From an uncultured Opitutales bacterium (lineage in GTDB: Bacteria; Verrucomicrobiota; Verrucomicrobiia; Opitutales; JABDGR01), in the NCBI GenBank assembly GCA_964561455.1, contig CAZLPS010000008.1, positions 23,307 to 87,306 of the forward strand: a stretch of 64,000 bases of DNA, in the 5' to 3' direction. This document shows, piece after piece, positions 1 through 64,000 of this stretch (the first letter of the stretch is position 1; each line of letters begins with the position of its first letter). The position numbers were made by a program, and so were the translations under genes. The notes under the pieces are model-generated. The model was not told the DNA's origin. It saw nothing but the letters and a program-made list of their open reading frames with translations, and searched no databases.

Positions 1-3000
1 TGGCAATGTTGTTAATCGGGCTGCCGCTCAACGCCGCGGAGAAGGTGGTGCTCGCGCCATTGCCGCCCTCCGTCAAAGTCACCGCCTGGCCGGCCGTGGT
101 CGCCAGTGCGAGCGCCGAGGTCAGATTCAGCGCACCCATGGTGACGGAGGTGATATTGGGCGCAAATTGCACAATACCGGCGGCGGGGATGTAATTGAGG
201 GTCGAGTTTTGCAGGGCCAGGGAGTTGGCCACGATCAGCGTGCCAGCCGTGATATTGGTGGTGCCGGCAAAGGTGTTTGCGCCGCTCAGAGTCAGTATGC
301 CGGCGCTCACCCCGTTCGCCGTGGTCACGTTGGTTGCGGTCACCAAACCGACGCCGGCGCCGACCGGGGTCGTTGCCGTAATCAGGCTCGTATTGCCATT
401 GATGGCCTGGGCAACTTGTGCCGCCGTGGAACTAATCGTGGCGTCCGTGCCACCCGTAAGCGCCGTGATGGGCCGGGCCGCGACCAGGCCGGAGCCATCG
501 TTGGCAGGTACGTTGGCCACGGTGAACAAGGCGCCAGCGGCCGTGCCGTTGGTGAAGCTGGCATTGCCGATATTGGACGAGATGCTCGCCGCCGTGGACG
601 TGATATTGCCGCCGCCGTCCGTGGCCAGATTGATGATCAGATTATTGCCCGTGACGTTGAAGCTGAGCGCGGAATTGGGCGAGCCGGGATTGACAAACGT
701 AACGTTGCTCAAATTGGCCCCCGGGGTGCCCGCGGCCAACTTCGTCGTGAAAATGAGGTTCGAGTTCGGCAGCGGGAAGGTGGTGGTGGTCGAAGCGTTC
801 GCAGGTACGGTGGTCGCATTCGTGGCCAAACTTACCGTGATAATGTTGCCCGACGGCGTAACCGTGAGCAGCGAATTGGTGGTCTCCGGATTAACCAGTT
901 TGACGATAATGCCATTGCCCGTGGCGTTGAGCGAGGAAGTCGAAGTATAAGTGATGTTCCCGTTGGTTGCGCCGACGGAAGCCGCCGTGGCCGTCACGCC
1001 GTTGGCCCCCTGAATGGCGAGATTGCCCGGGCCGCCGATGGGCGACGCCAGCGTCAATTGATTGGCATTCAGATTGAAGATGGTGGAATTGCCCAGCTGG
1101 ATCGCATTGGTGAGCAGCGCGGAAATGTCCACCGGGGCGTTCCATTGCAGGGTACCGCCATTGCTGACGATCTGGCCGGTGCCGAAGCTGTTGGCCTGGT
1201 TGAACGCCACGGTCGCGCCCGAGCTGGCTGTGCCAATCGTGGTACCGCCGGTATAGTTGTTGTTGGCGCCGCTCAACGTCACAGTGCCATTGATGACGTT
1301 CAAACTGCCCGGCTTGGTAACGTTGCCGATTTGCACATTACCCGAGAGGTTCAACCCGCCGCTGCTGGTAATGTTGCCGATGAAGCTCAAATTGCCGCCC
1401 AAATTCAGCGTGCCGGAGTTCACCTTGAAGAAATCGGACCCGGCGTTCGGGCCGGTAAGGTTGCCGGTGTAGGTTGTCGTGACCGTATTGTTGCCCAGCG
1501 TCAGCGCGACAGCGCCCGCGGTCGAGGTCATCGCGATGTCCTGGTTGCCGGAGAATTCGCCAATGGTGACATTGGAAAGACTGCCGAAGCTCACCGTGCC
1601 GTTGGCGGAAGTATTGCCGACGATCATGTTCAGCGTCGTATTGGCGAGGGCCGTATTGCTGGCCAGCACCAATTTCGCGCCCTGGGCCACGTAGGTGTTC
1701 CCACTCAGCGTGTTGGCGCCGGACAACGTCAGCGTGCGGGTGGCGGCATTATTTTGCAGTACAAACATGTTGCCGGACCCCGTGATGGTATTGGCCACCG
1801 TGACATCCGCCGCTTCGTTGAAGATCACATTGCCCGTGACGGCCAAGACCGACCCGGCGGCGATGCTGCCGAAACTGCCGTTGCCGATTTGCAAAGTGCC
1901 TTGGGACACCGTGGTGTTGCCTGTGTAGGTATTGGCGCCGGTGAGCGTCAGCGTGTTGGGCGCGGCGGCCAGACCGCCCGAGAGATTGGCCACCACCGTG
2001 GGTGTAACCAAACCCGTACCGTCATTGCCGGGCGCCAGTGCCGTCGTGACCAATCCCGTAACGGTGCTGTTAGCCTGCAAGAGCGCCAGCACTTGCGCCG
2101 CCGTGGTCGAAAGCACCCCCGCATTGGTCCCATTGGTCAGCGCGGTGGGCGCCAACACCGTCACCACTCCCGCACCATTGCTGGTCAGCGGCACTGAGGC
2201 CGTCAAGACGGCATTTGCCGTGGCGTTGCCGTTGATGGCCGCGGCCACCAGCGCGGCGGTGGCGGCGGCGGCGTTAATGCCAATATTCGCCCCATTCGCG
2301 AGCGGCGCCGAAATGGGACTGACGAATCCGGTGCCGTTGCTGACGCCAGTGTTCGAGGCCAGCAACACCGAATTCACCACCGAATTTCCGTTAAGCAGGG
2401 TGATGATTGAAAGCGCGGTGGCATTGCTGACACTATTGGTGCCGGACAAATTAACGATAATATTGCTGGTGGTCGAGCTGGCCGAAATATTGGAAACCGC
2501 CAGCGTACCCGAGGAAATATAGGTGACGTTGACCAAGTTCGACGCCGTGCCCGGCGACTTCGCCGTCAGGGTAATGTTGCCGTTGGACGCACCGACGGTG
2601 GCCAGCGACGCATTGGTCCCGGCCAGGGTCGGCAGCGAGACAATAATGTTCGTGGCCGTCGAAAGGCTCGAAATGGCGAGCGCGGAATTGATCACGCCGG
2701 GATTGATGTAGCTCACGGTCACGCCGTTCGGCACTGTGCCGGAATTCTTGGCCATGAAGACCAAGTCAGCATTGGTCACACCCAGATTCGTGGTCAGATT
2801 CGCGTTGTGGCCCGTGCTATCCGTGGGCAAATTGACTGTGATGTTATTGGCATTCACCGCCACCCCGAGCGGCGAGTTTTGGATGCCGGGGTTGACGTAG
2901 GTGATGTTAATCGTGTTGCCCACGACGCCCGCTGCCGTCGCCTTGAAGAGGAGGTTCGCGTTGGCGCCCAGCGTCGTGGTGTTCGCGGCCGACACTGCCG

Positions 3001-6000
3001 GCGTCACGCCGTTTTGATTGATGCCGCCGGTGCCCAGCACCACGTTGCCATATACCATGTCCGCCGGTTCCGCAAAAGCCAGGGTGGACACCGTGCTGAG
3101 GGTCGCGTTCGCATTGGGGACGCTGTTGACCACCACATTCCCGACCACCATGCCGAAGCTCGTGGCGTTGCCCAATTGCAGGGTGCCGTTGTTCACGGTG
3201 ACATTGGAGCTGCTGAGCGACGTGGTAAAGGGGCTGGTGCCCGCCGCCAGCGTCGCGCCGCCCGCGAGGGTGAAGGTGCCGGACCCAGTCATGACCAAAG
3301 CGGCGGGGCCGCTGGTGGAGGTGAGGAGTCCACTAAAGGTGCTGCTCACGTTGCCGTTGCCCACGGTCAGCGTCAGATTGGAAATATCGAGGTTCTTGTT
3401 GCCATTAATGCCACCGATCCCGGCGGAGGTGAGCGAACCAAAGCTGAGATTGCCAATGTTTCCACCGGTATTGTAACCGATGATGTTCGAGGTGAGCAGC
3501 GCCGTGGCATTGCCCAATACTAAATTACCCGGCGCCACCGTGGCCGCGGGCGACGTGCCGTTAAACAACACCGTCGTAATCGTGCCATTCACGCCATTCC
3601 CCGCCAAGGTCAGGCTGGAGCCCGTGGACACACCGCCGGCCAGGTTGGTGGCCGCGGTGGGCGTTACCACGCCCGACCCGTTACTCCCAGTCACATTGGC
3701 CGCCGTGATCAAGGCCGCGACGGCGGTGCCGTTGGTAAATGAAACGTTGCCGATATTGCTGGCGATGCTCAAGGCGGTCGAAGTGACCACGGCATCTGCG
3801 CCACCGGTCAGGAACGTTGCCGAAGCCGGCACGACGACCCCGGCGCCAGGGCCCGTGGGCGTAACCAGGGCGCTGGCCGCGGTGCTGGCAATAATATTCG
3901 CAGTGATGTTCGCCGCCGTCATGGTTGGCGCCACATTGCCAAAAGCGTCCGTGGCCAAATTCACCTTGATGGCCGTGCCGTTGACCTGCACCGAGATCGG
4001 GGTGTTGTTGCCGGCCTGGACATAGCTGATGCTGGTGTTATTGCCCGCCACGCCAAGGGTCTTGGCCGTGAACGTGACTTGCCCGATACCGGTGCCGAGG
4101 GAATTGGCGGCCGCCAAACCACCGCTCGCGGCGGTGGCGAGATTGACCGTGATCGCATTGCCGGTGACCGCAAAACTGAGCGGCGAGTTGTTGATCTGGG
4201 GATTTACGTAGGAAATGCTGATATTGTTGCCCAGCATGCCCGTCAGCGTGTTGTTGGTGGCATTGGCGGTAAACAACAAGGCGTTGTTGCTCGGCACTGA
4301 GCCGATCGCCTTGGTCGCCACGGACGTATTGGCGTAACCATTTTGGATGAGCGTGCCCGCCCCGTTGATGAGCTGGCTAAACGTGGTGGCCCCAAAATTG
4401 TTAAAGACAAAAGTTCCGTTCAATGCCACCGCGACCGCGCCTTGCAACAGGCCGTCATGGGCGGCCGTGCGCCCATCGCCCAACTGAATGGTGCCATTCG
4501 CGTTGACGGTGGTGGTACCCGTATAAGTATTCTGGGCGGTCAGCACCAGGGTCGAGTTCGGCCCGTTTTGGGTCAACTGGCCAGCGGTGCCGGAGATCAG
4601 CGCCGCTTCCGTAAACACGCCCGGCGCTTCGTTGAAGACAATGTTGCCGCCGTCCTGGATGCTAGTGCTCGCCAGCGAGCCATTGGCCGTTTGATTACCC
4701 AGCGTAATTCCGCCCGCCCCTATCAACGTCGTCCCAGTAAAGGTCTGAGCACCGACCAGCGTCAAACTGGCAGTGCCGGATTTGTTCAACTGGCTGCCGA
4801 CTCCCGAAAGTGTGCCGTTATAGGTTGTGGCGGCACTGTTATTGCCCACCGTGAGCACAATCGGCGCGCCGGAGGTGTCCACCATGGTGATATTGCCGTT
4901 GCCACTCAAACCACCCAAGGCCACCGACAGGGCCGCGCCGGTGCCAAACTGCAAAATGCCGGTCACACTGGCATTCGACGCGTAGGTCTGACCAACCAGC
5001 GCCGTGGTGCTATTGGCGATGATATTTCCTGCCGTCGGCAAAATGGATGTCGTGCCGGTGAAAGAATTGCTCCCGCCGACGATCACGTCACCGGACCCGG
5101 CTTCAATCAGATTGCCGTTGCCGGAAATGTTGTTGATCAGGTTGTATTTGTTCCCGGCTCCCAGCGCCGACGAAGTCACATTGATGGTGAGATTGGAGAA
5201 ATTGCCGGCGGTTCCAAAATTGCTGCTGTTACCAGAGAGGAAGATGTTCCCCGCGACACTGCCAATACCGGAAGCACCGTCTCCCATTTGCAGAGTGCGG
5301 GTGTTGAAGGAGGTGCTATTCGTGAAGGTGCCAACGGTCGTTTGACCGATATAAGTGCTGTTTCCGGTCAGGATGAGCTTAAAACCGCTGCTCGGCAGGA
5401 GATTGACGCCGGAAACGGAGGTGCCGTTGGTCGGCGTCGTGCCGGAAATGGATCCGGCCAGCGTGAAATTCGCCCCCGTGGCGATATTAAGAGTGTTGCT
5501 GTTTTCGTTGCCCAGCGTGATGCCCAATGCGCTGAGGTCATAAGTCGATGTAGAGGGCCAGGTGATTTGACCGCCATTCAAAAAGATTGGTCCGGTGCCG
5601 AAATTCGTTTGCGCGCTGCTGGTCGCCTGGAACGCGATGGTACCGCCGTTTTGAATTATTGTGCCACCAGTGTAGCTGCTCAGGGAACCGCCAATGGTCA
5701 GGGTGGCATTGCCAGCCTTGATCAGCGAACCGCTGCCCGTAAAGTTGCCCGTATAAGTCATGTTGTTGTTTTGCGCGCCGACCGTCAACGCCACCGGGCC
5801 GCCCAGATTATTGTTCAGGGAAATGTCGCGATTGCCGTTCAGCACTGCGATGAACGCCGCGCTGACGGGCAGGCTCACCGTGCTGTTGGCAAAACCGAAG
5901 GCAAGGATGCCTTGGGTCGTGGTGTCGTAGGTTAACGAGGTGCGGGCCAGCGCGTTCGGGTTGCCCACCACCAACGTACCAAACTGAATCGAGGTGCCGC

Positions 6001-9000
6001 CAGTGTAGGTGTTGTTGCCGGCCAGAATCAAATTCGTGCCGGGCGCGCCGAGGGCGGTGGAACCGGTGGCCGACACCACGCCCGCGCCATTCGATCCCGT
6101 CGCCAGCACCGGCGTAATCAGGGCTAAAATGGCCGTGCTGTTGGGGCCGGTGGTTAACGCATTCAAAACTTGGGTGGCGTTCGCATTTACCACGCCGGTG
6201 CCGCTGGTGCCCAGCGTCACCGTTATCGCATTGCCCGACACGGCGGCCGTCGTGCCGGTGTTGTTGCCGACGCCGTTCACATAGGCAATGGTAATGTTGG
6301 TGCCCGCGGTGCCGGCAAATGTGGTATTCGCCGTGTAACTCAAAGCCGAACCGGCCCTGGCATTACCCGTATTCAAAGTGTAAAGTGGCGCCGTCAGGTT
6401 CAACGGAGCCTGCGCCGTCAACGTGCCGGTGCCGTTCGAGCCAAGCGCCAGATTCGGCGTCACGAGGGCAAACGCATTGGGCGAAGCCAGGATGGCGGCC
6501 ACCACCGCCGCCGCGGTGTTATTGCCCGCCCCAGTACCGAGGTCCACCATGACCACATTGCCACTGACCGTCGCCGTGGCCGTCGTGTTGGTGCCCGAGG
6601 CCGTAAACTGCACGGCGACGTTCGCACCGGCCGCGCCAATATTACTCGGGGTGGCCGTGAACGTCAGGCCGGTCCCGTTGGCCGCCGAACCGGTGGTCAG
6701 TGAATAAATGCCGCTGGCATTCTGGCCGGCTTGTGTAACCGCACCGCCGCCGGACAGGATGGCTGAATAAAGAATGTCCAGTGGCTCGTTGAATTTCAAG
6801 GTGCCCGAATTGGTCAAGGGCGAATTGACCAGGAAGCCCGGCGTGGTGCCGTTGCCCAGTTGCAGCGTGCCGCCGGAATTATTCGTGGTTGGACCGGTGT
6901 AGGTATTGTTGCCCACCAGGGTCAGGCTGCCGCCGCCCGCGCGGATGACGCCGGCGACACCCGTCAATGGCGTGGACAATTGCACGTTGCTGCCGTTGGT
7001 ATCCAATGTGTCAATGTCGTTGGTGGGTCCGGCAATGAGGTTGGGATTCAGCACCAGGGAGATGTCCGTCGCCGTGCCGGTGGCCCATTGGATGCCGCCG
7101 CCCAGGAGATTCAGGCTGTACGTTCCGCCGCTCAGCGAAGTTGCGCCCAGCGCCGCCACCGTGCCGTTGCCAGCGCTGGTGGAGGTGTTGGCGGCCGTCA
7201 ACATGGCGTTCGCCGTGGCATTGCCGTTGATCAATTGGATGATCGAGGCCGCCGTCGCATTGCTCGTCCCGCCGGTATTGGACAAATTGACGGTGATGGT
7301 GTTGCCCACGATGGACAAATTCGAAACGGCCTGGCCGACATTCGCCGTCGAGTACGCGATGGTGATGTTGTTGGAGGGCGTACCCGGGACATCGGAGGTA
7401 AAGGTAATGCCATTGTTGCTCCCCACGGAACCCGTGCTCAGCGCCGCGTTAATCGCATTGCCAAAGCTCTTGATCGAGTTGAAATTAATCTTTCCGGCGT
7501 CAACGAAGGTGCCGCCCGTGAACGTATTGATGCCCGTGAGGGTCAACGTGCCGTTGCCGACTTTGATCAGCGAGCCATTGCCGCTGGTGTTGCCGGAAAT
7601 GATGCCACTGAAATTGCTATTCAAGTCGCCCTGGCCGATGGTCAAGGCCATTGCCCCGTTGCTGCCGTTGGCGAGGGCCAGATTGCCACTCCCGCTGATG
7701 CCACCCAAGGTTGCCGCCGACAAGGTGCCGAAACTCAGGACGCCGCCACCCGAGTTGACGCTGACAATGGCGTTTTGCAGCGCCAGCGGAACCCCGAGCA
7801 CCAGCGTGCCGCTATTCACGAATACGTTGCCGGAGAAAGTATTGTTGTTGGAAAGCGTCAGCGTCGTCGCCGTGGGATTGGCGCCATTGTTGAGGATAAA
7901 TGTGCCATTCGCGACGATGCCGGAGCCATTGCTGCCGCTGCCCAATGCCGCGTTGATAATGTTCGAAACATTCCCATTCAGGGCGTCGCGCACGTTGGTG
8001 GCATTGCTGGTGATGCCCGGGTCCACGCCGCCGAGCAAACTAAAGGTGTTCAGCGAGGAAACCGCCCCGGCGCCGGAGCTGCCGACCGCATTTGAAACCA
8101 CGACCAGATTGCCGGAGCTGGCGTTGGCGGCGATGGCCGCCGTCACATTGGCCGCCGTGGAAAGGGCCGTGTTAATGGTCGGCGTCGTGCCGCCGACCAG
8201 AGGCAGGGAACCGAGCACCGACACGACGCCGGAACCATTGCTCCCGCCCGCATTCGCGACGGTCACCAAATTGCCGGCCGCCGAGCCGTTCGCCACCGAA
8301 ATATTGCCAAACAAGCCGGCGATGCTCGTGGCCGTCGAAGTAATCGTGCCCCCGCCATTGGTCGCCAGAAACACCGTAATGGTGCTCGTGCCGCCCGCCA
8401 GGGGGACCGCGTTCGCCAGCGGCGCAACCACGCCACTGCCATTACTGGTGCTCGTATTGGCGGCGGATACCAAAGCCGCCGCCCCCGCATTCGCCGCGAT
8501 GGCGCTGATGACGTTGGCCGCCGTGGCACTAACTGCGCCGTTTACGTCGGTGCCGAGGGTGACAATCACCGTGTTGCCGCTCGCGAGGGCCGTGGTGGGC
8601 AAACTGTTGCCGTTGCCACTGACCAATTGGACCGAAACGTTGCTGCCGTAGATGCCGGCAATGCTGGCATTGGTGGAATTGGCACTGAACGTAATCCCGC
8701 TATTCGTGCCGACACTCCCCGTCGCCACACTCGCCGGGCTGGTGGCAATGGACAAGTTGGCCGTCGGATTACTCGCGCCGGGATTGGCGTACACGATAAC
8801 CACATTGCCATTATAGTTGGACGACTGCTTGGTCGAAGTATAGGTCAGGTCGGCCTGGCTCCCAAAGGTGGTGGAGGCGGTGGCATTGGCGCCGCTGTTG
8901 GCCACCGTCGCCAGATTCACGATGATGTTGTTGCCGTTCACAGTCGCGTTTACTGCCGCCTGATTGCTCAGCGGATTGGCATAAGTGATATTGATGGCAT

Positions 9001-12000
9001 TGCCGATGTTACCGAACTGGTTCGTCGTACCCGTCACGGCAGCGTTGTACGCCAAGTCGGCGTTATTGCCCAGGTTCGTCGTGACGGACGCCGCAGCGCC
9101 GTTGGCGTCCGTGGCCAGGCTCGTGGTAATGGCGGTAAGGCCATTCGTCAGGTTGCTGGCCGGCAATGCGCCGAGCACGCCGGTACCGGAGCCACTGGCT
9201 ACGACCAGCACTTGGGCGCTCGGGCTGGCATTGATGGCGGCAGAGATGTTCGCCGGCGTTTCCGTGGGGCTGACGACCCCGCCAGCGCTGGTGGCCAAAT
9301 TCACGATGATCAAATTGCCGCTGGTGGTGATGCTGCGGCTCACGGCACTGGTGGCATTGACGACATACTGCACCTGGATGCCATTGCCCAGGACGCCGTT
9401 CGTGACCGCATTGCTGGCGTTGGCCGTGTAGTTAACGGCGGTCGCGCCTGCGCCCGTCGTCAGATTGGCGGAGGAATTGGCGACCGTCACCGCCAGCGCC
9501 TGGCTGTTGGCCTCGGGGTTGACATAAGTAACCACAATGCCGTTGTTCCCCACCCCGCCGACATTGTTCGTCACATTGCCAAAAACGGCTGAGCGGATAT
9601 TCAAGCCCGTGTTGGTGATCGGCAAATTCGTGGCGTTTAGCGCCGCAACGCCCGGGTTCACGTTGATGTTGCCGTTGTCCGACAGCAGGCCGGAGAAGAT
9701 CGCGTTCGTGGGCTCATTGAAATAGAGGGTGCCGTTGGCCACAATATTGCCGGTCATGTTGCCGCCGCTGGAAGATACATTACCCAGGGAGAGCGTGCCG
9801 GTGTTGGTGGTCGTGCCGCCGGAGTAGGTGCTGGCCACATTGCCCGCCAAATAGAGGACGCCCGTGCCGCCATTGTTGAACAGCCGGGCCGAGCCGGTGA
9901 GGGGCGACTTCAGGGTGACGTCGTTGCCATTGGTGTTTAAGGTAACGCTGGTTCCCTGCAGGGCGCCGTTGGGATTCAGTATGCTCGACACGTCGGTGGT
10001 CGTGCCAGTCGCCCAGGTGAGGGTGGCATTGCTGATGGTCAGGTTGGGCGTGGCGCCGAAATTATTGTTGGCGTTAAACACGATGCTGCCGTTGGTGAGG
10101 AAGGTGGCGCCATTATAGGAATTCGGCGTTTGTAATGTCAGCGCGCCGGAACCAACCTTGGTCAGAGTTCCCTGCGTCGCGTTGCCCAAACCATGGATGT
10201 CGGTCAGCGTGCCATTAAACGTGGTGTTGACGTTGTTTTGGCCGACGGTGATGTTCACGGCGCCGGTGCCGGCGGCGTTGGAAAGATCAAGCGTGCCATT
10301 CCCCGCCAAACCGCCCAAAGTGGCATTCGAGAGCGTGCCAAAGCTCACCGAGCCGCCACCCTGCAGGATAGTCAGCGTGCTGTTTTGCAACGCCTGTGAA
10401 TTACCCAATTGCAACGTGCCGGCGGTGATGCCGGTCGGCCCGCGATAGGTATTATTTCCGGTCAGAGTCAGGACGCCACTGCCCGCCTTCGTAAAACCAG
10501 CCGGACCGGAAAACGCTTCGGACAGGGTGACATTGTTGCCGTTGGTGTCCAGCACGCTATAGTGCCCGCCGGTCGGCGTGATATTGGCGTAAGTTGTCAC
10601 ATTGGCGCTGCCGTTATTGCCCGGGGCCAGGCTGGCCGAGACCAAAGCGCTGGCGGTGGCATTGCCGTTGATCAACGCGGTAATGTTCGTGGCGGTGGCG
10701 TTTGCTCCTGCGTTGCTGCCATTACCCGCCGCAACAATTACGATATTAGTTCCGTTGATTTGCAAAACGGACGAGTTGGCAGCGTTGTCAAAGGTAACGC
10801 TTATGTTGACGAGATTGTTGCCGTTGGCGCCGGCCACGAGCGAGTTGGTCCCATTGGCGGTGAACACGATGGCGTTATTGAGTGCTCCGGGTGATGTAAC
10901 GCTGGCGTTGAAGCCATTGATGACGGGATTCAACTGGCTGGCCGGGTCAAGCGTGGTGCCCAAGCCCCATTGCAAACCGCCGCCCGCCAGGGAGATGCTG
11001 CTCGGGCCAAAGTTGTTCAATGAATTGAAATTAATCAGGCCGCCGGTGATTACCGTGCCGCCCGTATATTTGTTGGGCACATTGAAGGTCAGCGTGCCAT
11101 TGCCGGCCTTGACGAACGTGCCGTTGCCGCTGACCGGCGTGTTGAAGGCAACGTTGTTGTTATTGGTGTCAAACGTGTCGTTGCCCGAATTCGGCGTGAT
11201 GTTGCCGATAATTCCCCCAAACGGACCCTTCAGGAAGGCGGAGATATCGGTCGTCGTCCCCGTCGCCCATTGCAGGCCGCCATTAAAGAGCACCAAGTTG
11301 CCGCCGCCAAAATTGGACCCATTGGTGAAGTTGATCAGGCCGCCCTTGATCGTGGTGCCGCCGGTAAAGGTGTTGGTGCCGCTGAGCGAGAGAATGCCCG
11401 TACCCGTCTTCAACAAACTCCCGGAACCGAAAAGCACCCCGCTATACACCGGAGAGTTTTGGAAGCCACCGATGTTCAGTGTGACGGCATTGCCGCTAAT
11501 CGGGTTGGTCAAGGGGATGTTTTGGTTGCCGCTCAAGCCGCCAAGGGTGAAACTCGTGAGGCTCCCGTAGTTGAATAGTCCATTATTATAGACCAGCGTG
11601 GCGTTCGCAATGGCGTTGGCGCCGGTGATGGCCAGGGTCCCGCCGGCGATCACCACATTGCCATTGAAGGAGTTGGTGTTGCTGAGCGTCAACGTGGTGG
11701 CCACGGCAATTGAGCCACCGGTGAGGTTCGTAACAACCGCCGGGGCCAATAGTCCCGTTCCACTATTGCCCGGGGCCAGCGCGGCATTGATGATGGCCGA
11801 CGCCGAAACGCTGCCCGTGACACTGGTGTTGCTCAATCCCGCCAGTAAACTATTTGCCGTGGTGGTGACGTTCGGATTCGCGCCGCCGGTCAGATTCGTG
11901 GCGACCAGCGGGTTCACCTGGCCGTTGCCATTCCCGGCCACGGTCGTCGTAACCAAAGTCGCGGCGACCGCATCCACCGCCGTTTTAACCGCACTTGCGG

Positions 12001-15000
12001 TATTTGCCGCCGTAACGCTGCCGGTGTTGCCGCTGGCCAGGGAGGTGGCGGCGGTGGGCACAATGACGCCCGTGCCCGTGCCCGTGGCCGAGACCAACGC
12101 CGTCAAAGTGGTGTTGGCCGCGATCGCAGCGGCAAGAGTCGCGGCGGTCGTGCTAATGGTCGGTTCCGTGCCCCCGGTAAGACTTTGATTGAGGATGGAA
12201 GCGGTCGTATTCGTCGCCGTCACCAGTCCAACACCCGTGCTGGCACCGGTGTTGGTCGGTGTGATGAGCGCCGCCGCCGCCGGCACCGCCGTGAGGGCTG
12301 CAATGACTTGCGCGGCCGTCGTCGTGATGCCGCCGGTACCGTCCGTGGCCAAACTTACATTGATGACATTGCCCGAGACACTGACCGCCAGCGGCTTGTT
12401 GGCCGCACCCGGATTAATATAGCTCACCTTCGGGCCGCCACTCGCGCCATTTTGGGCGGTGCCCAACAGTTTGGACGTATAAGTGACATTACCGTTGGCG
12501 GAACCGGTCGTCGCCAGGGTGGAGTTGGTGCCGGTGGCGGCAGTCGTGGCCAAGTTGACGATAATACCCGTCGTGCCGTTTAAACTAAAGCTGAGTGCCG
12601 CGCCGGCAGTTTCCGGATTCACGTACGTGACGTTAATGGAATTGCCCACCGTTCCACCGAATCCCGTCGTATTGGCCGTGTAAAGAATGCCCGAGCCGGT
12701 GCCCGTCGTGCCACCCGCGCCAATGGTTTGGCTGGCCGTGGCATAACCCGTGGTGGCGAGGGTCACCGTGATGGCATTGCCGCTGATGGCCGCGACCGGC
12801 AAGCCGGTGGTGGTGGCATTCGCATTGACATAAGTGACGGTAATGCCATTGCCCGCAGCGCCGTATTTGGTGCCCGTATTCGCCGTGTAAGTAATGTCCG
12901 AATTGCCGCCGAAAGCGGTGGTGAGCGCAGCCCCGCTACCCGTGTTGTCCGTCGCCAGATTCACGGTGACACCATTCCCGGACACTCCGAAACTCAACGA
13001 TTGATTGTTGGCGGTGGCAATGTTGGTGAAACCCGTGGCAAAAGTAACATTCGCGCTGTTGCCCGCGGTGCCGACGCCCGATGCCGCCGTAAAGATAATG
13101 TCATTGTTCAGGCCCGGCATCGTCGTCGTGTACGACGCCGTTTGGCCGCCCGTCGCAGTCTGGGTCACAACGCCATTACCGGAAAGAATCCCACTAAAGG
13201 TAATATTGCTGGGCTCCGCAAAGACAACCGATGCAATGTCGGAAATATTATAGGCTATGGACGTGGCGGCCACCGAAGGCAAACCGCCCGCATTTGAGAA
13301 ATTGCCCAATTGCAAGGTGCCGGCATTGGCGTTCACAGTGGCGGAGGCCGTCCCGACGTTCAGATTAACGGTATTCGCAAACGTCAAGGTGCCCGTGCCG
13401 GACTTGGTCAGGGAAACATTGCTGTTGGTGCCGGTGCTGGCGTTCAATCCGATCGCAGCCAGCGTGATGTTGTTGCCATTGGTATTAAATGTGGCATTGC
13501 CAATGTTGTTGCCCGAGGCCGCCGCCAGGCGGGGGGTGAAGTCACCGTTGTCCCCCGAGGTGCTCAGGTAATTGGTCGCCCATTGCAGCCCGCCACCCGT
13601 GATGTTAAAGCTGTTCGCCGCAGTATTGGCGCCCATGGCCCCCAAATTGCCAAAATTAATTTGGCCGCCGGTGATACTGGTATTTCCCGTAAAGGTGTTG
13701 TTTTGCGTGAGCGTCAGCGTGCCGCCGCCGTTCTTGGTCAAATTGCCCGGGCCGGTCAAAACTCCCGTATAAGTATTGTTGCTGCCGCGACCGCCAATCG
13801 AGAGGGTGATGCCCGCGCCGGTGGTATTGGCCAGCGCCACGTTCTGGTTGCCGCTCAAACCACCGAACGACGCCGAGGTCAGGGTGCCAAAGCTCAACAG
13901 CCCGCCGCCAACATTATAAGTGAGGGTGCTGTTGCCCATCGCCGACGAATTGTTCATCGTGATGGTGCCGGTCGTGATGGACGATGCCCCCGTGAAGCTG
14001 CTGCCGCCCGATAAGGTCAAATTGGTGGTGGCATTGCTGCCGCCGCCCAAATTCGAGGTGAGCGCAGCCGTGATCGGCCCGGTGCCGTCCGTGGTCCCAG
14101 CGGCAAAAGTGGGCACTTGAATCAGCGCCTGCACCGTCGCATTGGTCAAGGTCGCCTTGACGCTCGCCGCCGTGGAGGTAATGGTCGAATTGGCGCCAGC
14201 GATGGTCGAGCCGAGGGTGATATTAGCTGTGGAGGGCGTGGGTGCCAGAATGCCCTGGCCGAGGGTGCCGTTTGACGGCAGTTGGGCCGTCAACAGGGTA
14301 TTAACCGTGATATTGTTCTGAATCAGGTTCGCCACCTGCAAAGCCGTGGCATTCACCACTCCGGTCCCGTTGGTGCCTAAAGTAACTGTAATGAGATTGC
14401 CGGTCAGGGCGAGGGTGGACGGGGCATTGTTCCCGGTACCGGCGATATACTTGATCGTAAGGTTGTTGGCGTTGGTGCCGGCCGACGTGGCGGTGTATTC
14501 AATGTCCGCGTTCGCGCCAAAAGTCGTGGTCGTGCTCGCCACCGCCCCACTGTTATTCGTCGCCAGGGTCACAACAATGTTGGTGCCGTTGACGGTGACG
14601 CCTTCCGCCGCGTTGTTCGACCCGGTGTAGGCAAAGGTGACGTTAATGGCATTGCCTGCCGCATTGAGAAAATTCGTGGTGTTGGCGTTGAGGACGAGGT
14701 TATTATTTGTACCGCTAAATGCCGTGGTCAGCGAGGCGTTGGCGTTGAAGCCCGAGTCCACTTTGTTGAATGTGCCGTTGCCACCGATGCCCGAGGTGAA
14801 GTTGAAGTTGCCCGCTTCCTGGAAAACGAGTGCGCCGTTGTCCGTGACGCCGCCAGCCACCGACCCATTGGAAGTGCCATTGCCGAAGAAAATCGTGCCG
14901 CCGGGGTTGACCTGCGTGGTGCCGGTGTACGTTTGAATCGTCGGCATGGTCAGGATGTTGTTGCTTACCTGCGTTACGCCACCCGAGCCGGTAATATTGT

Positions 15001-16084
15001 TCATGAGGGTGTAGCTGATCGGCTGGTTCAATTCGAGCGTGCCGTTGACGCTGATGTTCCCGGCGATGGTGCCCAGGAGCGATCCAGCATTGGTCACCGA
15101 GCCGTTTGCGCCCAAGCGCACCGTGCCGCCCGTGATAAACAATACCGGGGTGGTCGAGTTCGCCCCGCCGCCAAAATTATTCGTCCCGGTCAGCACCAAA
15201 CGTTGCGGCCCCTTCCAGGTCAGGTTGCCGGGGCCGGAAACGTTGGTAAAGGTCAGATTGCCCGAGCCACCATAGCTGTTATTGCCGCCGGAACCGCTCC
15301 CGGAGGTGGTGATGGAAGCATTGTTCGCCAGCACCACGCCACCGTTAAACACCATGCTGTTTGACACCGGATTGCTTTCAAAAGTGAAGGCGCCGCTGGT
15401 GTTGTTACCCGCAGTGCCAATTTGCAGCCCATTGGTTACAACCTCCGAATTGCCGCTGCTGTTATTGAGTTGTCCGCCGTTGATGACAAAGGTCCCCGAT
15501 CCCCCCGCGGCCGCATTGTTGTAATTGAGCGTGCCGCTATTGAGTATAAGACCGCCATGGAACGAGTTCGTGCCAGTCAGGGTGACCGTTCCCACGCCTG
15601 CGGTGGTATTGCCCAGCGTCAGGGAGAAGTTGTTGGCCCCATCGCTGATGTTACCCGAGACCGTAAGCAAGCCCGTCGGCCCCTCGGTCCATTGTTGGCT
15701 TGCCCCCAGGACGATCGGCGCCGATATGGTCAGGTTCACCGTCGCGTTGCTCATGTCAATGCCACCGCCGTTGACGGCCAGGGCATTACCGATGGTCAGA
15801 TTTGCCGTCGGGTTGGACGTGAGATTCGCCGTGATGAAAATCGAGCCTTGCGGATTCAAGATCTGAATTGCGCCTGCCGTAATGCCACTGCCCACCGACA
15901 CCGACTGGTTGAACGACTCCACGGTCCCGTTCCAAATCAGCAAATTGCCGGACGTGGGCGCAAAGCCCTGCAACCAACTCGCGCTTTGGTCCAGCGTCGT
16001 GTTGTTGTCCGCCTTGGTCAGGCCGGTCAGCGATTGGCCCCGCGCCCCCAAGGGCACAAACAGGGCGGCAAGCAAGATGCCCAA
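1..16084 (-). CDS. giant secreted autotransporter-associated beta-strand repeat (PATR-type) protein; 5' part only, runs off the left window edge
   Basis: The minus-strand frame with codon first bases at positions = 1 mod 3 has no stop from 16141 to the window edge. The ORF track lists no long complete minus ORF here because this ORF is incomplete. Hand translation 16093->15400 gives ...RNGLRFGITFLGILLAALFVPLGARGQSLTGLTKADNNTT... (signal-peptide-like). It continues ...NFSLTLGNTTAGVGTVTLTGTNSFHGGLILNSGTLNYNN..., matching the G-x-L/V-T-L-S/T-G-x-N-S/T-F/Y-x-G-G pattern of PATR repeats. Positions 58->2 give GASTTFSAALSGSPINNIA in the same frame. There are 5361 codons from the first in-frame TTG (16084) to the edge, and no in-frame ATG at the 5' end. 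Confidence 0.85.
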   Translation of the reverse strand, partial: MGILLAALFVPLGARGQSLTGLTKADNNTTLDQSASWLQGFAPTSGNLLIWNGTVESFNQSVSVGSGITAGAIQILNPQGSIFITANLTSNPTANLTIGNALAVNGGGIDMSNATVNLTISAPIVLGASQQWTEGPTGLLTVSGNISDGANNFSLTLGNTTAGVGTVTLTGTNSFHGGLILNSGTLNYNNAAAGGSGTFVINGGQLNNSSGNSEVVTNGLQIGTAGNNTSGAFTFESNPVSNSMVFNGGVVLANNASITTSGSGSGGNNSYGGSGNLTFTNVSGPGNLTWKGPQRLVLTGTNNFGGGANSTTPVLFITGGTVRLGANGSVTNAGSLLGTIAGNISVNGTLELNQPISYTLMNNITGSGGVTQVSNNILTMPTIQTYTGTTQVNPGGTIFFGNGTSNGSVAGGVTDNGALVFQEAGNFNFTSGIGGNGTFNKVDSGFNANASLTTAFSGTNNNLVLNANTTNFLNAAGNAINVTFAYTGSNNAAEGVTVNGTNIVVTLATNNSGAVASTTTTFGANADIEYTATSAGTNANNLTIKYIAGTGNNAPSTLALTGNLITVTLGTNGTGVVNATALQVANLIQNNITVNTLLTAQLPSNGTLGQGILAPTPSTANITLGSTIAGANSTITSTAASVKATLTNATVQALIQVPTFAAGTTDGTGPITAALTSNLGGGSNATTNLTLSGGSSFTGASSITTGTITMNNSSAMGNSTLTYNVGGGLLSFGTLTSASFGGLSGNQNVALANTTGAGITLSIGGRGSNNTYTGVLTGPGNLTKNGGGTLTLTQNNTFTGNTSITGGQINFGNLGAMGANTAANSFNITGGGLQWATNYLSTSGDNGDFTPRLAAASGNNIGNATFNTNGNNITLAAIGLNASTGTNSNVSLTKSGTGTLTFANTVNLNVGTASATVNANAGTLQLGNFSNAGGLPSVAATSIAYNISDIASVVFAEPSNITFSGILSGNGVVTQTATGGQTASYTTTMPGLNNDIIFTAASGVGTAGNSANVTFATGFTNIATANNQSLSFGVSGNGVTVNLATDNTGSGAALTTAFGGNSDITYTANTGTKYGAAGNGITVTYVNANATTTGLPVAAISGNAITVTLATTGYATASQTIGAGGTTGTGSGILYTANTTGFGGTVGNSINVTYVNPETAGAALSFSLNGTTGIIVNLATTAATGTNSTLATTGSANGNVTYTSKLLGTAQNGASGGPKVSYINPGAANKPLAVSVSGNVINVSLATDGTGGITTTAAQVIAALTAVPAAAALITPTNTGASTGVGLVTATNTTASILNQSLTGGTEPTISTTAATLAAAIAANTTLTALVSATGTGTGVIVPTAATSLASGNTGSVTAANTASAVKTAVDAVAATLVTTTVAGNGNGQVNPLVATNLTGGANPNVTTTANSLLAGLSNTSVTGSVSASAIINAALAPGNSGTGLLAPAVVTNLTGGSIAVATTLTLSNTNSFNGNVVIAGGTLAITGANAIANATLVYNNGLFNYGSLTSFTLGGLSGNQNIPLTNPISGNAVTLNIGGFQNSPVYSGVLFGSGSLLKTGTGILSLSGTNTFTGGTTIKGGLINFTNGSNFGGGNLVLFNGGLQWATGTTTDISAFLKGPFGGIIGNITPNSGNDTFDTNNNNVAFNTPVSGNGTFVKAGNGTLTFNVPNKYTGGTVITGGLINFNSLNNFGPSSISLAGGGLQWGLGTTLDPASQLNPVINGFNASVTSPGALNNAIVFTANGTNSLVAGANGNNLVNISVTFDNAANSSVLQINGTNIVIVAAGNGSNAGANATATNITALINGNATASALVSASLAPGNNGSANVTTYANITPTGGHYSVLDTNGNNVTLSEAFSGPAGFTKAGSGVLTLTGNNTYRGPTGITAGTLQLGNSQALQNSTLTILQGGGSVSFGTLSNATLGGLAGNGTLDLSNAAGTGAVNITVGQNNVNTTFNGTLTDIHGLGNATQGTLTKVGSGALTLQTPNSYNGATFLTNGSIVFNANNNFGATPNLTISNATLTWATGTTTDVSSILNPNGALQGTSVTLNTNGNDVTLKSPLTGSARLFNNGGTGVLYLAGNVASTYSGGTTTNTGTLSLGNVSSSGGNMTGNIVANGTLYFNEPTNAIFSGLLSDNGNINVNPGVAALNATNLPITNTGLNIRSAVFGNVTNNVGGVGNNGIVVTYVNPEANSQALAVTVANSSANLTTGAGATAVNYTANASNAVTNGVLGNGIQVQYVVNATSAVSRSITTSGNLIIVNLATSAGGVVSPTETPANISAAINASPSAQVLVVASGSGTGVLGALPASNLTNGLTAITTSLATDANGAAASVTTNLGNNADLAYNAAVTGTTNQFGNIGNAINITYANPLSNQAAVNATVNGNNIIVNLATVANSGANATASTTFGSQADLTYTSTKQSSNYNGNVVIVYANPGASNPTANLSIATSPASVATGSVGTNSGITFSANSTNASIAGIYGSNVSVQLVSGNGNSLPTTALASGNTVIVTLGTDVNGAVSATAANVISAIAANAGAAALVSAANTSTSNGSGVVAPLANAVPLAGGTSTITVFLATNGGGTITSTATSIAGLFGNISVANGSAAGNLVTVANAGGSNGSGVVSVLGSLPLVGGTTPTINTALSTAANVTAAIAANASSGNLVVVSNAVGSSGAGAVSSLNTFSLLGGVDPGITSNATNVRDALNGNVSNIINAALGSGSNGSGIVANGTFILNNGANPTATTLTLSNNNTFSGNVFVNSGTLVLGVPLALQNAIVSVNSGGGVLSFGTLSAATLGGISGSGNLALANGSNGAMALTIGQGDLNSNFSGIISGNTSGNGSLIKVGNGTLTLTGINTFTGGTFVDAGKINFNSIKSFGNAINAALSTGSVGSNNGITFTSDVPGTPSNNITIAYSTANVGQAVSNLSIVGNTITVNLSNTGGTSNATAASIIQLINGNATANAMLTAANTSTSAGNGTVAALGATSLSGGTYSLNLLGGGIQWATGTATDISLVLNPNLIAGPTNDIDTLDTNGSNVQLSTPLTGVAGVIRAGGGSLTLVGNNTYTGPTTNNSGGTLQLGNGTTPGFLVNSPLTNSGTLKFNEPLDILYSAILSGGGAVTQAGQNASGIYSLTTGSAANGTGLTFTATPSNIGAAGANVAVQFTASGTNTTATATVSGNVVMVDLGTGAGNNTAAAVVAAILASPNAFALVTPNLALGSNGTGTLTAQAPLNLTAPLYTLNTGNARAGSALSYTANTTFAGTAGTNITIAYVNGVGNNTGTTAAVSGNAITVTLGTSGTGVVNANATQVLNALTTGPNSTAILALITPVLATGSNGAGVVSATGSTALGAPGTNLILAGNNTYTGGTSIQFGTLVVGNPNALARTSLTYDTTTQGILAFGFANSTVSLPVSAAFIAVLNGNRDISLNNNLGGPVALTVGAQNNNMTYTGNFTGSGSLIKAGNATLTIGGSLSSYTGGTIIQNGGTIAFQATSSAQTNFGTGPIFLNGGQITWPSTSTYDLSALGITLGNENSNTLNIATGANFTLAGSISGTTPTNGTSVSGVNLLPSSGFKLILTGNSTYIGQTTVGTFTNSTSFNTRTLQMGDGASGIGSVAGNIFLSGNSSNFGTAGNFSNLTINVTSSALGAGNKYNLINNISGNGNLIEAGSGDVIVGGSNSFTGTTSILPTAGNIIANSTTALVGQTYASNASVTGILQFGTGAALSVALGGLSGNGNITMVDTSGAPIVLTVGNNSAATTYNGTLSGVGSQLNKSGTASLTLVGAQTFTGTTLIGAGGITLGNQTANGSLASTSIQDGGNIVFNEAPGVFTEAALISGTAGQLTQNGPNSTLVLTAQNTYTGTTTVNANGTIQLGDGRTAAHDGLLQGAVAVALNGTFVFNNFGATTFSQLINGAGTLIQNGYANTSVATKAIGSVPSNNALLFTANATNNTLTGMLGNNISISYVNPQINNSPLSFAVTGNAITVNLATAASGGLAAANSLGTGIGQVTFTAKTLGVAGNNTSISYVQAGNNTPISVQVNGTAIKVNLATDAFGNVAPTMTAANITANIIASTAASALVTPTGPGAGVVVPASATFLTGGADAVVTSTALSIASNIGNVSFTNGTAVAALITAANVTGSNGSGVVTPTAATNLAGGVSTGSSLTLAGNGVNGTITTVLFNGTSPAATVAPGNLVLGNATALLTSNIIGYNTGGNIGNLSFGSLTSAGIGGINGNKNLDISNLTLTVGNGNVSSTFSGLLTSTSGPAALVMTGSGTFTLAGGATLAAGTSPFTTSLSSSNVTVNNGTLQLGNATSFGMVVGNVVVNSVPNANATLSTVSTLAFAEPADMVYGNVVLGTGGINQNGVTPAVSAANTTTLGANANLLFKATAAGVVGNTINITYVNPGIQNSPLGVAVNANNITVNLPTDSTGHNANLTTNLGVTNADLVFMAKNSGTVPNGVTVSYINPGVINSALAISSLSTATNIIVSLPTLAGTNASLATVGASNGNITLTAKSPGTASNLVNVTYISSGTLAVSNISASSTTSNIIVNLSGTNSVSNATALSIITLLNGNSVVNSVLLASNTGVSNGTGFVSPISAPLANGANIGINAAAATAALVAAAINGNATANAVLTASVPLTSNGAGVVTVLAPTALTNGTNAGVLSTTAAQVLALLQANSTVTGLVTTALAPGNDGTGLVTPTVVANLSGGLAAAPNTLTLTGANTYTGNTTVSQGTLQIGNGSFGSIAAGSVLAVTGNVIFNEAADVTVANTITGSGNMFVLQNNAATRTLTLSGANTLSGNTYVAQGAKLVLASNTALANTTLNMIVGNTSANGTVSFGSLSNVTIGEFSGNQDIAMTSTAGAVALTLGNNTVTTTYTGNLTGPNAGSDFFKVNSGTLNLGGNLSFIGNITSSGGLNLSGNVQIGNVTKPGSLNVINGTVTLSGANNNYTGGTTIGTASSGATVAFNQANSFGTGQIVSNGGTLQWNAPVDISALLTNAIQLGNSTIFNLNANQLTLASPIGGPGNLAIQGANGVTATAASVGATNGNITYTSTSSLNATGNGIIVKLVNPETTNSLLTVTPSGNIITVSLATNATTVPANASTTTTFPLPNSNLIFTTKLAAGTPGANLSNVTFVNPGSPNSALSFNVTGNNLIINLATDGGGNITSTAASISSNIGNASFTNGTAAGALFTVANVPANDGSGLVAARPITALTGGTDATISSTAAQVAQAINGNTSLITATTPVGAGVGLVTATNVTTANGVSAGILTLSGANTFAGTTNITAGTLIVANSLALQNSTLNYIPAAGIVQFAPNITSVTMGALNLTSALALATTAGQAVTLTEGGNGASTTFSAALSGSPINNIA

Positions 16085-16964
16085 AAAGGTGATCCCGAAC
16101 CGGAGACCATTCCGGTTGTAACGATGGAGGGAGTATTCGATCATAGCGCGGAGCAGGGTACTGGGTTGGAAGAAAGCGCCGGAACGTCTCGGGTGGTGGA
16201 TCAGTGACTGGATCCGCAACCAAAAACAGGGCGCATTTTTTTATTTTTTAAAGGGGTGCGGAGGAATAAGAAGCGGCCGCGAGTGGCGGCAAAAGTGGCG
16301 GTGATACTGCCGCAAGTCGCCGACGCCGAAACCGTGGCCACCGCTGCCCCAAATCCCCCATCCTCCGAGGGAGCGGGCCGCAAGGCTAACGGTACTTTGG
16401 CGAGTGTTCATTGAGGCGATTAATAAAAGTTATCAGCCGTAAGGTAGGGGTAAAATAGACGTGGCGAAAACAAACGGACGCGGCATTCCCGTAATCTAAC
16501 CGGGGAACACTCGCGTTGAGGGGGGTTGGGGGTGGGGAGCTCGCAGCTTCCTCCATTATTGTAAAAAAAATGTATGACGCAACCAATTTTTTGCTTTTTT
16601 TTCAGAGTTTTTTCGGAGGAGAAGAAGCCTGCCGGAACCCCGGGGTGAAAATCTCCCGGACGGCGTTTGCATAACGTCCATTACCTTAGGTTTCGAGACG
16701 GATGTTCACAATCCGTTGACGCACCAAGTCCTTGGCAGGGAGCAAAGAGGGCGAGTTATTCACAATTCTTCCCCAAGATTCACCCTCGGTTCGGCCCGGG
16801 TCCATCCTGGGTTGGATTCCTCACGAAACCCCCGCCGCCCAACCAGGCCTCCGGAAAGGCTGTGCACATCTGACCACCTGCCGATCCCATCCGTCGGAGC
16901 CCCTTCCTGCCGGTGACTTAATGATTTTTGTTATTATTCAATGTTATCATAAATATACCGGCTA

Positions 16965-18143
16965 TTATTCAAGGCCGGGGCGGATTCCGCCCACCGCCCG
17001 CGCGCCCGCCTGGTCCAACCCGGGCAGTCCGGGTTGGACGGGTCCGGGTCGGCGAAATTCCCCCGCATTCAGCTCCATCGTTTTGGGCGCCAAACCGGCT
17101 TTCCGGCAGGCCAGGGCGAACAGGCTGGCAAAGGTCTCCGTCCAAATGCCCTCGCCGGTCATCCGGGTGCCAAAGCGGGGGTCGTTTAACCGGCCTTCGC
17201 CACCCCGCAAGTCCCCGAGGCGTTGCTCGATGCGTGCTTTCTTTCCCGGAAACTCGCGGTCGAGCCAGGCGGTAAACAATTCCTTCACCGCGAAGGGCAA
17301 ACGGAGCAATTGCGGATGGGCGAACACCGCCCCAGCCTTTGCGGCCGCCTCCACAATGCTGACCATCTCCGTATCGTTGAGCCCCGGAATGATCGGCGCC
17401 ACATTCACCCCCACCGGCACTCCCGCTTCAGCCAGGCGCGACACCGCCTCCAACCGTGCCCGGGGCGAAACCGTCCGCGGCTCCATGCGGCGCGCGAGGT
17501 CGGGATCGAGCGTGGTGATGGATACGAGCACGGCCACGCCGCGCCAGCGGGCCATTTCTCCGAGCAAACCCAAATCCCGCGTCACGAGCGCATTTTTCGT
17601 GACAATCGTCACCGGGTTGCGGAACCGCGCCAGCACTTCCAGGCATCCGCGCGTAATGCCAAACCGCCGCTCGGCGGGCTGGTAGCAATCCGTCACCCCG
17701 CTCATATTGACCCAGGTGGGGTCCCACCGCGGATGCTGTAACACCGCCTCCAGCAATTCCGGGGCGCGGTGTTTGACCATGATCTTCGTCTCAAAATCGA
17801 GGCCCGCACTGAAGCCGAGGTATTCATGGGTGGGCCGCGCATAACAATAGATGCATCCGTGCTCGCAGCCGCGATAGGGATTGATGCTTTTGCGAAAAGG
17901 AATGTCCGGGCTTTCATTATGACTAATGATGGATTGCGCGTTATCGGGGATGAAAACGGTGTCGGCGCGGCGCGGCGCCATCAAGTCCGCACCACTCAAT
18001 TGCTCCCAGTCCGGTACCGCCACCGTTTGCTCAAACCGGTTGCGGGGGTTCTCCTGCACGCCGCGACCCCGGGCCAGCGCGGCCGGTGGCAACGCGCTGG
18101 GCCCGTCGCCGGGGTTGGTCGAATTGGGCTGCATGGTGAACAT
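16965..18143 (-). CDS. radical SAM protein, PA0069 / SplB-like (COG1533) family
   Basis: ORF 16965..18227(-). CEHGCIYC is the CxxxCxxC radical-SAM cluster motif. The N-terminal RGRGVQENPRNRFE and the overall layout recall the PA0069 family (from memory). Start trimmed to ATG 18143 (MFTMQPNS); ATG 18134 is equally possible. Confidence 0.8.
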   Translation of the reverse strand: MFTMQPNSTNPGDGPSALPPAALARGRGVQENPRNRFEQTVAVPDWEQLSGADLMAPRRADTVFIPDNAQSIISHNESPDIPFRKSINPYRGCEHGCIYCYARPTHEYLGFSAGLDFETKIMVKHRAPELLEAVLQHPRWDPTWVNMSGVTDCYQPAERRFGITRGCLEVLARFRNPVTIVTKNALVTRDLGLLGEMARWRGVAVLVSITTLDPDLARRMEPRTVSPRARLEAVSRLAEAGVPVGVNVAPIIPGLNDTEMVSIVEAAAKAGAVFAHPQLLRLPFAVKELFTAWLDREFPGKKARIEQRLGDLRGGEGRLNDPRFGTRMTGEGIWTETFASLFALACRKAGLAPKTMELNAGEFRRPGPVQPGLPGLDQAGARAVGGIRPGLE

Positions 18144-18261
18144 AATAGCACAAAAATCCGCGGGCGCAAATGTTTTGGCATGGCGCGCAGGAGCGAAGTA
18201 ATTTTGCAGTTGGATGGCAGGCAACAAAGACTAGGATGCTTCCTTAATCCCCTGGGCTGAT

Positions 18262-19566
18262 ATGTCATTCACGGTCATTTTCCCTTCCCCCCGTCTGGCG
18301 ATTTTGCTTCCACTGCTGGCCGTGGCCACTTTGGCCGCCGCCGACATTTCCGCGCCCCCCGCCGCCACGCCGCCCGTGTCCGCCAACTTTACCACGGCCT
18401 CGCTGCAACTGCGGGTGACGCCAAAAGTCCCCACCCCTTTCGTTCCGAACGCCGCCAACGCCACCGCTTCTACTTCGGCCGGTCTGCTGGATCAATGGAC
18501 CATCGCCAGTTCCGGCGAAACCTCTTATTATTGGCAGTTGGCCTGGTTGGGGGATTCCTTTGTAGGCGTCGGCAGTGACGGCGCGGTGGTCACCTCGCCC
18601 GATGGGTTGCACTGGACGAAGCACCCCACCAATAGCAAGGAACAATTGGACGGCGTGGCCACCAACGGCAAAATCCAGGTGGTCGTGGGCACCAACGGCA
18701 CCATTCTCACCTCACCGGATTTTGAAAAATGGACGAAGCTGCCGGCGCTCGTCAGCGAACGCTTGTTTGCCGTGGTCTGGCAAGGCTCCCAGTTTCTGGC
18801 GTTCGGCGCGGACGGCGCCATCGCCTCGTCGCCGGACGGCCTTACCTGGACCACCGGGCCCCGCACCACCACGGTAACCTTTCATCACGGCCTCTGGACC
18901 CGCGGCCAATTCGTCATGTCCGCCTTCGATGGCCTGCTGACCTCACCTGACGGGCTGGTTTGGCGCCTAACCCAGCGCACGAACCAGCGCATGATGGCCG
19001 TGGCCGCCAATGTCAGCCAATTTGTCGCCGTGGGCGAACAGCCCTACGGCATTCTAACTTCACCGACTGGAGCATCTTGGGCCCCAGCCAACCTGTCCGT
19101 TCACGAAAATATCTCGGGCGTTATTTGGACGGGTGCCCAATTCATCGCCGTCGGCTCAAACGACACCCTCCTCAGTTCGCCCGATGGCGCGGTCTGGACC
19201 GCGCGTCGGACCGGCACCGGCTTGGATCTGAACGACCTCGCCCAACATGGCGATGTCGTCGTGGTCGGCACCCGCACTGGCGAAATTCTCATTAACAAAC
19301 ACGTCGAAAAGACCGCTGCGCCGGAAATTTCCCTCGCTCCGGGCGCGCCGGGCTCCGTCCCGCAAATTTTACTCACCTGCGCAACCGCCGGGGCGAAGAT
19401 CTATTACACGGATGACGGCAGAAATCCGACCACCAGCGCAAAGCTTTACACGGGGCCTTTCACCGTCGCGCACGCTTGTACCATCGCGACCCGCGCCTTC
19501 AAAGATCAGGCCATTCCCAGCGACCTGGCCGCAGCCTTGTTCACTCCCGGCCCTACCGCCCCATGA
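18262..19566 (+). CDS. secreted Asp-box (BNR-like) beta-propeller repeat protein with C-terminal chitobiase/hexosaminidase-C-like (CHB_HEX_C) domain; single-module paralog
   Basis: Signal-peptide-like N-terminus MSFTVIFPSPRLAILLPLLAVATLAAA. Six roughly 45-aa repeats of the form W.G.qFvAvG..G.i.tSPDGxxW (SPDGLHW, SPDFEKW, SPDGLTW, SPDGLVW, SPTGASW, SPDGAVW), close to the Asp-box SxDxGxxW. The C-terminus PEISLAPGAPGSVPQILLTCATAGAKIYYTDDGRNPTTSAKLYTGPFTV...RAFKDQAIPSD resembles CHB_HEX_C. Confidence 0.8.
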   Translation: MSFTVIFPSPRLAILLPLLAVATLAAADISAPPAATPPVSANFTTASLQLRVTPKVPTPFVPNAANATASTSAGLLDQWTIASSGETSYYWQLAWLGDSFVGVGSDGAVVTSPDGLHWTKHPTNSKEQLDGVATNGKIQVVVGTNGTILTSPDFEKWTKLPALVSERLFAVVWQGSQFLAFGADGAIASSPDGLTWTTGPRTTTVTFHHGLWTRGQFVMSAFDGLLTSPDGLVWRLTQRTNQRMMAVAANVSQFVAVGEQPYGILTSPTGASWAPANLSVHENISGVIWTGAQFIAVGSNDTLLSSPDGAVWTARRTGTGLDLNDLAQHGDVVVVGTRTGEILINKHVEKTAAPEISLAPGAPGSVPQILLTCATAGAKIYYTDDGRNPTTSAKLYTGPFTVAHACTIATRAFKDQAIPSDLAAALFTPGPTAP

Positions 19567-21800
19567 AAATGTATTTTGCCTGCCGCTCCCCATTGCTGCC
19601 TTTGGCTGGATTGATTCTTGCCCTGCGGCCGGCGCCACTCCTCTGCGGGGCCGATGTTTCCCCGCCGACAGGGACGGCTGCCGCTCCGGCCGCACTTCCC
19701 ACTCATTGGTCCGTCGTCAATTCCGGCGATGCGACGACTTTGTCCCAGGTGATTTGGACCGGCGCGCAATTTGTGGCCGCGGGCGGCGACACGGTGATGA
19801 CTTCGCCGGACGGGTTGAAGTGGACGGCGAAGCACCTCGGGCCGCCCTCCTCCTTATTCGCCATTGCCGCGAACAACGGCGCCTGCGTCGCGCTCAGCCT
19901 GGATGGCGCAATTCTCACTTCTCAAGATTTGGTCAATTGGGCGGGCCGCCAGCCTCCCGACCTGGCCGCTCGGGCAAGTCCGGCAGGCGGAGCCCCACCG
20001 ACGGCCGAACGCCTCGTGGACATTGCTTATACAGGCACGAGCTTCGAAATTGTCGGTGAGCATGGCAGCATTTTGCGCTCGACCAATGGGGAGACCTGGG
20101 GGGCCTTTAGATTTACGTTTTCCCCCAGCGGGATTCCCGCCCAAGCGAATAGTGGCAACTCCACCTTCCACCGCACCGCCTGGACCTCGGGCAACCTGAT
20201 GGTTGCCGCCGCCGCTGACGGCCTCTGGTACAGACTCAAGGAACCGGTGAGCGGTTATGTACATTGGGATAAGGCCCCCTACTCCACCGCGAACATGCAT
20301 GACGTGGCGTGGAACGGTTCGGTATTTGTGGCCGTCGGCAATCAACCCACCAATCTCTATAGCTCGGACGACGCCCTGAATTGGACCAGGCGCAATTCGG
20401 GCGTGAGCGCCGACCTCCTCGGTGTCACCCAGGCCGGGGGTCAATTTGTGGCGGTCGGTGCGAACGGGACCATTATCACTTCGCCCGACGGCGCAAACTG
20501 GAGCCCCGGCGACGCCAATTCCAAAAGCAATTTGACCAGCGTTGCAGCCAATGGGAAAATTTTTGTGGCGGTTTCCGACAGTGGCGCGGTGCTGGTTTCA
20601 CCGCCCCTGGCCGGCGCCAACTTCACTTCGGCGGCATTGACCCCATTGCACACGCCGAACGTCTATCCGCCGCCCGCCGCCTCCCCGGGTACGCCGGCAG
20701 CGGGGCCGCCGGGGGCGCTGGACCGGTGGACGGTGGCAAGTTCGGGTGAAGCAACGCAGTATTGGCAGATCGCCTGGCAGGAAAACGCCTTTGTCTGCGT
20801 CGGCAATGATGGCACCTTGCTGAGTTCGCCCGACGGCGCGGTGTGGAAAAAAGCCCGCACCAACACCACCGCCCAATTTCAAGGCACCACCGGCAACGGC
20901 AAAATCAATGTCGCCGTGGGGTTGTTCGGAACCGTGGTCACTTCACCGGATTTGGAGACTTGGACGACCCAGCCGGCCCCGACGACGGAGCGGCTGTTTG
21001 CGGTGCTGTGGCAGGGCGCGCAATTTGTGGCCCTGGGCAACAACGGCACCGTCATCCTCTCGCCCGACGGCCTCGCCTGGCGCAGCGCGCCCCAACAATC
21101 CAGTACCATTTTTTATCATCATGGCGTCTGGGCCGGCCGCCAGTTTATTGTCGCCAGCGGCAACGGGCTCTCCACCTCTGCCGATGGTCTGGCCTGGAGG
21201 ACCGCGCCAGGTGTCAGCTCCAAAATGTATGATGTCGCCGCCAATAGCAGCCTGGCGGTCGCGGTGGGGGAATCACCGAATAACCTCGTCACCTCGCCCG
21301 ACGGCATCCGTTGGACGCGGCAGAGCCCGCCCTCGCCGGAGATGCTTGCCGCGGTGACGTGGACGGGCACCCAATTTCTCGCCGCGGGCGCCAACGACAC
21401 CCTCCTCAGTTCACCCGACGGGATAATCTGGACGGCCCACCGCACCGGGACCGGTCTCTTTCTGAATGGAATCGCCCAACATGGCGATACAACCGTCATT
21501 GCCACCCGCACCGGCGAGATTCTGGTTAACAAACTCTTGGAAAAAGTCGCCGCCCCGGAAATTTCCCTGGCCCCGGGCGTGCCGGGATCGGTGCCGCAAC
21601 TCCTGCTGACGTGCCCGACGCCCGGCGCCAAAATTTATGTCACCGACGATGGCCGCGAGCCAACTGTCAACACCACGCTTTATACCGGGCCATTCACCGT
21701 CCCGCATCCCGGCGTAGTCAAGGCGCGCGCTTTCAAGGACAATGCCATTCCCAGCGACCTGGCCTCCGCCCAATTCACCCCCGGGCCAATCTCGCCTTAA
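19563..21800 (+). CDS. secreted Asp-box beta-propeller protein, two propeller modules + CHB_HEX_C-like C-terminus; paralog of 18262..19566
   Basis: ATG 19563 overlaps the stop of the upstream gene (ATGA). It gives MKMYFACRSPLLPLAGLILALRPAPLLCGAD (signal-like). The listed ORF start at 19476 lies inside the upstream gene. The C-terminal half aligns by eye along the whole of the upstream protein (...DRWTVASSGEATQYWQIAWQ... vs ...DQWTIASSGETSYYWQLAWL...). The last roughly 110 aa are very similar between the two. Confidence 0.8.
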   Translation: MKMYFACRSPLLPLAGLILALRPAPLLCGADVSPPTGTAAAPAALPTHWSVVNSGDATTLSQVIWTGAQFVAAGGDTVMTSPDGLKWTAKHLGPPSSLFAIAANNGACVALSLDGAILTSQDLVNWAGRQPPDLAARASPAGGAPPTAERLVDIAYTGTSFEIVGEHGSILRSTNGETWGAFRFTFSPSGIPAQANSGNSTFHRTAWTSGNLMVAAAADGLWYRLKEPVSGYVHWDKAPYSTANMHDVAWNGSVFVAVGNQPTNLYSSDDALNWTRRNSGVSADLLGVTQAGGQFVAVGANGTIITSPDGANWSPGDANSKSNLTSVAANGKIFVAVSDSGAVLVSPPLAGANFTSAALTPLHTPNVYPPPAASPGTPAAGPPGALDRWTVASSGEATQYWQIAWQENAFVCVGNDGTLLSSPDGAVWKKARTNTTAQFQGTTGNGKINVAVGLFGTVVTSPDLETWTTQPAPTTERLFAVLWQGAQFVALGNNGTVILSPDGLAWRSAPQQSSTIFYHHGVWAGRQFIVASGNGLSTSADGLAWRTAPGVSSKMYDVAANSSLAVAVGESPNNLVTSPDGIRWTRQSPPSPEMLAAVTWTGTQFLAAGANDTLLSSPDGIIWTAHRTGTGLFLNGIAQHGDTTVIATRTGEILVNKLLEKVAAPEISLAPGVPGSVPQLLLTCPTPGAKIYVTDDGREPTVNTTLYTGPFTVPHPGVVKARAFKDNAIPSDLASAQFTPGPISP

Positions 21801-22108
21801 CGTTGCGGGAGCACAATTATCGGATCACCGCGGGCGGCATGCCAAAAACGCAAGATATAAACCACGCCAGGATCAGAACGAATCTCGTAAATGATGCGAA
21901 AGGCCTGGTGAATTGATTCCCGAACTGCGGCATCACCAATTTCCGGAACTACCCGGCCTGATTGCGGAAACTCGCCAACCGCCAGCGCCCGATCCAACAG
22001 AAGGTCGCCAAAAGCACGAGCGCGCACGGCATTATCTTTTGCAATAAACTCGACGATTTTGCGCAAATCCTCAATCGCGACCGGAGTTAGGATGACTTTG
22101 TGACCCAT
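21797..22108 (-). CDS. type II toxin-antitoxin system RelE/ParE-family toxin
   Basis: 103 aa. MGHKVILTPVAIEDLRKIVEFIAKDN...FRIIYEIRSDPGVVYILRFWHAARG follows the typical ParE/RelE-family pattern. It sits directly downstream of, and overlaps, a small antitoxin-sized ORF. Confidence 0.75.
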   Translation of the reverse strand: MGHKVILTPVAIEDLRKIVEFIAKDNAVRARAFGDLLLDRALAVGEFPQSGRVVPEIGDAAVRESIHQAFRIIYEIRSDPGVVYILRFWHAARGDPIIVLPQR

Positions 22109-22278
22109 TGGCGTACGAGGTTGCGGACCGCTTCCACGGGCCTGCCCTCACCGCGCAAAGCTTGCTCACGGGCCAACTGCACGCCTGCCAGAAATTCGAT
22201 TTCCCTCGCTATTTCTGGTAGCGGGGTGTTTTCCGGCAGCCGCGTGACCAGCTCGATGACAACTTCCCGGTTGCTCAT
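22087..22278 (-). CDS. putative antitoxin partner of the ParE-like toxin
   Basis: ORF 22087..22296(-), trimmed to ATG 22278 (MSNREVVIELVTRLPENTPLPEIAREIEFLAGV...). It is about 63 aa and overlaps the toxin start by 22 nt, the classic antitoxin-toxin order. The family was not recognised with certainty. Confidence 0.55.
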   Translation of the reverse strand: MSNREVVIELVTRLPENTPLPEIAREIEFLAGVQLAREQALRGEGRPVEAVRNLVRQWVTKSS

Positions 22279-22434
22279 GCGAACAGCGTGTTGCAAACTG
22301 TTGCAAAAGGCAAGAGGAGAAGCGCCCCGACCTCGCCTAACCCTGGATCGTCAGCCGCCAACGTTCTACCGCAGGCAAATCGCAGCATTGCACCCTCGCC
22401 TCGCTCTGGTACATTTGCCCCAAACCCCAACCCC

Positions 22435-23439
22435 ATGCGCCCCCTCCCCTTTTTGTCTCTTTCACTTGTTGCCCTCGCCGCCCAGGCGGCGGATGCTCCC
22501 ATGCCAACTGTCGCCCCGGCGACCTCGGCCACCCCCTTCGCCCAGACTACGGTCACCACGGCGCAAATCAATGCCGCGAGCACGGTTTTCTTTGTCCTCA
22601 ATGCCGATGCCTCCAAGATTTTGCCCTCGCCCCCAAAGCAACTGGAAGACCTGCAAATTCTGCGTTTATGGGCCGGGCCAGCGCCTTTGCAACAGGGCGA
22701 CAACCCCGCTGCCGACACCCCAACCCTGACCGTCTACCTGCCTCCGTACGGGAAGGCGACCGGCGCCGCCATGGTCATCTGTCCCGGTGGCGCCTACACG
22801 CACGTCTCGCCGCGCGAAGGCATTCCGGCCGGGCAATGGCTCGCCAAGAATGGCATTACCGCGTTCATTCTAAATTACCGCGTTGGCCCCAAATACCGCT
22901 ATCCGGCCGAAACCGATGACGGTCTCCGCGCCATGCGTTACGTCCGTGCCAATGCGGTGGCGTGGGGCCTGGATCCGCAACGCATCGGCATCATTGGATT
23001 TTCCGCCGGCGGCCACCTCGCCAGTTATGTCGCCACCCATTTCGATCCAGGCAAGCCGGATGACACCGACCCCATCGAGCGCGCCAGTTCTCGCCCCGAT
23101 TTGCAAATCCTCCTCTATCCCGTCATGACCATGAGCGACAACGCCATCGTCGAACGTGGCTCCCGCTCCAGCCTCCTCGGGGCCAATCCGGCGCCGGAGT
23201 TGCTCGATCTGCTCAGCAATGAAAAGCAAGTAACCAAGGACACCCCGCCCGCCTTCGTCTGCCATTCCACTCAGGACAACACCGTCCCCATCGCGAATTC
23301 CGACCGCTACACCGACGCCCTGGCGAAGAACAACGTCCCCTATGTTTTCATCCGGGAACCGATCGGTGGCCACGGCTTCGGCATCACCGACGCCTGGTCG
23401 GGCCAGGCCATGGCCTGGCTGCGCACCCAAAAATTTTGA
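22435..23439 (+). CDS. secreted alpha/beta-hydrolase fold esterase (carbohydrate esterase-like)
   Basis: ATG 22435 gives MRPLPFLSLSLVALAAQAADA (signal-like). PGGAYTHV resembles an oxyanion-region motif and GFSAGGHLAS is a GxSxG nucleophile elbow. The listed upstream extension from 22288 is Pro/Ser-rich junk. Confidence 0.75.
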   Translation: MRPLPFLSLSLVALAAQAADAPMPTVAPATSATPFAQTTVTTAQINAASTVFFVLNADASKILPSPPKQLEDLQILRLWAGPAPLQQGDNPAADTPTLTVYLPPYGKATGAAMVICPGGAYTHVSPREGIPAGQWLAKNGITAFILNYRVGPKYRYPAETDDGLRAMRYVRANAVAWGLDPQRIGIIGFSAGGHLASYVATHFDPGKPDDTDPIERASSRPDLQILLYPVMTMSDNAIVERGSRSSLLGANPAPELLDLLSNEKQVTKDTPPAFVCHSTQDNTVPIANSDRYTDALAKNNVPYVFIREPIGGHGFGITDAWSGQAMAWLRTQKF

Positions 23440-25205
23440 GTAAAGCATGGCTCCCTTTGTCTCCCGCCTTTGTGCGCAACCCAATCGCATTTTTCCTGGT
23501 CCTGTTGGCGCTGCAAGGCCGCGCCGCGTCCACGGCCGGGGCGCCGGCGGCGGACATCCGGCCGGCGGCGTTGCCAGCGCTTTATGTAGTCGGCGATTCC
23601 ACGGCGGCGAAAAATAACGGCACTACCATCCAAGGTTGGGGCATGCCGTTTTTGACTTATTTTGATCCGGCGAAAATTAACGTGGTCAATGCCGCGCTCG
23701 GCGGCCGCAGCTCACGGACATTTATCACCGAGGGACATCTGGACGCCCTGCTCGCCAAACTCCAGCCGGGCGACATCGTCTTGATTCAGTGGGGCCACAA
23801 CGACCCCTATCCGCTCAACGACGCCAACGGGCGCGGTAGCCTCTTTGGCCTCGGCGACGAAACCGAGGACATCATCCGCTCCACCACCAACCTGCCCGAG
23901 ACGCTGCACACCTTCGGCTGGTATATGCGCAAATATATTGCCGACATTTCGGCCAAAGGGGCCAAACCCATCGTCCTTACGCTTACCATTCGCGACCGCT
24001 GGTATAATGGCAAGATTGAGCGCACGCCCGACCAGGTTCCCAAATCCACCGCCGCCGACGGGCGGGACAAGGAACCCACCCGCTACAGCCTCTGGTCCGC
24101 CGACATCGCCAAGGCTGCGAACGTACCACTGCTCGACGTGCATAATATGATTGCCGACCGCTACGACCGGGAGGGCACCGACATTGTCTCCACGTATTTC
24201 AACTGCCCGTCCGACCCCACGCACCGTAATCCCAAGGGCGCCGCAGTGGATGCCGAAATCACGCTGGCCTGTCTCAAGGCGTTCGAGGGTCCCGCATTCA
24301 ACGCCTATTTGAATGACCCCGGCAAAGCCGTCGCCGCCGCCGACGCCAAATATATTTTCCCGAATCTCGCCCTGACCACCCCGGCCGCCACCCCTCCCGC
24401 TGCCACTGCTCCCGCACCCGCAGCCACTCCGCCCTCCGCGACGGGCGCACCACCGGCGCCGACGGCCGCGCCAACCCTTCACCCGGCGCTATTTTTGGTC
24501 GGCGATTCCATCATGAAGACGGGAAATGCGCCGGGCAATGTCGGCCCTTGGGGCATGGGCTACGAAATCATCCCCCTGTTCGATGCCGCAAAAATTCATG
24601 TCTATAATGAAGGCGCCGGCGGGCGCAGCAGCCGCGGCTATATCGAAGAAGGCTTGTGGGGCAAGGTCGTTGACCGCCTGCAACCCGGCGACTTCGTCAT
24701 CGTCATGTTCGGCCACAATGACGCCGCCAATTCCGCCAATTATCCCAACCGCCTCACCGTCCCGGGCAGCGGCGATGAAACGAAGGAAATCGATTCGCCC
24801 GTCTCCGGCAAAAAGGAAACCATCCACACCTACGGCTGGTACATGCAGCAATATGCCAAAGACGCCAAAACCAAAGGCGCGACGCTCATCATCTGCTCCC
24901 CTGTGCCCCGCAACACTTGGGTGGCAGGCAAAATCAAACGTGGTTTCGATGGCTACGCGGGTTGGGCGGCCGATGCCGCCAAAGCCGCCGGTGTCCAGTT
25001 CATTGACCTCAACACCATCTCGGCGGACAAATTTGATGCCCTCGGCCAACAGGCCACCGCCACCTATTTCGCCGACAACCAGCACACCACCAAGGCCGGG
25101 GCAAAGTTAAATGCAGAGTCGGTGATTGCCGGGATCAAGTTGCTCAAAGACAATCCGCTGACCCGGTACCTGTCCGCTGCCGCCCCGGCGGCCGCGCCGA
25201 AATAA
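23436..25205 (+). CDS. tandem SGNH/GDSL hydrolase, rhamnogalacturonan acetylesterase-like (CE12-like), two catalytic domains
   Basis: Two copies of the SGNH blocks are present. Block I: YVVGDSTA and FLVGDSIM. Block II: ALGGRSSR and GAGGRSSR. Block III: QWGHNDP and MFGHNDA. Block V: DPTHRNPKGA and DNQHTTKAGA. The domains are joined by a PATPPAATAPAPAATPP linker. The TTG start at 23436 overlaps the upstream stop (TTGA). The N-terminus is signal-like. Confidence 0.8.
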   Translation: MSKAWLPLSPAFVRNPIAFFLVLLALQGRAASTAGAPAADIRPAALPALYVVGDSTAAKNNGTTIQGWGMPFLTYFDPAKINVVNAALGGRSSRTFITEGHLDALLAKLQPGDIVLIQWGHNDPYPLNDANGRGSLFGLGDETEDIIRSTTNLPETLHTFGWYMRKYIADISAKGAKPIVLTLTIRDRWYNGKIERTPDQVPKSTAADGRDKEPTRYSLWSADIAKAANVPLLDVHNMIADRYDREGTDIVSTYFNCPSDPTHRNPKGAAVDAEITLACLKAFEGPAFNAYLNDPGKAVAAADAKYIFPNLALTTPAATPPAATAPAPAATPPSATGAPPAPTAAPTLHPALFLVGDSIMKTGNAPGNVGPWGMGYEIIPLFDAAKIHVYNEGAGGRSSRGYIEEGLWGKVVDRLQPGDFVIVMFGHNDAANSANYPNRLTVPGSGDETKEIDSPVSGKKETIHTYGWYMQQYAKDAKTKGATLIICSPVPRNTWVAGKIKRGFDGYAGWAADAAKAAGVQFIDLNTISADKFDALGQQATATYFADNQHTTKAGAKLNAESVIAGIKLLKDNPLTRYLSAAAPAAAPK

Positions 25206-25379
25206 CTTCGGCCGGCGATTACAATCCTGCCGGGATTTTCCACCCGCTAGAAGCTTTACTTCACCATCGGAAAAAATATTTTAAAGGAATTGCCCCGCGC
25301 GGTCATTCCATCGGCAAAGTCGAACCCTCAGCTGCAATCCTTTATCTTCCCCATTCACGATCCTTCGATCTCGCCCATC

Positions 25380-27512
25380 ATGAGAAATTCCTGCGCCCTT
25401 CGTCCACGGCTCCCGGCCCTATCCTTAATGGTTTATGCGCTGGTTTTATCCGCCGTGCTGCGCGGAGCCGATGCCGCACCTGCCGACCCCACCACCCCGG
25501 TGGCGTTCCCGTCCGCGCCGGCTGCCGGCCCCGCTGACCCCTGGGCCGTCGTGAATACCACCGCCGCCACCAACCTCGAACAAGTCATCTGGACCGGCAA
25601 GGAATTCGTTGCCGCCGGGGGAAATGTGGTCGTGAATTCGCCTGATGGCTTGAATTGGACCGCCCATGGCGTGGGCAATGGCAAAATGAGCCTCCTAAGC
25701 GTCGCCTACAACGGCAAGGAGTATGTGGTGGTTGGGGCGAACGGAGCCATCGCGTCCTCGCCCGATTTGAATTTCTGGCAATCCCACGAAACCGGCGCCG
25801 TGCGCAAGTTTTCCCTCGTCGTCTGGACCGGAAATAAATTTTTTGCGCTCGGCGATGTCGGCGCCAAAGCCTTTTCCCCGGATGGCGTCACTTGGACCCT
25901 CGGCCCGTCCTCGGGCAACGTGTATTACACCCACGGCGTGTGGAGTGGCACCCAGTTGGTCCTGGGCTCGGCCAAAAACCTGTTCATCTCCAGTGACGCC
26001 GAAAACGTTTCCCTTGCCAAAGGCAATGTGGGCGCGATGCACGATGTGGCCTGGGGTCGGAACCTTTTTGTCGCCGTCGGCGACACGAAGAATGGCGTGA
26101 TGGTTTCGGCAGACGGCGCCAGCTGGGCCGCCCAGAACCCCGGCTTGAAAAACATCCTTTACGGCGTGACCTGGACCGGACAACAATTTGTGGCCGTCGG
26201 CGAAGCCGGCACCATTATCTCCTCGCCTGATGGCACCGTCTGGAAAGCCGCCGCCTCCGGCACCAGGGAAACCCTCACCAGCGTGGCCGGGAACGGCACG
26301 GTGTCTGTCGCCGTGGGCAAAAACGGCGCCATCCTCAGCACCAATGCAAAATTGCTGCAAAATTATCACAGCGCCTCGCTGAGTTCCCTCCCACCAGCGC
26401 CGGGCCAGCGCTTCGGGCCCGCCTCCGGCGGCGGCCCGCTCGACCATTGGACCGTCACCGATGACACCGACACCCGGCCATTCATGCAAATCGCCTGGCT
26501 GAATAATCAATTCGTGGCCACCAGTTGGGACCGTGTTCGCAATTCAGGCGATGGCTTTTCCTGGAACACCCACACCCTTACCGGCCGGTCACTTAACAGC
26601 ATTGCCACCAACGGCAGCCTCTTTGTGGTCGTCAGCGATGTCGGCGAAATTTCCACCTCCCCCGATCTGGAAAAGTGGACCAAACGAACGAGCAGCACCA
26701 CCCTCCGCCTCTTCAGCGTCTTGTGGACCGGCACCCAATTCGAGGCCCTGGGTGACAACGGCATTATCGTCACCTCGGCGGACGGGATCAAGTGGACGCA
26801 GTAATCCCCGTTCACTAGCGCTACTTTTCACCATGGCCTGTGGGCCGGCGACAAGTTTGTCCTCGCGGACTACCGCGGCGTGGACACTTCTCCGGATGGT
26901 CTGAAATGGAGCCGGACGCTCGGCACCACCGATAAAATGATGGACGTTGCCTGGAACGGCAAAGTCTTCGTTGCCGTTGGCTCCGTCGGGGGCGGCGTCT
27001 ATTCCTCGCCTGATGCCGTGACTTGGACCAAGCAATCTCTCCCCACCAACAACGGCTTTGCCGCCATCACTTGGACCGGCAGTGAATTCCTGGCCGGAGG
27101 CGCCACCGGCATCCTCGCCAGTTCGCCGGACGGAACGGCGTGGACCATTCACCTCCTCGATCCCGGCTTCAACATTACCGCCCTCGCGGCCCACAATGGC
27201 ACGGTGGTGCTGGGAACGGATGCCGGAATGCTTCTCATCAACAAAGTGCCTGACTCCACCGCCACGCCCGTGATTTCCCTTGATGTCGGGTCCGCCGGCG
27301 CCCTGGCCCAAGTCACCCTCCATTCCCCGGTTGCCAGTGCAAAGATTTATTACACCGACAATGGCCAGGACCCCACCCCTCAGTCCAACCTCTACACCAC
27401 GCCATTTACCCCGACCCACAACGCTGTCATCAAAGCCCGCGCCTACCTCGATGGCGTCAATCCCAGCGAGGTCGCCGCCGCCGAATTTAAAATCGGCGCC
27501 AGCACCCCCTAG
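25380..27512 (+). pseudogene. third Asp-box beta-propeller + CHB_HEX_C paralog (two-module type) interrupted by one in-frame TAA at 26802-26804
   Basis: ORFs 25290..26804 and 26880..27512 are in the same frame (26880-25290 = 1590). Reading through the TAA gives ...TSADGIKWTQ*SPFTSATFHHGLWAGDKFVLADYRGVDTSPDGLKW... This aligns with ...SSPDGLTWTTGPRTTTVTFHHGLWTRGQF... of the first paralog. ATG 25380 gives MRNSCALRPRLPALSLMVYALVLSAVLRGADA (signal-like). Confidence 0.75.
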
Positions 27513-27644
27513 CTCCGGATCTTTGGCAAAGCCGCCAACCCCCATCCGCAAACATCGAACCCTCGACTTCCATCTTGTAACTTCCCCATTCCCCACACTT
27601 CGTTCTCGCCAATCATTCCAAATTTAGTCTCCTGTCTCACCATT

Positions 27645-27665
27645 TCAAATCTCAAATCTCAAATC
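27645..27665. repeat. perfect tandem heptamer (TCAAATC)x3
   Basis: tcaaatc tcaaatc tcaaatc, read directly from the sequence. It lies in the intergenic region after the third propeller paralog. Confidence 0.95.
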
Positions 27666-27701
27666 CTGCGCCGCCCCCTCCGCCCTTCGCCCTTTGATTA
27701 C

Positions 27702-27729
27702 AATTCGAAATTCGTAATTCAGAATTCCC
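27702..27729. repeat. degenerate tandem heptamer array AATTCnn x4
   Basis: aattcga aattcgt aattcag aattccc. Confidence 0.9.
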
Positions 27730-27743
27730 GCCCGCGCCTTCCT

Positions 27744-27778
27744 TTCTTAATTCTTAATTTTTAATTCTTAATTCCCCC
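27744..27778 (+). repeat. tandem heptamer array (TTCTTAA)(TTCTTAA)(TTTTTAA)(TTCTTAA)(TTCCCCC) abutting the ATG of the triple-YbjQ gene
   Basis: Read directly from the sequence. The array stays in register right up to ATG 27779. Confidence 0.95.
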
Positions 27779-28933
27779 ATGACTCCTCCCCCTCAACTCC
27801 GCTCCGTCCTCACCGGTCTTTCCGGCAACGAAATGTTCTGCTTGCGCCAAAAGGGTTTTTCGCCCGGCGACATCGTCGTCGGCAACAGTGTTCACTCGAT
27901 GGGCTTCCTGGGCGGCCTCGGCGCCGGCCTGCAACGCGCTTTTGGCGGCGAGGTCACGCAAGTCACCGACATCATTCATGAGGGCCGCCAGGCTTCGTAT
28001 GCCCGCATGGCCAAAGAAGCGCAAGACCGCGGCGGCGTGGGAATTGTCGGCGTCACGAGCGAATTAAAGCACATGCGCGGCAATATCGAATTTCTCTCCG
28101 TCGGTTCCTGCGTCCATACGACGGATGGCGGCCCTGAACAAATGGCCTTTACCTCCGATTGCGACGGCCAGGAACTCTATTGCCTCATGGACGCCGGCTA
28201 CACCCCGGTGAAATTTGTCTTCGGCAATGTCGCCTACTCAATCGGCATCGGCGGCGGTTTGATGGGCGGCTTCAAAAGCCTCTCCCGCGGTGAAATTCGC
28301 GAATACAGCGACGTCTTCAATGCCACCCGCCACCTCGCCCTCGACCGCATCATGAAGGAAGCGCAGGCCGCCGGCGCCAATGCGGTGCTTGCGATTGAAA
28401 CGCGCATCATGCCCTTCCAGGGCGTCCACGAAATGCTCATGATGGGCACGGCCGCCCGCCATCCCGCCCTGCCCGACAATCTCCTCCGCGGCCAGCCGGT
28501 GACCAGCGACTTGACCGCTGAAGAATTGTGGAATCTCGCCAACATGGGCTACGCGCCCTTGAAGCTCGTGCTCGGCACGGCCGTCTATTCGCTCGGCGTC
28601 GTCGGCGGCATTATGGCCGCCTTGAAATCTTTTGTGCGCGGCGAAATTAGCGATTTAACCTCCTTAATCTACGACGCCCGCGAACACGCCCTCGGCCTCC
28701 TCAAACGCGAAGCCGAAGCGCTCGGCGCGGACGACGTCGTCGGCATCCGCACCCACGTTCACGAATTCCAGGGCCTCCTCGAATTCATGGCCATCGGCAC
28801 CGCGGTAAAGCGCTTGCCCGGCATTGGCACCGTCAGCCCAACCCTCCCCGCCCAAGCCATCATCCGCGACCGCGAAACCTGGATCAGCGACGACGACTTG
28901 TTCAACGTGCGGGTGGATGATCAGGGGAAGTGA
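27779..28933 (+). CDS. triple YbjQ/UPF0145 (putative heavy-metal-binding) domain fusion protein
   Basis: Three consecutive roughly 110-125-aa units each carry the YbjQ pattern. Examples are ...GGEVTQVTDIIHEGRQASYARMAKEAQDRGGVGIVGV...SVGSCV, ...RGEIREYSDVFNATRHLALDRIMKEAQAAGANAVLAIE...MMGTA, and ...RGEISDLTSLIYDAREHALGLLKREAEALGADDVVGIR...AIGTAV. Confidence 0.75.
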   Translation: MTPPPQLRSVLTGLSGNEMFCLRQKGFSPGDIVVGNSVHSMGFLGGLGAGLQRAFGGEVTQVTDIIHEGRQASYARMAKEAQDRGGVGIVGVTSELKHMRGNIEFLSVGSCVHTTDGGPEQMAFTSDCDGQELYCLMDAGYTPVKFVFGNVAYSIGIGGGLMGGFKSLSRGEIREYSDVFNATRHLALDRIMKEAQAAGANAVLAIETRIMPFQGVHEMLMMGTAARHPALPDNLLRGQPVTSDLTAEELWNLANMGYAPLKLVLGTAVYSLGVVGGIMAALKSFVRGEISDLTSLIYDAREHALGLLKREAEALGADDVVGIRTHVHEFQGLLEFMAIGTAVKRLPGIGTVSPTLPAQAIIRDRETWISDDDLFNVRVDDQGK

Positions 28934-28935
28934 GC

Positions 28936-29187
28936 ATGAGGCAATGTCGCAATTGGAAAAATAAGAAACGTCCCGGTGTCCACCTGAAAGCAGCCGCCCA
29001 TTCCTCGCGACCCGAAGACGTGCAAAACTTTTTTGCCGTGGAATTGCCCAAACTTCCCGGCTGCATGGCGCATGGGCGCACCCGGCGGGATGCTGTGCGC
29101 AACGCCGAGCGGGCGATTGCCGCGTGGGTGCCGACCGCCAAGGAGGACGGCGCGGAAATTCCCTTGCCTCGGGGCAAATTGATGTAA
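28936..29187 (+). CDS. HicB-like (UPF0150) antitoxin-domain protein, orphan
   Basis: ...FFAVELPKLPGCMAHGRTRRDAVRNAERAIAAWVPTAKEDGAEIPLPRGKL matches the HicB-family core (PdLPGC..G.T.eEa..n..eAi..w.e...e.G..iP.P). No hicA-like ORF is adjacent. GTG 28930 is an alternative start that overlaps the upstream stop. Confidence 0.55.
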   Translation: MRQCRNWKNKKRPGVHLKAAAHSSRPEDVQNFFAVELPKLPGCMAHGRTRRDAVRNAERAIAAWVPTAKEDGAEIPLPRGKLM

Positions 29188-29197
29188 GCTTGAACGT

Positions 29198-29839
29198 ATG
29201 CCATTACCCCACTGGCCGGAACTCCGGCAAATATCCCGTTCCCTTGTGCCTCTGGCCGCGCTGGCCTTTCTCGCCGGCTGCGCCGGCCCCGGCTTCCCCG
29301 ACCTCGGCTACACGAGTCTGTTCAACGGCAAAGATCTTACGGGCTGGCAGTATAAGCCCGGAGCAAACGTAATCGCCGGGGTGTTTGACGGCAAAACGGC
29401 GAGCAATGATGCGCGGTACACCATCGAGCAGGGCATCCTGACCACCCATGAGCGCGACCGCAGCCCGGCCGCGAACCAACCCATCCGCCAGCTTTACACC
29501 GTCCAAAAATTTACCGGCGATTTCATCCTCCGGCTGCAATTTCGCGCCGGGGTGAAGGCCGACAGCGGCATCTTTATCGGCACGAAACAATTGCAGTGCC
29601 GCGACTACAGCACCGTGGGGCCGTACACCAAATTGCAGCTCTACAAACCGCAGGACTGGAACCAGATTGAGATTGTCGTCCACGGCAACGCCGCGCGGTG
29701 CACCAACAACGGGGAAGTCCTGGAAGAAGCCATGCCCATTCCCGCCGGGGTGCGCGACATCGGGCTCGAGGCCGACGCCGGGGTGTTGGAATACCGCAAT
29801 ATTGAAATCAAGCTCCTGCCCCCGGAAACACCGGGCTGA
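29198..29839 (+). CDS. DUF1080 (3-keto-disaccharide hydrolase-like) family lipoprotein
   Basis: Lipobox LAFLAGC. LFNGKDLTGWQ near the N-terminus and YRNIEIKLL at the C-terminus are the typical DUF1080 signature ends. Confidence 0.75.
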   Translation: MPLPHWPELRQISRSLVPLAALAFLAGCAGPGFPDLGYTSLFNGKDLTGWQYKPGANVIAGVFDGKTASNDARYTIEQGILTTHERDRSPAANQPIRQLYTVQKFTGDFILRLQFRAGVKADSGIFIGTKQLQCRDYSTVGPYTKLQLYKPQDWNQIEIVVHGNAARCTNNGEVLEEAMPIPAGVRDIGLEADAGVLEYRNIEIKLLPPETPG

Positions 29840-31514
29840 CTTCCAGCGTCTGGCCCGGGCGGAGAATAATGGGATCGCCGTCGGCCGGAACTTCGTCGTT
29901 CTTGAAAATTCGCAACGTGATGGATTCTTTGCCCACGCTCGGTGCGACCCAGCGCCACTGGCCGATTTCCACAAATTCCATGGGCACACCCTTGTCCGGA
30001 TTTAATCCGGGGCCGGCGCCGCGAACAAAGGGCTTGTTGCCAATGCCAATAAGCACATTGGCCGTCAGTGAACAGGCATTGAGCGGATTGCGGCTCGCGC
30101 GCTTGCGGCGGATGGTGTCGGCTTCGCGCGCCAGCAACTCGCCCTGCGTTGGGCCGGCAACCGGCGCGGCAGTGCCAGGCTCGTCCGCGCGCGGCGGCGA
30201 AAAGACGATCGGCGTGTTCTTTTTAATTTCTTCATCCTCCTCCCCCCGCAGGGCGAGCGCCTTGGCCCGCGCATTGCGGCGCAACTCCGAGGCCGTTTCG
30301 CCTTCTGTTGGCAATTCCATGGCGGGACTGGCCGACGTGATTTCAGCCGCTGCGGTAACGGGTGCCTCCACCGGCAGCGGCGCATCCGGCGGCTCCGCCC
30401 GGTCGGTGAGTGAGATCGGCGCGGGTACCGGCGGTTCAATATCCACTTGCGCTGTAACCGGGGTCTCTGGCAGCGGATGCCTGGTTTTGCGCGGGCGACG
30501 GGCGCGAGCCATGATAATTCCGGCCACCGCCGGGGTTTCGCTGCTGGACCGGGTTTGGGCAAAGGCCCGATCCATCATGCGGGTGGATTCCACCGGCGCG
30601 CGTTCGACGGCGGGAGCCTCCACCGGTTCGGGCGCGGGCGCGAGCGCCTTGGCTTCTTCCAAGATCGGCGCCTCCGGCTGGCTCGCGTCCACGGTTGGGC
30701 TCGAAGCCAGGAACGTTGCTTCAGCCGCAGCAGACTCCCCCACTCCCGCTGCCACCAAGACTGGCTCTGCCACGACGACGGGCGCGGCCGCCACCGGCTC
30801 AGGCATGGGAACTTCGGCGCGGACGGGCGCGGGCTGGCGGATGCGAATCCTCTCGGGTTGGGGCGAAGCCACCGCCACGGGTGCGGGCCGGTCCGCGAGC
30901 GTTTGCACATGGGCCGCCAGGCGGCCAAGGGTTTCCTCCAGCACGGCGATCTTAATTTCCGCGGATTTAAATTTTTCCGCCTGATCTTTGCGCAGGCGCT
31001 CCAATTCGCGCTGGGCGGACTGGGCTTCGGCCGCCGCGGCCGTCTGGCGGTTGGTCGCCGCCTCCCGCAAATCCGTTACCACCGCTTCGAGGTTCTTGTG
31101 AATTTCGACCAACGGCGCAAAGCGGGCGTCAAACCGGCGCGCGGAATTTTCCAGCGCGGCATTGGCGCGGGCCGCGTGCTCGACGGCTTCCGCGGCGGCG
31201 CGGGACTGGCGGCGCCAGTCATTCTCGCCACCGGCGGCCGGCAATTCACCTGCCGTTTCGTTGCCGGGCGCAGAACGGCCCGGACGGAACGGCCACGCTT
31301 CAATGGCAAACGGCGTAATCGAGAAAATTGCGCCGAGCGCCACCGCACCGAGACAAAACATCATTTGGCCGACAGTCAGCGTCACCGCAGTGGTCCAAAT
31401 CGCCACCGCTACCAGCACCAAGACGATGTTGCCGGTTATAAATGGCCATTTGGGAACGGAGGGACGGGTGGAGGGAGCGGAAGAAGATGAATTTTGATCG
31501 AATACGGAGAGCAT
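29808..31514 (-). CDS. membrane-anchored coiled-coil / Pro-Ala-Glu-rich protein with compact C-terminal domain, unknown function
   Basis: ATG 31514 gives MLSVFDQNSSS.... This is followed by two or three hydrophobic helices (WPFITGNIVLVLVAVAIWTTAV..., MMFCLGAVALGAIFSITPFAI). Then come a helical segment (AAAEAVEHAARANAALENSARRFD...ELERLRKDQAEKFKSAEIKIAVLEE), a long P/A/E/V-rich linker, and a C-terminal roughly 100 aa (...LIGIGNKPFVRGAGPGLNPDKGVPMEFVEIGQWRWV...). The listed 62-aa N-terminal extension (to 31700) is Arg-rich and contains the terminator of the upstream gene. Confidence 0.6.
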   Translation of the reverse strand: MLSVFDQNSSSSAPSTRPSVPKWPFITGNIVLVLVAVAIWTTAVTLTVGQMMFCLGAVALGAIFSITPFAIEAWPFRPGRSAPGNETAGELPAAGGENDWRRQSRAAAEAVEHAARANAALENSARRFDARFAPLVEIHKNLEAVVTDLREAATNRQTAAAAEAQSAQRELERLRKDQAEKFKSAEIKIAVLEETLGRLAAHVQTLADRPAPVAVASPQPERIRIRQPAPVRAEVPMPEPVAAAPVVVAEPVLVAAGVGESAAAEATFLASSPTVDASQPEAPILEEAKALAPAPEPVEAPAVERAPVESTRMMDRAFAQTRSSSETPAVAGIIMARARRPRKTRHPLPETPVTAQVDIEPPVPAPISLTDRAEPPDAPLPVEAPVTAAAEITSASPAMELPTEGETASELRRNARAKALALRGEEDEEIKKNTPIVFSPPRADEPGTAAPVAGPTQGELLAREADTIRRKRASRNPLNACSLTANVLIGIGNKPFVRGAGPGLNPDKGVPMEFVEIGQWRWVAPSVGKESITLRIFKNDEVPADGDPIILRPGQTLEVSPVFPGAGA

Positions 31515-31653
31515 GGGGCGAAGTGGGCGGCGTCTTACAGCGCGAAGAGCCGCCCTACAGGCGAGGATAACAACGCGCGCGCAACGCACAAGCCAGAAAA
31601 TTATAGCGGCGCAATGCGGCGTCCGCACCCCTTGCTCCGGGCCCAAGCTGGAT

Positions 31654-31687
31654 AAAAAACCACGGCGCGGCTGGCGCCGCGCCGTGG
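31654..31687 (-). terminator. Rho-independent terminator of 31716..32546(-)
   Basis: Perfect 12-bp stem ccacggcgcggc (31660-31671) / gccgcgccgtgg (31676-31687) with a 4-nt loop. On the minus strand it is followed by T6 (A-run 31654-31659 on +). It lies about 30 nt after the stop codon. Confidence 0.75.
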
Positions 31688-31715
31688 GCAAAAAACTCAC
31701 CCATTCGGTGGCGGA

Positions 31716-32546
31716 TCAACCACCGGGATGGGATTTCATATAGGCGTCGTATTTGTCCTTTTCGTCGGTTGAAGTCTTCTTGAGCACTTTGCCGTTGTAT
31801 TTTATCTCGATGTAGTAACCCTCCAGCGTGGTAACGGAAGAGGACGAAGTGTTTCCGGCGCTTCCGCCCGAGGAACCACCTACTGTCCGGCCACCACCGC
31901 CACCACCACCGCGAATCACGCTACCCCCACCACTGTTGACGACCGTCATTTGTTGCCCGCCTGACTGACCGTAGTTGCTTTGGCCACCGCCGGAAGACGT
32001 TGACGAGGAAGTTGAGACGGATTTCACCACGGTGTCGGAGTTGATGACTTTCTTTTCGTTAGGGGCAAGCGAATCCACTGTTTCGGAGCCGGTGATCTCT
32101 TTCATGGTAATTTCCGACTTATTGCCTACCAACGTGCTGGTGTGAGTGTAAACATGCCAGTCCACCTCAAAACCTTCAGTTGCAACCTTCTGGTCATTAT
32201 TCCGGAGGGTGATTTCAACATAGGTTTTGGCTTGGGAGGAGCTGGATGACGTGGAGTTGGAACTTCCCCCGGGAGTTCTCCCGCCGGACTGTCCACCACC
32301 CGCCCGACCGTTTTGATTGCCCGTCGTGGAGCCGCCCCTTCCGCTGCCCGTGCCGGCCGAGGGCGAGGTCGAGCTTACCGTTGGCTCACCCTCAATAATC
32401 TTGGCCGACAGGCCCAAGTTCGGCGGAGTCGGTGGTGGCGGCGTTGCCGCGAACGCGGCACCCAAAGTCATGGCGCCAATGGCGAGCAACGCGCACGTCG
32501 CGCCAAACAGGGAACGAAAATCAGACGGGGTTGGGGGGTATTTCAT
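31716..32546 (-). CDS. secreted Gly/Ser-rich protein, unknown function
   Basis: ATG 32546 gives MKYPPTPSDFRSLFGATCALLAIGAMTLGAAFA (signal-like). Long G/S/T low-complexity tracts are separated by two ordered segments (KTYVEITLRNNDQKVATEGFEVDWHVYTH..., TTLEGYYIEIKYNGKVLKK...). The gene has its own terminator. GC is lower than its surroundings (29/60 in line 32041). Confidence 0.55.
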   Translation of the reverse strand: MKYPPTPSDFRSLFGATCALLAIGAMTLGAAFAATPPPPTPPNLGLSAKIIEGEPTVSSTSPSAGTGSGRGGSTTGNQNGRAGGGQSGGRTPGGSSNSTSSSSSQAKTYVEITLRNNDQKVATEGFEVDWHVYTHTSTLVGNKSEITMKEITGSETVDSLAPNEKKVINSDTVVKSVSTSSSTSSGGGQSNYGQSGGQQMTVVNSGGGSVIRGGGGGGGRTVGGSSGGSAGNTSSSSVTTLEGYYIEIKYNGKVLKKTSTDEKDKYDAYMKSHPGG

Positions 32547-32858
32547 GACTAGAATAAGATTGTGTGATGGGGGATTGTGAGGACTCGTTGATTTTGACAT
32601 AATTATTTTGCTAAGGTAAAGCTCTTTCTACAGCGATTTTTAACTCTTTTTTTTTGCCGCCCCAGCCAGCTTTTCTCGGCGCATTGGCCCACTTTCGGGC
32701 TGAATAAGTTCCAAAAACGCCGCCCGGGGCCCGCATCCCCATCTCCTGCGCCGAGCCCCGCCAGCATACCGATAAATATAGGCTTGCCTCCGGGACCTGA
32801 TTCTTTACCTTGGTAAGCTTTTCTCCATAGCAGACACCATTCGACGACTCCCTGTTCC

Positions 32859-33245
32859 ATGCCTACCATCAATCAGCTCGTCCGGCACCCCCGGCGCGCC
32901 CCGCGCTTTAAGTCCAAGGCTCCCGCCCTGGCGGGCAACCCGTTTAAACGCGGGGTCTGCGTGCAGGTCATGACCCGCACGCCCAAAAAACCGAATTCTG
33001 CCATTCGCAAGGTTGCCAAGGTGCGCCTGACCAACGGCTACGAAGTCATTGCCTACATTCCCGACGAAGGCCATAACTTGCAGGAACACAGCGTGGTGCT
33101 CGTCCGTGGCGGCCGTGTCAAAGACCTTCCCGGTGTCCGTTACCATATCGTGCGCGGTCCGCTCGACTGCGTGGGCGTGGAGAAGCGCCGCCGCAGCCGC
33201 TCCAAGTACGGTGTCAAACGCCCGAAGGAAAAGAAGGCCGCGTAA
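32859..33245 (+). CDS. rpsL: 30S ribosomal protein S12
   Basis: [13 protein letters not shown]...[58 protein letters not shown] is unmistakably S12. Confidence 0.98.
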
Positions 33246-33347
33246 TTCCAGGATCAAAGAAGCAAAGGATCCGAGGATCAAAGGGGGCCAAACCGCCCTT
33301 CCCGTCTTCAAATCTCACTCCCGGTCCCAAACTGTTTTGTTTCTGAC

Positions 33348-33387
33348 TTCTTAATTCTTAAATCTTAATTCTTAATTCCCAAATCCC
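33348..33387 (+). repeat. tandem heptamer array (TTCTTAA)(TTCTTAA)(ATCTTAA)(TTCTTAA)(TTCCCAA)ATCCC abutting the ATG of rpsG
   Basis: Over its first 33 nt it differs from the array at 27744-27776 at only 2 positions. A TCAAATCTCA copy lies 40 nt upstream (33308), echoing the arrangement at 27645. Confidence 0.95.
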
Positions 33388-33861
33388 ATGTCCCGCCGCC
33401 GCCGAGCAGTCAAACGTGAACGCGCCATTGATCCGCGTTACAACAGCCCATTGGTCACCCATTTGGTCAGCACCATCATGCGCGGCGGCAAAAAGACCGT
33501 CGCCCAGCGCGTGGTTTATGGCGCTTTTGAAAAGGTCAGCGAGAAGCTCGAAAAGGGCGATCCGGTGGATCTCCTCATGGGCGCGATGGAAAACGTCCGC
33601 CCGAAACTTGAAGTGAAGAGCCGACGTGTGGGCGGCGCCACCTACCAGGTGCCTGTCGAAATCTCGTTTGAGCGCCAGCAGAGCCTTGCCTTTCGCTGGC
33701 TCGTCGAGGCCGCCCAAGGCCGCAAGGGCATGCCCATGCGTGAAGCCCTCGCCGCTGAAATCGTGGATGCCTACAACAACACCGGCACCGTCGTGAAAAA
33801 GCGCGAAGACGCCCACCGCATGGCCCAAGCCAACCGGGCGTTTGCCCATTTGCGCTGGTAA
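33388..33861 (+). CDS. rpsG: 30S ribosomal protein S7
   Basis: [40 protein letters not shown]...[18 protein letters not shown]...AFAHLRW is the S7 signature. Confidence 0.98.
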
Positions 33862-33880
33862 TGCTTCGCTGAGGCCAGAT

Positions 33881-33912
33881 TATTGTTATACTGCTGTATT
33901 GTTATATTGTTA
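33881..33912. repeat. tandem octamer array TATTGTTA / TACTGCTG / TATTGTTA / TATTGTTA in the rpsG-fusA spacer
   Basis: Read directly from the sequence. An inverted copy (TAACAATA within atacaacaatttaacaata, 33944-33962) lies downstream. Confidence 0.9.
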
Positions 33913-34020
33913 GGCAGCCCAACGGCGGAGTCGTCCCGCACCCATACAACAATTTAACAATAGGGCCGTCATCCCGGCACGAGAACCCCAAGTCTTAAAA
34001 CACCAAACAACTTTCCCGCC

Positions 34021-36201
34021 ATGTCCGCACCCGCACCCGCCACCGCCCTGCCTGCCCTTTCGCCCGCCAATTCGCCGACGCGCCGCTTCCCCTTGGAATA
34101 CACGCGCAACATCGGCATCGCCGCCCACATTGACGCCGGCAAGACGACTACCACCGAGCGCGTGCTCTTCTATGCAGGCGTCATTCACAAGATGGGTGAC
34201 GTACATGACGGCAACACCGTGACCGACTGGATGGAGCAGGAGCGCGAGCGCGGCATCACCATCACGGCTGCCGCCATTTCCGCCGGCTGGACGACCAAGG
34301 AAGGCCCTTATGTCGGGATCGCCCACACCATCAACATCATTGACACCCCCGGCCACGTGGACTTCACGGCCGAGGTCGAACGCTCCCTCCGCGTGCTCGA
34401 CGGCGCAATCGCCGTGTTCTGCGCCGTCGCCGGCGTGCAGCCCCAGTCCGAGACGGTCTGGCGCCAGATGAACAAGTACCGCGTCTGCCGCGTCGCCTAC
34501 GTCAATAAGATGGACCGCACGGGCGCTAATTTCTTCAAAGCGCTTGACGACATCCGCACCAAGCTGCGCGGCAATGCCCACCCGCTGTACATTCCCTACG
34601 GCGCGGCCGACACATTCAACGGCGTCATTGACCTGGTGAAAATGGTCCTCTGCGAATACGACCCGACCGACGTGAGCGGCGTGCGCTACTTCGAAAAACC
34701 CATTCCCGAAAGCCACCTGGCCGAAGCGAAGCTGTGGCGCGACAAGCTCATCGAAGGCCTCGCCGACTTCGATGACGCCCTCGCGGAAAAATTCCTCGAC
34801 GGCAAGGACGTCAGCATTGACGAGCTCCGCAGCGTCATCCGCAAGGCCACCCTCACGGAAAACTTCGTCGGGGTCATTCCTGGCAGCGCACTGAAGAACA
34901 AGGGCGTGCAAATGGTGCTCGACGCCGTCGTCAACTACCTGCCCAATCCGATCGAAGCCCGCCCGATGATTGCCCACCGGGACGACGAAACCACCACGGA
35001 AATCGTTCCCGACGACAAACACAAGGCCATCGGGCTCGTCTTCAAATTATGGACCGACCAGTTCGTCGGCCGCCTGGTCTTCTTCCGTCTTTACGCCGGC
35101 ACGCTCAAGAAGGGCGACACCATGTACAATCCGCGCACCCGCCGCACGGAACGCATTTCGCGCCTCCTCTTCATGAAGGCTGATGAACGCCTCGACGTCG
35201 ACGCCATTTACTCCGGCGACATTTGCGCCATTGTCGGCGCCAAGGACGTCGTGACGGGTGATACGCTCTGCAATGAAGATCTTGATCTGCGCCTCGAGCC
35301 GCCCACCTTCCCTGAGCCCGTCATTTCGATGTCCATTGAGCCGAAGACCAAGGCCGACCAGGAGAAGCTCTCCATTGGCCTGCAGCGCCTTGCCTCGGAG
35401 GATCCGACCTTCCGCCTCACCTCCAATCCCGAAACCGGCCAGACGATCATCGCCGGCATGGGTGAGTTGCACTTGGAAATCATCCGCGACCGTCTCTTCC
35501 GCGAATTCAAGGTTGAAGCCGATGCCGGCCGCCCGCAAATCGCTTATCGCGAAACGATCACCAAGTCCTCCAAGGGCGTGGGTAAATTCATCCGCCAATC
35601 CGGCGGCAAGGGCCAGTACGGCCACGCCGAAATCGTCCTTTCGCCCAACGGCAAGGGGAAGGGCAACGAAGTCATCAATGAAATCGTCGGCGGCACCATC
35701 CCGAAGGAATTCATCAAGCCCACCATCGAGGGTTTCCACGAAGCCGCCAACAATGGCGTCGTCGCCGGCTACCCGGTGATCGACTTCAAGGTGCAGCTCG
35801 TCTTTGGCTCCTTCCACGAAGTGGACTCCAATGAAATGGCGTTCAAGATGGCCGGCATTTTTGCGTTCAAGGACGCGATGAAGAACTGCGCGCCCATTTT
35901 GCTGGAGCCGATCATGAAGGTCGAAGTCGTCACCCCGGAAGAATACCAGGGTGACATCATGGGCGACCTCAACCGCCGCCGTGGCCAGATTCAGGGCATG
36001 GAGACCAAGAACGGTCTCGTGTACATTGCCGCGAACGTGCCGCTGGAAACGATGTTCGGCTATTCGACGGACGTGCGCTCCCTCTCGAAAGGCCGCGCCT
36101 CCTACTCGATGGAGCCGTCGCACTTCGAGCAGGTGCCCGCCAGCCTGCTGACCAAAATCGTCGAAGCCAACGCCTCCCGCGGCGCCGCGCGCACCATCTA
36201 A
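34021..36201 (+). CDS. fusA: translation elongation factor G
   Basis: RNIGIAAHIDAGKTTTTERVLFY (G1 motif), DTPGHVDF (G3) and NKMDR (G4). At 726 aa it has full EF-G length, with a roughly 20-aa Ala/Pro-rich N-terminal extension. Confidence 0.97.
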   Translation: MSAPAPATALPALSPANSPTRRFPLEYTRNIGIAAHIDAGKTTTTERVLFYAGVIHKMGDVHDGNTVTDWMEQERERGITITAAAISAGWTTKEGPYVGIAHTINIIDTPGHVDFTAEVERSLRVLDGAIAVFCAVAGVQPQSETVWRQMNKYRVCRVAYVNKMDRTGANFFKALDDIRTKLRGNAHPLYIPYGAADTFNGVIDLVKMVLCEYDPTDVSGVRYFEKPIPESHLAEAKLWRDKLIEGLADFDDALAEKFLDGKDVSIDELRSVIRKATLTENFVGVIPGSALKNKGVQMVLDAVVNYLPNPIEARPMIAHRDDETTTEIVPDDKHKAIGLVFKLWTDQFVGRLVFFRLYAGTLKKGDTMYNPRTRRTERISRLLFMKADERLDVDAIYSGDICAIVGAKDVVTGDTLCNEDLDLRLEPPTFPEPVISMSIEPKTKADQEKLSIGLQRLASEDPTFRLTSNPETGQTIIAGMGELHLEIIRDRLFREFKVEADAGRPQIAYRETITKSSKGVGKFIRQSGGKGQYGHAEIVLSPNGKGKGNEVINEIVGGTIPKEFIKPTIEGFHEAANNGVVAGYPVIDFKVQLVFGSFHEVDSNEMAFKMAGIFAFKDAMKNCAPILLEPIMKVEVVTPEEYQGDIMGDLNRRRGQIQGMETKNGLVYIAANVPLETMFGYSTDVRSLSKGRASYSMEPSHFEQVPASLLTKIVEANASRGAARTI

Positions 36202-36204
36202 AGC

Positions 36205-36232
36205 GATTTATGATTTAAGAATTATGATTTCG
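36205..36232. repeat. degenerate heptamer array GATTTAT GATTTAA GAATTAT GATTTCG just after the fusA stop
   Basis: Read directly from the sequence. Confidence 0.85.
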
Positions 36233-36292
36233 GAAGCATTTCCGCCATCAAAATTCTCCTTGCGCATTTCCGCGTCTTTGCCACTCTTAACC

Positions 36293-36320
36293 AAGAACTA
36301 AAAACTAGAAACTAAAGCAC
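36293..36320. repeat. degenerate heptamer array AAGAACT AAAAACT AGAAACT AAAGCAC upstream of rpsJ
   Basis: Read directly from the sequence. Confidence 0.85.
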
Positions 36321-36427
36321 TTTTCCTCCCCGTTCTTTTCCAGTTTGATGATTTCTGCTGTTTGGGCGCCCCCGGCGTCCCAAAAGAGAACGCGGACGCA
36401 TTTTTCTCCTCCCAACACTTCCCTCCC

Positions 36428-36736
36428 ATGGCCAACCAGCGCATCCGCATCAAACTGAAGGGTTTCGACTATCGCATCATCGACCAGTCGGCCCTCGACA
36501 TCGTTGAAACCGCCAAGCGCTCCGGCGCCCGCGTCGCCGGCCCCGTGCCGCTCCCGGTCCGCATCGAGAAACTTTCCGTCAACCGCTCCCCGCACGTCGA
36601 TAAGAAGTCCATGGAGCAATTCGAACTGCGCACCCACAAGCGCATCATTGACATCGTCGAACCCACCGCGCAAACCGTGGACGAATTGAAGAAGCTGAAC
36701 CTGCCCGCGGGCGTGGATATTCAGATTACGGTGTAG
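36428..36736 (+). CDS. rpsJ: 30S ribosomal protein S10
   Basis: ATG 36428 gives [44 protein letters not shown]...[12 protein letters not shown], which is S10. The listed ORF start at 36362 adds a non-homologous extension. Confidence 0.95.
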
Positions 36737-36739
36737 GGC

Positions 36740-36925
36740 TGGTTCGCCGCAGGCGAGTTTTGTTTTGGTCAACGATGATTCGGCTCCCGGGCAAATCCGC
36801 TTCGGGAACTTGCTCAAGCGCGCAGGTCAACGCGGCCTGAATTTTCTCGATCCTAGTGGGCCACACCCGCATTCGAATGGCGCCTCCGTGGCGTGGGGAA
36901 TATTCTAATCGAGCAGAATTTTCAG
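36740..36925 (-). pseudogene. decayed DUF5615 (Mut7-C/PIN-like toxin-type) gene remnant
   Basis: Minus-strand translation from 36925 gives LKILLD*NIPHATEA.... DUF5615 proteins typically begin MK.LLDEN.P, and the TAG at 36907-36905 sits where the conserved E would be. After a frame change, ...IEKIQAALTCALEQVPEADLPGSRIIVDQNKTRLRR resembles the family C-terminus (..g.ivvve..r.Rir). The middle of the gene is missing. Confidence 0.4.
36741..36767 (+). terminator. possible weak intrinsic terminator after rpsJ
   Basis: ggttcgcc-gca-ggcgagtt forms a stem of five Watson-Crick pairs (TCGCC/GGCGA) extended by three G-T wobble pairs. It is followed by a TTGTTTTGG T-rich tract. Confidence 0.35.
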
Positions 36926-36932
36926 GTTCGCA

Positions 36933-37022
36933 TCAGACACAGGTGAAGATCTGTTCTTCACTCACTATTTCAGCGGTGAAGGCCAGCGCGGCGCTGACAT
37001 CCTCTGAAGTCAATTGGCGGCT
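36933..37022 (-). pseudogene. C-terminal remnant of a DUF433 (antitoxin-like) gene
   Basis: The minus strand directly after the TAG of the PATR gene reads SRQLTSEDVSAALAFTAEIVSEEQIFTCV*. This matches the DUF433 C-terminal helix pattern (..Lt.edi.aaLaYa.e...). The remnant's TGA stop overlaps an ATG immediately upstream of the DUF5615 remnant, consistent with DUF433-DUF5615 pairs that often overlap. Confidence 0.45.
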
Positions 37023-40000
37023 CTAATTTGTCGGCATCACTAGAACCCGCAAAAAAATTGGCCCGTTGGCCGGCATCGCCACACTTGCTTGATAGCGGGT
37101 GGTGAAGGTGTTGGCATCAGGCAGTTGTGAAATATTGCCCGCATCAATGTTGTTCCAACTCGCCATATTTGTGGAGTACTGCGGTACCAATTGATAGTCG
37201 GTCAGGTACTTCCGAGCCGGGTATTGAATTGAAAGAAAGTTGGCGCCCCCGACATTGACGACGGTTTCGGCAAGCGCGCCGGCTGCAATGGGCCCAGTGC
37301 CCAAATTAAGAGCGTAACGAATCACATTGGCTGGGCCTGTAAAGGGGGTTGCCGTCGGTAGTGCGTCATTACCAGTCAAGCCGACGGCAGCCGCCCATTG
37401 GGCGTAGTTAAGGGATTGGGTGGCAATCACTCCGGCAGTGGCAAGCTGCGAGGTGTCCCAGCCAAAATTGGCATCAGCGGGAAGCACGACATTCGCGAAG
37501 TTTCCCGTCACATTGCCGGAAACCTGGAAGAGATTAAAAGTCGTGCCGACCGGCGGCTCAAAGCCGTTGGTAAAATTTAACTGGAGCGTTCCGCCGAGGG
37601 TCAGATTTCCTCCAACATTAATGGCGCCATATTGGGTCCCTCGGCTGGCCCCACCAATCTGAAAGCTTGCCGAGGCGTTGCCAGACAGACTCAGATTCTG
37701 GCTGAAGTTGAGCACACCCAGATTTCCCGTATCGCCTGGCACCAACCGGCCGTTCACATTGGCATTTCCGACAATTGTGCCGGTACCCTGCAGTTGTTGG
37801 CTGGCTCCCACGGTAAACTTGACCAGTCTCACGTCCAAAGTCCCCCCAATTAGGTCAATGACACTGCTGGCGCCGATACCGCTATTGACCCATAATACAA
37901 GCGTACTCGAATTAATGACGGTATTTCCCGTGTAGGTATTGTTGGCGTTTAGGGTCAAGTTTTCCGAGTCGGACAAAATGACGCCACCGGAGCCGGAAAG
38001 CACTCCATAAAAACTCGACGTGCTGTTGGCAAGGGAAAGAGTGACGCCCTCTCCGTCGTCGTTTACGAGGGGGAGTTCCTGATTCCCGCCAATCCCAAGT
38101 GCATGAAATGTGGTTATCCCATGGAATCTCACGTTGCCTCCTTGATTGGCGTAATTCAAAAGGGAATTTTGCAAGGCATTGGGGTTTGCAATCACCAAAT
38201 TGCCGCCAGTAACTATCACGACCGCCTCCATCTCATTGGCCGCCGCCAAGGTAAGGTTCCCGGCGCCACCTTTGGCAAATTCATCATCCTGATTCCACCC
38301 TATGGCAAAGCCAATTGAATTAGCGAACGTCACATCGTTGCCATTGGTGTCGATCGTGGTTGTGCTAGCCCAGCCATACCGGCCAACATTTACCGTGCGA
38401 GCGGAGATGTCAACGGAGCTGCCCGGGGCGTATTGGAGGGTGCCGCCGAAGAGATCGATCGTGTTGCCGGCACCCAACTGGCTTAAGCTGGAGAAAATTA
38501 GAGTGCTGCCAAGCAAGATCAGATCGCCGGAAAAGTTGTTGTCCGCCAAAAGGCGAATGGTTCCATTGCCACCCCCGCTGATCGTAAGCGAGCCGGCGCC
38601 GCCATTGCCAATGGGGTGAGTCAAAATTACGTTTTGAAAGACAGGATCAAATCCGCCGCCCCCTGGGCCAAAATCGGTAATGCGGGTTGATACATCTACT
38701 GGACTGTCGAAATTTATCGCCCCCCCATTGAAATAAATCGTTTGATTAGTGCCCAAATTGTTTAACGTGGAGATCGACAGGGATCCCGCGTTGATTTGGG
38801 TGGGGCCGCTATACGTGTTATTTCCGGTCAACACCTCCGTCCCGGTGCCAACCTTGGTCAATGTTACGTTTACTCCCGAGATATTGCCGCTAAATGTTTC
38901 GAATAGAAAATTACCAAATGTCAGGTTGACCGGCGCGCCATCGGCGTTCACCAAATTTAAATCACGGTCTCCACTCAAGCCTCCAAACACTGCGTTCGTC
39001 ACTCCGGTGCCAAAGCTGATATTGCCACCTAGGGAAGTAATGTTGACAATGCTATTTTGCAAGGCCCGGTTGTCGGCCACCACCAGATTTCCGCTAAGAA
39101 TGCTGGTGCTGCCGGCAAACGTGTTGGCATTCGCCAAAATAAGGTTGCCCGCGCCTGTCTTGGTGAAATTTCCGGCACCTAAATCGCTGGTATTGCCAGC
39201 TATTGGATTGGCAAAAGTTACATCGTTCCCATTGGTGTCAACTACTGCTGTTGAACCATTAAAACTCAGACCCCGATTAGACAAATCAATCGAAATTCCA
39301 GGGCCAAATTTTAGTGTCCCATTGTTAATTGTAACCGGACCCGTGCCCAGGCTATTTGGAGAAGTAAAAAACAGCGTGCCTCCGAAAATGTTGGTCGCGC
39401 CAGAGTAGGCGTTGTTTCCAGTCAGTGTAAGGGTTCCGTTGGCCAACTTGGTGACTGAGCCGGAACCGCCAAGATTTCCGGACAAGGTGGCATTGAACCC
39501 ATCGGTTGAGACGCGCATGCCGGAACTCGAATTATTCGTGAGGTTTATATTCAGAGAAGTTGAAAAGTCGTGACCAATCACATCGAGTTGGCCAAATGAC
39601 CAGATTATGTTGTAATTGCCGGATCCGGCCTGAATCCCATCAATTCCGCCAACCTTGAGCTGGCCCCCGAAATTGAACGTACCGTTGGAGCCTGCCTGGG
39701 AGGCCAATACCAAATTACCGTTGACAATGACTGTGCCCTGGACACCGATGGTCAAGGTCCCGCTCCCGAGGTTGCCCACAATTAGGTCGTGGTTTAGGGT
39801 CCAGGTGCCCCGCGTAGGAAGGCCCCCCAAGCCCACGTTGACGTACCCGGTGGCATTGGCCGAGTTACCGACAATCCCGGAGTTGCTGGTCAGGGTCTTG
39901 ACGGAAATTTGAAGGGAAGGGGTGCTCGCAGTGCCAGCACTGCTGTTGCCGACGACGACGAGATCAGCCGTTGCATTGGCGACAGAAATCAACGCCTGGT

Positions 40001-40238
40001 TGCCACTTGGGTTATCAATGATCGCCGAACTCGATGCCCCGGGTACCTGTGCTGAGTTCCAATTTGAAGCGGTATTCCAATCGCTACTCGTATTACCCGT
40101 CCAAACCTGGGCCTTGACCAGCGAGGCGTTGAAAAATACCCAAACGAGCACCAATAAGAACGGCCAGCACATTCTCGGACGCGATAACCGGAGTCCAGCT
40201 TGACGGGAAACAGGGACATGGTTGCGGCGGGAATTCAT
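37023..40238 (-). CDS. secreted autotransporter-associated beta-strand repeat (PATR-type) protein, 1071 aa, no obvious C-terminal barrel
   Basis: The N-terminus has a hydrophobic signal-like stretch (MCWPFLLVLVWVFFNASLVKAQVWTG). It contains many G.G.LtLtG.NtYsG.T.i..G.L units (e.g. GSGSVTKLANGTLTLTGNNAYSGATNIFGGTLFF, GTGTEVLTGNNTYSGPTQINAGSLSI). GC is markedly lower than in neighbours (26/60 and 27/60 in lines 38101 and 39001, against 34/60 in line 5001). Confidence 0.85.
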   Translation of the reverse strand: MNSRRNHVPVSRQAGLRLSRPRMCWPFLLVLVWVFFNASLVKAQVWTGNTSSDWNTASNWNSAQVPGASSSAIIDNPSGNQALISVANATADLVVVGNSSAGTASTPSLQISVKTLTSNSGIVGNSANATGYVNVGLGGLPTRGTWTLNHDLIVGNLGSGTLTIGVQGTVIVNGNLVLASQAGSNGTFNFGGQLKVGGIDGIQAGSGNYNIIWSFGQLDVIGHDFSTSLNINLTNNSSSGMRVSTDGFNATLSGNLGGSGSVTKLANGTLTLTGNNAYSGATNIFGGTLFFTSPNSLGTGPVTINNGTLKFGPGISIDLSNRGLSFNGSTAVVDTNGNDVTFANPIAGNTSDLGAGNFTKTGAGNLILANANTFAGSTSILSGNLVVADNRALQNSIVNITSLGGNISFGTGVTNAVFGGLSGDRDLNLVNADGAPVNLTFGNFLFETFSGNISGVNVTLTKVGTGTEVLTGNNTYSGPTQINAGSLSISTLNNLGTNQTIYFNGGAINFDSPVDVSTRITDFGPGGGGFDPVFQNVILTHPIGNGGAGSLTISGGGNGTIRLLADNNFSGDLILLGSTLIFSSLSQLGAGNTIDLFGGTLQYAPGSSVDISARTVNVGRYGWASTTTIDTNGNDVTFANSIGFAIGWNQDDEFAKGGAGNLTLAAANEMEAVVIVTGGNLVIANPNALQNSLLNYANQGGNVRFHGITTFHALGIGGNQELPLVNDDGEGVTLSLANSTSSFYGVLSGSGGVILSDSENLTLNANNTYTGNTVINSSTLVLWVNSGIGASSVIDLIGGTLDVRLVKFTVGASQQLQGTGTIVGNANVNGRLVPGDTGNLGVLNFSQNLSLSGNASASFQIGGASRGTQYGAINVGGNLTLGGTLQLNFTNGFEPPVGTTFNLFQVSGNVTGNFANVVLPADANFGWDTSQLATAGVIATQSLNYAQWAAAVGLTGNDALPTATPFTGPANVIRYALNLGTGPIAAGALAETVVNVGGANFLSIQYPARKYLTDYQLVPQYSTNMASWNNIDAGNISQLPDANTFTTRYQASVAMPANGPIFLRVLVMPTN

Positions 40239-40434
40239 TACGGGACAGCGGGGCGCTTAATCAATTTGCCAGAAACAGGTATTTCCAGCCAACAAAGTGC
40301 ATCCACCTGTATAATTCAGCAGTCCGTCTTCTGTCAAAACCTAACCATCCTATAATCAGACTAGTGACCAAAACATTGAGCGATTCCTCCTTCCGGACGC
40401 AAAGCCATTTTAGCAGCTTGAAACTTGTCCTGGA

Positions 40435-40680
40435 ATGGCCACAATGGCGCTCATGAAGACGTTGGAACTGGATTTGACCGACCCGTTAGCCGCCAAATTG
40501 AATCGCGCCGTGGCGAAAGGCAGTTTCCATGATGTCGGCGAATTAACGCGGGCCGCGTTGCGCGATTTCCTGGCTCGGGGGCGACTCGCTCTGGTGGAGC
40601 AGCATCAACTGGACGACATCAAGGCTGCCGTGCGGGAGGCTAAGCGTATGGGCGCAGGCCGGACTGCTGGATCAAGGTGA
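40435..40680 (+). CDS. ribbon-helix-helix (CopG/ParD-like) antitoxin-type protein, orphan
   Basis: MKTLELDLTDPLAAKLNRAVAKGSFHDVGELTRAALRDFLARGR fits an N-terminal beta-strand plus two helices, the RHH pattern. No intact toxin ORF lies downstream. Confidence 0.5.
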   Translation: MATMALMKTLELDLTDPLAAKLNRAVAKGSFHDVGELTRAALRDFLARGRLALVEQHQLDDIKAAVREAKRMGAGRTAGSR

Positions 40681-40906
40681 AGCAGAAGCTCTCGCGGTCG
40701 CTCGTGATTCCAACGCCGATGGATTAAACAGGACGAGGCAGCTGAATTTCTCCGCCGATTGGAAAATCACTCGACTCTTTGGCTTTCAAAAAGAGTACGC
40801 CGTGCCGCGCACGATGCAATGAGGCGAATTTACCACACTTGAAGTATCGCTTTCTATTTGCCGTTACGGCCAAAATTCTTCAAATCAGGTGGCCTCCACC
40901 CTCATC

Positions 40907-42052
40907 ATGAAACTACCCCACGCCCTCTCCGCACTCTCCTTCCTCGCCCTCGGTGCCTCGGCCTTGGCCATCACCTACGCCGCTGATGCCCCCGCCACCC
41001 CGGCCAAAGCTCCGGCCGCCCCGGCCACCAGTGCCGCGGCCAAGCCCCCCGCCGCCACGTCCTCGGACACTTTTGTCCCGATGAACTACGAGCGTTACTC
41101 GCCCGAGGAACTCCCCGGCAAGGGCTTGAGCCAGCACCCGTTCTTTTACACCGGCCAATACGATTTCCGCAATCCGACCCAGAAAATGGTCATTGTCCGC
41201 GACGGCAAAGTCGTCTGGTCCTACGAAATGCCGACCAACGCCAGCGACCCCGCCAAGACCCTCCAGGAATTCAGCGACGCCACCCTCCTCTCCAACGGCA
41301 ATGTCGTCTTCGCCCGCAAAACCGGCGCCAGTGTCATTAACTCCGACAAGAAAATCCTCTGGAATTATGACGCCCCCAAGGGCTTCGAAGTCCACGTCGC
41401 CCAGCCCATCGGCCTCGACCGCGTCATGATCGTGCAAAACGGCATTCCGGCCAAATTGATGGTCATCAACATCATCACCGGCAAAACCGAAAAGGAATTT
41501 GAGTTAAAAACGAACGGCGACCCGAAAACTGTCCACACCCAATTTCGCCGCGCCCAAATGACCCCAGCCGGCACCTTCCTCGTCGCCCATCACGACCAGG
41601 ACAAAGTCGTCGAATACGACGCCAACGGCAAAGAAATCTGGTCGGTCGCCGCCGCCATCCCTTGGGACGCCGTCCGCCTCAAAAACGGCAACACGCTTAT
41701 TGCCAGCCACAATTCTTTCGCGCGCGAAGTAAATCCCAAGGGCGAAACCGTTTGGGAATTCACCCAAAAGGACGTCCCCAATATCCCCCTCTTCTGCTTT
41801 CAGGAAGCCAATCGCCTGGCCAACGGCAACACCGTCATCAGCAATTGGTGCCCCAATGGCATTGTGGATGCCAAAGGCGCGAAAGCGCCGTCGAAATGGC
41901 CGACCTCCGTGCAAGTCCTGGAAGTCACCCCGGACAAGAAAGTGGTTTGGGCCCTCCGTTCCTGGACACCCCCGGCCGACCTCGGCCCTGCCACCGTGAT
42001 CCAATTACTCGATGAGCCCGGCATTCCGGAAAAACAAGAGCAACAGCGCTAA
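40907..42052 (+). CDS. secreted beta-propeller repeat protein (PQQ-like/BamB-like repeats)
   Basis: ATG 40907 gives MKLPHALSALSFLALGASALA (signal-like), followed by an Ala/Pro linker. Repeated ..G.vvW.y.. / NGN.l.. units follow (DGKVVWSYEM, DKKILWNYDA, NGKEIWSVAA, KGETVWEFTQ, DKKVVWALRS). Confidence 0.55.
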   Translation: MKLPHALSALSFLALGASALAITYAADAPATPAKAPAAPATSAAAKPPAATSSDTFVPMNYERYSPEELPGKGLSQHPFFYTGQYDFRNPTQKMVIVRDGKVVWSYEMPTNASDPAKTLQEFSDATLLSNGNVVFARKTGASVINSDKKILWNYDAPKGFEVHVAQPIGLDRVMIVQNGIPAKLMVINIITGKTEKEFELKTNGDPKTVHTQFRRAQMTPAGTFLVAHHDQDKVVEYDANGKEIWSVAAAIPWDAVRLKNGNTLIASHNSFAREVNPKGETVWEFTQKDVPNIPLFCFQEANRLANGNTVISNWCPNGIVDAKGAKAPSKWPTSVQVLEVTPDKKVVWALRSWTPPADLGPATVIQLLDEPGIPEKQEQQR

Positions 42053-42148
42053 AATCGCTCCCGCGCCATTCGTTCGGCTCCGCCCTTCCATTCCGGCTGG
42101 TGAAAAATCACTTGTCGAACCCGCCTGTGCCCGCGATAACGTAGGCCG

Positions 42149-43312
42149 ATGTCCCCTGTTTCACCCACCCCCTCCGCAGACGTGCAGGCGTTCGACGTGC
42201 TCCTCGCCAAATTGCGCGGGCGTCTGGGCCACGTCCGCGAGGCCGCCGCCGCCGCCCGGGCCCTGGCCAGCGAATCGGTGGACTCCGCCGCCAAAACGAA
42301 ATTCCTGCGCGACCTGACCGAAGATTTATGGACCGCCCCGCTGTTGGCGGAATTCGCCCGGACCTTTCGTGAGCTCGCGCGCAATCCGCATGTCGAAGCC
42401 TGGGCCGGGCGGGCCGTGGATCTCTGCGGCACTGGCGGAGACCATTCGGGCAGTTTTAACGTTTCGACGGCGGCAGCGTTTGTCGTGGCCACGGCACGCG
42501 TGCCGGTGTTCAAGCACGGCAATCGCGCACTCACCTCGCAGTCCGGCAGCGCGGATTTTCTGGAAAAGCTCGGCTTTCCCCTGGAGGCGTCGGATGCCAC
42601 GCTGCGCTCGGCCCTGCGGGAATTGAATTTTGCGTTTTTCTTCGCGCCGGCGTTTCACCCGGCCTTCGCGCATGTGGCGCCAGCGCGCAAAGCCCTGGCA
42701 GCCGAGGGCAAGCGCACCATTTTCAATTTGCTCGGACCGCTCCTCAATCCCGGCCGTCCCATCCACCAGCTGGTCGGAATTTTTGACTGGGCCAAGGCGC
42801 CGCTCATGGCCGCCAGCCTCGAGGAACTCGGCGTGCGCCGGGGGCTGGTCGTCCATGGGGTGGTGCCTGACCGCGCAGGCCAGTGCGGTTTCGACGAATT
42901 GTCCTCGGTCTACAGGAATTTTACCACCGGCATCGGCGAACTGCGTTTCCTGGACCAGCAAACGCTCCAAGCCCGCCCGGTGGGCCTCCAGGAGGCGGAA
43001 TTCTCCGGCGGCGATCGTCCGTTGATTGAGTTCGACAGCGATAAACTGGGTTTGGCCAAAGCGCTGCCGGCCTCGCTCAACGGGCAGGGGCCCGATGGCA
43101 ACGTCCAGTTGCTCCACGATCTGCTCGACAACCGCGGCCCGGAGGGCCTGCGCGACACCGTTTGCCTCAATGCCGGCGCCGCGCTGTGGATTGCCGGACG
43201 CACCGGCAGCCTTAAAGTTGGCGTGGATGAGGCGAAGCGTCTGTTGACCAGCGGCGAGACCAGGAAGTGGTTGCGCCGCGCGCAGGAATATTTTCAGGAT
43301 GTCAAGCGTTAG
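42149..43312 (+). CDS. trpD: anthranilate phosphoribosyltransferase-like protein (TrpD family), isolated from other trp genes
   Basis: DLCGTGGDHSGSFNVSTAAAFVVA, KHGNRALTSQSGSADFLEKLG and FNLLGPLLNPG are the TrpD-family motifs. At 387 aa it is longer than typical TrpD. A TrpD2-type paralog cannot be excluded. Confidence 0.7.
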   Translation: MSPVSPTPSADVQAFDVLLAKLRGRLGHVREAAAAARALASESVDSAAKTKFLRDLTEDLWTAPLLAEFARTFRELARNPHVEAWAGRAVDLCGTGGDHSGSFNVSTAAAFVVATARVPVFKHGNRALTSQSGSADFLEKLGFPLEASDATLRSALRELNFAFFFAPAFHPAFAHVAPARKALAAEGKRTIFNLLGPLLNPGRPIHQLVGIFDWAKAPLMAASLEELGVRRGLVVHGVVPDRAGQCGFDELSSVYRNFTTGIGELRFLDQQTLQARPVGLQEAEFSGGDRPLIEFDSDKLGLAKALPASLNGQGPDGNVQLLHDLLDNRGPEGLRDTVCLNAGAALWIAGRTGSLKVGVDEAKRLLTSGETRKWLRRAQEYFQDVKR

Positions 43313-43385
43313 CCCCTGGGGCATATTTTTTCGCGCCCCGGGGGGCATACACATTTGCCTCGTTTGACCGATTCATCATAAAATC

Positions 43386-44738
43386 ATGGCCATGCAACTG
43401 CGCTACTTCGGCACCGACGGCATTCGCGGCGTGTTTGGCGAATCGCCCATGGACCTGCCGTTTTTGCGGCGCTTGGGTTATGCGCTGGCCCAACACTTGA
43501 AACTCCGCCATCCCGGCCCGCTGCAACTCGTCGTCGGGCGCGATCCGCGGGTGAGCGGGCCGGCCATTCTCGAGGCCCTCACCGAAGGCCTGCGGGTCGC
43601 CGGTCATCAGGTGCTGGATTGCGGCATCGTGCCCACCCCGGCCGTGCCGGAATATGTGCAGGAACGTCATGCCGATTTTGGCGTAATGATAACGGCCTCC
43701 CACAATCCGCCCGGCGACAACGGAATAAAGTTTTTTGACGAAAACGGCCTCAAGCTTGACACCGGGACCGAGGCTGAAATTGAAGCATGGTTGGACCGCG
43801 TCCACGCCCCACCGATGGCGCCAATCCTGCCGCCGCTCGAAGCCGTGGACGCCGTGGAGTCGTTTGTGCTCCGCCGCACGTTGCTGCTCCCGGCCCATGG
43901 GCTCGCAGGTTGGGTTATTGCCGTGGATTGTGGATATGGCGCCACCTGCGCGACGACCCCGGCAGTTTTGCGCCGCCTGGGCGCCAAGGTGCACACCCGC
44001 GCGGCGGAGCCCGACGGCACTCGCATCAACGCCGACTCCGGCAGCGAACATCCCGAACACCTGGCCGCTCTCGTGCGCGCCACCGGGGCACGCCTCGGCC
44101 TCGCCCATGACGGTGACGGTGACCGTCTGGTGGTGTGTGATGAAACCGGCGCCCTGGTGGACGGCGACGAAATTCTCGGATTGCTGGCCCTGCACCGGCT
44201 GCGCAAGGGCACCCTCGCGCAAGGCGTCGTCGTGGCCACGGTGCAGAGCAATCTCGGGCTCGATCAGGCCGTCGCGGCGGCGGGGGGCCGCGTGGTGCGC
44301 GTGGGCGTGGGGGACCGGAATGTGCTGCACAAATTGCTGGAATTGGGCGCGGTGCTCGGTGGCGAGAATTCCGGCCATTTTATTTTTCCCGAAATTTCGC
44401 GCTGCGGTGATGGCCTGCTCGCCGCGCTGCAACTCGCCCAAGTGCTGCGCGACTCCGGCCGCCCGCTATCCGTGTTGCGGCGCGAAGTGCCGCTGCTGCC
44501 GCAACTCACCGCCAACCTCCGGGTGCGGCACAAGCGGCCCCTGGAGGATCTGCCGCTGTTCAGCGAAGCCCGGCGCGCGGCGGAAACAGCGCTGCGCGGG
44601 CGCGGACGGGTTCTCGCGCGTTATTCCGGCACCGAAAAGAAATTGCGGTTGCTCGTCGAGGGCCCGGTGCGCGAGGAGCTGTCCGCACTGCTCGCGGCGC
44701 TCACCCGTGCGGCGAATCAGGAACTGGGCGCCAGTTGA
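43386..44738 (+). CDS. glmM: phosphoglucosamine mutase
   Basis: MAMQLRYFGTDGIRG at the N-terminus, the ITASHNPPGDNGIKFF active-site serine loop, and LAHDGDGDRL metal-binding loop. Confidence 0.92.
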   Translation: MAMQLRYFGTDGIRGVFGESPMDLPFLRRLGYALAQHLKLRHPGPLQLVVGRDPRVSGPAILEALTEGLRVAGHQVLDCGIVPTPAVPEYVQERHADFGVMITASHNPPGDNGIKFFDENGLKLDTGTEAEIEAWLDRVHAPPMAPILPPLEAVDAVESFVLRRTLLLPAHGLAGWVIAVDCGYGATCATTPAVLRRLGAKVHTRAAEPDGTRINADSGSEHPEHLAALVRATGARLGLAHDGDGDRLVVCDETGALVDGDEILGLLALHRLRKGTLAQGVVVATVQSNLGLDQAVAAAGGRVVRVGVGDRNVLHKLLELGAVLGGENSGHFIFPEISRCGDGLLAALQLAQVLRDSGRPLSVLRREVPLLPQLTANLRVRHKRPLEDLPLFSEARRAAETALRGRGRVLARYSGTEKKLRLLVEGPVREELSALLAALTRAANQELGAS

Positions 44739-44813
44739 CGTAAAATGCTGATGGTAACTTATGGCGCGCGGAGTCTCTGCTGCCCTGCCGGGAGGCCATT
44801 CCGGGGAACTTTT

Positions 44814-44855
44814 GTTTACGGTTTACGGTTTTAAGTTTATGGTCTATGGTTTGAC
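44814..44855. repeat. degenerate heptamer array GTTTACG GTTTACG GTTTTAA GTTTATG GTCTATG GTTTGAC
   Basis: Read directly from the sequence. It lies in the intergenic region between glmM and the hypothetical gene at 44913. Confidence 0.9.
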
Positions 44856-44912
44856 CTGCTTAATTGTAATTTCACCTTTCGTTTTCATCCCTCCACTCCG
44901 CACACTTCATTT

Positions 44913-45644
44913 TTGGTTCTCCTTTCTTCCCGCGTGCGCCGATCCGTCATTTTTCCCGCCATTTTGCTGGCCACCGCCCTCGCGCTCCGCGCGGCGGCGC
45001 CGGACAATCTGACCCTGCCGCGGTCCGTTCCCACTCCCGACGACCTGCCCACGCTGCTGCTTCGCTATTTGCCCAATCCAGCGGCAATTATCCGACCGAC
45101 CGGACAACTGGATGTGGAGTTTTTTTTGCCCCGGCACCTGCTGCCGTCCGTGGCCAACATTCCGCCGCCGGAAACCCGAACGGTGGCGCAGCTCGAGGCA
45201 CTGCTCAATGAATATGTAGGCACCTGGCGGGGGGAAAGCACCTGGTATTCGACCGCCAGCGGCAAAATTCTGCATTATCCGACCGAATTAATTTATCGCT
45301 TTGAGGACCTGCCGGGCGGGCGCGTCCTTACGTGCATAATCACGTATCACATCAATGGCGCGCCCACCACCAGCCTCGCCCATTTATGGGTCGAACGCGG
45401 CCACATAGTCTCCGAGACGGCCCAAGGCGGGAAACGACAGCATTTCATTGCCCACACGGCTGGCGCTAATCTTATCTGGTCGGTAACGGACACCACCGAG
45501 GCCCTGTTCGACTTTGGCGAGACTGAAACTCTCCGGCTCACCGCCAATGGCGGGCATCTGACGACGACCGGATATGAGATTCAGCACAGCGCACAAGGCC
45601 CGGTCCTGGTGCACGAATCGAGCGATTTGGAATTGGCCAAGTGA
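44913..45644 (+). CDS. hypothetical secreted protein
   Basis: The ORF has a TTG start and a signal-like RRSVIFPAILLATALALRAAAP. The start codon is uncertain. The C-terminal half (YVGTWRGESTWYS...) is non-repetitive. No family was recognised with confidence. Confidence 0.5.
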   Translation: MVLLSSRVRRSVIFPAILLATALALRAAAPDNLTLPRSVPTPDDLPTLLLRYLPNPAAIIRPTGQLDVEFFLPRHLLPSVANIPPPETRTVAQLEALLNEYVGTWRGESTWYSTASGKILHYPTELIYRFEDLPGGRVLTCIITYHINGAPTTSLAHLWVERGHIVSETAQGGKRQHFIAHTAGANLIWSVTDTTEALFDFGETETLRLTANGGHLTTTGYEIQHSAQGPVLVHESSDLELAK

Positions 45645-45731
45645 ACGTGCCGCCAAGCCTTGCGCAAGCGGGCCGCTCTTTTCGCCTGGGGACGACGCGG
45701 TTCGTGGGGCGGATTTCCAAACACTATAATA

Positions 45732-46643
45732 CTAAGCACCAGCGCACTTTTTCTTGAGCGTTTCATACAATTCTTCAAGGCGGGGCAGCACGACACCGGC
45801 GGCGCGCGCACGGCGGGCGGGCTCACCCCAAATCGCCTCGACCTCGACTTCGCGGCCGGCCTGATAGTCCACCAAGCTTGAGGGCTTGTATGCCCCCATC
45901 GGTGGGGTGGCCTCCATTTGGCGCTGTAAAAAGGCTTCCGAAATGTTGAGGCCCAGAGCCGCCGCACCGGCACGAACTTCAAGCATCAACTCCCACGCCC
46001 GCGTCCGCCATTCGGGCCGGGCGAGGATGGCATCGGTCGTCACCCCGCCGGCCGCAATGGTCAGACCGTTGAACGGCACGTTCCACACCAGCTTGCGCCA
46101 CAAGGCGTCCGCCAGCGAGTCCACCGCCGCGCATTCCACGCCAGCCCGAACCAGGCGGGTTGCCAGATCGGAGGTGCGCGCACGGGCCGGGCCAAAAGCC
46201 TCGCCCAGGCGCACGCTGCCGGGAATGTACTTTTCAATCACACCCGGCGCCACCCGGTTGATGCAGACAAACGCCAGGCCGCCCAACACGCGCTCCGCGC
46301 CGGCGTAACCTGCATGAAATTCCACATTGCCGAGGCCGTTCTGCAAGGTCAGCACGAACGTTTGCTCCTTGAGCAACGGGCGCACGAGCGGCGGCAGCGA
46401 CGGGTTCGCCGTGGATTTGGCGGCGATGATGACGCCATCGCAAGGACCAATTGTCTCCGCCCGGTCGTGCGCCTGCGCCGGGTGCAGCGTCCAGACGCCT
46501 TCGTGGTCCGTGATGCGCCAGCCCCGGTCGCGCACGGCCGCATAATCCGCCCGGAGAAGAAAATGAACTTCGTCGCCTGCCCGGGCCAGCCGTGCGCCAT
46601 AATAGCCGCCGACGGCCCCGGAACCAACAATGGCGATTTTCAT
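45732..46643 (-). CDS. panE: 2-dehydropantoate 2-reductase (ketopantoate reductase, ApbA/PanE family)
   Basis: MKIAIVGSGAVGGYYGARLARAG is a Rossmann GxGxxG motif. The length (303 aa) and the C-terminal ..SSLVDYQAGREVEVEAIWG.. pattern are typical of PanE. Confidence 0.85.
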   Translation of the reverse strand: MKIAIVGSGAVGGYYGARLARAGDEVHFLLRADYAAVRDRGWRITDHEGVWTLHPAQAHDRAETIGPCDGVIIAAKSTANPSLPPLVRPLLKEQTFVLTLQNGLGNVEFHAGYAGAERVLGGLAFVCINRVAPGVIEKYIPGSVRLGEAFGPARARTSDLATRLVRAGVECAAVDSLADALWRKLVWNVPFNGLTIAAGGVTTDAILARPEWRTRAWELMLEVRAGAAALGLNISEAFLQRQMEATPPMGAYKPSSLVDYQAGREVEVEAIWGEPARRARAAGVVLPRLEELYETLKKKCAGA

Positions 46644-46664
46644 GGTAAAAAAACCACGGCCACC

Positions 46665-47276
46665 CTACCCGCGCTTCATCTCCTCCAACTGCGGCTGCAC
46701 GTGAACCTGGAAACAATCCGGGCAAATACTGTGGCTGAATTTGATATCCGAATACCGGGCGAGGTATTCCTCGACCTGCTGCCAATAGTCGCGGTCATTG
46801 CGGATCTTTTTACAAAACTGACAGATCGGCAGGAGCCCGCTGAGCGTGTTGACGCGCGCCAGCGCATCACCCAGCTCCCGCACGCGCGCCTGCAGGCTCT
46901 GCTGGAGCTCAACCATCTGGACGCCAATTTTCACCCGGGCGAGCAATTCGTCCTTATGGTACGGTTTGATGATATAGTCGTTCGCGCCCGCCTTGAGGCC
47001 GGTGACGATGTCTTCCTTGCTGTCGCGAATGGTGAGCAGCAGTAGAAACATGGGCGGCAGGTCCGTCAACAAGCGGGCCTGGCGGCATACCTCGGGCCCT
47101 TCCAATAGCGGCATCTGCCAGTCAATCAATCCCACCACCGGTTCCGTGGCTTCTTTCAGCAAGTCCAGCGCCTCGACCCCGTTCCGCGCCTCAATAATTT
47201 CATAACCTTCCGACGCCAGCAAAACCTGGAGGAGGCGGCGGTTGACCACGTGGTCATCGGCGACAAGGATTTTCAT
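46665..47276 (-). CDS. response regulator: REC domain + C-terminal four-Cys 'LPIC..CKKIR' module
   Basis: The REC domain is canonical: DD (ADDH), the phospho-acceptor D in GLIDWQMP, T in LLLTIRD, and K in DYIIKPY. After a coiled linker comes GLLPICQFCKKIRNDRDYWQQVEEYLARYSDIKFSHSICPDCF (CxxC...CxxC). The start overlaps the stop of the M16 peptidase gene (ATGA). Confidence 0.85.
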   Translation of the reverse strand: MKILVADDHVVNRRLLQVLLASEGYEIIEARNGVEALDLLKEATEPVVGLIDWQMPLLEGPEVCRQARLLTDLPPMFLLLLTIRDSKEDIVTGLKAGANDYIIKPYHKDELLARVKIGVQMVELQQSLQARVRELGDALARVNTLSGLLPICQFCKKIRNDRDYWQQVEEYLARYSDIKFSHSICPDCFQVHVQPQLEEMKRG

Positions 47277-50236
47277 GGCGAGCTGGAGCCGCTGGCGGCG
47301 GCCGACGCGGGTTGGGCGGTGGCCGTGGCGGCCGGCGCTTCAGGTACAACAAGCACGCGCACCGCATGCTCGGCGCCAAAAAATTCCTTGGCTGCGGCGC
47401 TGACTTGCTCCGGCGTGATGGCGTCATAGGCCGTGGCCAGGGTGCGGGCGCGTTCCGCCCGCTGGGGAAATGCCTGCGAGCCGGCCAAGACGCGCCCCAG
47501 CCAGTAGGAATTTTGCCGGCGGTATTCGACGATGCTTTTGCGCACGGGCGTGATGGCGCGGTCAAATTCGTCCTGGGTGACCCCGTTTTTGGCGAGTTCG
47601 TCTCCCATCGTGCGGGCAAGGTCAGCCAGCTCGGCGGTCAATTTTGGATCAACCGTAATGAGGGCTTCCGCGAATCCATAGCCGGGAAAGGTATCGCTGG
47701 AGCTGTTGCCCACATCGGGGCTGTAGGCCGCACCAAGCTTTTGTCGCACTTGCACGCGCAGGCGGTCCGTAAACACTTCGGCGACCACGGAAAGAATCCG
47801 GACCCGCTGAATGTCAGACTGGTCGCAGGTCGGCCAGCAAATAAACGCCTCGGCTTTGGGGATGGCGGACGGCACCGTAAAGGTTTTGACCGTGCCCTCT
47901 GCGGCCACGGGGAATTTGACATTCTGCACCGCGCTGTAATCGGGCCGTTTGTCCGCCCGGGCGGGCAAGGTTCCAAACGTCGCGGCCAGTGCGGTCTTCA
48001 TGGCGGCTGGGTCAAAATCCCCGACAATGGAAATCTCCAGGTAACTGTCTTTTAAAATCGGGTTGAGCCACGCGCGCAGGTCGTCCATGGTCAATGCCTC
48101 GGCTTGGGCTTGGGAGGGAAAACCAAACCGGTAATCATCGCTGGCCAGAAAGCGGGGCACTTCGTTTTCGAGAACGGCTTCGACGTTCTGGCGCAGACTG
48201 GTGAACAACATGGGCATCATGCGGCGGGCCAGCGCCAGCGCCTCCGGCCGGTAACCGGGGTCGGTGATGTACGCCTTGAGCAATTCCAGCTCCAGCCGGA
48301 AGTCGCCGGGGCTGGTGACGCCGCCAAGGGCAAAAAAATCCAAACCCGTGGAGAAAGCGGCGCCGACGGTCTTGCCAGCCAGAATTTGTTCCAACTCGTC
48401 GGCGCTGTGCTTGCCCAAACCACCCTCGGTGAAGACGTGGTCGGCGGCCAAGGCGAGGGCCGGTTTGTCGGCCGGCAAATCCAACCGTCCACCACCAAAT
48501 TGCACGAGAATGTGAATTTTATCCTTTTCAAAATCGGTCGCCTTGAGATTGACGCGTACATTATTGGCGAAGCGCAATTGCGTGATGCCGAGGTCGGCCA
48601 CCTCCTTGCTCTCCACAATTTGGCCCGGCGCGCCGGTGCTGGCATAGGCGAAGGCAGCCGCGGCATTGTCCGTGGGTTTGTCAATTTTTGTGGCGGCGCT
48701 CTGGTTGTAGGCGGCGGCCACCGCGGCGTCCGTCAAATCGAGGTTGCCGCTGACAAACAACCGCCGGCCCGAGCGGCCCCAAGCCTCTTTGAGCGCGGTC
48801 TGGCATTGCTCGGGGGTCAAGGCGGCGAGCACCGGCTTGGCCAGTTCCAAATCCTGGGCCGGGCTGGTAAATACCTGGTTCTCATCCAGGGAACTGGCCA
48901 CGGTGCTGGCGATGGCGCCGGATTTGCGCGTCGACGCCTGCTTGGCTGATTGCTCGAAATCATTCACCAGGGACGCACGGGCCTCGGCGACCTCCGCGGC
49001 CGTGAATCCATAATCCAGCGCGCGGCGCAATTCCTGTTCAGCCACATTCAGCGCCGCCTGCCACTGGCCGGGCTGGCACTCGGCTTCAATCTGTGAAGCC
49101 TCCACGGCGTCAAAATACGCACCACTGCTGGCCGAAGCGCCGGTGATGGGCGCGTTGGGCTGGCGCGCAATGCGCTCAAAACGCCGGCTGACGATGTAAT
49201 TGGCGGCTTCCAGTTTCAATTCCGCGGCCTCGCGTGCGACACTGTCAGGGCCAAGGTCGAAGGGCGCAATGGTGCCCAAATCCAGCGTGATGGCCGGCGC
49301 TTCCGCTTCACGGTGAAAGGTGGCTTGGAATCCGGGCGAGCCAAACTTGCCCAAATCAGGGTCGGGCGATTCCGTCCGTGGCTTAATGGCACCAAAATAT
49401 TCTTTGATCAAAGGCAAAAGATCGTCCGGCTTGATGTCACCGACGGCGACGAGCGTCATGCGCCCCGGAGTGTACCACTTGTTATAAAAGTCCGCAAACC
49501 GGTCGCGCCCGGATTCGCGGATGATGTTCTCCAGGCCAATGGGTTGGCGGAGCGAAAACAAGGTGTTCGGAAAGGCAAAATCCATTTCCGCCACCCCGGT
49601 GCGGTAGCCCACATTGTCGCGGTCCCGCTTTTCCGAGAGGATGACGCCGCGCTCGCGGTCCACTTCGGTCTGCAGCAGCAGCAGGCCATCGGCATCGTCT
49701 TGAAATAGCTGCAAACAATCGCGCACGGTCTTGTCGGCCACGTCCGGCAATTCCAACATGTAGAGCGTGCGGTCGTAACTCGTGTTGGCGTTGGTGTCGG
49801 CCCCAAATGCGAGACCCAAATGCTGGAAGAAGCCGACCATTTCCCCCGGCGGAAAATGCTTCCCCCCGTTGAAGGCCATGTGCTCGAGGAAATGAGCCAG
49901 CCCGCGCTGCTGGTCGGTTTCCATGAACGAGCCGGCGTTCACGCGCAGACGCAGGCTCATGCGGCCAGGCGGCTCCTTGTTCGGCACAATGACATACCGA
50001 AAGCCGTTGGGCAGTACGCCAAAGATGGCGGTGGGATCCGGCTTGATGTCACTTTTATCCTGGGGCCACGCTTTGGTGGGCGAAGCCGTTGCCTTTGGCG
50101 CCGCCGGGGCCGACGGCGCATCCGCCGTTGTCGTCGCCGACTTGCTGCAACCGGCAAACGCCAGCACAGAAAGTGCGCATAGGGCCGGCCACCATGCCCG
50201 GCTGCCGATAGAGAGGGGGAGTCGTTGGGATTTCAT
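47273..50236 (-). CDS. M16 (pitrilysin/insulinase) family zinc peptidase, double-length, lipoprotein
   Basis: GLAHFLEHMAFNG contains the inverted zincin motif HxxEH. At 987 aa it corresponds to two M16 active/inactive domain pairs. The N-terminal signal has the lipobox LAFAGC. Confidence 0.88.
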   Translation of the reverse strand: MKSQRLPLSIGSRAWWPALCALSVLAFAGCSKSATTTADAPSAPAAPKATASPTKAWPQDKSDIKPDPTAIFGVLPNGFRYVIVPNKEPPGRMSLRLRVNAGSFMETDQQRGLAHFLEHMAFNGGKHFPPGEMVGFFQHLGLAFGADTNANTSYDRTLYMLELPDVADKTVRDCLQLFQDDADGLLLLQTEVDRERGVILSEKRDRDNVGYRTGVAEMDFAFPNTLFSLRQPIGLENIIRESGRDRFADFYNKWYTPGRMTLVAVGDIKPDDLLPLIKEYFGAIKPRTESPDPDLGKFGSPGFQATFHREAEAPAITLDLGTIAPFDLGPDSVAREAAELKLEAANYIVSRRFERIARQPNAPITGASASSGAYFDAVEASQIEAECQPGQWQAALNVAEQELRRALDYGFTAAEVAEARASLVNDFEQSAKQASTRKSGAIASTVASSLDENQVFTSPAQDLELAKPVLAALTPEQCQTALKEAWGRSGRRLFVSGNLDLTDAAVAAAYNQSAATKIDKPTDNAAAAFAYASTGAPGQIVESKEVADLGITQLRFANNVRVNLKATDFEKDKIHILVQFGGGRLDLPADKPALALAADHVFTEGGLGKHSADELEQILAGKTVGAAFSTGLDFFALGGVTSPGDFRLELELLKAYITDPGYRPEALALARRMMPMLFTSLRQNVEAVLENEVPRFLASDDYRFGFPSQAQAEALTMDDLRAWLNPILKDSYLEISIVGDFDPAAMKTALAATFGTLPARADKRPDYSAVQNVKFPVAAEGTVKTFTVPSAIPKAEAFICWPTCDQSDIQRVRILSVVAEVFTDRLRVQVRQKLGAAYSPDVGNSSSDTFPGYGFAEALITVDPKLTAELADLARTMGDELAKNGVTQDEFDRAITPVRKSIVEYRRQNSYWLGRVLAGSQAFPQRAERARTLATAYDAITPEQVSAAAKEFFGAEHAVRVLVVPEAPAATATAQPASAAASGSSSP

Positions 50237-50358
50237 ACAAGCCGGAGTTGCGTTTTGGCCTAAAACCCGATGCTGTAAATGGTTTCCTCCCAGAGGGCAA
50301 TCCTTCCCAGAAAGGGAAACCCCCTAATTTTGGCCCAAAGCAGGCCCGCGCGACACTC

Positions 50359-51684
50359 ATGATCTGGTTTTACCGCATACTTTTCCTCCCGGTATTGGTG
50401 GTGCTCCTGCCCTATTACGCCTGCCGGATGTGGCGGCGGGGCGGTTACCGCCACGATTTCCACCATCGCTTCGGCCTGATTGACCGCCCGCCGCCCAAAC
50501 GGGCGGGCATGAGGCGCATTTGGCTGCAAGCGGTCAGCGTCGGTGAGGCAAAAGCACTGGGACCGCTGCTCGCGGGTCTCAATGCCCTGCCCAACACGGA
50601 AGTTGTTGTCACCACGACCACCAGCACGGGCTATGAGATTCTGCGCGAGAAATTTGCGGCCAGCGTGCTCAAGGTGGGAATCTTTCCCCTCGATTTTTGG
50701 CCGTTCAGCCGCAACGCCTGGCGGCGGCTCAATCCCGACCTGGTTCTGCTGATGGAGGCCGAGTTGTGGCCGGAACACCTCCATCAAGCGCAACTGCGCG
50801 GGGTGCCGGTGGCGCTCATCAACGCCCGCATGTCCGACCGGTCCTTCGCCCGTTACCAAAAAGTGTCCGGCGTCGCCCGCTGGCTCCTCGGCCAGTTGCG
50901 CGAGATCCAGTGTTCGAGTGCATCCGATCAATCGCGGTTTATCCAACTCGGCGCCGACCCAGGCCGCATACGCCTGAGCGGTAACCTCAAATTTGACGCC
51001 GCGGCCCAGATTCCCATCCTCACCGAAAATGAACGCACCGCCTTGCGCGACGAGCTCGGATTTGGTTCACCGGTCAAACTCGAATCGCAAAACGCAAAAC
51101 CGGTCTCGCCCCTCGTCCTGCTCGGCTCCTCGACTTGGTATGGGGAAGAGTCCGTGTTGTTGGAAGTGCAGCAGGCGGCCGTGGCCTCGGGTTTGGATGT
51201 GCGTTTGCTGCTCGTGCCGCGACATGCGGAACGCCGGGGGGAAATCATTTCGCTGCTGGAAAAACAGCCGCTCCCCTGGCACGCGCGTTCCGCCGCGCGC
51301 CAATCGCCACTGCCGGTGAGCATTTATTTGGGGGATACAACCGGCGAACTCGCCCGGCTGACGCAGGCTGCCGACGTGGCTTTCATCGGCAAGAGCCTTC
51401 CTCCGCACTCGGAGGGCCAAACCCCCATCGAGGCGGCGGCCCTCGGCCTTCCGCTCGTTTATGGGCCCAGAATGAGCAATTTTCGCGACGCCTGCCGCAG
51501 CCTCGAGGATGCCGGCGCCGCTTGGCGGGTGGACGACGCCACCTCCGCCCACCTTGCCCTGATCGCACTGTTGCAAGACCCCACGCGCCGCGCCCAAATG
51601 AGCGCTGCGGGCCGGGCCTGGCAGGCCGCCAACCAAGGTGCCACCGCCCGCACCGTCGCGGCGCTCCAGGAGATCCTGAAGTAA
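50359..51684 (+). CDS. waaA: 3-deoxy-D-manno-octulosonic acid (Kdo) transferase
   Basis: ATG 50359 gives MIWFYRILFLPVLVVLLPYY.... IWLQAVSVGEAKALGPLL (the 'H/Q-A-VSVGE' motif) and the C-terminal ...GKSL...GQTPIEAAALGLPLVYGP are typical of WaaA/KdtA. Confidence 0.85.
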   Translation: MIWFYRILFLPVLVVLLPYYACRMWRRGGYRHDFHHRFGLIDRPPPKRAGMRRIWLQAVSVGEAKALGPLLAGLNALPNTEVVVTTTTSTGYEILREKFAASVLKVGIFPLDFWPFSRNAWRRLNPDLVLLMEAELWPEHLHQAQLRGVPVALINARMSDRSFARYQKVSGVARWLLGQLREIQCSSASDQSRFIQLGADPGRIRLSGNLKFDAAAQIPILTENERTALRDELGFGSPVKLESQNAKPVSPLVLLGSSTWYGEESVLLEVQQAAVASGLDVRLLLVPRHAERRGEIISLLEKQPLPWHARSAARQSPLPVSIYLGDTTGELARLTQAADVAFIGKSLPPHSEGQTPIEAAALGLPLVYGPRMSNFRDACRSLEDAGAAWRVDDATSAHLALIALLQDPTRRAQMSAAGRAWQAANQGATARTVAALQEILK

Positions 51685-51690
51685 GCAGCC

Positions 51691-53022
51691 TTACTGGGAA
51701 ATGCTGTCGCGGTACGATTCTTTCGCCATCCACACGGCGAAAAGCGAGATCAGGCCCAGTACCGCCAAATAGACGGCGACCAGCCAGGGCTGGTTGCCAT
51801 CCAGCTTCACCAAATACGTCGCGATGAACGGCGCCATCCCGCCCGCCAGCGGCGTGGTCAACCCGTAGCCGAGGGAGGCGCCGCTGTATCGCAATTGCGT
51901 GGGAAACATCTCCGCGAAAAACGCCGCCTGCGGCGCGTACATCGCCGCGTGAATGACGCCGATCAACAACACCATCGCCAGGCAAATGCAGGCTTCATTG
52001 CGCGTGTTGAGGGCCGCGAAAAATGGAAATACGCAAAGGGCAAACAGCCCGTTGCCCCACATGCACACACCCCTTCGGCCCAGGCGGTCCGATACTCCGG
52101 CCCAAATGGGAATCATCAGCGCTTCCATCGCCGCGGCCAACACCACCGCATGCTGCACCATCCGTTCCACATTCACCCCCGGCGTGGATAAATGCGTCTG
52201 CGCATAGGTCAGCGCATAGACCGTCAGGATAAAGAAGCCCGCGTTCTCGGCAAAGCGCACGCCGATGACGAGTAAGACTTTGCGCCACTGCTGATTCCAG
52301 ACCTCCCGGAGCGGATTCCGCGCCACCGCGCCCGTCCGCGCCGCTTTTTCAAACAACGGCGTTTCGGAAACTCGCTTGCGAATAATGAGGCCCACGCCCG
52401 TCAGCACCAGCCCGAACCAAAAACAAATCCGCCAGCCCCACTGCAGCAAAAAATCCTCGCCGGGTAACGCGGCCAGCGCAAACACCCCGTTCGCCAGCAG
52501 CAGCCCCACGGGCACGCCAATTTGCGCCCAACTGCCGTGCAATCCGCGGCGCCCTTTGTGCCCGTGTTCGACCGCCATCAATGCCGCCCCGCCCCATTCG
52601 CCACCAATCGCCAGCCCCTGGCCAAAGCGCAATAGTACCAGCAAAATTGGCGCCAGCATCCCCGCCGAATTATAGGATGGCAGGCAACCGATGAGAAATG
52701 TCGCCGCGCCCATCAACCCCATCGTCCACACCAGCGTGGTCTTGCGCCCGAGTTTGTCCCCCAAATGCCCGAAAACGACACTACCCACCGGGCGGGCAAA
52801 AAACCCGACTGCATACGTGGCAAACGCCTTCAAGGCCCCGGATTGCGGACTGGAGTCCGGAAAAAACAGCCGTGGTATGACCAGCGCGGCCGCCGTGCCG
52901 TAAAGAAAAAAATCATACCACTCAATGGCCGCCCCCATGAACGCCGACAGCACCGCCTTGCGCAATTCGACCGCCTCGGTGCGGGATAGCACCGGGGCTT
53001 CAGCGGGGTGGGGCGAAACCAT
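51691..53022 (-). CDS. MFS transporter, metabolite:H+ symporter (MHS) family
   Basis: ATG 53022 gives MVSPHPAEAP.... AAIEWYDFFLYG, VFGHLGDKLGRKTTL and about 12 hydrophobic segments form the MHS-family (ProP/KgtP/ShiA-like) pattern. Confidence 0.85.
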   Translation of the reverse strand: MVSPHPAEAPVLSRTEAVELRKAVLSAFMGAAIEWYDFFLYGTAAALVIPRLFFPDSSPQSGALKAFATYAVGFFARPVGSVVFGHLGDKLGRKTTLVWTMGLMGAATFLIGCLPSYNSAGMLAPILLVLLRFGQGLAIGGEWGGAALMAVEHGHKGRRGLHGSWAQIGVPVGLLLANGVFALAALPGEDFLLQWGWRICFWFGLVLTGVGLIIRKRVSETPLFEKAARTGAVARNPLREVWNQQWRKVLLVIGVRFAENAGFFILTVYALTYAQTHLSTPGVNVERMVQHAVVLAAAMEALMIPIWAGVSDRLGRRGVCMWGNGLFALCVFPFFAALNTRNEACICLAMVLLIGVIHAAMYAPQAAFFAEMFPTQLRYSGASLGYGLTTPLAGGMAPFIATYLVKLDGNQPWLVAVYLAVLGLISLFAVWMAKESYRDSISQ

Positions 53023-53121
53023 GAAGGGCAAACTATGATGGATGAATAACGAATTACGAAGCCGAAAATCACTCATCCTCCCGCGTCGCAAACTTTTCCG
53101 GCACCCGGCCGGGAATCCCGC

Positions 53122-53892
53122 TTACGGCAGACGGGTCATTTCCGCGCGGGCCAAATCGTACTCCGCGTAACTCTTAATTCCCGTGTTGACGCATTTTCCA
53201 AACAAGTCGCGCGCACCGGGGCTGTCACCTTTCAACAGGCGGACCATGCCCGCATAGAAATAGGCTTCACATTGGCGCAGGGGGACGGTCTTCTCATCGC
53301 CAGCTGCGGCCGCATAGAGCAACGCCTCCTCGGTCATTTCCCCAATCAGAAAACGCCCCACGTTCTTCGACCATCCTTCCGGTGGTTCTTTCGCCACGGC
53401 CTCCACCAGCCCCGCTGGCGCAAGGTCGCGGTGCAGGCGGCTCAGGGTCAGCGCCAGTTGGAACCGGATGTTGTCCGCGCTTTCTCCGTCCGCCGGCGTC
53501 AGCGACAGGGCTTTGGTATAATCCGCAATCGCGCCGTCAAAATCCCCCTGCAGGTCCTTGAGCACGGCGCGCCGGTAGAATGCCAGGGAGTTGCTGCCAT
53601 CGAGGCTGATGGCTTGATTGTAGTCCGCCATCGCGACGTCGCGCAGGTCTCGCTTTACCTCGGCCATGGCGCGGTTGAGGATGGCGAGAGCATTTTTGGG
53701 ATCGGCCTCCAAAACTTGGTTGTAAACGGCAACGGCACCATCCAAGTCCCCTGCATCGCGCTTGGCGTTTCCCCGGTTAATATCGTCCGTCGCCGACGGC
53801 CCGGAAGAAAAGCACCCCGCAACGGCCAGCATCGCGAACGCCAGCAGTCCTTTGAATGAATGTCGCGAAACCATGGTAGTCCTTGATTTCAA
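53122..53892 (-). CDS. TPR-repeat lipoprotein
   Basis: Signal plus lipobox LAVAGC. Repeated 34-aa TPR-like units follow (GDLDGAVAVYNQVLEADPKNALAILNRAMA..., RDVAMADYNQAISLDGSNSLAFYRRAV..., GDFDGAIADYTKALSLTP...). Confidence 0.8.
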   Translation of the reverse strand: MKSRTTMVSRHSFKGLLAFAMLAVAGCFSSGPSATDDINRGNAKRDAGDLDGAVAVYNQVLEADPKNALAILNRAMAEVKRDLRDVAMADYNQAISLDGSNSLAFYRRAVLKDLQGDFDGAIADYTKALSLTPADGESADNIRFQLALTLSRLHRDLAPAGLVEAVAKEPPEGWSKNVGRFLIGEMTEEALLYAAAAGDEKTVPLRQCEAYFYAGMVRLLKGDSPGARDLFGKCVNTGIKSYAEYDLARAEMTRLP

Positions 53893-54111
53893 TCAGTTCC
53901 CCCCCTCCTGGCAAGCCATTTGGCGCATCTCCCTTTGGAAAGCGATTTCGCTAAATATGAATTTTAGTTCGGCATCCGTCCACCTTTCGCACCTTCCCGC
54001 CAAACCCAAGGATGGACTACGCCCCAAACTTAGTCATAATTCCAACTTCCCCCTCCCTGGCATTCAGCCTTTGGCCTTTTGTCCAATTCATCATTAAAGA
54101 GTTTTCCCTTC

Positions 54112-54975
54112 ATGCCCTCCGATACCCCTCATCTGCCCAGCGACGCACCCCCTTCCGGCTGGCCCCTCAAAGCCTACGACAATCCCGCTTTCCTCAGCAG
54201 CCCCGAAGGGCGCCTCATCCGCGTCATGTGCGAAATGACCGAGCCCGGCGGCCGCCTGCGCCGCCAGCAGATTCAAAACACCCTCGTCTTTTTTGGCTCG
54301 GCCCGTTTGAAATCTCCCGAAGACGCCCAGAAAGACCTCGCGGCGGTGGAGGCGGAAATCCGCCTGAAGCCGGCGATGAGCCGCGAACAAAAAATCCTGC
54401 TCGACCGCGCCCGCAAAAACGTCCTCTCCGCGCCCTATTACGACAAGGCCCGCGAGCTGGCCAAGGAGCTCACCCAGTGGTCCCAGTCCATCCCGGACCC
54501 CGCCCGGCGCTTTCCGGTCTGCACCGGCGGTGGCCCCGGTATCATGGAAGCGGCCAATCGCGGGGCAAACGAAGCTGGCGGCCCCAGCCTTGGCCTCGGC
54601 ATCAGCCTCCCCCACGAGCAAAACATGAATCCCTACTGCACCCCGGAACTCTCCTTCGAATTTCACTATTTCTTTGTGCGCAAATACTGGTTCTTCTACC
54701 TCGCCAAGGCGCTCATCGCCTTCCCCGGCGGCTTCGGCACCCTCGATGAGTTGTTCGAAATTCTCACCCTCATCCAAACCCGCAAAACCAAAAAATACGT
54801 CCCGGTCGTCCTGTTCGGCTCCGAATTCTGGCGCCCCCTCATCAATTGGGACCACTTCATTGACTGGGGCGTCATCAGCGAGGAAGACATCGGCCTCTTC
54901 AAAATCTGCGACACCGTCCGCGAAGCCAGGGATTACCTCATCGGCGAATTGACCAAATATTACGTCGAACCGTAG
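54112..54975 (+). CDS. LOG-family (TIGR00730, 'lysine decarboxylase-like') nucleotide phosphoribohydrolase
   Basis: VCTGGGPGIMEAANRGA and PGGFGTLDELFEILTLIQT are the LOG-family motifs. ATG 54112 gives MPSDTPHLPSD.... Confidence 0.85.
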   Translation: MPSDTPHLPSDAPPSGWPLKAYDNPAFLSSPEGRLIRVMCEMTEPGGRLRRQQIQNTLVFFGSARLKSPEDAQKDLAAVEAEIRLKPAMSREQKILLDRARKNVLSAPYYDKARELAKELTQWSQSIPDPARRFPVCTGGGPGIMEAANRGANEAGGPSLGLGISLPHEQNMNPYCTPELSFEFHYFFVRKYWFFYLAKALIAFPGGFGTLDELFEILTLIQTRKTKKYVPVVLFGSEFWRPLINWDHFIDWGVISEEDIGLFKICDTVREARDYLIGELTKYYVEP

Positions 54976-55345
54976 AAAATCTCGGAATCCGGGTGGGCCG
55001 TGTTGCGGAAATTGAGATTGGCGAACACAGATGGGCTCCGTTTTGATCGGGCTCCGCGGATGGGACGCCAGGCCGTGGTCGTGATTTTCCGGCAATTGCC
55101 GCCAATTTGTCGTGGAACGGAAGAAAGGAACTGGGCATAGTGCGAATAGTCGGGAACGTCCAAATTTTGACGCTCCATGCTCCCTGCCGAAGGGAGGGGG
55201 CCCGGCGATAAAACTTGAAACTGGATATATCACGACATGTGGAACTGCGGCAACCACGGCGCGCCACCGCTTGGTTGCTTCAATCAAACAAAAAATGGCC
55301 CAAGCCAAACTTGCCATCGTCTCTGGCCGGAGCTATTTTATCCTC

Positions 55346-55705
55346 ATGAAAAAGCCGCTGGTGGTGGTCATCGAGCCCCGAATTCGCATCACTTGCGGCC
55401 GGCGTTTTGCGTTCGGGCCGGGCCAGGCGCAATTACTGGAAAACATTGCGCAGGCCGGTTCGATCGCCGCCGCCGCCAAGGCCATGCGCATGTCCTACAT
55501 GCGGGCCTGGATGCTGGTGAAGCGGATGAACCACGGCTTTACCGAGCCCTTGGTGGCCACGATTCGGGGCGGCGGTCAGCGGGGCGGCGCCCAATTGACC
55601 GCAACGGGCGGCAAGGTGCTCCGCCTTTACCGGGAAATTGAACTTCAAGGCCGAAGAGCGGCTCGCTCCAGCCAGCAAAACCTCGCGGCGTTGCTGCGCC
55701 ACTAA
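55346..55705 (+). CDS. ModE-N-terminal-like winged-helix transcription regulator (no TOBE domains)
   Basis: ATG 55346. ...FGPGQAQLLENIAQAGSIAAAAKAMRMSYMRAWMLVKRMNHGFTEPLVATIRGGGQRGGAQLTATGGKVLRLY matches the ModE N-terminal HTH pattern (GSis.AAk..gmSY..AW..i..mn...lv....GG..GGga.LT..G). Confidence 0.75.
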   Translation: MKKPLVVVIEPRIRITCGRRFAFGPGQAQLLENIAQAGSIAAAAKAMRMSYMRAWMLVKRMNHGFTEPLVATIRGGGQRGGAQLTATGGKVLRLYREIELQGRRAARSSQQNLAALLRH

Positions 55706-55921
55706 TCCCAAGGCAGGGAAGCCCGAAGCGGGTCAGAAGACTTGGTGTCAGCGGCCCATGCCGGGGCGGGAAATTCGTCACCCATCGGTCGCCCAATGGC
55801 TGGACGATTGGACTGCCGTGACGACTGCCGACTACCGCAAGGTTAATTTCACGCTCGAGGAATACACCTCCACCACGGTTATCAAGCCCATTGAACGCTC
55901 TATTCCCAGGAGTCAATTTGG

Positions 55922-57486
55922 CTAGGAGCCTGTCGGTCTTTGGCCGGGAAGCTGCTGTAGGGAAGCATGGCTGAAAACTACGTGAACATTGACCGAAAAA
56001 CGCCGCTGCTTTTGCCTGTGGATCTGCGGGAGTGGGTGCCCGACGAACATATTGTGCATTTTATCCTGGAGGCGCTGGAGGAAGTGCCGCTCTCGGGAGC
56101 CATCGTGAATGTGCGCGGCAGTGGCAGTGCGCAATACCCGCCGCGGATGCTGCTGGGGCTGCTTATTTATGGGTACGCGACTGGGCGGTTCAGTTCGCGG
56201 GGGATCGAGCGGGCGACGCATGACGATGTGGCGATGCGCTACCTGGCCGCCGACACCCATCCCGACCACGATACGATTTGCACGTTTCGGAACCGCAACG
56301 CGGCCTTGATCCAGGCGGCCTTTGTGCGGGTGTTGGAGTTGGCCAAGGAACTGGGGGTACTCAAAGTCGGCACGGTCAGCGTCGACGGGACCAAGGTGCT
56401 GGCCAACGCCAGCAAGCACAAGGCCGTCTTCCATGCGCGCGCCGGAGAGCAGATTGCACTGTTGGAAGCGGAAGTGGCGACGCTGCTGGAGCGGGCCGCG
56501 CAAGCCGACAGTGTCCCGTTGGCCAAGGGGCTGACACTGGAGGGCGAGTTGGCCCTGCGGCAAAGGCGACTGGCCAAATTGGGCGCGGCTCGCGCCGTCA
56601 TCGAAGAACGGGTCAAGGCGCGCGCGGCCGTCGCCCAGCAAGAGCACGCGGAGAAGCTGGCTGAGCGCGCCGCGCGCCAAGCCCGCGGCGACCGGGTGGG
56701 TCGGCCCCCGTCCCCGCCGGACGACACTCCCACGGGCAAGGAACAATTCAACTTTACCGATCCGCAGAGCCGCATCATGAAGGTCGGCAACGGTCGCCAC
56801 TTCGCGCAATGCTACAACGCCCAAGCCGGGGTGGACGCCGTGCCCGGTGGCAACCGCCTGATCGTTGGGGCGCGGGTCAGTGCCACGCCCAACGACAAGC
56901 AGCAACATCGTCCCCACGGTGCAAGCGGTGACGGCCATGGTCGGCGCGCCCACGGTAATATTGGCGGATAGCGGTTATTACAGTTAAAAGGCGGTCGCCC
57001 AAGTGGAGCAAAACCAGCCAACCCAAGTTTACGCCGCGATCAAACGCCAACCGCATCATCGCACCCTGGCCGACTTGGCCCCGCCGAGTGAGCCGGCCCC
57101 GCTGCCGCTGACCGCGACCGCCAGCGAACGCATGCACCACCGCGTGTCCCGACCCGAGGGGCGCGCGCTCTACCGCTTGCGCAAGGAAACCATCGAGCCG
57201 GTCTTTGGCATCATCAAAGAAGCCATGGGCTTCCGGCGCTTCAGCCTGCGCGGTCTGCCCAAAGTGTCGCTGGAATGGAACCTCGTGTGCCTAACCTACA
57301 ACCTGCGCCGCCTGTTTATCCTCCAAAATGCCTAAATCACACCGCAAACCGCCGTTTTGACCTGTCACAACCCGGTACTCATCGATTCCCTCGACGTCAG
57401 GTACCAGACGCCGCAAAAAACCGGCGGCACAAGGCCTTCGCCACTTCTTGGATTGACGGAAAAAAGTCAGACCGACAGGCTCCTAG
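55922..57486 (+). mobile_element. IS1182/IS5-like insertion sequence (about 1.56 kb) with perfect 18-bp terminal inverted repeats; transposase inactivated
   Basis: The left end ctaggagcctgtcggtct (55922-55939) is the exact reverse complement of the right end agaccgacaggctcctag (57469-57486). The outermost CTAG is palindromic. It could equally be a 4-bp CTAG target duplication, typical for IS5-type elements, flanking 14-bp inverted repeats. Confidence 0.85.
55967..57335 (+). pseudogene. IS1182/IS5-family DDE transposase, disrupted by one frameshift (about 56905) and one in-frame TAA (56985-56987)
   Basis: The N-terminal DUF772-like region reads ...PPRMLLGLLIYGYATGRFSSRGIERATHDDVAMRYLAADTHPDHDTICTFR. 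After ...ATPNDKQQ the homology continues in the +1 frame (IVPTVQAVTAMVGAPTVILADSGYYS) up to the TAA. It then continues in frame as KAVAQVEQNQ...RKETIEPVFGIIKEAMGFRRFSLRGLPKVSLEWNLVCLTYNLRRL (ORF 57003..57335). Confidence 0.85.
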
Positions 57487-57666
57487 GGTGACAAGGGCGC
57501 GAAAAACCAGCGCCTCGGTTTTGCTGCCCGGCAGCACGGATTGTTCAGGGATGGAAAATCGGCATTGGCAACCGCCTCCATGCCCACGCCCCCCATTTCC
57601 CATTAGCCCCAAACGACTAAGGACGATTCGTCCCAATTCCCTTGCTCCCTGCATCGGGCCCGACAG

Positions 57667-58590
57667 CTAATAATTAAAAATATAGGCCACGCGCAGCTCC
57701 CAACCGTACGGTCGCGGATGGCTGACCGGCAGATCCACCCCGGCCATGACCACCTGGCCGTGCCCCAGGCCCGTGCGGAAACCCGGCGTCAGCGTGATCA
57801 CCGTTTTGCCGCTGTTGCTGCCGCTCAAATCCGTCTGCCCGTAAATTTCGGCAAACGTCGTAAAGTTCGGCAAAGCGGCGGTGGGCTCCGTCCAGGTCTT
57901 GGCCAGGGAAACATCATAAGCCGTGTCCGTCTCTTTGGAACCAATGATATGCGGCCCGACATAACTGTCACCTTGCAGACTAAAGTAAAGGCCCATCCGA
58001 GTCCATCCCCAGGGCGTCAGGTCTTCCCAGCCGGCCAGCGCATAAGTGACCGTGGTCAGGTCATTGCCGATATTTTTGGCTGGAGAAATGACCTTCAAAT
58101 TCATCGCGTAAGAAGAACCCGGGATGTCAACCAACAGGAGCCGTCCAGCCAGGGCGAAGTTGGCAGCGTCAAAATCGCGATACCCCCGCGTATTGAGCCA
58201 CTCGTCATAAACCGTGGCCGTAATCATGACCCGGCGATTAAAACTTCGGGCGGCCTGGACGTCGAACAGGTCCACTGTGCGGTTCTTGGTGCTGTTGAGG
58301 TCTTGCTGGGTGAGAAAATCCGCCCGAACATCCTGGGCCAGGAAATTGGTCTGCACGCGGAGCAGCGCCATGTCCGGGGCGCCGCCCGGGACTTGCCGCT
58401 TGATCCAGGTTTGGTCCCAACCGTCGGTGAACAAGTTGGCCAGCGTCAGATTCGGCAAGTTTTCTGCGGATGCCTTCTGCGCCTGCAGTGGGCGGCAGAT
58501 TAAGGTCAACGAAAGCACCAAAACCAGCAGACGCGCGACTGGGACGAAGACGCCCCGCCCCCGGCAGGCAGATTGGACTGGGGCGGGCAA
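57667..58590 (-). CDS. outer-membrane beta-barrel-like protein (unknown family)
   Basis: ORF 57667..58761(-). The C-terminus ...WELRVAYIFNY ends in an aromatic residue, as in OMPs. The body shows alternating beta-strand-like patterns. The best signal peptide (MPAPVQSACRGRGVFVPVARLLVLVLSLTLICRPLQAQ) begins at TTG 58590. The ATG-containing upstream part is encoded by a heptamer repeat array and looks non-coding. The start is uncertain. Confidence 0.55.
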   Translation of the reverse strand: MPAPVQSACRGRGVFVPVARLLVLVLSLTLICRPLQAQKASAENLPNLTLANLFTDGWDQTWIKRQVPGGAPDMALLRVQTNFLAQDVRADFLTQQDLNSTKNRTVDLFDVQAARSFNRRVMITATVYDEWLNTRGYRDFDAANFALAGRLLLVDIPGSSYAMNLKVISPAKNIGNDLTTVTYALAGWEDLTPWGWTRMGLYFSLQGDSYVGPHIIGSKETDTAYDVSLAKTWTEPTAALPNFTTFAEIYGQTDLSGSNSGKTVITLTPGFRTGLGHGQVVMAGVDLPVSHPRPYGWELRVAYIFNY

Positions 58591-58723
58591 GATCGCAGAG
58601 TGGCCGAGAGCGGCGTAAGAGGAAGAGAGAGCTTTAATCGCCGTGGAGAACAAACGAAAACCATAAGGCAGGCAAATAAATATGGCCGCCGCCACCAGGG
58701 CCGGGGAGACGGGAGCGGGAGAG

Positions 58724-58758
58724 GAACGTTGAACAACGAACATCGAACATTGAACGTC
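58724..58758. repeat. degenerate heptamer array GAACGTT GAACAAC GAACATC GAACATT GAACGTC
   Basis: Read directly from the sequence. It is upstream of, or overlaps, the listed 5' end of the OMP ORF on the opposite strand. Confidence 0.9.
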
Positions 58759-58842
58759 CAAATTAAGAAGTTGGAGGTTGAAATTTGGAATGGGACGGGA
58801 GTTTTTCGGGGGTAGCCTGCGGCGGGTGAAGTGCTGGATTCA

Positions 58843-58891
58843 GTCAGGAGCTAGGAGATGGGAGACAGGAGTCAGGAGACAGGATACTGGG
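58843..58891. repeat. degenerate heptamer array GTCAGGA GCTAGGA GATGGGA GACAGGA GTCAGGA GACAGGA TACTGGG (six GGA motifs at 7-nt spacing)
   Basis: Read directly from the sequence. It lies in the OMP / MFS divergent intergenic region. Confidence 0.9.
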
Positions 58892-59070
58892 GCGGCATTC
58901 TAACTTCCAAATTCCAGATCCTGGTTTCTGCTCTTTGGCGATCTTAGCACAGATGGATTATAAAAGCGATGGCACCGCGTTGGTTGCGTTTGCCGGTACG
59001 GGAGAAAATTTGGAAAAGTTTCATGAAAGAGCAATTTTTTCCATGAGATTTTTGAGATTTGCGAAAAGGG

Positions 59071-59107
59071 TCGTCACATAATCGTGACATAATCGTAACT
59101 CTGTCAC
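59071..59107. promoter_or_regulatory. candidate operator upstream of the MFS gene: direct 11-mers TCGT(C/G)ACATAA x2 containing palindrome GTCAC-N6-GTGAC, plus a third GTCAC
   Basis: tcgtcacataa tcgtgacataa tcgtaactctgtcac. GTCAC is at 59073-59077 and GTGAC at 59084-59088. The site lies about 75-105 nt upstream of the TTG start at 59179. The function is inferred only. Confidence 0.2.
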
Positions 59108-59178
59108 AATTGGCGCGATAAGGGGAAGAGGCGCGGCAACGGGCATTTTTCCCACGATACATTTTTTTAGGAAACCCA

Positions 59179-60606
59179 TTGCGTCAAAAATCTCCAACCA
59201 GCGGCGGCGTTCCGCCCGCCCACGACCCGTACGTCTCCCTGAGGGAGCGGAACTTTCGCTTTTTCCTCTGCGGAAATGCGCTGTCAACCGTCGGCATGCA
59301 GATGCTGTCGCTGGCGGTCAGTTGGGAACTTTACAACACCACCCATTCCAAAACGGTCCTGGGATTGGTCAGCATAATCCAAGTAGTACCGTTTCTATTT
59401 CTGGCGATTCCCACCGGGCACCTGGCCGACCTGTTCAATCGCAAGTTTATCATCCTGATTGACCAACTGCTACTGACTTTCTCCGCCGCCACTTTGGGTT
59501 TCGCCTCCCTCGGGCGGGGGTCCATTCCGGATTGGCCGGTGGTGCACTGGGTAAACAGCCTGCTGTCCGGGCTGGCCGGATACTTCCATGAAACCGGTTG
59601 CGATTTCACCGCCCGGCACGTGCCATTCATGCTCGGGTTGCTGTTGGTCAACGCGGTTATTCGAACCGTCAATCAACCCGCCAAACAGGCGTTTCTGCCC
59701 CAACTGGTGCCCGCGAAGGCGTTTCCGAACGCCGTCATGTGGAATGCCGCCATGTACCAGAACTCGGTGATTGCGGGCATGATGCTCGGTGGCCTGATCC
59801 TGGCCTGGCTGCAATCTCATGCGTCCACCCGCGCCTCGAGTTATGCGGCGGTTTACTTCATCACGGCCGCCTGCCAGCTTGCCCAATGGATTTTCTTCCT
59901 CCCCATCCAATCGCTACCAGCGGCCCCGGTTCGCGAGCCCATCACCCTGAGGTCTTTGAATGCGGGCATTCGATTCGTCTGGCATACTGACGTCATACTG
60001 GCGGCGATTACCCTGGACCTCTTCGGCGTGCTGTTTGGCGGGGCGACCGCCCTCCTGCCGGTCTTCGCGAAGGACATTCTTGGGTGCGGTGTTCTGGGCC
60101 TTGGATTTCTGCGCGCTGCGCCCTCCGTCGGTGCCGCGATTGTTCCCGTCCTGCTGGCCTATCTGCCGCCCATCAAAAATAGTGGTCGCGCACTTTTGAT
60201 CACCGTGGCCGGCTTTGGCTTCGCGACCATCGGCTTCGGTCTCTCGAAGAGTTTTTATCTTTCTCTGGCTTGTCTCTTTTTCGTGGGCTTTTGCGACATC
60301 ATTTCCGCCATTATCCGCAACACCCTCGTGCAGATGCTTACGCCGGACGACCTGCGCGGGCGGGTTACGGCGGTCAAATCTGTTTTTAGCACTTCGTCCA
60401 ACCAACTTGGCGAGGCTGAGTCGTGTTTTATTGCCCTGCTATTCGGCCCGGTGGTCTCGGTGGTCAGCGGTGGCTTGGGCACCATCCTCGTCGTGGCGGC
60501 GGTTGCCGCCGCGTGGCCGCGATTGCGCAAGGTTGGCGCGCTCCATGATTGCCAGGCGCCCGCTGAACCCCAATCGGTTCAGGAGCCCATCCGTAACGTT
60601 GCCTGA
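59179..60606 (+). CDS. MFS transporter (EntS/MFS_3-like)
   Basis: 475 aa with about 12 hydrophobic segments. ...RNFRFFLCGNALSTVGMQMLSLAVSWELY... and ..PTGHLADLFNRKFII.. are typical of this MFS subgroup. TTG start. Confidence 0.75.
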   Translation: MRQKSPTSGGVPPAHDPYVSLRERNFRFFLCGNALSTVGMQMLSLAVSWELYNTTHSKTVLGLVSIIQVVPFLFLAIPTGHLADLFNRKFIILIDQLLLTFSAATLGFASLGRGSIPDWPVVHWVNSLLSGLAGYFHETGCDFTARHVPFMLGLLLVNAVIRTVNQPAKQAFLPQLVPAKAFPNAVMWNAAMYQNSVIAGMMLGGLILAWLQSHASTRASSYAAVYFITAACQLAQWIFFLPIQSLPAAPVREPITLRSLNAGIRFVWHTDVILAAITLDLFGVLFGGATALLPVFAKDILGCGVLGLGFLRAAPSVGAAIVPVLLAYLPPIKNSGRALLITVAGFGFATIGFGLSKSFYLSLACLFFVGFCDIISAIIRNTLVQMLTPDDLRGRVTAVKSVFSTSSNQLGEAESCFIALLFGPVVSVVSGGLGTILVVAAVAAAWPRLRKVGALHDCQAPAEPQSVQEPIRNVA

Positions 60607-60676
60607 CTGGCCGGGCCTTTCGCCCTGCTTCGTCCATCGGCCGGGTCCGAATCGTTCTCCGGCAATTGATTCGGGC

Positions 60677-60714
60677 AAAAAAAAACCGCCCGGTGGCGCG
60701 AGGCCACCGGGCGG
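60677..60714 (-). terminator. Rho-independent terminator of the porin gene (possibly also a barrier for the convergent MFS gene)
   Basis: Perfect 12-bp stem ccgcccggtggc (60686-60697) / gccaccgggcgg (60703-60714) with a 5-nt loop. On the minus strand it is followed by T9 (A-run 60677-60685). It lies about 34 nt after the porin stop. Confidence 0.8.
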
Positions 60715-60748
60715 CGAAACCAGATAACTGCATCAAGCTTTACGACGC

Positions 60749-62131
60749 TTAGAAGTTCAGCTGCATGCGGGCGCGAATCGCGCTCACTTCGGCGCGGGGG
60801 CCAGTGAGGTTGGCGGTGTTGATCGCGCCAATTGCTGACGTGGACCGGTTGCTGAATTCGGAGTATTCGTAGCCGAGCATGAACTTGACGGCGTTCTTCA
60901 TGATATACCAGTTCACGCCGACATAGAATTGCTGGGCGTCATTGAACAAAACGCCACCGGTGGTGACATTGTTTCCGTTACGCACAACGGAACTGATCCC
61001 CGTGCCGCGGCCATCCGTATTGAGGATGCCGTACTTGAGCACGAGTTCCCATTCGTCGGTAAACTTATACGACGGCGTAATGGTGAAGCCCATGGGCTCG
61101 GCGCGGCTATAACCGCTCAAAGCACTGAAGCGGCCATTGTCAATGAAGGCTTGCGCGAACTCGGCGTCGATTTGGAGAGCCTTGTTCCACGTCAAACGCA
61201 GGTAGGGGTTATAGCCCCACATGGTATTGGCCTGGTTGCCGGGAGCCGGCACGCCCGCGGCGCCATTGACGCTGTTGCCGTCCGGCGAAATGCCATAGTT
61301 GATGCCCACGGTGTAGGTGAGGTTCTCGTCGGATTGGTTGTCATATCCGGCATAGAGCCACGCACCGAACTTGTCCAAGCCGCCGACGGCCGTGTAGCCG
61401 CTGGAGTTCTGGATGCCGGTCGTGAAGGCGCCGCCGTAGATGAGGTTGTTCTTCTTGTCGTCGCCCAACTGGAACTTGCCATCATAGAATACGCCGTTGT
61501 GGCGATTGGCGAAGCCGAGCCGTCCGTTATTATTGGCCGTGTAAGCTTCGTCAAAGTAACGACTCATCATCGAACGCTCGACGGTCTTCACTTCGGCGGA
61601 AGACGTGAATTCTTCCTGCATGAAGTGCACCTTTTGGTAACCGACGGTCGCCAGGCCATTAAAGTCATCAAATTTCTTGGTGATGATGAGCTTTTCGAAC
61701 AAGTTCTGGGCCGCGTTACCGCCGCCAGCCTGCGTGCCAGTCGGAGCCTGGGCACCCGCCGCGAAGTCAAAGAGGATTTCCCCACCCCAGCCGTTGCCCA
61801 TGTCGAGCACGGCTCCCAAATAGGCACGGCGGATGAAGAATTGATCTTCTGCCGCAGGATTGAAGTTGCCCGCTCCTTTGTCGCTCGTGGAGACCGAGTC
61901 AAACTGCGACTGGACCATGCCTTCGATTTTTATGCCTTTGACATTTGCGGTGTCTTTGGCGGTGGCGGAAACGGCGGAGGTCTTGGCGAGGGTGGCGGCT
62001 TCGTCGGCGGTGATGACATTCTTCTTCACCAGCAGGTCGAGCGTAGCCTTGTCCTGCGCTTGCGCTGACAGGCTGCCGAGAGCGGCGAGGCCTGCCAGGA
62101 GGCTGAGCATTTTCAAGGAATGATTATTCAT
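60749..62131 (-). CDS. phosphate-selective porin O/P (OprO/OprP) family outer-membrane porin
   Basis: Signal peptide MNNHSLKMLSLLAGLAALGSLSAQA. N-terminal LDLLVKKNVITADEAATL helix, then ...FFIRRAYLGAVLDMGNGWGGEILFDFA... and the C-terminal ...RARMQLNF (terminal F). It is divergent from a DUF47-PiT phosphate transporter pair. Confidence 0.75.
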   Translation of the reverse strand: MNNHSLKMLSLLAGLAALGSLSAQAQDKATLDLLVKKNVITADEAATLAKTSAVSATAKDTANVKGIKIEGMVQSQFDSVSTSDKGAGNFNPAAEDQFFIRRAYLGAVLDMGNGWGGEILFDFAAGAQAPTGTQAGGGNAAQNLFEKLIITKKFDDFNGLATVGYQKVHFMQEEFTSSAEVKTVERSMMSRYFDEAYTANNNGRLGFANRHNGVFYDGKFQLGDDKKNNLIYGGAFTTGIQNSSGYTAVGGLDKFGAWLYAGYDNQSDENLTYTVGINYGISPDGNSVNGAAGVPAPGNQANTMWGYNPYLRLTWNKALQIDAEFAQAFIDNGRFSALSGYSRAEPMGFTITPSYKFTDEWELVLKYGILNTDGRGTGISSVVRNGNNVTTGGVLFNDAQQFYVGVNWYIMKNAVKFMLGYEYSEFSNRSTSAIGAINTANLTGPRAEVSAIRARMQLNF

Positions 62132-62199
62132 GAGGTTCAGGTTTTCTTAGGTTGAAGCGCACAGGAGAGCTGTGCGCCTAGACGTTTGTAGGCTAACCA

Positions 62200-62228
62200 T
62201 GTTACAGTCTTATGGCTGATTTGTTACA
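62200..62228. promoter_or_regulatory. candidate Pho-box-like direct repeats (TGTTACA ... 22 bp ... TGTTACA) in the porin / DUF47-PiT divergent promoter region
   Basis: TGTTACA occurs at 62200-62206 and 62222-62228, two helical turns apart. A further TTACAT is at 62277-62282. TT(A/T/C)ACA-type direct repeats with 11-bp phasing are the known PhoP/PhoB box architecture. There is no experimental or comparative support here. Confidence 0.2.
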
Positions 62229-62515
62229 TTTCGGTCTATTTTACGGCAAAAAATAGCTGGTTTCAAAATGCAGTTCTTACATAACTATCTTATCCTGAAA
62301 ATGTTATGTCTTGAAAACTTTGGGTTCGACCTGATATTGGTAAGTCGCCATTTTCAATCCGGCTCCAGTCGCTAAATTACCCGTTTCGCTCCTGACGTCT
62401 TGGGCTTATCCCTTGGTCTAAATGCACTTTGTCGCCAGTGGGACACCACGCGGGATATCGGCAGCGGGAGCGTTACCGATACGCCAATGCCCTCCTTTAT
62501 CAACCAAAGTCCATT

Positions 62516-63145
62516 ATGTTCTCCCTCCATCAGCTCTTCGGCAAAGGCGACCGTTTTCATCAACTCCTTGAATCCGCCGCCCAGGAGGCCTACGAAAGCG
62601 TCCGCCTCACCATCGAAATCATCAAGTCCCCCCGTGACACCGCCAAGCTCGACGAGCTGGTCCTCGCCCGCCGCAAGGAGAAGAAAATCTCCGAGCAAAT
62701 CAGCGAGGAACTGGTCAAAACCTTCGTGACTGGGCTGGAGCGCGAGGATATTGAGGCGCTGGCCCGGGGCCTTTACAAGATCCCCAAGACGGCGGAAAAA
62801 GTGGCCGAGCGGTTTCTAATTGCGACACCGCATCTGGGCGGCCTCGATTTCAACCGCCAGTCCGAGATGATGAGCAAGGCCACCGATGTGGTTTTGGAAA
62901 TGATCAAGCAGCTCCGCTCGATGAAGGATTTGGAAAAGATCAAGGGGCTCAACGACCGGTTGCAATACGTCGAAGGCGAAGCCGACAAGTTGATGAATGA
63001 ATTGCTGCGCGAATTGTACAGCGGCCAGTTCGACGCCCTGCGCGCCATTGTCCTCCGCGATTTGTATGAGCTCATGGAAAAGGTTATTGATCGTTGCCGG
63101 GACGTCGGCAATGTCGTCATGCACATCGTCCTGAAGAATTCGTAA
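62516..63145 (+). CDS. DUF47 (PhoU-like, YkaA-type) phosphate-transport accessory protein
   Basis: ATG 62516 gives MFSLHQLFGKGDRFHQLLESAAQ.... ...LEREDIEALARGLYKIPKTAEK... and ...YVEGEADKLMNELLRELY... are typical of DUF47. It lies immediately upstream of a PiT gene, the conserved pairing. Confidence 0.85.
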   Translation: MFSLHQLFGKGDRFHQLLESAAQEAYESVRLTIEIIKSPRDTAKLDELVLARRKEKKISEQISEELVKTFVTGLEREDIEALARGLYKIPKTAEKVAERFLIATPHLGGLDFNRQSEMMSKATDVVLEMIKQLRSMKDLEKIKGLNDRLQYVEGEADKLMNELLRELYSGQFDALRAIVLRDLYELMEKVIDRCRDVGNVVMHIVLKNS

Positions 63146-63156
63146 ATCCTCCGGCG

Positions 63157-64000
63157 ATGATCCTCATTCTCACCGTCATATTGGTGGCGTTGGTGTTCAC
63201 GTACATCAACGGGTTTCACGACACCGCCAACGCCATCGCCACCGTTGTCTCCACCAAAGTGCTGTCGCCGCGCCAGGCGGTCATGCTGGCGGCCGTCACC
63301 AATTTGGCGGGAGCGTTTTACGGCACCGCCGTCGCCACCACCATTGCCTCCGGCCTGGTGGACGCCAAAATCGCCACCATGCCGGTGCTGATCTGCGCGT
63401 TGCTCGGGGCCATTGTCTGGAGCCTCCTCACGTGGTGGCTCGGCTTGCCCTCCAGTTCGTCCCACGCGCTCGTCGGCGGTTTGTGCGGCGCATGTTTGGC
63501 GGCAGCCCGCAACGACTGGGGCGTCATCATTTGGTCGGTGCCGGGCGCGAACCATTGGTGGGAGGGCAAAGGCATCTTGTGGAAGGTGATTGTGCCCATG
63601 ATTTCCTCACCGGTCATCGGCTTTGTCGTTGGCTTTCTGCTGATGGGAGTGCTTTATTTTTTAGTGCGCGCCTGGCGGCCCGTGACGGTGAGCCGCACCT
63701 TTGACAAATTGCAATTGTTCAGCTCCGCCTACATGGGATTCAGCCACGGCACGAACGACGCGCAAAAGACCATGGGCATCATTGCCCTCGCGCTGGTCGC
63801 CGGCACCTCCTCGGGCGCATTTACCACCCTGCCGGACTGGCTCAGTTTCCTGAAAACCCCCGAGCCGGCCGCCGGCCATCAGCTCACCATCGCCGCCTGG
63901 ATCAAAGTGCTGTGTGCGATCACCATGTGCGCGGGGACGGCGGCGGGTGGCTGGCGCATCATCAAGACGCTCGGCCGCAAGATGGTGAAGATTCAACCCA
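63157..64000 (+). CDS. pitA: inorganic phosphate transporter, PiT (PHO4) family; 3' end outside window
   Basis: It is not in the ORF track because it runs off the edge. Hand translation from ATG 63157 gives MILILTVILVALVFTYINGFHDTANAIATVVSTKVLSPRQA...SSSHALVGGL...SHGTNDAQKTMGII. GFHDTANA and GTNDAQK are the two PiT signature repeats. Confidence 0.9.
   Translation, partial: MILILTVILVALVFTYINGFHDTANAIATVVSTKVLSPRQAVMLAAVTNLAGAFYGTAVATTIASGLVDAKIATMPVLICALLGAIVWSLLTWWLGLPSSSSHALVGGLCGACLAAARNDWGVIIWSVPGANHWWEGKGILWKVIVPMISSPVIGFVVGFLLMGVLYFLVRAWRPVTVSRTFDKLQLFSSAYMGFSHGTNDAQKTMGIIALALVAGTSSGAFTTLPDWLSFLKTPEPAAGHQLTIAAWIKVLCAITMCAGTAAGGWRIIKTLGRKMVKIQP

Follow-up and report, generated by a model that had tools for sequence, protein, structure and literature searches.

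The left end of the window (the whole stretch of DNA that was analysed, 64,000 nt) is occupied by a minus-strand reading frame that is free of stop codons from position 16240 to position 2 (5,413 codons). The first ATG in this frame lies at 16144, the product begins MIEYSLHRYNRNGLRFGITFLGILLAALFVPLGARGQS, and 5,381 codons fall inside the window, with the frame still open at position 2. An earlier note on this DNA had the right frame (1 mod 3) but slightly misplaced the start (16141) and the codon count (5,361). This ATG is also the start chosen by an independent gene call on a near-identical contig (position 7883 of L011 corresponds to window position 16144), and the methionine encoded there aligns with Met1 of an orthologue. 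An intergenic region and a radical SAM gene lie upstream (Table 1); the latter is also the upstream neighbour in two relatives (82% identity in L001, 87% in L021) and marks the orthologous locus, and a gap of ~870 nt is found at the equivalent place in both orthologous loci. A functional tie of the giant gene to its radical SAM neighbour was considered and, having synteny as its only basis, was dropped. The promoter scan upstream of the giant gene gave no sigma-70-like site, and the Rfam scan found no family anywhere in the window.

The earlier supposition that a single ORF runs past the window edge and that the true protein is larger was confirmed on the near-identical contig ENA ERZ27245396:k141_358095 (64.3 kb), whose gene table lists a single product of 13,079 aa from the same ATG, i.e., about 1.3 MDa (~1.27 MDa). 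This length was taken from the gene table, while the contig DNA was compared over its overlap with the window (positions 8262-29566), where the two were 99.97% identical, 21,305 nt aligning without a gap and with 6 mismatches. Positions 2..16144 hold the first ~41% of a single intact gene of ~39.2 kb, which is thus some 2.4 times as long as the part seen in the window, and the stop codon lies 7,698 codons beyond the window; a single ORF of more than 10,000 codons is thus present in the gene call on the 99.97%-identical contig, the window alone holding 5,381 codons. About 5.5 kb of k141_358095 lies past the computed stop. An NCBI contig of 92,582 nt also carries the window proteins, and its length equals 5.5 + 39.2 + 47.9 kb if the window forms one end (arithmetic). 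An exact 50-mer from the window edge was absent from the genome and metagenome contig collections searched, and a protein-pattern scan of metagenome contigs with the last 300 aa of the window part gave no match.

At 60% G+C about 3% of random codons are stops, and by our own arithmetic the chance of 5,400 open codons is ~e^-170, therefore chance is excluded. The G+C content by codon position is 0.48/0.55/0.78 in the giant gene, and the third-position G+C of its neighbours is 0.70-0.83. Long plus-strand ORFs overlapping the giant gene have their G+C peak at position 1 in most cases and at position 3 in four, and none has the low-first, high-third profile of the giant frame; they were rejected as genes, as their mirror G+C pattern identifies them as shadows.

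Table 1 Coordinates of the giant gene, its upstream neighbourhood and its internal features (window positions unless another contig is named; aa, residues of the giant protein)
Feature	Position	Strand	Basis or remark
Radical SAM gene, 392 aa	16965..18143	-	Pfam PF04055; conserved upstream neighbour, same strand as giant gene
Upstream intergenic region, 820 nt	16145..16964	-	Presumed promoter and 5' leader
Giant gene, 5' part (codons 1-5,381)	2..16144	-	Open frame, ATG, codon-position G+C, near-identical contig
Giant gene on k141_358095	about 19,519-58,758		Gene table
Signal-peptide-like N-terminus, aa 1-37	16034..16144	-	Three Arg, then FGITFLGILLAALFVPLGA, then RGQ
Module cluster 1, aa 474-693	14066..14725	-	Iterated HMM
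Module cluster 2, aa 1007-1468	11741..13126	-	Iterated HMM; best copy aa 1211-1310
Module cluster 3, aa 1750-1850	10595..10897	-	Iterated HMM
Module cluster 4, aa 2172-2745	7910..9631	-	Iterated HMM
Module cluster 5, aa 2904-2998	7151..7435	-	Iterated HMM
Module cluster 6, aa 3151-3359	6068..6694	-	Iterated HMM
Module cluster 7, aa 3950-4162	3659..4297	-	Iterated HMM
Module cluster 8, aa 4389-4715	2000..2980	-	Iterated HMM
Module cluster 9, aa 5056-5270	335..979	-	Iterated HMM
Rod intervals	aa 38-473, 694-1006, 1469-1749, 1851-2171, 2746-2903	-	Arithmetic from cluster coordinates
Further rod intervals	aa 2999-3150, 3360-3949, 4163-4388, 4716-5055, 5271-5381	-	Arithmetic from cluster coordinates
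Example rod and module, aa 1478-1900	10445..11713	-	PATR units every ~97 aa

Two kinds of building blocks make up the window part of the protein. The first are the PATR-type repeats already named in the earlier note, which were recovered by profile searches above the curated cut-offs of both models: Pfam PF12951 gave 70.8 and 85.1 bits (cut-off 27; 14 stretches) and TIGR02601 gave 82.8 and 104.7 bits (cut-off 19.85). With a custom PATR HMM, 23 units were located in the window protein, and none of them falls within a module cluster. In an AlphaFold2 model built on alignment A4, which was compiled without sequences derived from the relative, the first 265 aa of the stretch aa 1478-1900 are predicted to form a stack of short strands (3-9 residues each), with a pLDDT of 80-98 over residues 1-260 except for two 10-residue blocks (161-180; 51 and 65). 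A Foldseek search of this rod model against the PDB gave no significant match (best E 0.59); the list consisted mostly of beta-helix proteins, its non-significant top entry being an ice-binding beta-helix, with the passengers of Ssp, IcsA, and fusolisin also listed. The PDB sequence search gave no significant match.

The rods alternate with nine clusters of a 96-aa 'B module', detected with an iterated HMM built from the window protein (consensus T.LTG.NNDL.FTA...G..GN.I.V.YVDP.....L.V.V.G..I.V.LATDG.G.ITSTAAQV.AAI.A...A.ALVT..N..GNDGTGVV.). The clusters account for ~45% of the window part and hold at least 32 module matches, roughly 22 whole modules, on one polypeptide. No Pfam or NCBIfam model covers the module, while a whole-library phmmer search with the cluster 2 stretch as query returned 705 matches at E<=1e-3, and the module also occurs in FlgL/flagellin-type proteins and in phage virion and sheath proteins. 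A single module was modelled by AlphaFold2 (pLDDT 86.9) as five strands and two helices, for which Foldseek found no significant match in the PDB (best E 1.9). In the relative's orthologue the modules span the first ~8,300 aa and are missing from the last ~4,800 aa; likewise, the last 3,148 aa of the giant gene product of L017/L019 contain no modules.

The N-terminus looks like a signal peptide, as had been noted before: residues 13-34 provide the only 19-aa windows among the 5,381 aa with a mean Kyte-Doolittle value above 1.9 and are preceded by three Arg; this is the sole strongly hydrophobic segment of the window part, and the motif GI.F.G.L.A.L.VPLGAR.Q is kept in two orthologues. The composition of the giant frame is strongly biased (T 15.1%, S 9.6%, N 13.0%, K+R 1.2%, one Cys in 5,413 codons); the product is acidic, with 2.8% charged residues, and its window part has no Cys and 261 N-x-S/T sequons. 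The giant protein shows the compositional bias reported for PEP-CTERM proteins, which are enriched in T, S, and N, very low in Cys, and short of basic residues (PMC1569441).

An uncultured soil member of the Verrucomicrobiota is the source of the gene, with a Verrucomicrobiae MAG as its closest named relative. Giant genes that are collinear or positionally equivalent were found in four other Verrucomicrobial lineages, with sizes of 13,723 aa, ~13,300 aa, and at least 9,911 aa, the fourth having an unread total length. Collinear orthologues lie at the radical SAM locus in MAG MFD04780.bin.1.113 (46-52% identity) and in contig_129378 (54-66% identity), while the giants of 13,723 aa and at least 9,911 aa adjoin the atp operon. 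The atp-operon giant was met when a chimera of the relative's AtpB and C-terminal 200 aa served as query, which did not recover the window contig. The atp-operon neighbourhood was rejected as the 3' flank of the window gene, as exact-protein look-ups found it absent from the 64,286- and 92,582-nt contigs. Homology searches with the 800-aa ends of the window protein returned only proteins shorter than 1,400 aa, therefore full-length giants cannot be retrieved in this way.

All three orthologue C-termini that were read carry a PEP-CTERM sorting signal. The relative's orthologue ends VPEPSTWGLLAGGAMLLVGWRRKR and scores 23.3 bits against PF07589 (cut-off 20.7) and 22.5 bits against TIGR02595 (cut-off 16); the giant gene product of L014/L017/L019 ends IPEPSTYGLVAGGAMLLLGLRRKR (TIGR02595, 22.6 bits); the L025 giant ends IPEPSTYALLAGGAMLILGLRRKR, where the signal was read by eye. 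NCBIfam scans of two of the three ends gave PEP-CTERM and no barrel family, and the autotransporter barrel PF03797 was found neither in the window part nor in the relative's C-terminal pieces. Other Verrucomicrobial PATR proteins that were fetched also end in PEP-CTERM-like tails. The window gene's own product would probably end in the same signal, judging from these relatives, with which it shares 46-66% identity in the comparable part. Since the orthologues end in PEP-CTERM, the sorting would be of the exosortase type and not autotransport. No exosortase or EPS-export gene was detected among the window ORFs scanned (30 ORFs with Pfam; eight that lacked a Pfam match also with NCBIfam).

With a probability of roughly 0.6, we read the gene product as a Sec-exported, exosortase-sorted giant beta-helical surface fibre whose N-terminal modules mediate attachment or aggregation. 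The mechanism follows the published PEP-CTERM/exosortase model. The N-terminal two thirds of the chain would consist of PATR rods broken up by clusters of the 96-aa strand-and-helix module, and the C-terminal third probably of a plain rod followed by the PEP motif, one transmembrane helix, and RRKR. The chain would leave the cytoplasm by Sec and be held in the inner membrane by its C-terminal helix until an exosortase cuts at the PEP motif, after which it may pass to the exopolysaccharide layer or the cell surface. Next to the cell, the plain rod would then form a stalk, carrying the module-bearing N-terminal part ~0.2 micrometre out (a rough figure, at ~22 aa and 0.48 nm per rung), where it may serve attachment or aggregation. 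PEP-CTERM proteins and exosortases have been tied to surface-exopolysaccharide adhesion, flocs, and biofilms (PMC12188702, PMC9850573), while passage through the outer membrane is not understood even for small PEP-CTERM substrates (PMC12188702). The earlier description as a 'giant secreted or surface fibre or adhesin' stands as far as the fibre is concerned, which is the most likely role; PEP-CTERM on this copy, exosortase processing, surface location, and the adhesive function are what we infer.

Two more assemblies of the same population stop ~1 kb into the giant gene (L012 at 351 aa, L013 at 346 aa), as would be expected of a region that is hard to assemble, and a 16-kb ORF could in principle be produced by a collapsed, expanded, or chimeric repeat. 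However, the longest exact internal repeat of the giant ORF is 20 nt, Tandem Repeats Finder returned zero rows for it, its direct DNA repeats are 60-81% identical, and the repeats within its protein reach no more than 48% identity over 80 aa or longer. Three other assemblies have contigs that are 99.91-99.97% identical to the window, the gapless overlap with k141_358095 among them, and the order of the parts is collinear with two diverged orthologues. Given such short exact repeats and the agreement of independent assemblies to 99.9% or better, we do not regard the giant ORF as an assembly artefact, the least probable of all the explanations considered. The earlier remark that such genes are 'often mis-assembled or split' applies in its second half only: the orthologues in two long-read MAGs are frameshifted into 3-6 pieces (782+3250+1932+... 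aa and 1714+2909+1595+... aa). This splitting could also point to a decaying or silent relic, open by chance or by recent origin and yielding no full-length product, as, of the five frame changes in the first MAG, only one coincides with a long homopolymer and the other four do not; furthermore, one assembly calls the second giant gene at just 4,420 aa, with ~5.5 kb of contig remaining upstream (arithmetic). Against such a relic, which we hold to be quite improbable, the frame is open over 16 kb here, 39 kb in the near-identical contig, and 41 kb in a second lineage, and it has the codon-position G+C of an expressed-type gene. Orthologues at 46-66% identity keep their collinearity, similar length, signal-like N-terminus, and PEP-CTERM end, and conservation at this distance requires purifying selection. 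The frameshifts are confined to assemblies that we read as nanopore-style from their naming ('contig_..._np1212'), for which consensus errors are the simpler explanation.

Other routes and other roles can be proposed for the same chain. Autotransporter passengers are the proteins in which PATR/TIGR02601 repeats were defined, many of the weaker database matches pair PF12951 with the PF03797 barrel, and an autotransporter peptidase model gave weak, partial matches that stay far under its cut-off; nevertheless, a type V autotransporter, a two-partner-secretion protein, or a type I secreted adhesin is highly improbable, as the three orthologue ends are barrel-less and PEP-CTERM and the fetched Verrucomicrobial PATR proteins have similar tails. 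In the window protein, Pfam and NCBIfam showed neither a TPS domain nor RTX repeats nor a barrel: the TPS domain PF05860 had no match in the N-terminal 2,715 aa at E<=0.01, and RTX (PF00353) had none in the window protein or in the relative's C-terminal pieces scanned. Type I RTX giant adhesins (LapA/SiiE/MpIBP type) are marked by RTX nonapeptide repeats, a T1SS signal at the C-terminus, and the lack of a Sec signal; here RTX repeats are missing, the N-terminus is Sec-like, and the orthologues end in PEP-CTERM. A possible, though clearly less probable, alternative to the attachment fibre keeps the same protein and the same export and assigns it another task, i.e., matrix release, cell-cell contact, or a protective coat (serving as a glycosylated shield or a phage decoy, or binding ice, mineral, or polymer). 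The module is common to exposed parts of FlgL/flagellin-type, phage virion, and sheath proteins, which suggests generic surface display; the abundance of sequons and the near lack of charge in the window part, as well as the ice-binding beta-helix at the top of the non-significant fold list, also speak for such another task. Exosortase substrates may also be released instead of anchored (PMC12188702), and giant proteins elsewhere have been tied to predation (bioRxiv 10.1101/2023.11.21.568195). On the other hand, neither the window part (5,381 aa) nor the relative's last 7,500 aa yielded an enzymatic, toxin, or lytic domain, the fold matches are not significant, and the observations fit adhesion as well as such roles.

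Taken as an exosortase-sorted surface fibre, the giant is an extreme but recognisable member of a known protein class. It shares with PEP-CTERM substrates the T/S/N-rich composition poor in Cys and basic residues, and its orthologues have at their C-termini a PEP motif, a helix, and a basic cluster scoring above the cut-offs of TIGR02595 and PF07589; its signal-like N-terminus and the apparent lack of an internal transmembrane segment may be further likenesses. Unlike most PEP-CTERM proteins, which have no recognisable domains, it is built of PATR rods and a module without a model; no exosortase or EPS locus lies nearby among the window ORFs scanned, and the signal is known from its orthologues. 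To our knowledge, it is tens of times larger than the experimentally studied PEP-CTERM proteins. Verrucomicrobia, the phylum of the giant, is also where the signal was first noticed, V. spinosum having 65 copies of it (Haft et al. 2006, PMC1569441), and examples of substrates are the PepA-type floc proteins (PMC9850573) and the Nostoc CrtB substrates (PMC12188702). PATR autotransporter passengers belong to the same repeat family (PF12951/TIGR02601), and the rod predicted as a stack of short strands is a further likeness, but the giant is ~10x longer, its rods are interrupted by modules, and its orthologues lack the barrel and carry another sorting signal.

Bacterial giants of more than 10,000 aa are of the same size class, have a presumed surface/adhesion role, and are frequently fragmented in assemblies. 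Examples are a Chlorobium protein of 36,805 aa and giants of Omnitrophota; in the survey of giant genes by West-Roberts et al. (bioRxiv 10.1101/2023.11.21.568195), a figure legend names Verrucomicrobia among the PVC phyla with genomes marked for protein lengths of 5-10,000 aa and above. The Omnitrophota giants differ in having many enzymatic and other domains and a link to predation, whereas the window giant consists almost purely of structural repeats and belongs to a five-lineage syntenic orthologue family with a PEP-CTERM end. The outer variable domains of flagellin/FlgL and of phage virion structural proteins (phrog_8757 and the tail sheath phrog_279) have the homologous 96-aa module, but with one to eight copies on a subunit of a self-assembling filament or virion.

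A gene of more than 39 kb with unambiguous repeats, intact in short-read assemblies and with giants in the same neighbourhood in five lineages, argues that selection maintains such giants and that assembly noise does not account for them. This gene would extend the PEP-CTERM/exosortase system to a megadalton substrate, sharpening the question of how such a chain exits the cell, and it carries the practical warning that long-read MAG annotations shred the same giant gene. More speculatively, and in our view unlikely as a whole, the giant would be the largest exosortase substrate by far, in a family of ~13,000-13,700 codons where complete, whose outer two thirds form a display scaffold with ~25-30 module copies (extrapolated from the relative). 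If so, the module could be a general exposed-surface binding or camouflage domain (e.g., for glycan binding or as a phage-receptor decoy), and the export of a 1.3-MDa beta-helix through a diderm envelope would need an undescribed outer-membrane route. The widespread 96-aa module, common to giant fibres, flagellar proteins, and phage particles, merits a family definition and a structure.

A second, smaller PATR protein, mentioned in the earlier note, is encoded at 37023..40238 on the minus strand (1,071 aa); the 'compositionally different islet' described around it is evident from a G+C content of 0.52-0.55 vs. ~0.60 elsewhere.

A minus-strand frame without any stop runs from 16240 to 2 (5,413 codons); its first ATG lies at 16144 (N-terminal sequence MIEYSLHRYNRNGLRFGITFLGILLAALFVPLGARGQS), which places 5,381 codons of the giant gene inside the window, with the frame still open at the left edge. 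The earlier note had the correct reading frame and the uninterrupted ORF, with a slightly displaced start (16141) and codon count (5,361). Codon-position G+C is 0.48/0.55/0.78, the third-position value agreeing with that of the neighboring genes (0.70–0.83), and the overlapping long plus-strand ORFs mirror this pattern and are shadows. The 820 nt upstream were screened by promoter scan and against Rfam, with no recognizable promoter and no RNA family found.

The same note had raised the concern of an assembly artefact, which was answered by both the repeat content and independent assemblies. Tandem Repeats Finder reported zero repeats, all direct DNA repeat families are just 60–81% identical, and no internal protein repeat of ≥ 80 aa exceeds ~48% identity. 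Since the longest exact repeat inside 1–16240 is 20 nt and the families are diverged, a k-mer assembler (k > 21) could not have collapsed or expanded this sequence. Contigs of three other assemblies, retrieved by exact look-up of a neighboring window protein, are 99.91–99.97% identical to the window (longest alignment: 21,305 nt, 6 mismatches, 0 gaps). Contigs L012 (1–1053) and L013 (3–1040), from two other assemblies of the same population, stop ~1 kb into the giant gene and encode 351 and 346 aa of it (window ~15100–16144); no exact repeat occurs at this break region, which is possibly a strain-variable site.

The full size of the gene was obtained from the near-identical ENA contig ERZ27245396:k141_358095 (64,286 nt), in whose gene table it appears as a single 13,079-aa product that starts at the same ATG. 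By arithmetic, the stop falls near position 58,758 and ~5.5 kb of contig follow; the gene call is therefore not truncated. The gene is real and ~39.2 kb long, ~2.4 times larger than its window portion (~41%), with a product of ~1.27 MDa (extrapolated). A 92,582-nt NCBI contig also carries the window's proteins; 5.5 + 39.2 + 47.9 kb adds up to this length if the window forms one end, consistent with a complete gene on that contig.

The best match of the N-terminal 800 aa (46% identity) is a 782-aa protein encoded by ‘uncultured Verrucomicrobiae bacterium MFD04780.bin.1.113’ (hereafter the relative) on a contig of 420.9 kb. Stepwise reading of this contig revealed a single PATR (autotransporter-associated beta strand repeat) coding region of ~40 kb (~13,300 codons) in six frame pieces, with which the window protein is collinear at 46–52% identity, window aa 5,380 falling only ~41% into it (tblastn). 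A second orthologue, on ERZ26871208 contig_129378_np1212 (294.6 kb), is collinear at 54–66% identity and also in pieces (1714+2909+1595+... aa). In both, a radical SAM gene lies upstream on the same strand (82% and 87% identity), and YbjQ and esterase neighbors are common to the window and the orthologues. Single-base frame changes split these long-read MAG orthologues into 3–6 called genes, which could reflect consensus errors or real decay; in the relative, the protein sequence runs on sensibly over every break, and only one of the five breaks lies in a long homopolymer (G8).

Two more giant PATR genes are convergent with the atp operon: one of 13,723 aa on ERZ27245402:k141_1619137 (the atp-linked gene), with partial copies on one JGI and one ENA contig, and one of at least 9,911 aa on JGI Ga0495309_0003500. 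A convergent atp operon is found on contig_129378 as well, ~10 kb past the expected giant-gene end, and therefore the atp-side genes probably represent the same locus as the window gene. The exact neighbors of the 13,723-aa gene are absent from the 64.3- and 92.6-kb contigs (exact-protein look-up), and it may belong either to a sister species or, as a paralogue, to the organism of the window itself. It occurs together with the window's population in the same metagenome samples; on k141_452170 it is called at just 4,420 aa, with ~5.5 kb of contig left upstream (arithmetic).

Locations of the features considered in the window and in related contigs
Feature	Location	Strand	Search or locus
Best module copy	12215-12514	(-)	module HMM
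ORF without family match	29808-31700	(-)	Pfam, NCBIfam
ORF without family match	31716-32600	(-)	Pfam, NCBIfam
ORF without family match	54094-55317	(-)	Pfam, NCBIfam
ORF without family match	55922-56953	(-)	Pfam, NCBIfam
ORF without family match	57667-58761	(-)	Pfam, NCBIfam
Giant region of the relative	CAVXVB010000007.1, 180439-220405		L001/L002/L003/L005
atp-linked PATR/PEP-CTERM gene, 13,723 aa	JGI Ga0265320_10000349; ENA k141_452170; k141_1619137		L017/L018/L019

The PATR repeats described from sequence alone were borne out, and the N-terminus looks signal-peptide-like. The window protein has one strongly hydrophobic segment (aa 13–34, preceded by three Arg), a motif kept in both orthologues, and PF12951 and TIGR02601 score above curated cut-offs in both protein halves. 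After the N-terminal segment, PATR rods (23 units by a purpose-built HMM, often ~97 aa apart) alternate with nine clusters of a ~96-aa module (32 HMM matches, 45% of residues, window 335–14725). This module has no Pfam-A or NCBIfam model, and proteins largely made of it give no family; a full-library phmmer search found it in 705 representative proteins (E ≤ 1e−3), including proteins that carry the module between FlgL/flagellin ends (one FlgL-type match with weak tail-sheath similarity, phrog_279), phage virion structural proteins (phrog_8757), and an M14 peptidase. Its AlphaFold2 model (35 sequences, pLDDT 86.9) has five strands and two helices; Foldseek found no PDB fold match and a resemblance to uncultured Caudovirales proteins in BFVD (TM 0.72, E 7e−4). 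A rod segment was modeled as a short-strand stack (pLDDT 80–98 except two 10-residue blocks), for which Foldseek returned nothing significant in the PDB, the non-significant list being mostly beta-helix (ice-binding protein, autotransporter passengers, HxuA, pectate lyase, tailspike). In the relative, modules end after ~aa 8,300; its final ~4,800 aa are module-free, as are the C-terminal 3,148 aa encoded by the atp-linked gene. Plain rod would therefore make up the anchor-proximal third, and the modules would decorate the distal two thirds.

All three giant-gene C-termini read are PEP-CTERM: the relative (...FVVVPEPSTWGLLAGGAMLLVGWRRKR...; PF07589 23.3 bits, cut-off 20.7; TIGR02595 22.5, cut-off 16), the atp-linked gene (...VLIPEPSTYGLVAGGAMLLLGLRRKR...; TIGR02595 22.6 bits), which shares 60% identity with the relative across 745 aa, and L025 (...VVIPEPSTYALLAGGAMLILGLRRKR...). 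Pfam/NCBIfam scans of the window protein and the relative's pieces found no autotransporter barrel, TPS domain or RTX repeat. The window stops before the gene end, and judging by these three C-termini the gene's product is most likely PEP-CTERM-sorted. Its composition (T+S+N 38%, K+R 1.2%, no Cys after the start) resembles the bias reported for PEP-CTERM proteins, and it contains 261 N-x-S/T sequons. Following the published PEP-CTERM model (PMC1569441, PMC12188702), Sec would export the chain, the C-terminal helix would hold it in the inner membrane, and an exosortase would cut at the PEP motif and pass the protein to the surface or exopolysaccharide layer, where it may form a fibre of an estimated ~0.2 μm whose decorated outer part could serve attachment or aggregation. 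No exosortase gene was found among the window ORFs (Pfam/NCBIfam). Floc formation, biofilm and polysaccharide adhesion have been experimentally tied to PEP-CTERM proteins and exosortases (PMC9850573, PMC12188702). The proposal of a giant secreted or surface fibre is supported.

Proteins > 10,000 aa are uncommon but documented: in one survey (bioRxiv 10.1101/2023.11.21.568195), the set of the 10,000 longest BV-BRC proteins begins at 10,624 aa, and the figure on protein length includes Verrucomicrobia among the PVC phyla. Proteins of 2,000 to > 4,500 aa that combine PATR with PEP-CTERM are encoded in other Verrucomicrobial MAGs examined, and the giant gene is therefore an extreme new case of a known class. 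Three features are less expected: that the gene stays intact at 39–41 kb over diverged lineages, that a putative exosortase substrate reaches megadalton size, and that an unmodeled module is common to it and to flagellar and phage surfaces.

The second, smaller PATR protein (37023–40238, minus strand; 1,071 aa) indeed lies in a compositionally distinct islet (36000–40000; G+C 0.52–0.55), its third-position G+C being 0.60 versus 0.70–0.83 in most neighbors. It has its own signal-like N-terminus, with no PEP-CTERM and no barrel, and its exact sequence is absent from a 15-billion-protein collection, possibly due to a different start call. The five minus-strand ORFs without family match (294–630 aa) all have third-position G+C of 0.57–0.72. 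Between the radical SAM and YbjQ genes, a plus-strand block (18262–27512) encodes five proteins with DUF6242 and/or CHB_HEX_C and Fn3_assoc, together with a BD-FAE esterase and a GDSL lipase; such a block is missing from the corresponding place in the relative (L001), and contig_129378 (L021) has just the esterase and lipase genes. Strain-level variation was seen in a ParE toxin gene at L012 4706–5017, unlisted in the gene table of k141_358095 (L011; window ~21800–22100); a 103-aa ORF at window 21797–22108 (minus strand) matches it in size and position. A HicB-like antitoxin gene (window ~28936–29187) comes next after YbjQ in every assembly reaching there.

Follow-up and report, generated by a model that had tools for sequence, protein, structure and literature searches.

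A 266-nt spacer (27513..27778, + strand) separates a gene with CHB_HEX_C/Fn3_assoc domains from a YbjQ-family gene in the window, the 64,000-nt stretch of Opitutales DNA that was analyzed. The downstream gene (27779..28933, + strand) encodes a 384-aa protein with three YbjQ_1 (PF01906) domains. The assignment of ATG 27779 as its true start is supported, since independent gene calls on other assemblies and the orthologues agree. The sense strand of the spacer is 9.8% G and 37.6% C. No ORF runs over the repeat arrays of this spacer, and neither a terminator nor a promoter was found within it, a sigma-70-like match being absent from the + strand.

Array stack before the YbjQ-family gene

Four period-7 arrays lie within 27645–27778, all given on the + strand, with 2.7–4.4 copies and 91–100% matches by TRF. 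The start-distal array is a G-free TCAAATC ×3.0 (27645..27665, 100% matches). It is followed by a GC-rich CCCTTCG ×2.7 array (27676..27694) and by an array with an AATTCNN core (AATTCGA/AATTCGT/AATTCAG, 27702..27720, reaching 27729 if a further AATTCCC is counted), which was delimited by TRF and by reading the sequence. The last array, TTCTTAA ×4.4 (27744..27774), has TTTTTAA as its third unit and leads through TTCCCCC into ATG 27779. An earlier note on this DNA had described three different arrays here. All three were reproduced at their coordinates both by a sequence read and by TRF, but the GC-rich CCCTTCG array had been overlooked, and the AATTCNN and TTCTTAA arrays are less different than that description implied, as the AATTC core and the terminal AATTCCC unit are common to both.

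The three arrays of that note, which it had called AT-rich islands, are indeed 23–32% GC, compared with 69–79% in the stretches between them and 60% in the whole window. Neither the TCAAATC nor the TTCTTAA array contains any G, and the block made up of the TTCTTAA units and the degenerate TTCCCCC (27744..27778) is G-free and abuts the start codon. Exactly 11 heptads span the distance from 27702 to the ATG, placing the AATTCNN array, the TTCTTAA array, and the start codon in one phase, as the earlier note had stated for the last array. The stack cannot be due to chance: 134 bp should hold 0.004 period-7 arrays according to local dinucleotide shuffles and 0.15 according to the genome's own intergenic array density, and four are observed.

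The YbjQ leader RNA has a minimum free energy (MFE) of −9.9 kcal/mol over 211 nt (z = +0.41). No stable hairpin of the REP-like or inverted-pair type was found in this leader, just an A-U pairing of 72% that is weak. Rfam covariance models gave no match at E ≤ 1 within 27300–28000. Elsewhere in the searched DNA, sub-threshold Rfam hits are confined to 31613–31768. A CRISPR array, which the earlier note had already considered a poor match, is ruled out because the units are contiguous and 7 nt long, whereas CRISPR repeats measure 23–55 nt and alternate with unique spacers of about the same length.

A genome-wide class of heptanucleotide arrays

The stack had been presented as a feature of one leader. 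It belongs instead to a class that extends through the whole 4.8-Mb Opitutales metagenome-assembled genome, as became apparent from the genome-wide scan against dinucleotide-shuffled controls that the earlier note had proposed. The genome holds 1156 period-7 arrays, compared with 136–155 (~143) in three local dinucleotide shuffles, an excess of ~8-fold. Period 14 (313 arrays; 25–47 in shuffles) and period 21 (84 arrays; 3–10 in shuffles) are over-represented as well, and a threshold-free lag autocorrelation peaks at 7, 14, 21, and 28, with the peaks confined to intergenic DNA. Most period-7 arrays (915 of 1156, or 79%) lie in intergenic DNA, which makes up 17% of the genome according to a home-made gene caller whose start positions are approximate.

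The arrays are built from ~158 canonical units and tend to be stacked. Spacers with at least three arrays number 68 (39.6 ± 5.4 expected), and 66 of these hold at least three different units. Array density is 0.95 per kb in convergent spacers and 1.25 per kb in tandem spacers. The arrays are concentrated in ribosomal-protein operons, including the S10/spc cluster on contig C76, and their distribution among relatives of this bacterium is patchy. Contig ends fall inside arrays in 39 of 498 cases (~5 expected); arrays of this kind break short-read assemblies and confuse start-codon calling. TTCTTAA arrays occur at 87 loci. A MITE or transposon footprint is rejected as their source, as the 5′ flanks of these 87 arrays are mutually unrelated and target-site duplications yield 2 copies, not 3–14. 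Metagenome scans that took the sequences flanking the TCAAATC and TTCTTAA arrays as anchors gave no match, in a search from which the bacterium's own or very near genomes were possibly excluded.

Comparison of closely related strains shows how the arrays change. An independent assembly (L043) matches the window over 4.16 kb with 0 substitutions, the sole difference being a single TCAAATC unit (−7 nt), such that the array has two units there and three in the window. This change falls in the start-distal array, 114 nt from the ATG, and is the kind of copy-number difference between strains that the earlier note had suggested looking for. In a second assembly (L162), one TTCATCC unit (−7 nt) is missing before rplO relative to contig C76; this is one of just two indels in 13.2 kb. 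These are the only two unit events over ~75 kb of near-identical strain comparisons, in which most arrays are identical. Thus, arrays are born and resized by slippage, one 7-nt unit per step. Loss of mismatch repair was considered as a cause and is not needed as an explanation, since array-rich and array-free relatives both encode MutS. Single-unit variation between otherwise identical strains could provide strain markers for metagenomes.

Over larger distances, most arrays turn over within the genus. Between strains of ~90% identity, the arrays as a group are not better conserved than other intergenic DNA (22% differences compared with 18%), and only the start-proximal block is. An example is the fusA–rpsJ spacer, whose stop-side half carries GATTTAT and AACTAAA arrays (36205..36316, + strand) that are swapped for unrelated arrays in a strain of ~90% identity. 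Orthologous YbjQ leaders exhibit the same mixture of retention and replacement. The G004 leader keeps TTCTTAA ×3 plus TTCCCCCC before the start, shares the core CCTTCGCCCT of the CCCTTCG array, and lacks the AATTCNN array; no other part of the G000 and G004 leaders is conserved as well as the TTCTTAA block. In G002, a CGCCTTC array (related to CCCTTCG) stands against the ATG in place of TTCTTAA, and no arrays were found in the orthologous leaders of G001 and G003. The unit is exchanged among orthologous leaders, being of the TTCTTAA, CGCCTTC, or AAGCACT type. The array-free leaders and the leader with a different unit indicate that TTCTTAA is dispensable.

Start-proximal arrays and their interpretation

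The earlier note had remarked that no Shine-Dalgarno (SD)-like purine run precedes ATG 27779. This is correct, and it is equally true genome-wide: as judged from upstream motif statistics only, the assembly having no 16S rRNA from which to take an anti-SD, SD 4-mers occur in 6% of 2149 ATG genes, without a positional peak. In these genes, G drops to 15–18% at positions −20 to −1, and the last two positions are often C (63% of genes at −1, 52% at −2). The median distance of sense TTCTTAA arrays from the start is 10 nt, with 66% of them within 30 nt, compared with more than 100 nt for other units, and TTCTTAA has an orientation bias of 37:9. Near starts, TTCTTAA fragments are over-represented also in leaders where no array was detected. 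Leaders with a proximal array contain 11.6% G, compared with 22.5%, and have a 75-nt MFE of −6.4 kcal/mol, compared with −15.7; coding windows average −21.5 kcal/mol. Leaders without arrays are likewise G-depleted. The codon-usage score is 0.306 for genes with proximal arrays and 0.261 otherwise (p = 5e-10), an association that could stem from gene-call quality or transcription-linked slippage and not from selection. Register with the start codon is a weak tendency and no rule: in 12 of 44 cases (6.3 expected, p = 0.018) the start lies a multiple of 7 nt beyond the last TTCTTAA unit, and the array before rpsG is out of register.

The rpsG array lies directly before the gene's ATG at 33388, in the rpsL–rpsG–fusA operon, and consists of TTCTTAA ×4.4 plus TTCCCAAATCCC (33348..33387, + strand). 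Diverged strains show 3 differences over the 41 nt from this array to the ATG and 31 over the other 107 nt of the spacer (Fisher p = 0.004). Because any region before a start would be expected to be better conserved than the remaining spacer, this conservation supports an initiation region and not a need for the repeat as such.

Arrays also have a polarity relative to genes (rho = −0.52), which extends to tRNA genes. Arrays lie within 80 nt of 12 of the 39 tRNAs, G-poor arrays adjoining the 5′ end and purine-rich arrays following the 3′ end. As tRNA genes are untranslated and are flanked with the same array polarity, translation cannot account for everything.

We favor the reading, to which we assign a probability of roughly 0.55, that the stack is part of a slippage-born, genome-wide class of heptanucleotide simple sequence repeats (SSRs; ~1,000 arrays) and that its start-adjacent TTCTTAA member serves SD-independent initiation. 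Slippage generates and resizes the arrays, which accumulate almost exclusively in intergenic DNA and cluster in the same spacers. Selection would then decide where arrays are placed, with only G-poor (A/U/C) sense-strand units being kept by the 5′ ends of genes. Together with its C-rich "CCCCC-AUG" context, the start-adjacent TTCTTAA array could form a translation-initiation region that works without SD pairing. Being G-free, the sequence should be unable to fold, allowing the 30S subunit to load on single-stranded RNA, plausibly via the six-domain S1 protein that this genome encodes. The start-adjacent copy thus probably keeps the ribosome landing zone unfolded, and among the roles that the earlier note had offered, an unstructured A/U-rich leader for SD-independent initiation is supported, for this array, by the missing SD signal, the weak folding, and the conserved block. 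The repetition as such probably just reflects the way in which the sequence arose and is no code for a dedicated factor, and the TCAAATC, CCCTTCG, and AATTCGA arrays may be labile spacer or 5′-UTR filler of the same slippage origin.

It is conceivable, although we consider it doubtful, that the arrays are neutral slippage debris. A 7-nt slippage bias would then be tolerated intergenically, the patterns would reflect a general G-poor constraint 5′ of genes, and the repeats would contribute nothing. Fast turnover between species, array-free orthologous leaders, outright replacement of start-distal arrays at ~90% strain identity, and the patchy distribution among relatives are all consistent with such an origin, as are the arrays in convergent spacers, the identical polarity at tRNA genes, and the G depletion of array-less leaders. 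What neutrality does not readily explain is the unit-specific placement of TTCTTAA at a median of 10 nt from starts, its recurrence at 87 loci, the retention of TTCTTAA blocks at rpsG and in G004 while the adjacent spacer diverges, and the association of proximal arrays with strongly codon-adapted genes. Slippage is also central to the proposal of the earlier note that these are contingency (phase-variation) tracts, in which frequent gain and loss of units switches or tunes the downstream gene. The single-unit differences between near-identical strains, in the YbjQ leader and before rplO, bear out the slippage in that proposal. Contingency itself is most improbable given two unit events over ~75 kb of near-identical comparisons, arrays of 2–5 units only, and housekeeping targets (rpsG, rplF, rplO, rplQ, guaA, and tRNAs); moreover, the YbjQ-leader event sits in the start-distal array, far from the ATG. 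As to the features of a contingency locus, the arrays lie outside any ORF, and no promoter was found in the spacer to place them between −35 and −10. The analysis of Xanthomonas heptamers was equally negative in this respect (Rehm 2015, PMC4692102).

The arrays could also constitute a position-coded modular system, in which G-free units such as TTCTTAA load ribosomes, unit number tunes initiation, and reverse complements 0–7 nt past the upstream stop pair across the spacer. Inverted array pairs able to form hairpins bracket 56 other spacers, with the AAGGATG...CCTTCAT pair of rpsE–rplO reaching −57 kcal/mol, and a modular system would explain these hairpins, the array polarity, and the concentration in ribosomal-protein operons. 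If it were real, a ribosome reaching the upstream stop would open the stem and make the following start accessible, giving translational coupling over 100–250-nt spacers, and array pairs could also mark RNA-processing sites; we regard it as unlikely. An action in double-stranded or melted DNA and not in mRNA, as part of a promoter (AT-rich UP-like element, spacer, or −10) or as sites for nucleoid proteins, is improbable. It would suit the arrays flanking untranslated tRNA genes, and upstream of a tRNA-Glu gene on contig C145 a perfect TTGACA is followed by an array that provides both the spacer and a −10-like box, TAGCTT. Array bases lie mostly upstream of the −35 (393 compared with 35) where strict promoter matches co-occur, although with 41 matches the strict motif (TTGACN-N16-18-TAnnnT) is too rare to show where arrays stand with respect to transcription starts. 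A TAnnnT peak that ends at −7 further hints at a subset of leaderless mRNAs. Against a DNA-level element, arrays occur within operons where promoters are unexpected (rpsL–rpsG and the S10/spc cluster), the + strand of the spacer before the YbjQ-family gene lacks a sigma-70-like match, and a 7-bp period would put successive sites on different faces of the helix. Quite improbable, finally, is the earlier suggestion of multivalent sites for a repeat-reading RNA- or ssDNA-binding protein, with one protein or domain per 7 nt, that would regulate translation or mRNA stability. The strand bias relative to genes fits reading at the RNA level, S1 is encoded, and S1, Csp, or CsrA have been proposed for start-adjacent heptamers (MacGregor 2015, PMC4679880). 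However, ~158 different units in one genome would call for many readers, the arrays are imperfect, and the unit is swapped between orthologous leaders. Cold-shock proteins, the literature's candidate for binding heptamers, are rejected as readers because searches of this genome and of nine family relatives turned up no cold-shock-domain gene.

Relation to known repeat systems

With their tandem 7-nt units, over-representation, intergenic bias, and whole-unit length changes, the arrays are bacterial intergenic heptanucleotide SSRs. Such arrays have been reported from other phyla, where their function is likewise unsolved; the accounts in PMC4679880 and PMC4692102 make no mention of Verrucomicrobiota. 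The STRR units of heterocystous cyanobacteria are CCCCAGT, TTGGTCA, and CAACAGT. As far as the available accounts of long prokaryotic SSRs and STRR heptanucleotides go, the present arrays resemble them in their period of 7, intergenic location, and link to slippage. Heptanucleotides are the most over-represented long SSR class, are intergenic, and have been ascribed to a length preference of polymerase slippage, according to Mrazek et al. 2007 as cited in PMC4679880 and PMC4692102. Arrays of the TAACTGA, GGGAATC, GGGGAYT, or STRR units were not found in this genome, nor were TAACTGA doublets.

Like the contingency SSRs of Haemophilus and Neisseria, the arrays change by whole units via slippage. 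Those SSRs are long tracts of 1–5-nt units in the ORFs or promoter spacers of surface genes and switch at high frequency, whereas the arrays considered here are short, have 7-nt units, accompany housekeeping genes, and change rarely. A closer parallel is found in the heptamers GGGAATC (Xanthomonas) and GGGGAYT (Nostoc), which are G-rich, quadruplex-forming, and ~90% intergenic (Rehm et al. 2015, PMC4692102). In both cases the repeats are intergenic, the G-rich strand is the coding strand after stops, and the C-rich strand is the coding strand before starts. Inverted pairs capable of forming stem-loops are frequent, lengths vary among close relatives, and the repeats are not linked to phase-variable genes. 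What sets the YbjQ leader apart is that its TCAAATC and TTCTTAA arrays are AT-rich and G-free on the sense strand, have no inverted partner, and lack a G-tract unit for a G4 or i-motif.

TAACTGA direct repeats are known from marine Beggiatoaceae and some Cyanobacteria and Bacteroidetes, where their function is unproven and proposed to be translational (MacGregor 2015, PMC4679880). There, as here, two to six forward tandem heptamers lie within a few nt of starts that have no recognizable SD, housekeeping genes including those for ribosomal proteins follow, and strains differ by indels in 7-nt steps. That system uses one unit per genome, whereas the present genome, a member of the Verrucomicrobiota without TAACTGA arrays, has ~158 units, unit-specific positions, and stacked arrays.

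SD-independent initiation with unstructured leaders is known from Bacteroidota and other SD-scarce bacteria (PMC3155529, PMC10783764), among which some Verrucomicrobia are counted (PMC10783764). The genome considered here resembles these bacteria in having no SD enrichment and reduced GC and structure before starts. Start-codon choice without SD pairing is only partly understood, and Verrucomicrobiota have barely been studied in this regard. The arrays offer a natural leader series of countable 7-nt modules, from 0 to ~7 TTCTTAA units plus others in a C-rich "CC-AUG" context, that is directly usable in toeprinting and reporter assays. The start context of Bacteroidota is A-rich. Here, in contrast, it is C-rich at −1 and −2, and some of the genes have an unstructured leader that is itself made of tandem heptamers.

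A genome-wide class of period-7 arrays

The spacer under study (27513–27778, 266 nt) lies between a gene with CHB_HEX_C/Fn3_assoc domains and a 384-aa gene with three YbjQ_1 domains, whose start, ATG 27779, is also called in independent annotations of other assemblies. An earlier note, made from the sequence alone, described three different period-7 arrays here, and TRF recovers each at exactly the same position: TCAAATC x3 at 27645–27665, an AATTCGA-type array at 27702–27729, and TTCTTAA x4.4 at 27744–27774, the last followed by TTCCCCC and then the ATG. The count was incomplete, as a GC-rich fourth array (CCCTTCG x2.7, 27676–27694, also from TRF) had been overlooked, and "different" needs qualification: the AATTCGA-type and TTCTTAA arrays share an AATTC core and each terminates in AATTCCC, and so seem to be related arrays that have diverged. 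The stretch from 27702 up to the ATG divides into exactly 11 heptads. On the sense strand, G makes up 9.8% of the spacer as a whole and is absent from the TCAAATC and TTCTTAA arrays. The leader RNA folds at −9.9 kcal/mol over 211 nt (z = +0.41), no better than shuffles, and no significant inverted repeat, terminator, or promoter match was found in the spacer. By analogy with arrays inside operons, the arrays before YbjQ may be transcribed.

The window spans C8:23307–87306 of an assembly (4.79 Mb, 249 contigs, 59% GC, 87.5% complete) that named relatives place in Opitutales, phylum Verrucomicrobiota. TRF scanned the whole genome and, as a control of the kind that the earlier note had proposed, three shuffles preserving dinucleotides within 150-bp blocks. 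The real genome contains 1156 period-7 arrays versus 136–155 in the shuffles, with corresponding values of 313 versus 25–47 for period 14 and 84 versus 3–10 for period 21; for periods that are multiples of 3, the excess is confined to coding DNA. What had been presented as a feature of one leader is thus a genome-wide class. Genes were called with a home-made simple codon-usage caller (3663 genes, 83% coding), a caveat that all gene and start calls carry, and by these calls the intergenic 17% of the genome holds 915 of the 1156 arrays. Intergenic arrays comprise ~158 canonical units, of which AAGGATG (73), AAGAATT, equivalent to TTCTTAA (70), and ACAGGAG (46) are the commonest. A threshold-free test of base identity gave peaks in intergenic DNA at lags 7/14/21/28 (0.290/0.281/0.279/0.267 versus ~0.26) and only a 3-nt period in coding DNA.

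The stacking of arrays is real. At least three arrays occur in 68 spacers (39.6 ± 5.4 expected) and at least four in 37 (14.8 expected), and 66 spacers carry at least three different units; the YbjQ leader is therefore one among several dozen stacked spacers. More examples lie within the window before rpsG, after fusA, and at 58.7–58.9 kb, and a catalogue of 87 TTCTTAA arrays contains repeated instances of like stacking. Because arrays break assembly, with 39 of 498 contig ends inside period-7/14/21 arrays versus ~5 expected, all array counts are lower bounds. The longest assembled array has 14.6 units of GTTTCGC (contig C51:28892–28993), and long arrays are probably under-assembled.

Unit position, polarity, and pairing

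Individual units have preferred positions and strands. The sense:antisense ratio in same-strand spacers is 37:9 for AATTCTT and 12:1 for ACTCTTC. The median distance of sense TTCTTAA arrays from the start is 10 nt, and 66% of them are within 30 nt; ATTTTCC, AAATCAT, ACTCTTC, and ATCCTTC are further start-proximal units, whereas CCTGTCT, AAGCTGG, ACGGTTT, and AAATCTC (the TCAAATC unit) are found >100 nt away. The arrangement before YbjQ, with TCAAATC distant from the ATG and TTCTTAA adjoining it, is typical genome-wide. On the stop side, AAGGATG, TTAAGAA, and ATGATTT lie a median of 0–4 nt from the stop codon, and the start-side units are the reverse complements of these stop-side units. On the sense strand of same-strand spacers, arrays near the upstream stop have a G content of 28% and a purine content of 61%, versus 7% and 32% near the downstream start, a polarity that runs across the spacers with a Spearman rho of −0.52 (p = 3e-37).

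In 56 same-strand spacers, a purine-rich array 0–7 nt past the stop has its reverse complement as counterpart immediately ahead of the following start codon. End-to-end pairing in these spacers averages −27.1 kcal/mol versus −16.2 kcal/mol in cross-spacer controls (p = 1.6e-7), and is strongest in rpsE-rplO (contig C76:5783–5931, −56.9 kcal/mol). Such spacers may form translational-coupling or processing stems. Such a partner exists for only ~10% of all arrays, and the YbjQ spacer, with arrays on the start side only, belongs to the unpaired class. Paired-array spacers are concentrated in ribosomal-protein operons.

Heptamer arrays also lie within 80 nt of 12 of 39 tRNA genes, for example at tRNA-Val (C25:19569–19682), at tRNA-Glu (C145:6004), and after tRNA-Gln (C38:16086). 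They are G-poor adjoining the 5′ end and purine-rich after the 3′ end, as at coding genes. Since tRNA genes show it too, the polarity is a general property of gene or transcript ends and not of ribosome binding alone.

Start codons and conservation among relatives

Upstream of 2149 ATG genes, G drops to 15–18% at −20 to −1, and Shine-Dalgarno (SD) 4-mers are found in only 6%, with no positional peak. The start context is C-rich (C at −1 in 63%, at −2 in 52%, and at −4 and −5 in 39%), with T at −7 in 36%; the start caller ignores upstream sequence, so this signal does not derive from it. The assembly contains no 16S gene. Judged from the sequence upstream of starts, the organism does not appear to use SD sites. 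The earlier note was thus correct that no SD-like purine run precedes the YbjQ ATG, yet this absence holds throughout the genome. In most relatives within the order, too, the rpsL-rpsG spacer has no SD; it is rich in pyrimidines and runs out in 'CC ATG'. Some Verrucomicrobia are listed as 'SD-scarce' in a published survey (PMC10783764). A TAnnnT box ending at −7 is ~3-fold enriched at start codons genome-wide, which hints that a minority of mRNAs could be leaderless.

Among the roles suggested in the earlier note was an unstructured, A/U-rich initiation leader dependent on S1, and the genome encodes a six-domain S1 protein. Several observations favour a role for the start-adjacent array. Leaders with an array ≤30 nt from the start contain 11.6% G versus 22.5% in other leaders, and their 75-nt minimum free energy is −6.4 versus −15.7 kcal/mol (coding windows average −21.5). 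Genes with a start-proximal array have codon-usage scores of 0.306 versus 0.261 (p = 5e-10, restricted set). Leaders with no detected array still show enrichment of TTCTTAA fragments near starts, ~13-fold for CTTAATT. Strains that are ~8% apart in rpsG nucleotides share the TTCTTAA array before rpsG, down to the imperfect third unit; the 41-nt stretch up to the ATG contains 3 differences and the remaining 107 nt of the spacer contain 31 (Fisher p = 0.004). When the YbjQ leader is compared with that of congener G004 (87% protein identity), the sole well-conserved block is CTTAATT(T/C)TTAATTC(T/C)TAATTCCCCC. Conservation beside start codons is expected of any initiation region.

Across a sample of relatives, some with incomplete genomes, the array trait is patchy and lineage-specific in amount and unit. 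The arrays are not kept at every orthologous YbjQ leader, a comparison raised by the earlier note: they are absent from G001 and G003 (81–82% identity), and G002 (89% identity) has six or more CGCCTTC units adjoining the ATG. The rpsL-rpsG spacer is 15–50 nt and array-free in most relatives and ~140 nt in the family of this genome (f1, with G001–G009), where the array before the rpsG ATG is of TTCTTAA type in this genome and G002 and of AAGCACT type in G004 and G008. TTCTTAA doublets number 123 in this genome, 28 in G004, 17 in G013 (another family), 4 each in G002 and G007, 1–2 in three genomes, and 0 in the remaining 33 searched. In small samples of 20–100 kb, with a shuffle baseline of ~3, period-7 density per 100 kb is 24 in this genome, 22.5 in G040, 17.5 in G013, 8 in G004, 5 in G008, and 0 in G003, G019, and G025.

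Several further observations concern spacers in the window. In the fusA-rpsJ spacer, the start-distal arrays are replaced outright in a strain of ~90% identity. The first, array-bearing half of this spacer is replaced and ~105 nt before rpsJ (36322–36427) are near-invariant between ~90%-identity strains; this block includes a GC-rich hairpin-like segment, GGGCGCCCCCGGCGTCCC, has no Rfam match, and is a candidate ribosomal-protein leader or attenuator. The rpsG-fusA spacer (33862–34020) carries a period-8 array, TATTGTTA x4 (33881–33912), opposite a complementary AACAATA-type segment at ~33947–33965, and exists in three unrelated versions among strains with identical S7 protein. A short array opposite its own complement was seen in two strain versions read closely and in G002 and G004, so that the architecture of this spacer appears conserved and its sequence not. 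Compared with window 33388–35700, one contig (L054/L045, ENA ERZ27245396) is a mosaic: it is identical upstream of rpsG and 95% identical in rpsG nucleotides, and its rpsG-fusA spacer is of the type found in a diverged lineage, a sign of recombination in the str operon between co-occurring strains. In a diverged strain (L053/L055, 8383–9325, ~window 36740–37020), an HTH and DDE_3 transposase pair, absent from the window, lies between rpsJ and a PATR adhesin-like gene and marks an IS insertion polymorphism. Intergenic DNA at 31613–31768 matches the Rfam sRNA models sX7, tfoR, P6, and sX6 at 22–29 bits, below gathering scores; matches to four unrelated models suggest a generic feature rather than a family member.

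Slippage, rival explanations, and known heptamer systems

Independent same-species assemblies were retrieved through exact-protein look-ups, and the comparisons rest on assembled contigs, where minority alleles stay hidden. Slippage is shown directly. Contig L043 (ENA ERZ27245402) is free of substitutions relative to the window over 4.16 kb and has a single indel, the loss of one TCAAATC unit in the YbjQ leader (3 to 2 units), which provides the copy-number comparison between strains that the earlier note had in mind. Contig L162 is 99.68% identical to the ribosomal-protein contig C76 over 13.2 kb with two indels, one of which is a TTCATCC unit absent from the array before rplO. Units are thus gained or lost often enough to be seen where substitutions are almost absent. 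The arrays are not due to a loss of mismatch repair, because MutS is encoded both here and in relatives that lack arrays.

The slippage-prone tracts of the earlier note therefore exist, but a contingency function for them is unlikely: arrays are identical in all the remaining near-identical contigs, the rate of unit change falls short of contingency-locus hypervariability, and the targets are housekeeping genes. Binding by a repeat-reading protein, also suggested in that note, is improbable as well, as there are too many units and orthologous leaders swap them. The sole protein class reported to bind heptamer repeats is the cold-shock domain, with one protein per unit (PMC4679880), and no gene for this domain (PF00313) was found in this genome or its nine family f1 relatives. 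Such a gene is present in 10 of 31 searched genomes from other families of the order.

Some arrays may have a DNA-level or promoter role, although this reading is improbable overall and a poor fit to arrays inside operons; before tRNA-Glu, the array forms the spacer and contributes a TAGCTT −10-like box behind a perfect TTGACA. The main rival to a role for the start-adjacent arrays is pure neutrality, which we regard as unlikely. Array density in convergent spacers (0.95 per kb) comes close to that in same-strand spacers (1.25 per kb), which limits a translational reading. Heptanucleotide repeats are, according to papers citing Mrazek 2007, the most over-represented class of long simple sequence repeat in many bacteria, an excess attributed there to a slippage length preference.

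Comparison with published systems places the arrays of this genome in a kind already known. TAACTGA repeats stand directly before SD-less start codons, including those of ribosomal-protein genes, and show 7-nt indels between strains; S1, Csp, or CsrA have been proposed as their readers (MacGregor 2015, PMC4679880). GGGAATC and GGGGAYT repeats are ~90% intergenic, with frequent inverted pairs and a strand polarity relative to starts and stops (Rehm 2015, PMC4692102) that is also that of the arrays described here. A preprint on Nostoc also describes heptamers close to start codons, with speculation on regulatory roles. None of the published units (TAACTGA, GGGAATC, GGGGAYT, and others) is arrayed in this genome, which differs from the published systems in its phylum, in its very large number of units, and in the unit-specific positions, AT-rich, G-free start-side units, and stacking of its arrays.

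Follow-up and report, generated by a model that had tools for sequence, protein, structure and literature searches.

The two near-identical 33-mers that precede rpsG and a triple-YbjQ gene in the window—the whole 64,000-nt stretch of DNA analyzed here, from an uncultured Opitutales bacterium—each belong to a class of AT-rich simple-sequence repeats (SSRs) with a 7-nt period that fill intergenic spacers of a genome of ~60% GC, poor in Shine-Dalgarno (SD) sequences. The element is a heptanucleotide SSR and not a unique composite leader, a feature that the preliminary description of this DNA had overlooked. The reading we tentatively prefer, at slightly under an even chance, is that slippage-generated arrays of this type serve as a G-free, unpaired, A/U-rich platform for SD-independent loading of the 30S subunit. 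We infer this role from the SD-less context of the arrays, their strict sense placement, their position in ribosomal-protein clusters and their conservation over the short term.

Both arrays lie on the + strand and consist of 4.4 copies of the heptamer TTCTTAA (the same unit as AATTCTT in another register), ending in TTCCC. The first (27744..27776; TTCTTAATTCTTAATTTTTAATTCTTAATTCCC) has TTTTTAA as its third unit and ends 2 nt 5' of the ATG (27779) of a 384-aa gene (27779..28933, +), in which Pfam recognizes YbjQ_1 (PF01906) over three stretches (E = 4e-45). The second (33348..33380; TTCTTAATTCTTAAATCTTAATTCTTAATTCCC), with ATCTTAA as its third unit, occupies the rpsL-rpsG spacer and ends 7 nt 5' of the ATG (33388) of rpsG (33388..33861, +), which encodes ribosomal protein S7 (157 aa; Pfam Ribosomal_S7). 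The 5' end of this array abuts a degenerate leading unit, TTCTGAC (33341..33347, +), and the resulting CTGAC junction is also present in copies from contig L138 and from the Ereboglobus metagenome-assembled genome (MAG) L014. Since rpsL (32859..33245, +; ribosomal protein S12 by Pfam) ends 143 nt 5' of rpsG, the rpsG array sits inside the str gene cluster. The identities of the two downstream genes, as first proposed, were borne out by these Pfam matches, and so was the proximity of the arrays to their start codons, with gaps of 2 and 7 nt that are slightly smaller than the 3-8 nt originally given. The sequence between array and ATG is CC for ybjQ and AAATCCC for rpsG, with no canonical ribosome-binding site in either.

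The resemblance between the two sites is genuine. They are identical at 31 of 33 positions, exactly as the preliminary description had reported, and a search of the window with up to 3 mismatches recovered these two 33-mer sites and no other (0.00 expected, from 100 dinucleotide shuffles). TTCTTAA itself occurs 8 times in the window, compared with 2.4 expected, and none of the shuffles reached 8; these shuffles rule out chance or low complexity as the explanation. Tandem Repeats Finder (TRF) assigned both sites a period of 7, 4.4 copies and 91% matches, and both thus repeat a 7-nt unit in tandem at least three times, as is characteristic of SSRs. An assembly artefact is likewise ruled out, for identical array sequences are carried by independent assemblies from JGI, ENA and Logan (L002, L004-L006 and L008), with the ybjQ array also present in L002. 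Rfam returned no match at either array, at the gathering threshold or at E<=1, which rules out a known RNA family, riboswitch or ribosomal-protein leader at these sites; the scan for tRNA and tmRNA found none, and no intrinsic terminator was reported at either array, with no hairpin abutting them. Neither leader in the window is predicted to form a stable RNA fold either, with z-scores of 0.34 (rpsG) and 0.25 (ybjQ).

Two further elements of the original proposal did not hold up as well as the arrays themselves. The two leaders had been described as a shared composite in which a TCAAATCTCA box accompanies the array, but outside the array the upstream regions are not similar, and the box does not exceed chance: with up to one mismatch it has 5 matches in the window against 2.5 expected, a number reached by 10 of 100 shuffles. 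Its three exact matches include two that overlap within one (TCAAATC)3 array; its distance from the TTCTTAA array is unequal in the two leaders (99 nt for ybjQ and 40 nt for rpsG), and it is not kept in the strain variants of the rpsG spacer. The shuffles, the strain variants and the comparison of upstream regions together rule out a composite leader containing this box. The single TTCTTAA noted before the OMP gene does exist on the minus strand (58763-58769), but one such heptamer is within chance.

The context in which the arrays are found is that of a GC-rich genome with G-poor leaders. The window is ~60% GC, and its S7 shares ~80% identity with the S7 proteins of Lacunisphaera, Oleiharenicola and other Opitutaceae/Opitutae, which makes the organism an Opitutae-like member of Verrucomicrobiota. 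Among 108 called gene starts from the window lineage and its relatives, an SD-like motif was found at 12. Over positions -40 to -1 of these starts, G content ranges between 6 and 27%, mostly 10-20% in the last 25 nt and falling to only 6-8% at -1 and -2, while C accounts for 57% of bases at -2 and 69% at -1. By these figures, translation start here is not reliant on SD pairing, and the leaders are G-poor and C/U-rich. A search for enriched native leader motifs yielded words of the CTTTTA/ACCTTT type with only modest enrichment, on which we do not rely.

The TTCTTAA arrays are among many different period-7 repeats in the spacers of this genome. By TRF and our own period census, we counted eight period-7 arrays, all intergenic and bunched in a few spacers, with units that include TCAAATC, AATTCGA, TTCTTAA, AACTAAA, GAACATC and CAGGAGA, among others. 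At other periods, the counts were three arrays (period 4), one (period 5) and none (periods 8-12); the nine period-6 arrays all have GC-rich units and fall mostly inside ORFs. The ybjQ leader carries further heptamer arrays within 27642..27727 (+), namely (TCAAATC)3 at 27645-27665 (+), (CCCTTCG)2.7 at 27676-27694 (+) and an AATTCGA/AATTCGT/AATTCAG array at 27702-27727 (+) that is 72% complementary to the TTCTTAA array. The rpsG-fusA spacer (33881..33969, +) contains a (TATTGTTA)4 array and its inverted partner (ATACAACAATTTAACAATA), an AT-rich pair flanking a GC-rich core, and the same layout recurs in the related contig L150. Beginning 4 nt after the fusA stop, a purine-strand GATTTAT/GAATTAT array (36205..36230, +) reads ATCATAATTCTTAAATCATAA on the minus strand; it is an after-stop, antisense placement of the TTCTTAA repeat type.

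Comparison of the TTCTTAA arrays within the lineage covered about 100 kb of sequence. All start-proximal TTCTTAA-like arrays in the lineage loci are in sense orientation and lie 2-8 nt from the start codon. The genes they precede are ybjQ, rpsG, pheT (L134), two GDSL esterase genes (L138), rplW (L150), and rsmE and an aldolase gene (L014); judged by Pfam, their products—S7, L23, PheT, RsmE, aldolase, YbjQ and secreted GDSL esterases—are functionally unrelated. The initial view that the element is more than chance low complexity is upheld by this recurrence before many unrelated genes, always sense and start-adjacent. In 20 metagenome contigs there is a perfect match to the 32-mer of the rpsG copy, ATC third unit included. 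In two contigs from the window organism's samples, this 32-mer lies 4 nt before pheT (L134) and 8 nt before a secreted GDSL esterase gene (L138), and a second, related array in L138 stands 4 nt before the gene of a paralogous GDSL esterase. The Ereboglobus MAG carries two outward-facing copies within a 117-nt divergent spacer, at 6 nt from the start of a class II aldolase gene and at 5 nt from that of rsmE. L150 adds the rplW array and a degenerate one at rplP. Antisense arrays follow directly after stop codons at 36208-36228 in the window (fusA) and at 16745-16772 in L150 (rplD). The rpsG, rplW and rplP copies are internal to ribosomal-protein clusters, where the corresponding spacers measure 18-33 nt in relatives, and this internal position favors a role in translation over one as a promoter.

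Comparison among strains shows how the arrays change. L150 encodes an S7 that is 98% identical to that of the window, with rpsG differing at 33% of third positions. Its ybjQ array has 10 perfect units, compared with 4 in the window—a difference of 42 nt, or 6 x 7—and still ends in AATTCCC-ATG; copy number thus varies by whole units among close relatives, as in other SSRs. The L150 rpsG array has an altered sequence of ~3.7 units (TTCTTAA-TTTTTAA-TTTTTAA-TTTTTCC). In three relatives with 90-94% S7 identity (L151-L153), no array precedes rpsG, and the rpsL-rpsG spacer of L151 is only 33 nt long; the array must therefore be dispensable. Within a set of three haplotypes with an identical S7 protein, whose rpsG genes differ at 23% of third positions, 2 of 33 array columns are variable, as opposed to 39 of 101 in the adjoining upstream spacer, so that the array is about 6-fold less variable (Fisher p = 3.5e-4). 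Between the window and the L009 haplotype, the rpsG DNA is identical and a ~45-nt spacer segment has been replaced, with the neighboring array unchanged. Taken together, low variability among strains and loss in relatives indicate that the array is maintained or homogenized in the short term and lost over longer times; this strain-level conservation need not be due to selection, as dispersed copies could have been kept alike by gene conversion. An absence of conservation in related genomes had been named at the outset as an observation that would count against the element, and the outcome is divided: close strains retain the array, whereas relatives only a little further away have lost it. To call the element a small dispersed repeat family, a start-linked cis-element or both is fair in view of the recurrence of the array and of its low variability next to that of the spacer.

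Some arrays of this type are paired. The rplD-rplW spacer of L150 spans 130 nt, compared with 18-21 nt in relatives, and is made up of two arrays, one antisense and following the rplD stop, the other sense and preceding the rplW start; the two 37-nt arms match each other with 89% complementarity, include both the stop and the start codon, and are predicted to fold with a minimum free energy (MFE) of -36 kcal/mol (z = -5.4). Termite-type contigs carry dispersed modules of ~147-191 nt (five of seven at 185-191 nt) between unrelated genes, consisting of 33-37-nt terminal inverted TTCTTAA arrays, in the same ATC variant as the rpsG copy, and four GC hairpins; the module of L132 has an MFE of -87 kcal/mol (z = -12). 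No shared flanking duplication was seen around the seven modules, whose TTAA-rich ends would hide short duplications. For the window arrays, no inverted partner of the rpsG array was found in 33240-33400, and that of the ybjQ array is limited to the weak 72% partial match upstream.

Outside the lineage, AATTCTT arrays are widespread and differently placed. A genome scan for AATTCTTAANNNTTAATTCTTAATT gave matches in more than 120 genomes among the matches listed, with ~0.07 expected by chance according to our own calculation; the listed matches belong to Bacteroidota, Cyanobacteria, Ignavibacteria, PVC phyla, Acidobacteriota, CPR, Treponema and others, and the listed arrays are often flanked by other AATTNNN heptamer arrays. 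At the cyanobacterial loci of the scan, AATTCTT arrays are mixed with CCCAATG/CCCAATT arrays. In Bacteroidales, several arrays lie directly 5' of a TAnnTTTG box, the Bacteroidetes -7 promoter element. Of 134 arrays among the matches listed, crude ORF calling placed 70 in antisense orientation after a stop codon, and the start-proximal ones comprised 16 sense and 21 antisense arrays. A universal cross-phylum leader element is ruled out by these figures, as the commonest context among the listed arrays is antisense after a stop and there is no sense bias at starts. In viral contigs—a rough control, since this collection differs from bacterial genomes—AATTCTT arrays were found at 41 loci, compared with 24-34 for three heptamers of the same composition, 15 for an octamer and more than 118 for a hexamer. 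The idea that AATTCTT is a specially favored heptamer is not supported, because same-composition heptamers are about as frequent in viral contigs. That the arrays are so common across phyla is due to the general excess of heptamer SSRs, which is already known (PMC4692102), and not to a conserved element.

On this basis, we propose the following model. Replication slippage would create the arrays and change their size in 7-nt steps, and a given array variant would also be copied from one leader to another. In the lineage, those kept would be the ones in a single placement, i.e., sense, making up the last 30-70 nt of a 5' leader or intercistronic spacer and stopping 2-8 nt short of the start codon. 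A G-free, A/U-rich array in the mRNA would be unable to fold, leaving the start codon single-stranded, and, SD pairing being unavailable, the 30S subunit could then bind to the array as a platform of the standby or S1 type. It would also place UAA stops in all three frames just before the AUG, and gain or loss of units would adjust the level of expression without turning it on or off. In the MFE and centroid folds of both window leaders, the array and the AUG are fully unpaired, a prediction that any G-free sequence would share. Properties of the sequence that bear on a possible S1-dependent translational enhancer are that the arrays are G-free, A/U-rich and predicted to be unpaired. A bolder version of this scheme, which we consider quite improbable, is that the TTCTTAA array in Opitutae-type Verrucomicrobia is a portable initiation cassette that replaces the SD sequence, is read by S1 or a lineage-specific factor, and spreads as the outward-facing arms of inverted modules; where paired modules join a stop to the next start, as between rplD and rplW in L150, the RNA structure would then couple translation of the two cistrons, or be processed by RNase III, across spacers that had been newly inserted.

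Slippage alone might also account for the arrays, as functionless by-products tolerated in spacers of which only the G-free orientation survives near starts, where leaders avoid G and structure. The lability of copy number and unit sequence, the missing array in near relatives, the many different heptamer units that share the same spacers, and the commonness of heptamer arrays in many phyla, with same-composition heptamers about equally common in viral contigs, all agree with such an origin. We nevertheless judge this account somewhat unlikely: every start-proximal array of the lineage is sense and within 2-8 nt of the ATG, the array is far less variable than its adjoining spacer, and an identical 32-mer with the ATC third unit, present at unrelated genes and in another genus, is unexplained by independent slippage. 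Distinctly less probable is a DNA-level promoter or UP-like element that recruits RNA polymerase and directs transcription from just upstream of the ATG, so that the mRNA has almost no leader or none. The divergent spacer of the Ereboglobus MAG leaves ~44 nt between its two arrays, i.e., little room for two promoters, three of four copies have CTTAAT at 6-7 nt from the start, and the Bacteroidales arrays directly 5' of a TAnnTTTG box (the -7 element) would fit a promoter as well. Yet a sigma-70-type scan of 27400-36500 found no site in either array, and direct reading revealed no TAnnnT hexamer, so that neither array shows the -35 and -10 hexamers of a sigma-70 promoter (16-18-nt spacing, with A at position 2 and T at position 6 of the -10). 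Moreover, the rpsG, rplW and rplP copies are internal to clusters that are tightly packed in relatives, the array-to-ATG distance reaches 9-55 nt in termite-type copies, and no -10-like signal is found 6-8 nt before the starts of the lineage's other genes.

The paired modules raise the possibility, in our view a doubtful one, that each window array is a solo arm—a partnerless remnant—of an inverted-repeat, MITE-like module whose paired arms form long double-stranded RNA that couples or processes cistrons. Such an origin is suggested by the termite-type modules with their terminal inverted arrays of the ATC variant, by the complementary L150 arms that join the rplD stop to the rplW start, by the divergent pair of the Ereboglobus MAG, which has the same layout, and by the array-core-inverted-array layout, built from another unit, in the rpsG-fusA spacer of the window. 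However, the two terminal inverted repeats that define a MITE are found only in contigs of other lineages: neither window array has an inverted partner beyond the weak 72% match upstream of ybjQ. In addition, no target-site duplication is visible in the termite-type modules (short ones being masked by their TTAA-rich ends), no associated transposase was identified, and the change of copy number in 7-nt steps at a fixed locus points to slippage and not to transposition. Least probable, we think, is that the array is an operator at which a regulator recognizes a specific RNA or DNA sequence—for example a protein that reads the heptamer, or else an entry site for RNase E—so that the array-bearing genes are controlled together as a regulon. 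The identical 32-mer before several unrelated genes and the frequency of translation-related genes among the targets (S7, L23, L16, PheT and RsmE) would be in line with an operator. Against it stand the drift of unit and number between close strains (TTCTTAA to TTTTTAA, and 4 to 10 units), the lack of a common function among the downstream genes, and the absence from the window of any candidate binding protein tied to the arrays. In the E. coli str operon, the rpsL-rpsG spacer harbors the S7 autoregulatory operator, a conserved structured RNA. Such an operator is ruled out here, as the 33-mer also precedes unrelated genes, the spacer is not conserved (33 nt in L151), the array is predicted to be unpaired (z = 0.34) and Rfam gave no match. 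As to partners of heptamer repeats elsewhere, an unidentified heptamer-binding partner has been speculated about in Nostoc (bioRxiv 10.1101/2022.06.06.494920), which would also suit an operator.

The closest known case to the initiation platform that we favor is that of the TAACTGA repeats of marine Beggiatoaceae, some Cyanobacteria and Bacteroidetes (MacGregor 2015, PMC4679880). These arrays lie 1 nt upstream of SD-less starts, including those of fusA, rplC, rpsD, rpsA and pheS, and binding of S1, Csp or CsrA has been proposed for them, with their function unproven (PMC4679880). Both repeats consist of 2-6 tandem copies of a 7-nt unit, now and then interrupted by a variant of that unit; both are mostly forward and end a few nt before an SD-less start codon; both are found within ribosomal-protein operons and in front of genes for phe-tRNA synthetase, the downstream genes having otherwise nothing in common; and in both, the placement differs between phyla. 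The TTCTTAA arrays share with the TAACTGA class a forward, start-adjacent position with no ribosome-binding site between repeat and start, but their unit is a different, G-free one and their host is an Opitutae-like member of Verrucomicrobiota with ~60% GC. A further difference is that TTCTTAA arrays also form outward-facing inverted pairs able to join a stop to the next start. By its unit sequence, the TTCTTAA array is an analogue of the TAACTGA repeat and not a member of the same family.

Other known repeats are similar in part. Like STRR sequences, the window has several different heptamer units tandemly amplified in the intergenic DNA of one genome, varying in length and sequence between close relatives and with no established function; STRR units, however, usually contain G/C, and no rule for where they lie or which way they point with respect to starts has been described, in contrast to the strict placement of TTCTTAA in this lineage. 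The Correia/NEMIS elements of Neisseria are short, dispersed intergenic sequences with terminal inverted repeats of ~26-37 nt; they often lie beside gene starts and, once transcribed along with the gene, fold into long hairpins. These elements are resembled by the ~147-191-nt modules of the termite type, whereas the window arrays are solo, the terminal repeats are simple tandem repeats, and neither target-site duplication nor transposase was found. With SD-independent, A/U-rich initiation regions (the S1 standby type and the SD-less starts of Bacteroidetes), the arrays share the missing SD sequence, a local drop in GC and an unstructured start (PMC3121790, PMC3155529); such regions are neither tandem repeats nor copied between genes. 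A preprint on heptamer repeats in Nostoc leaves their role open (bioRxiv 10.1101/2022.06.06.494920), and a literature search for the exact heptamer TTCTTAA returned no relevant paper. The TTCTTAA arrays join a known class of start-proximal heptamer repeats, with no prior description in this phylum in the searched literature.

How start codons are chosen in phyla without Shine-Dalgarno pairing is an open question, and start-adjacent heptamer repeats such as STRR and TAACTGA, though known for decades, have no demonstrated function. An unusually clean natural experiment is available in this lineage, in which a G-free repeat is placed strictly—sense before starts and antisense after stops—within a GC-rich genome, and which further provides arrays of 4 and 10 units in close strains, array-free orthologous sites, and pairs that link stops to starts in ribosomal-protein operons. 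If the arrays do not tune translation, they would show how strongly slippage shapes bacterial leaders; if they do, they would constitute a simple, evolvable expression rheostat and a useful part for the engineering of Verrucomicrobia.

Paired arrays, one inverted and one in the sense orientation, were found to occupy spacers of the ribosomal-protein gene clusters. In L150, a close strain with a 98%-identical S7 protein, the rplD-rplW spacer (L150 16737-16876) contains an antisense heptamer array together with a sense heptamer array and measures 130 nt, as against 18-21 nt in relatives. The two 37-nt arms are 89% complementary, and the predicted fold (fold z-score of -5.4) pairs the region of the rplD stop codon with that of the rplW start codon—an arrangement that, judged from the modelled structure, has the appearance of an element for coupling translation or for processing by RNase III. 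A comparable architecture is present in the rpsG-fusA spacer of the window, where a (TATTGTTA)4 array and its inverted partner ATACAACAATTTAACAATA flank a GC-rich core (33881-33969). The spacer of L150 shares this layout of array, core and inverted partner, while that of the more distant relatives L151 and L152 is only 45 nt and 24 nt long, respectively.

Inverted arrays are also part of a dispersed intergenic module of ~147-191 nt, located between unrelated co-directional genes in seven termite-type metagenome contigs (L132, L133, L142, L143, L147, L148 and L149) and measuring 185-191 nt in five of the seven copies. An inverted TTCTTAA array directly follows the stop codon of the upstream gene, succeeded by two GC hairpins, the conserved centre AAAAACAAAATGACTCAC, two further GC hairpins (GCGCGCGAAGCGCGC and GCCGCCGCAGGCGGC) and, ahead of the next start codon, a sense array. 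The L132 copy is predicted to form a single long hairpin (z = -12). By its sequence organization the module appears MITE-like; no target duplication was seen at any of the seven contig copies.

Beside the rpsG array itself, the window was compared with L009 and L007, two loci of the same lineage. The rpsG DNA of the window and L009 is identical (0 of 474 nt different), yet the ~45 nt immediately 5' of the array (window 33305-33347) consist of different sequence in the two, which suggests a local replacement or recombination at this position. Several further heptamer arrays lie together in the leader of the minus-strand gene 57667-58664 (window 58704-58884). Read on the minus strand, and pyrimidine-rich on the sense strand throughout, they comprise (TCTCCTG/ACTCCTG)n (58845-58884), (GTTCRAT)n (58731-58755) and units resembling CTCCCGT (58704-58722). 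Also on the minus strand, a GC-rich hairpin that leads into a run of T (CCACGGCGCGGCGCCAGCCGCGCCGTGG TTTTTT; 31687-31660, within window 31613-31768) gave weak, sub-threshold Rfam matches to sRNAs, and is most simply read as an intrinsic terminator 3' of the minus-strand ORF 31716-32600.

Sequence comparison additionally revealed a conserved plus-strand element (window 36330-36405) 5' of rpsJ (ATG at 36429), with the layout CCGTTCTTT..CAGTTTGAT..TTTGGGCGCC..GGCG..CCCAAA.AGAGAACGC..GCGCATTTTT, which recurs in L150, L151, L153 and L001. Its consensus fold (-21.4 kcal/mol, 26 pairs) contains no compensatory changes, and an Rfam search returned no match; the element may represent a previously undescribed leader of the S10 gene or a relative of BoxA. 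Directly 3' of rpsJ, one strain variant carries an IS630-like gene pair (HTH and DDE_3 transposase; L001 8383-9325, L003 4413-5355) that is absent from the window and from L004 and L005.

In Bacteroidales (L062, L069, L071, L119, L124 and L140/L144), AATTCTT arrays often abut the 5' side of TAnnTTTG, a motif found shortly before the gene and known as the -7 promoter box of Bacteroidetes. In that phylum, the same repeat may therefore be placed upstream of promoters.

The start-codon context of the window lineage is unusual. Among 108 gene starts of the window, L150-L153, L001 and L002, C occupies position -1 in 69% and position -2 in 57%, giving (T/C)CCATG or CCACCATG-like contexts, and G accounts for <10% at both positions. 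A Shine-Dalgarno-like motif precedes only 12 of these starts, and many leaders resemble the anti-Shine-Dalgarno strand (CCTCC) rather than the Shine-Dalgarno sequence.
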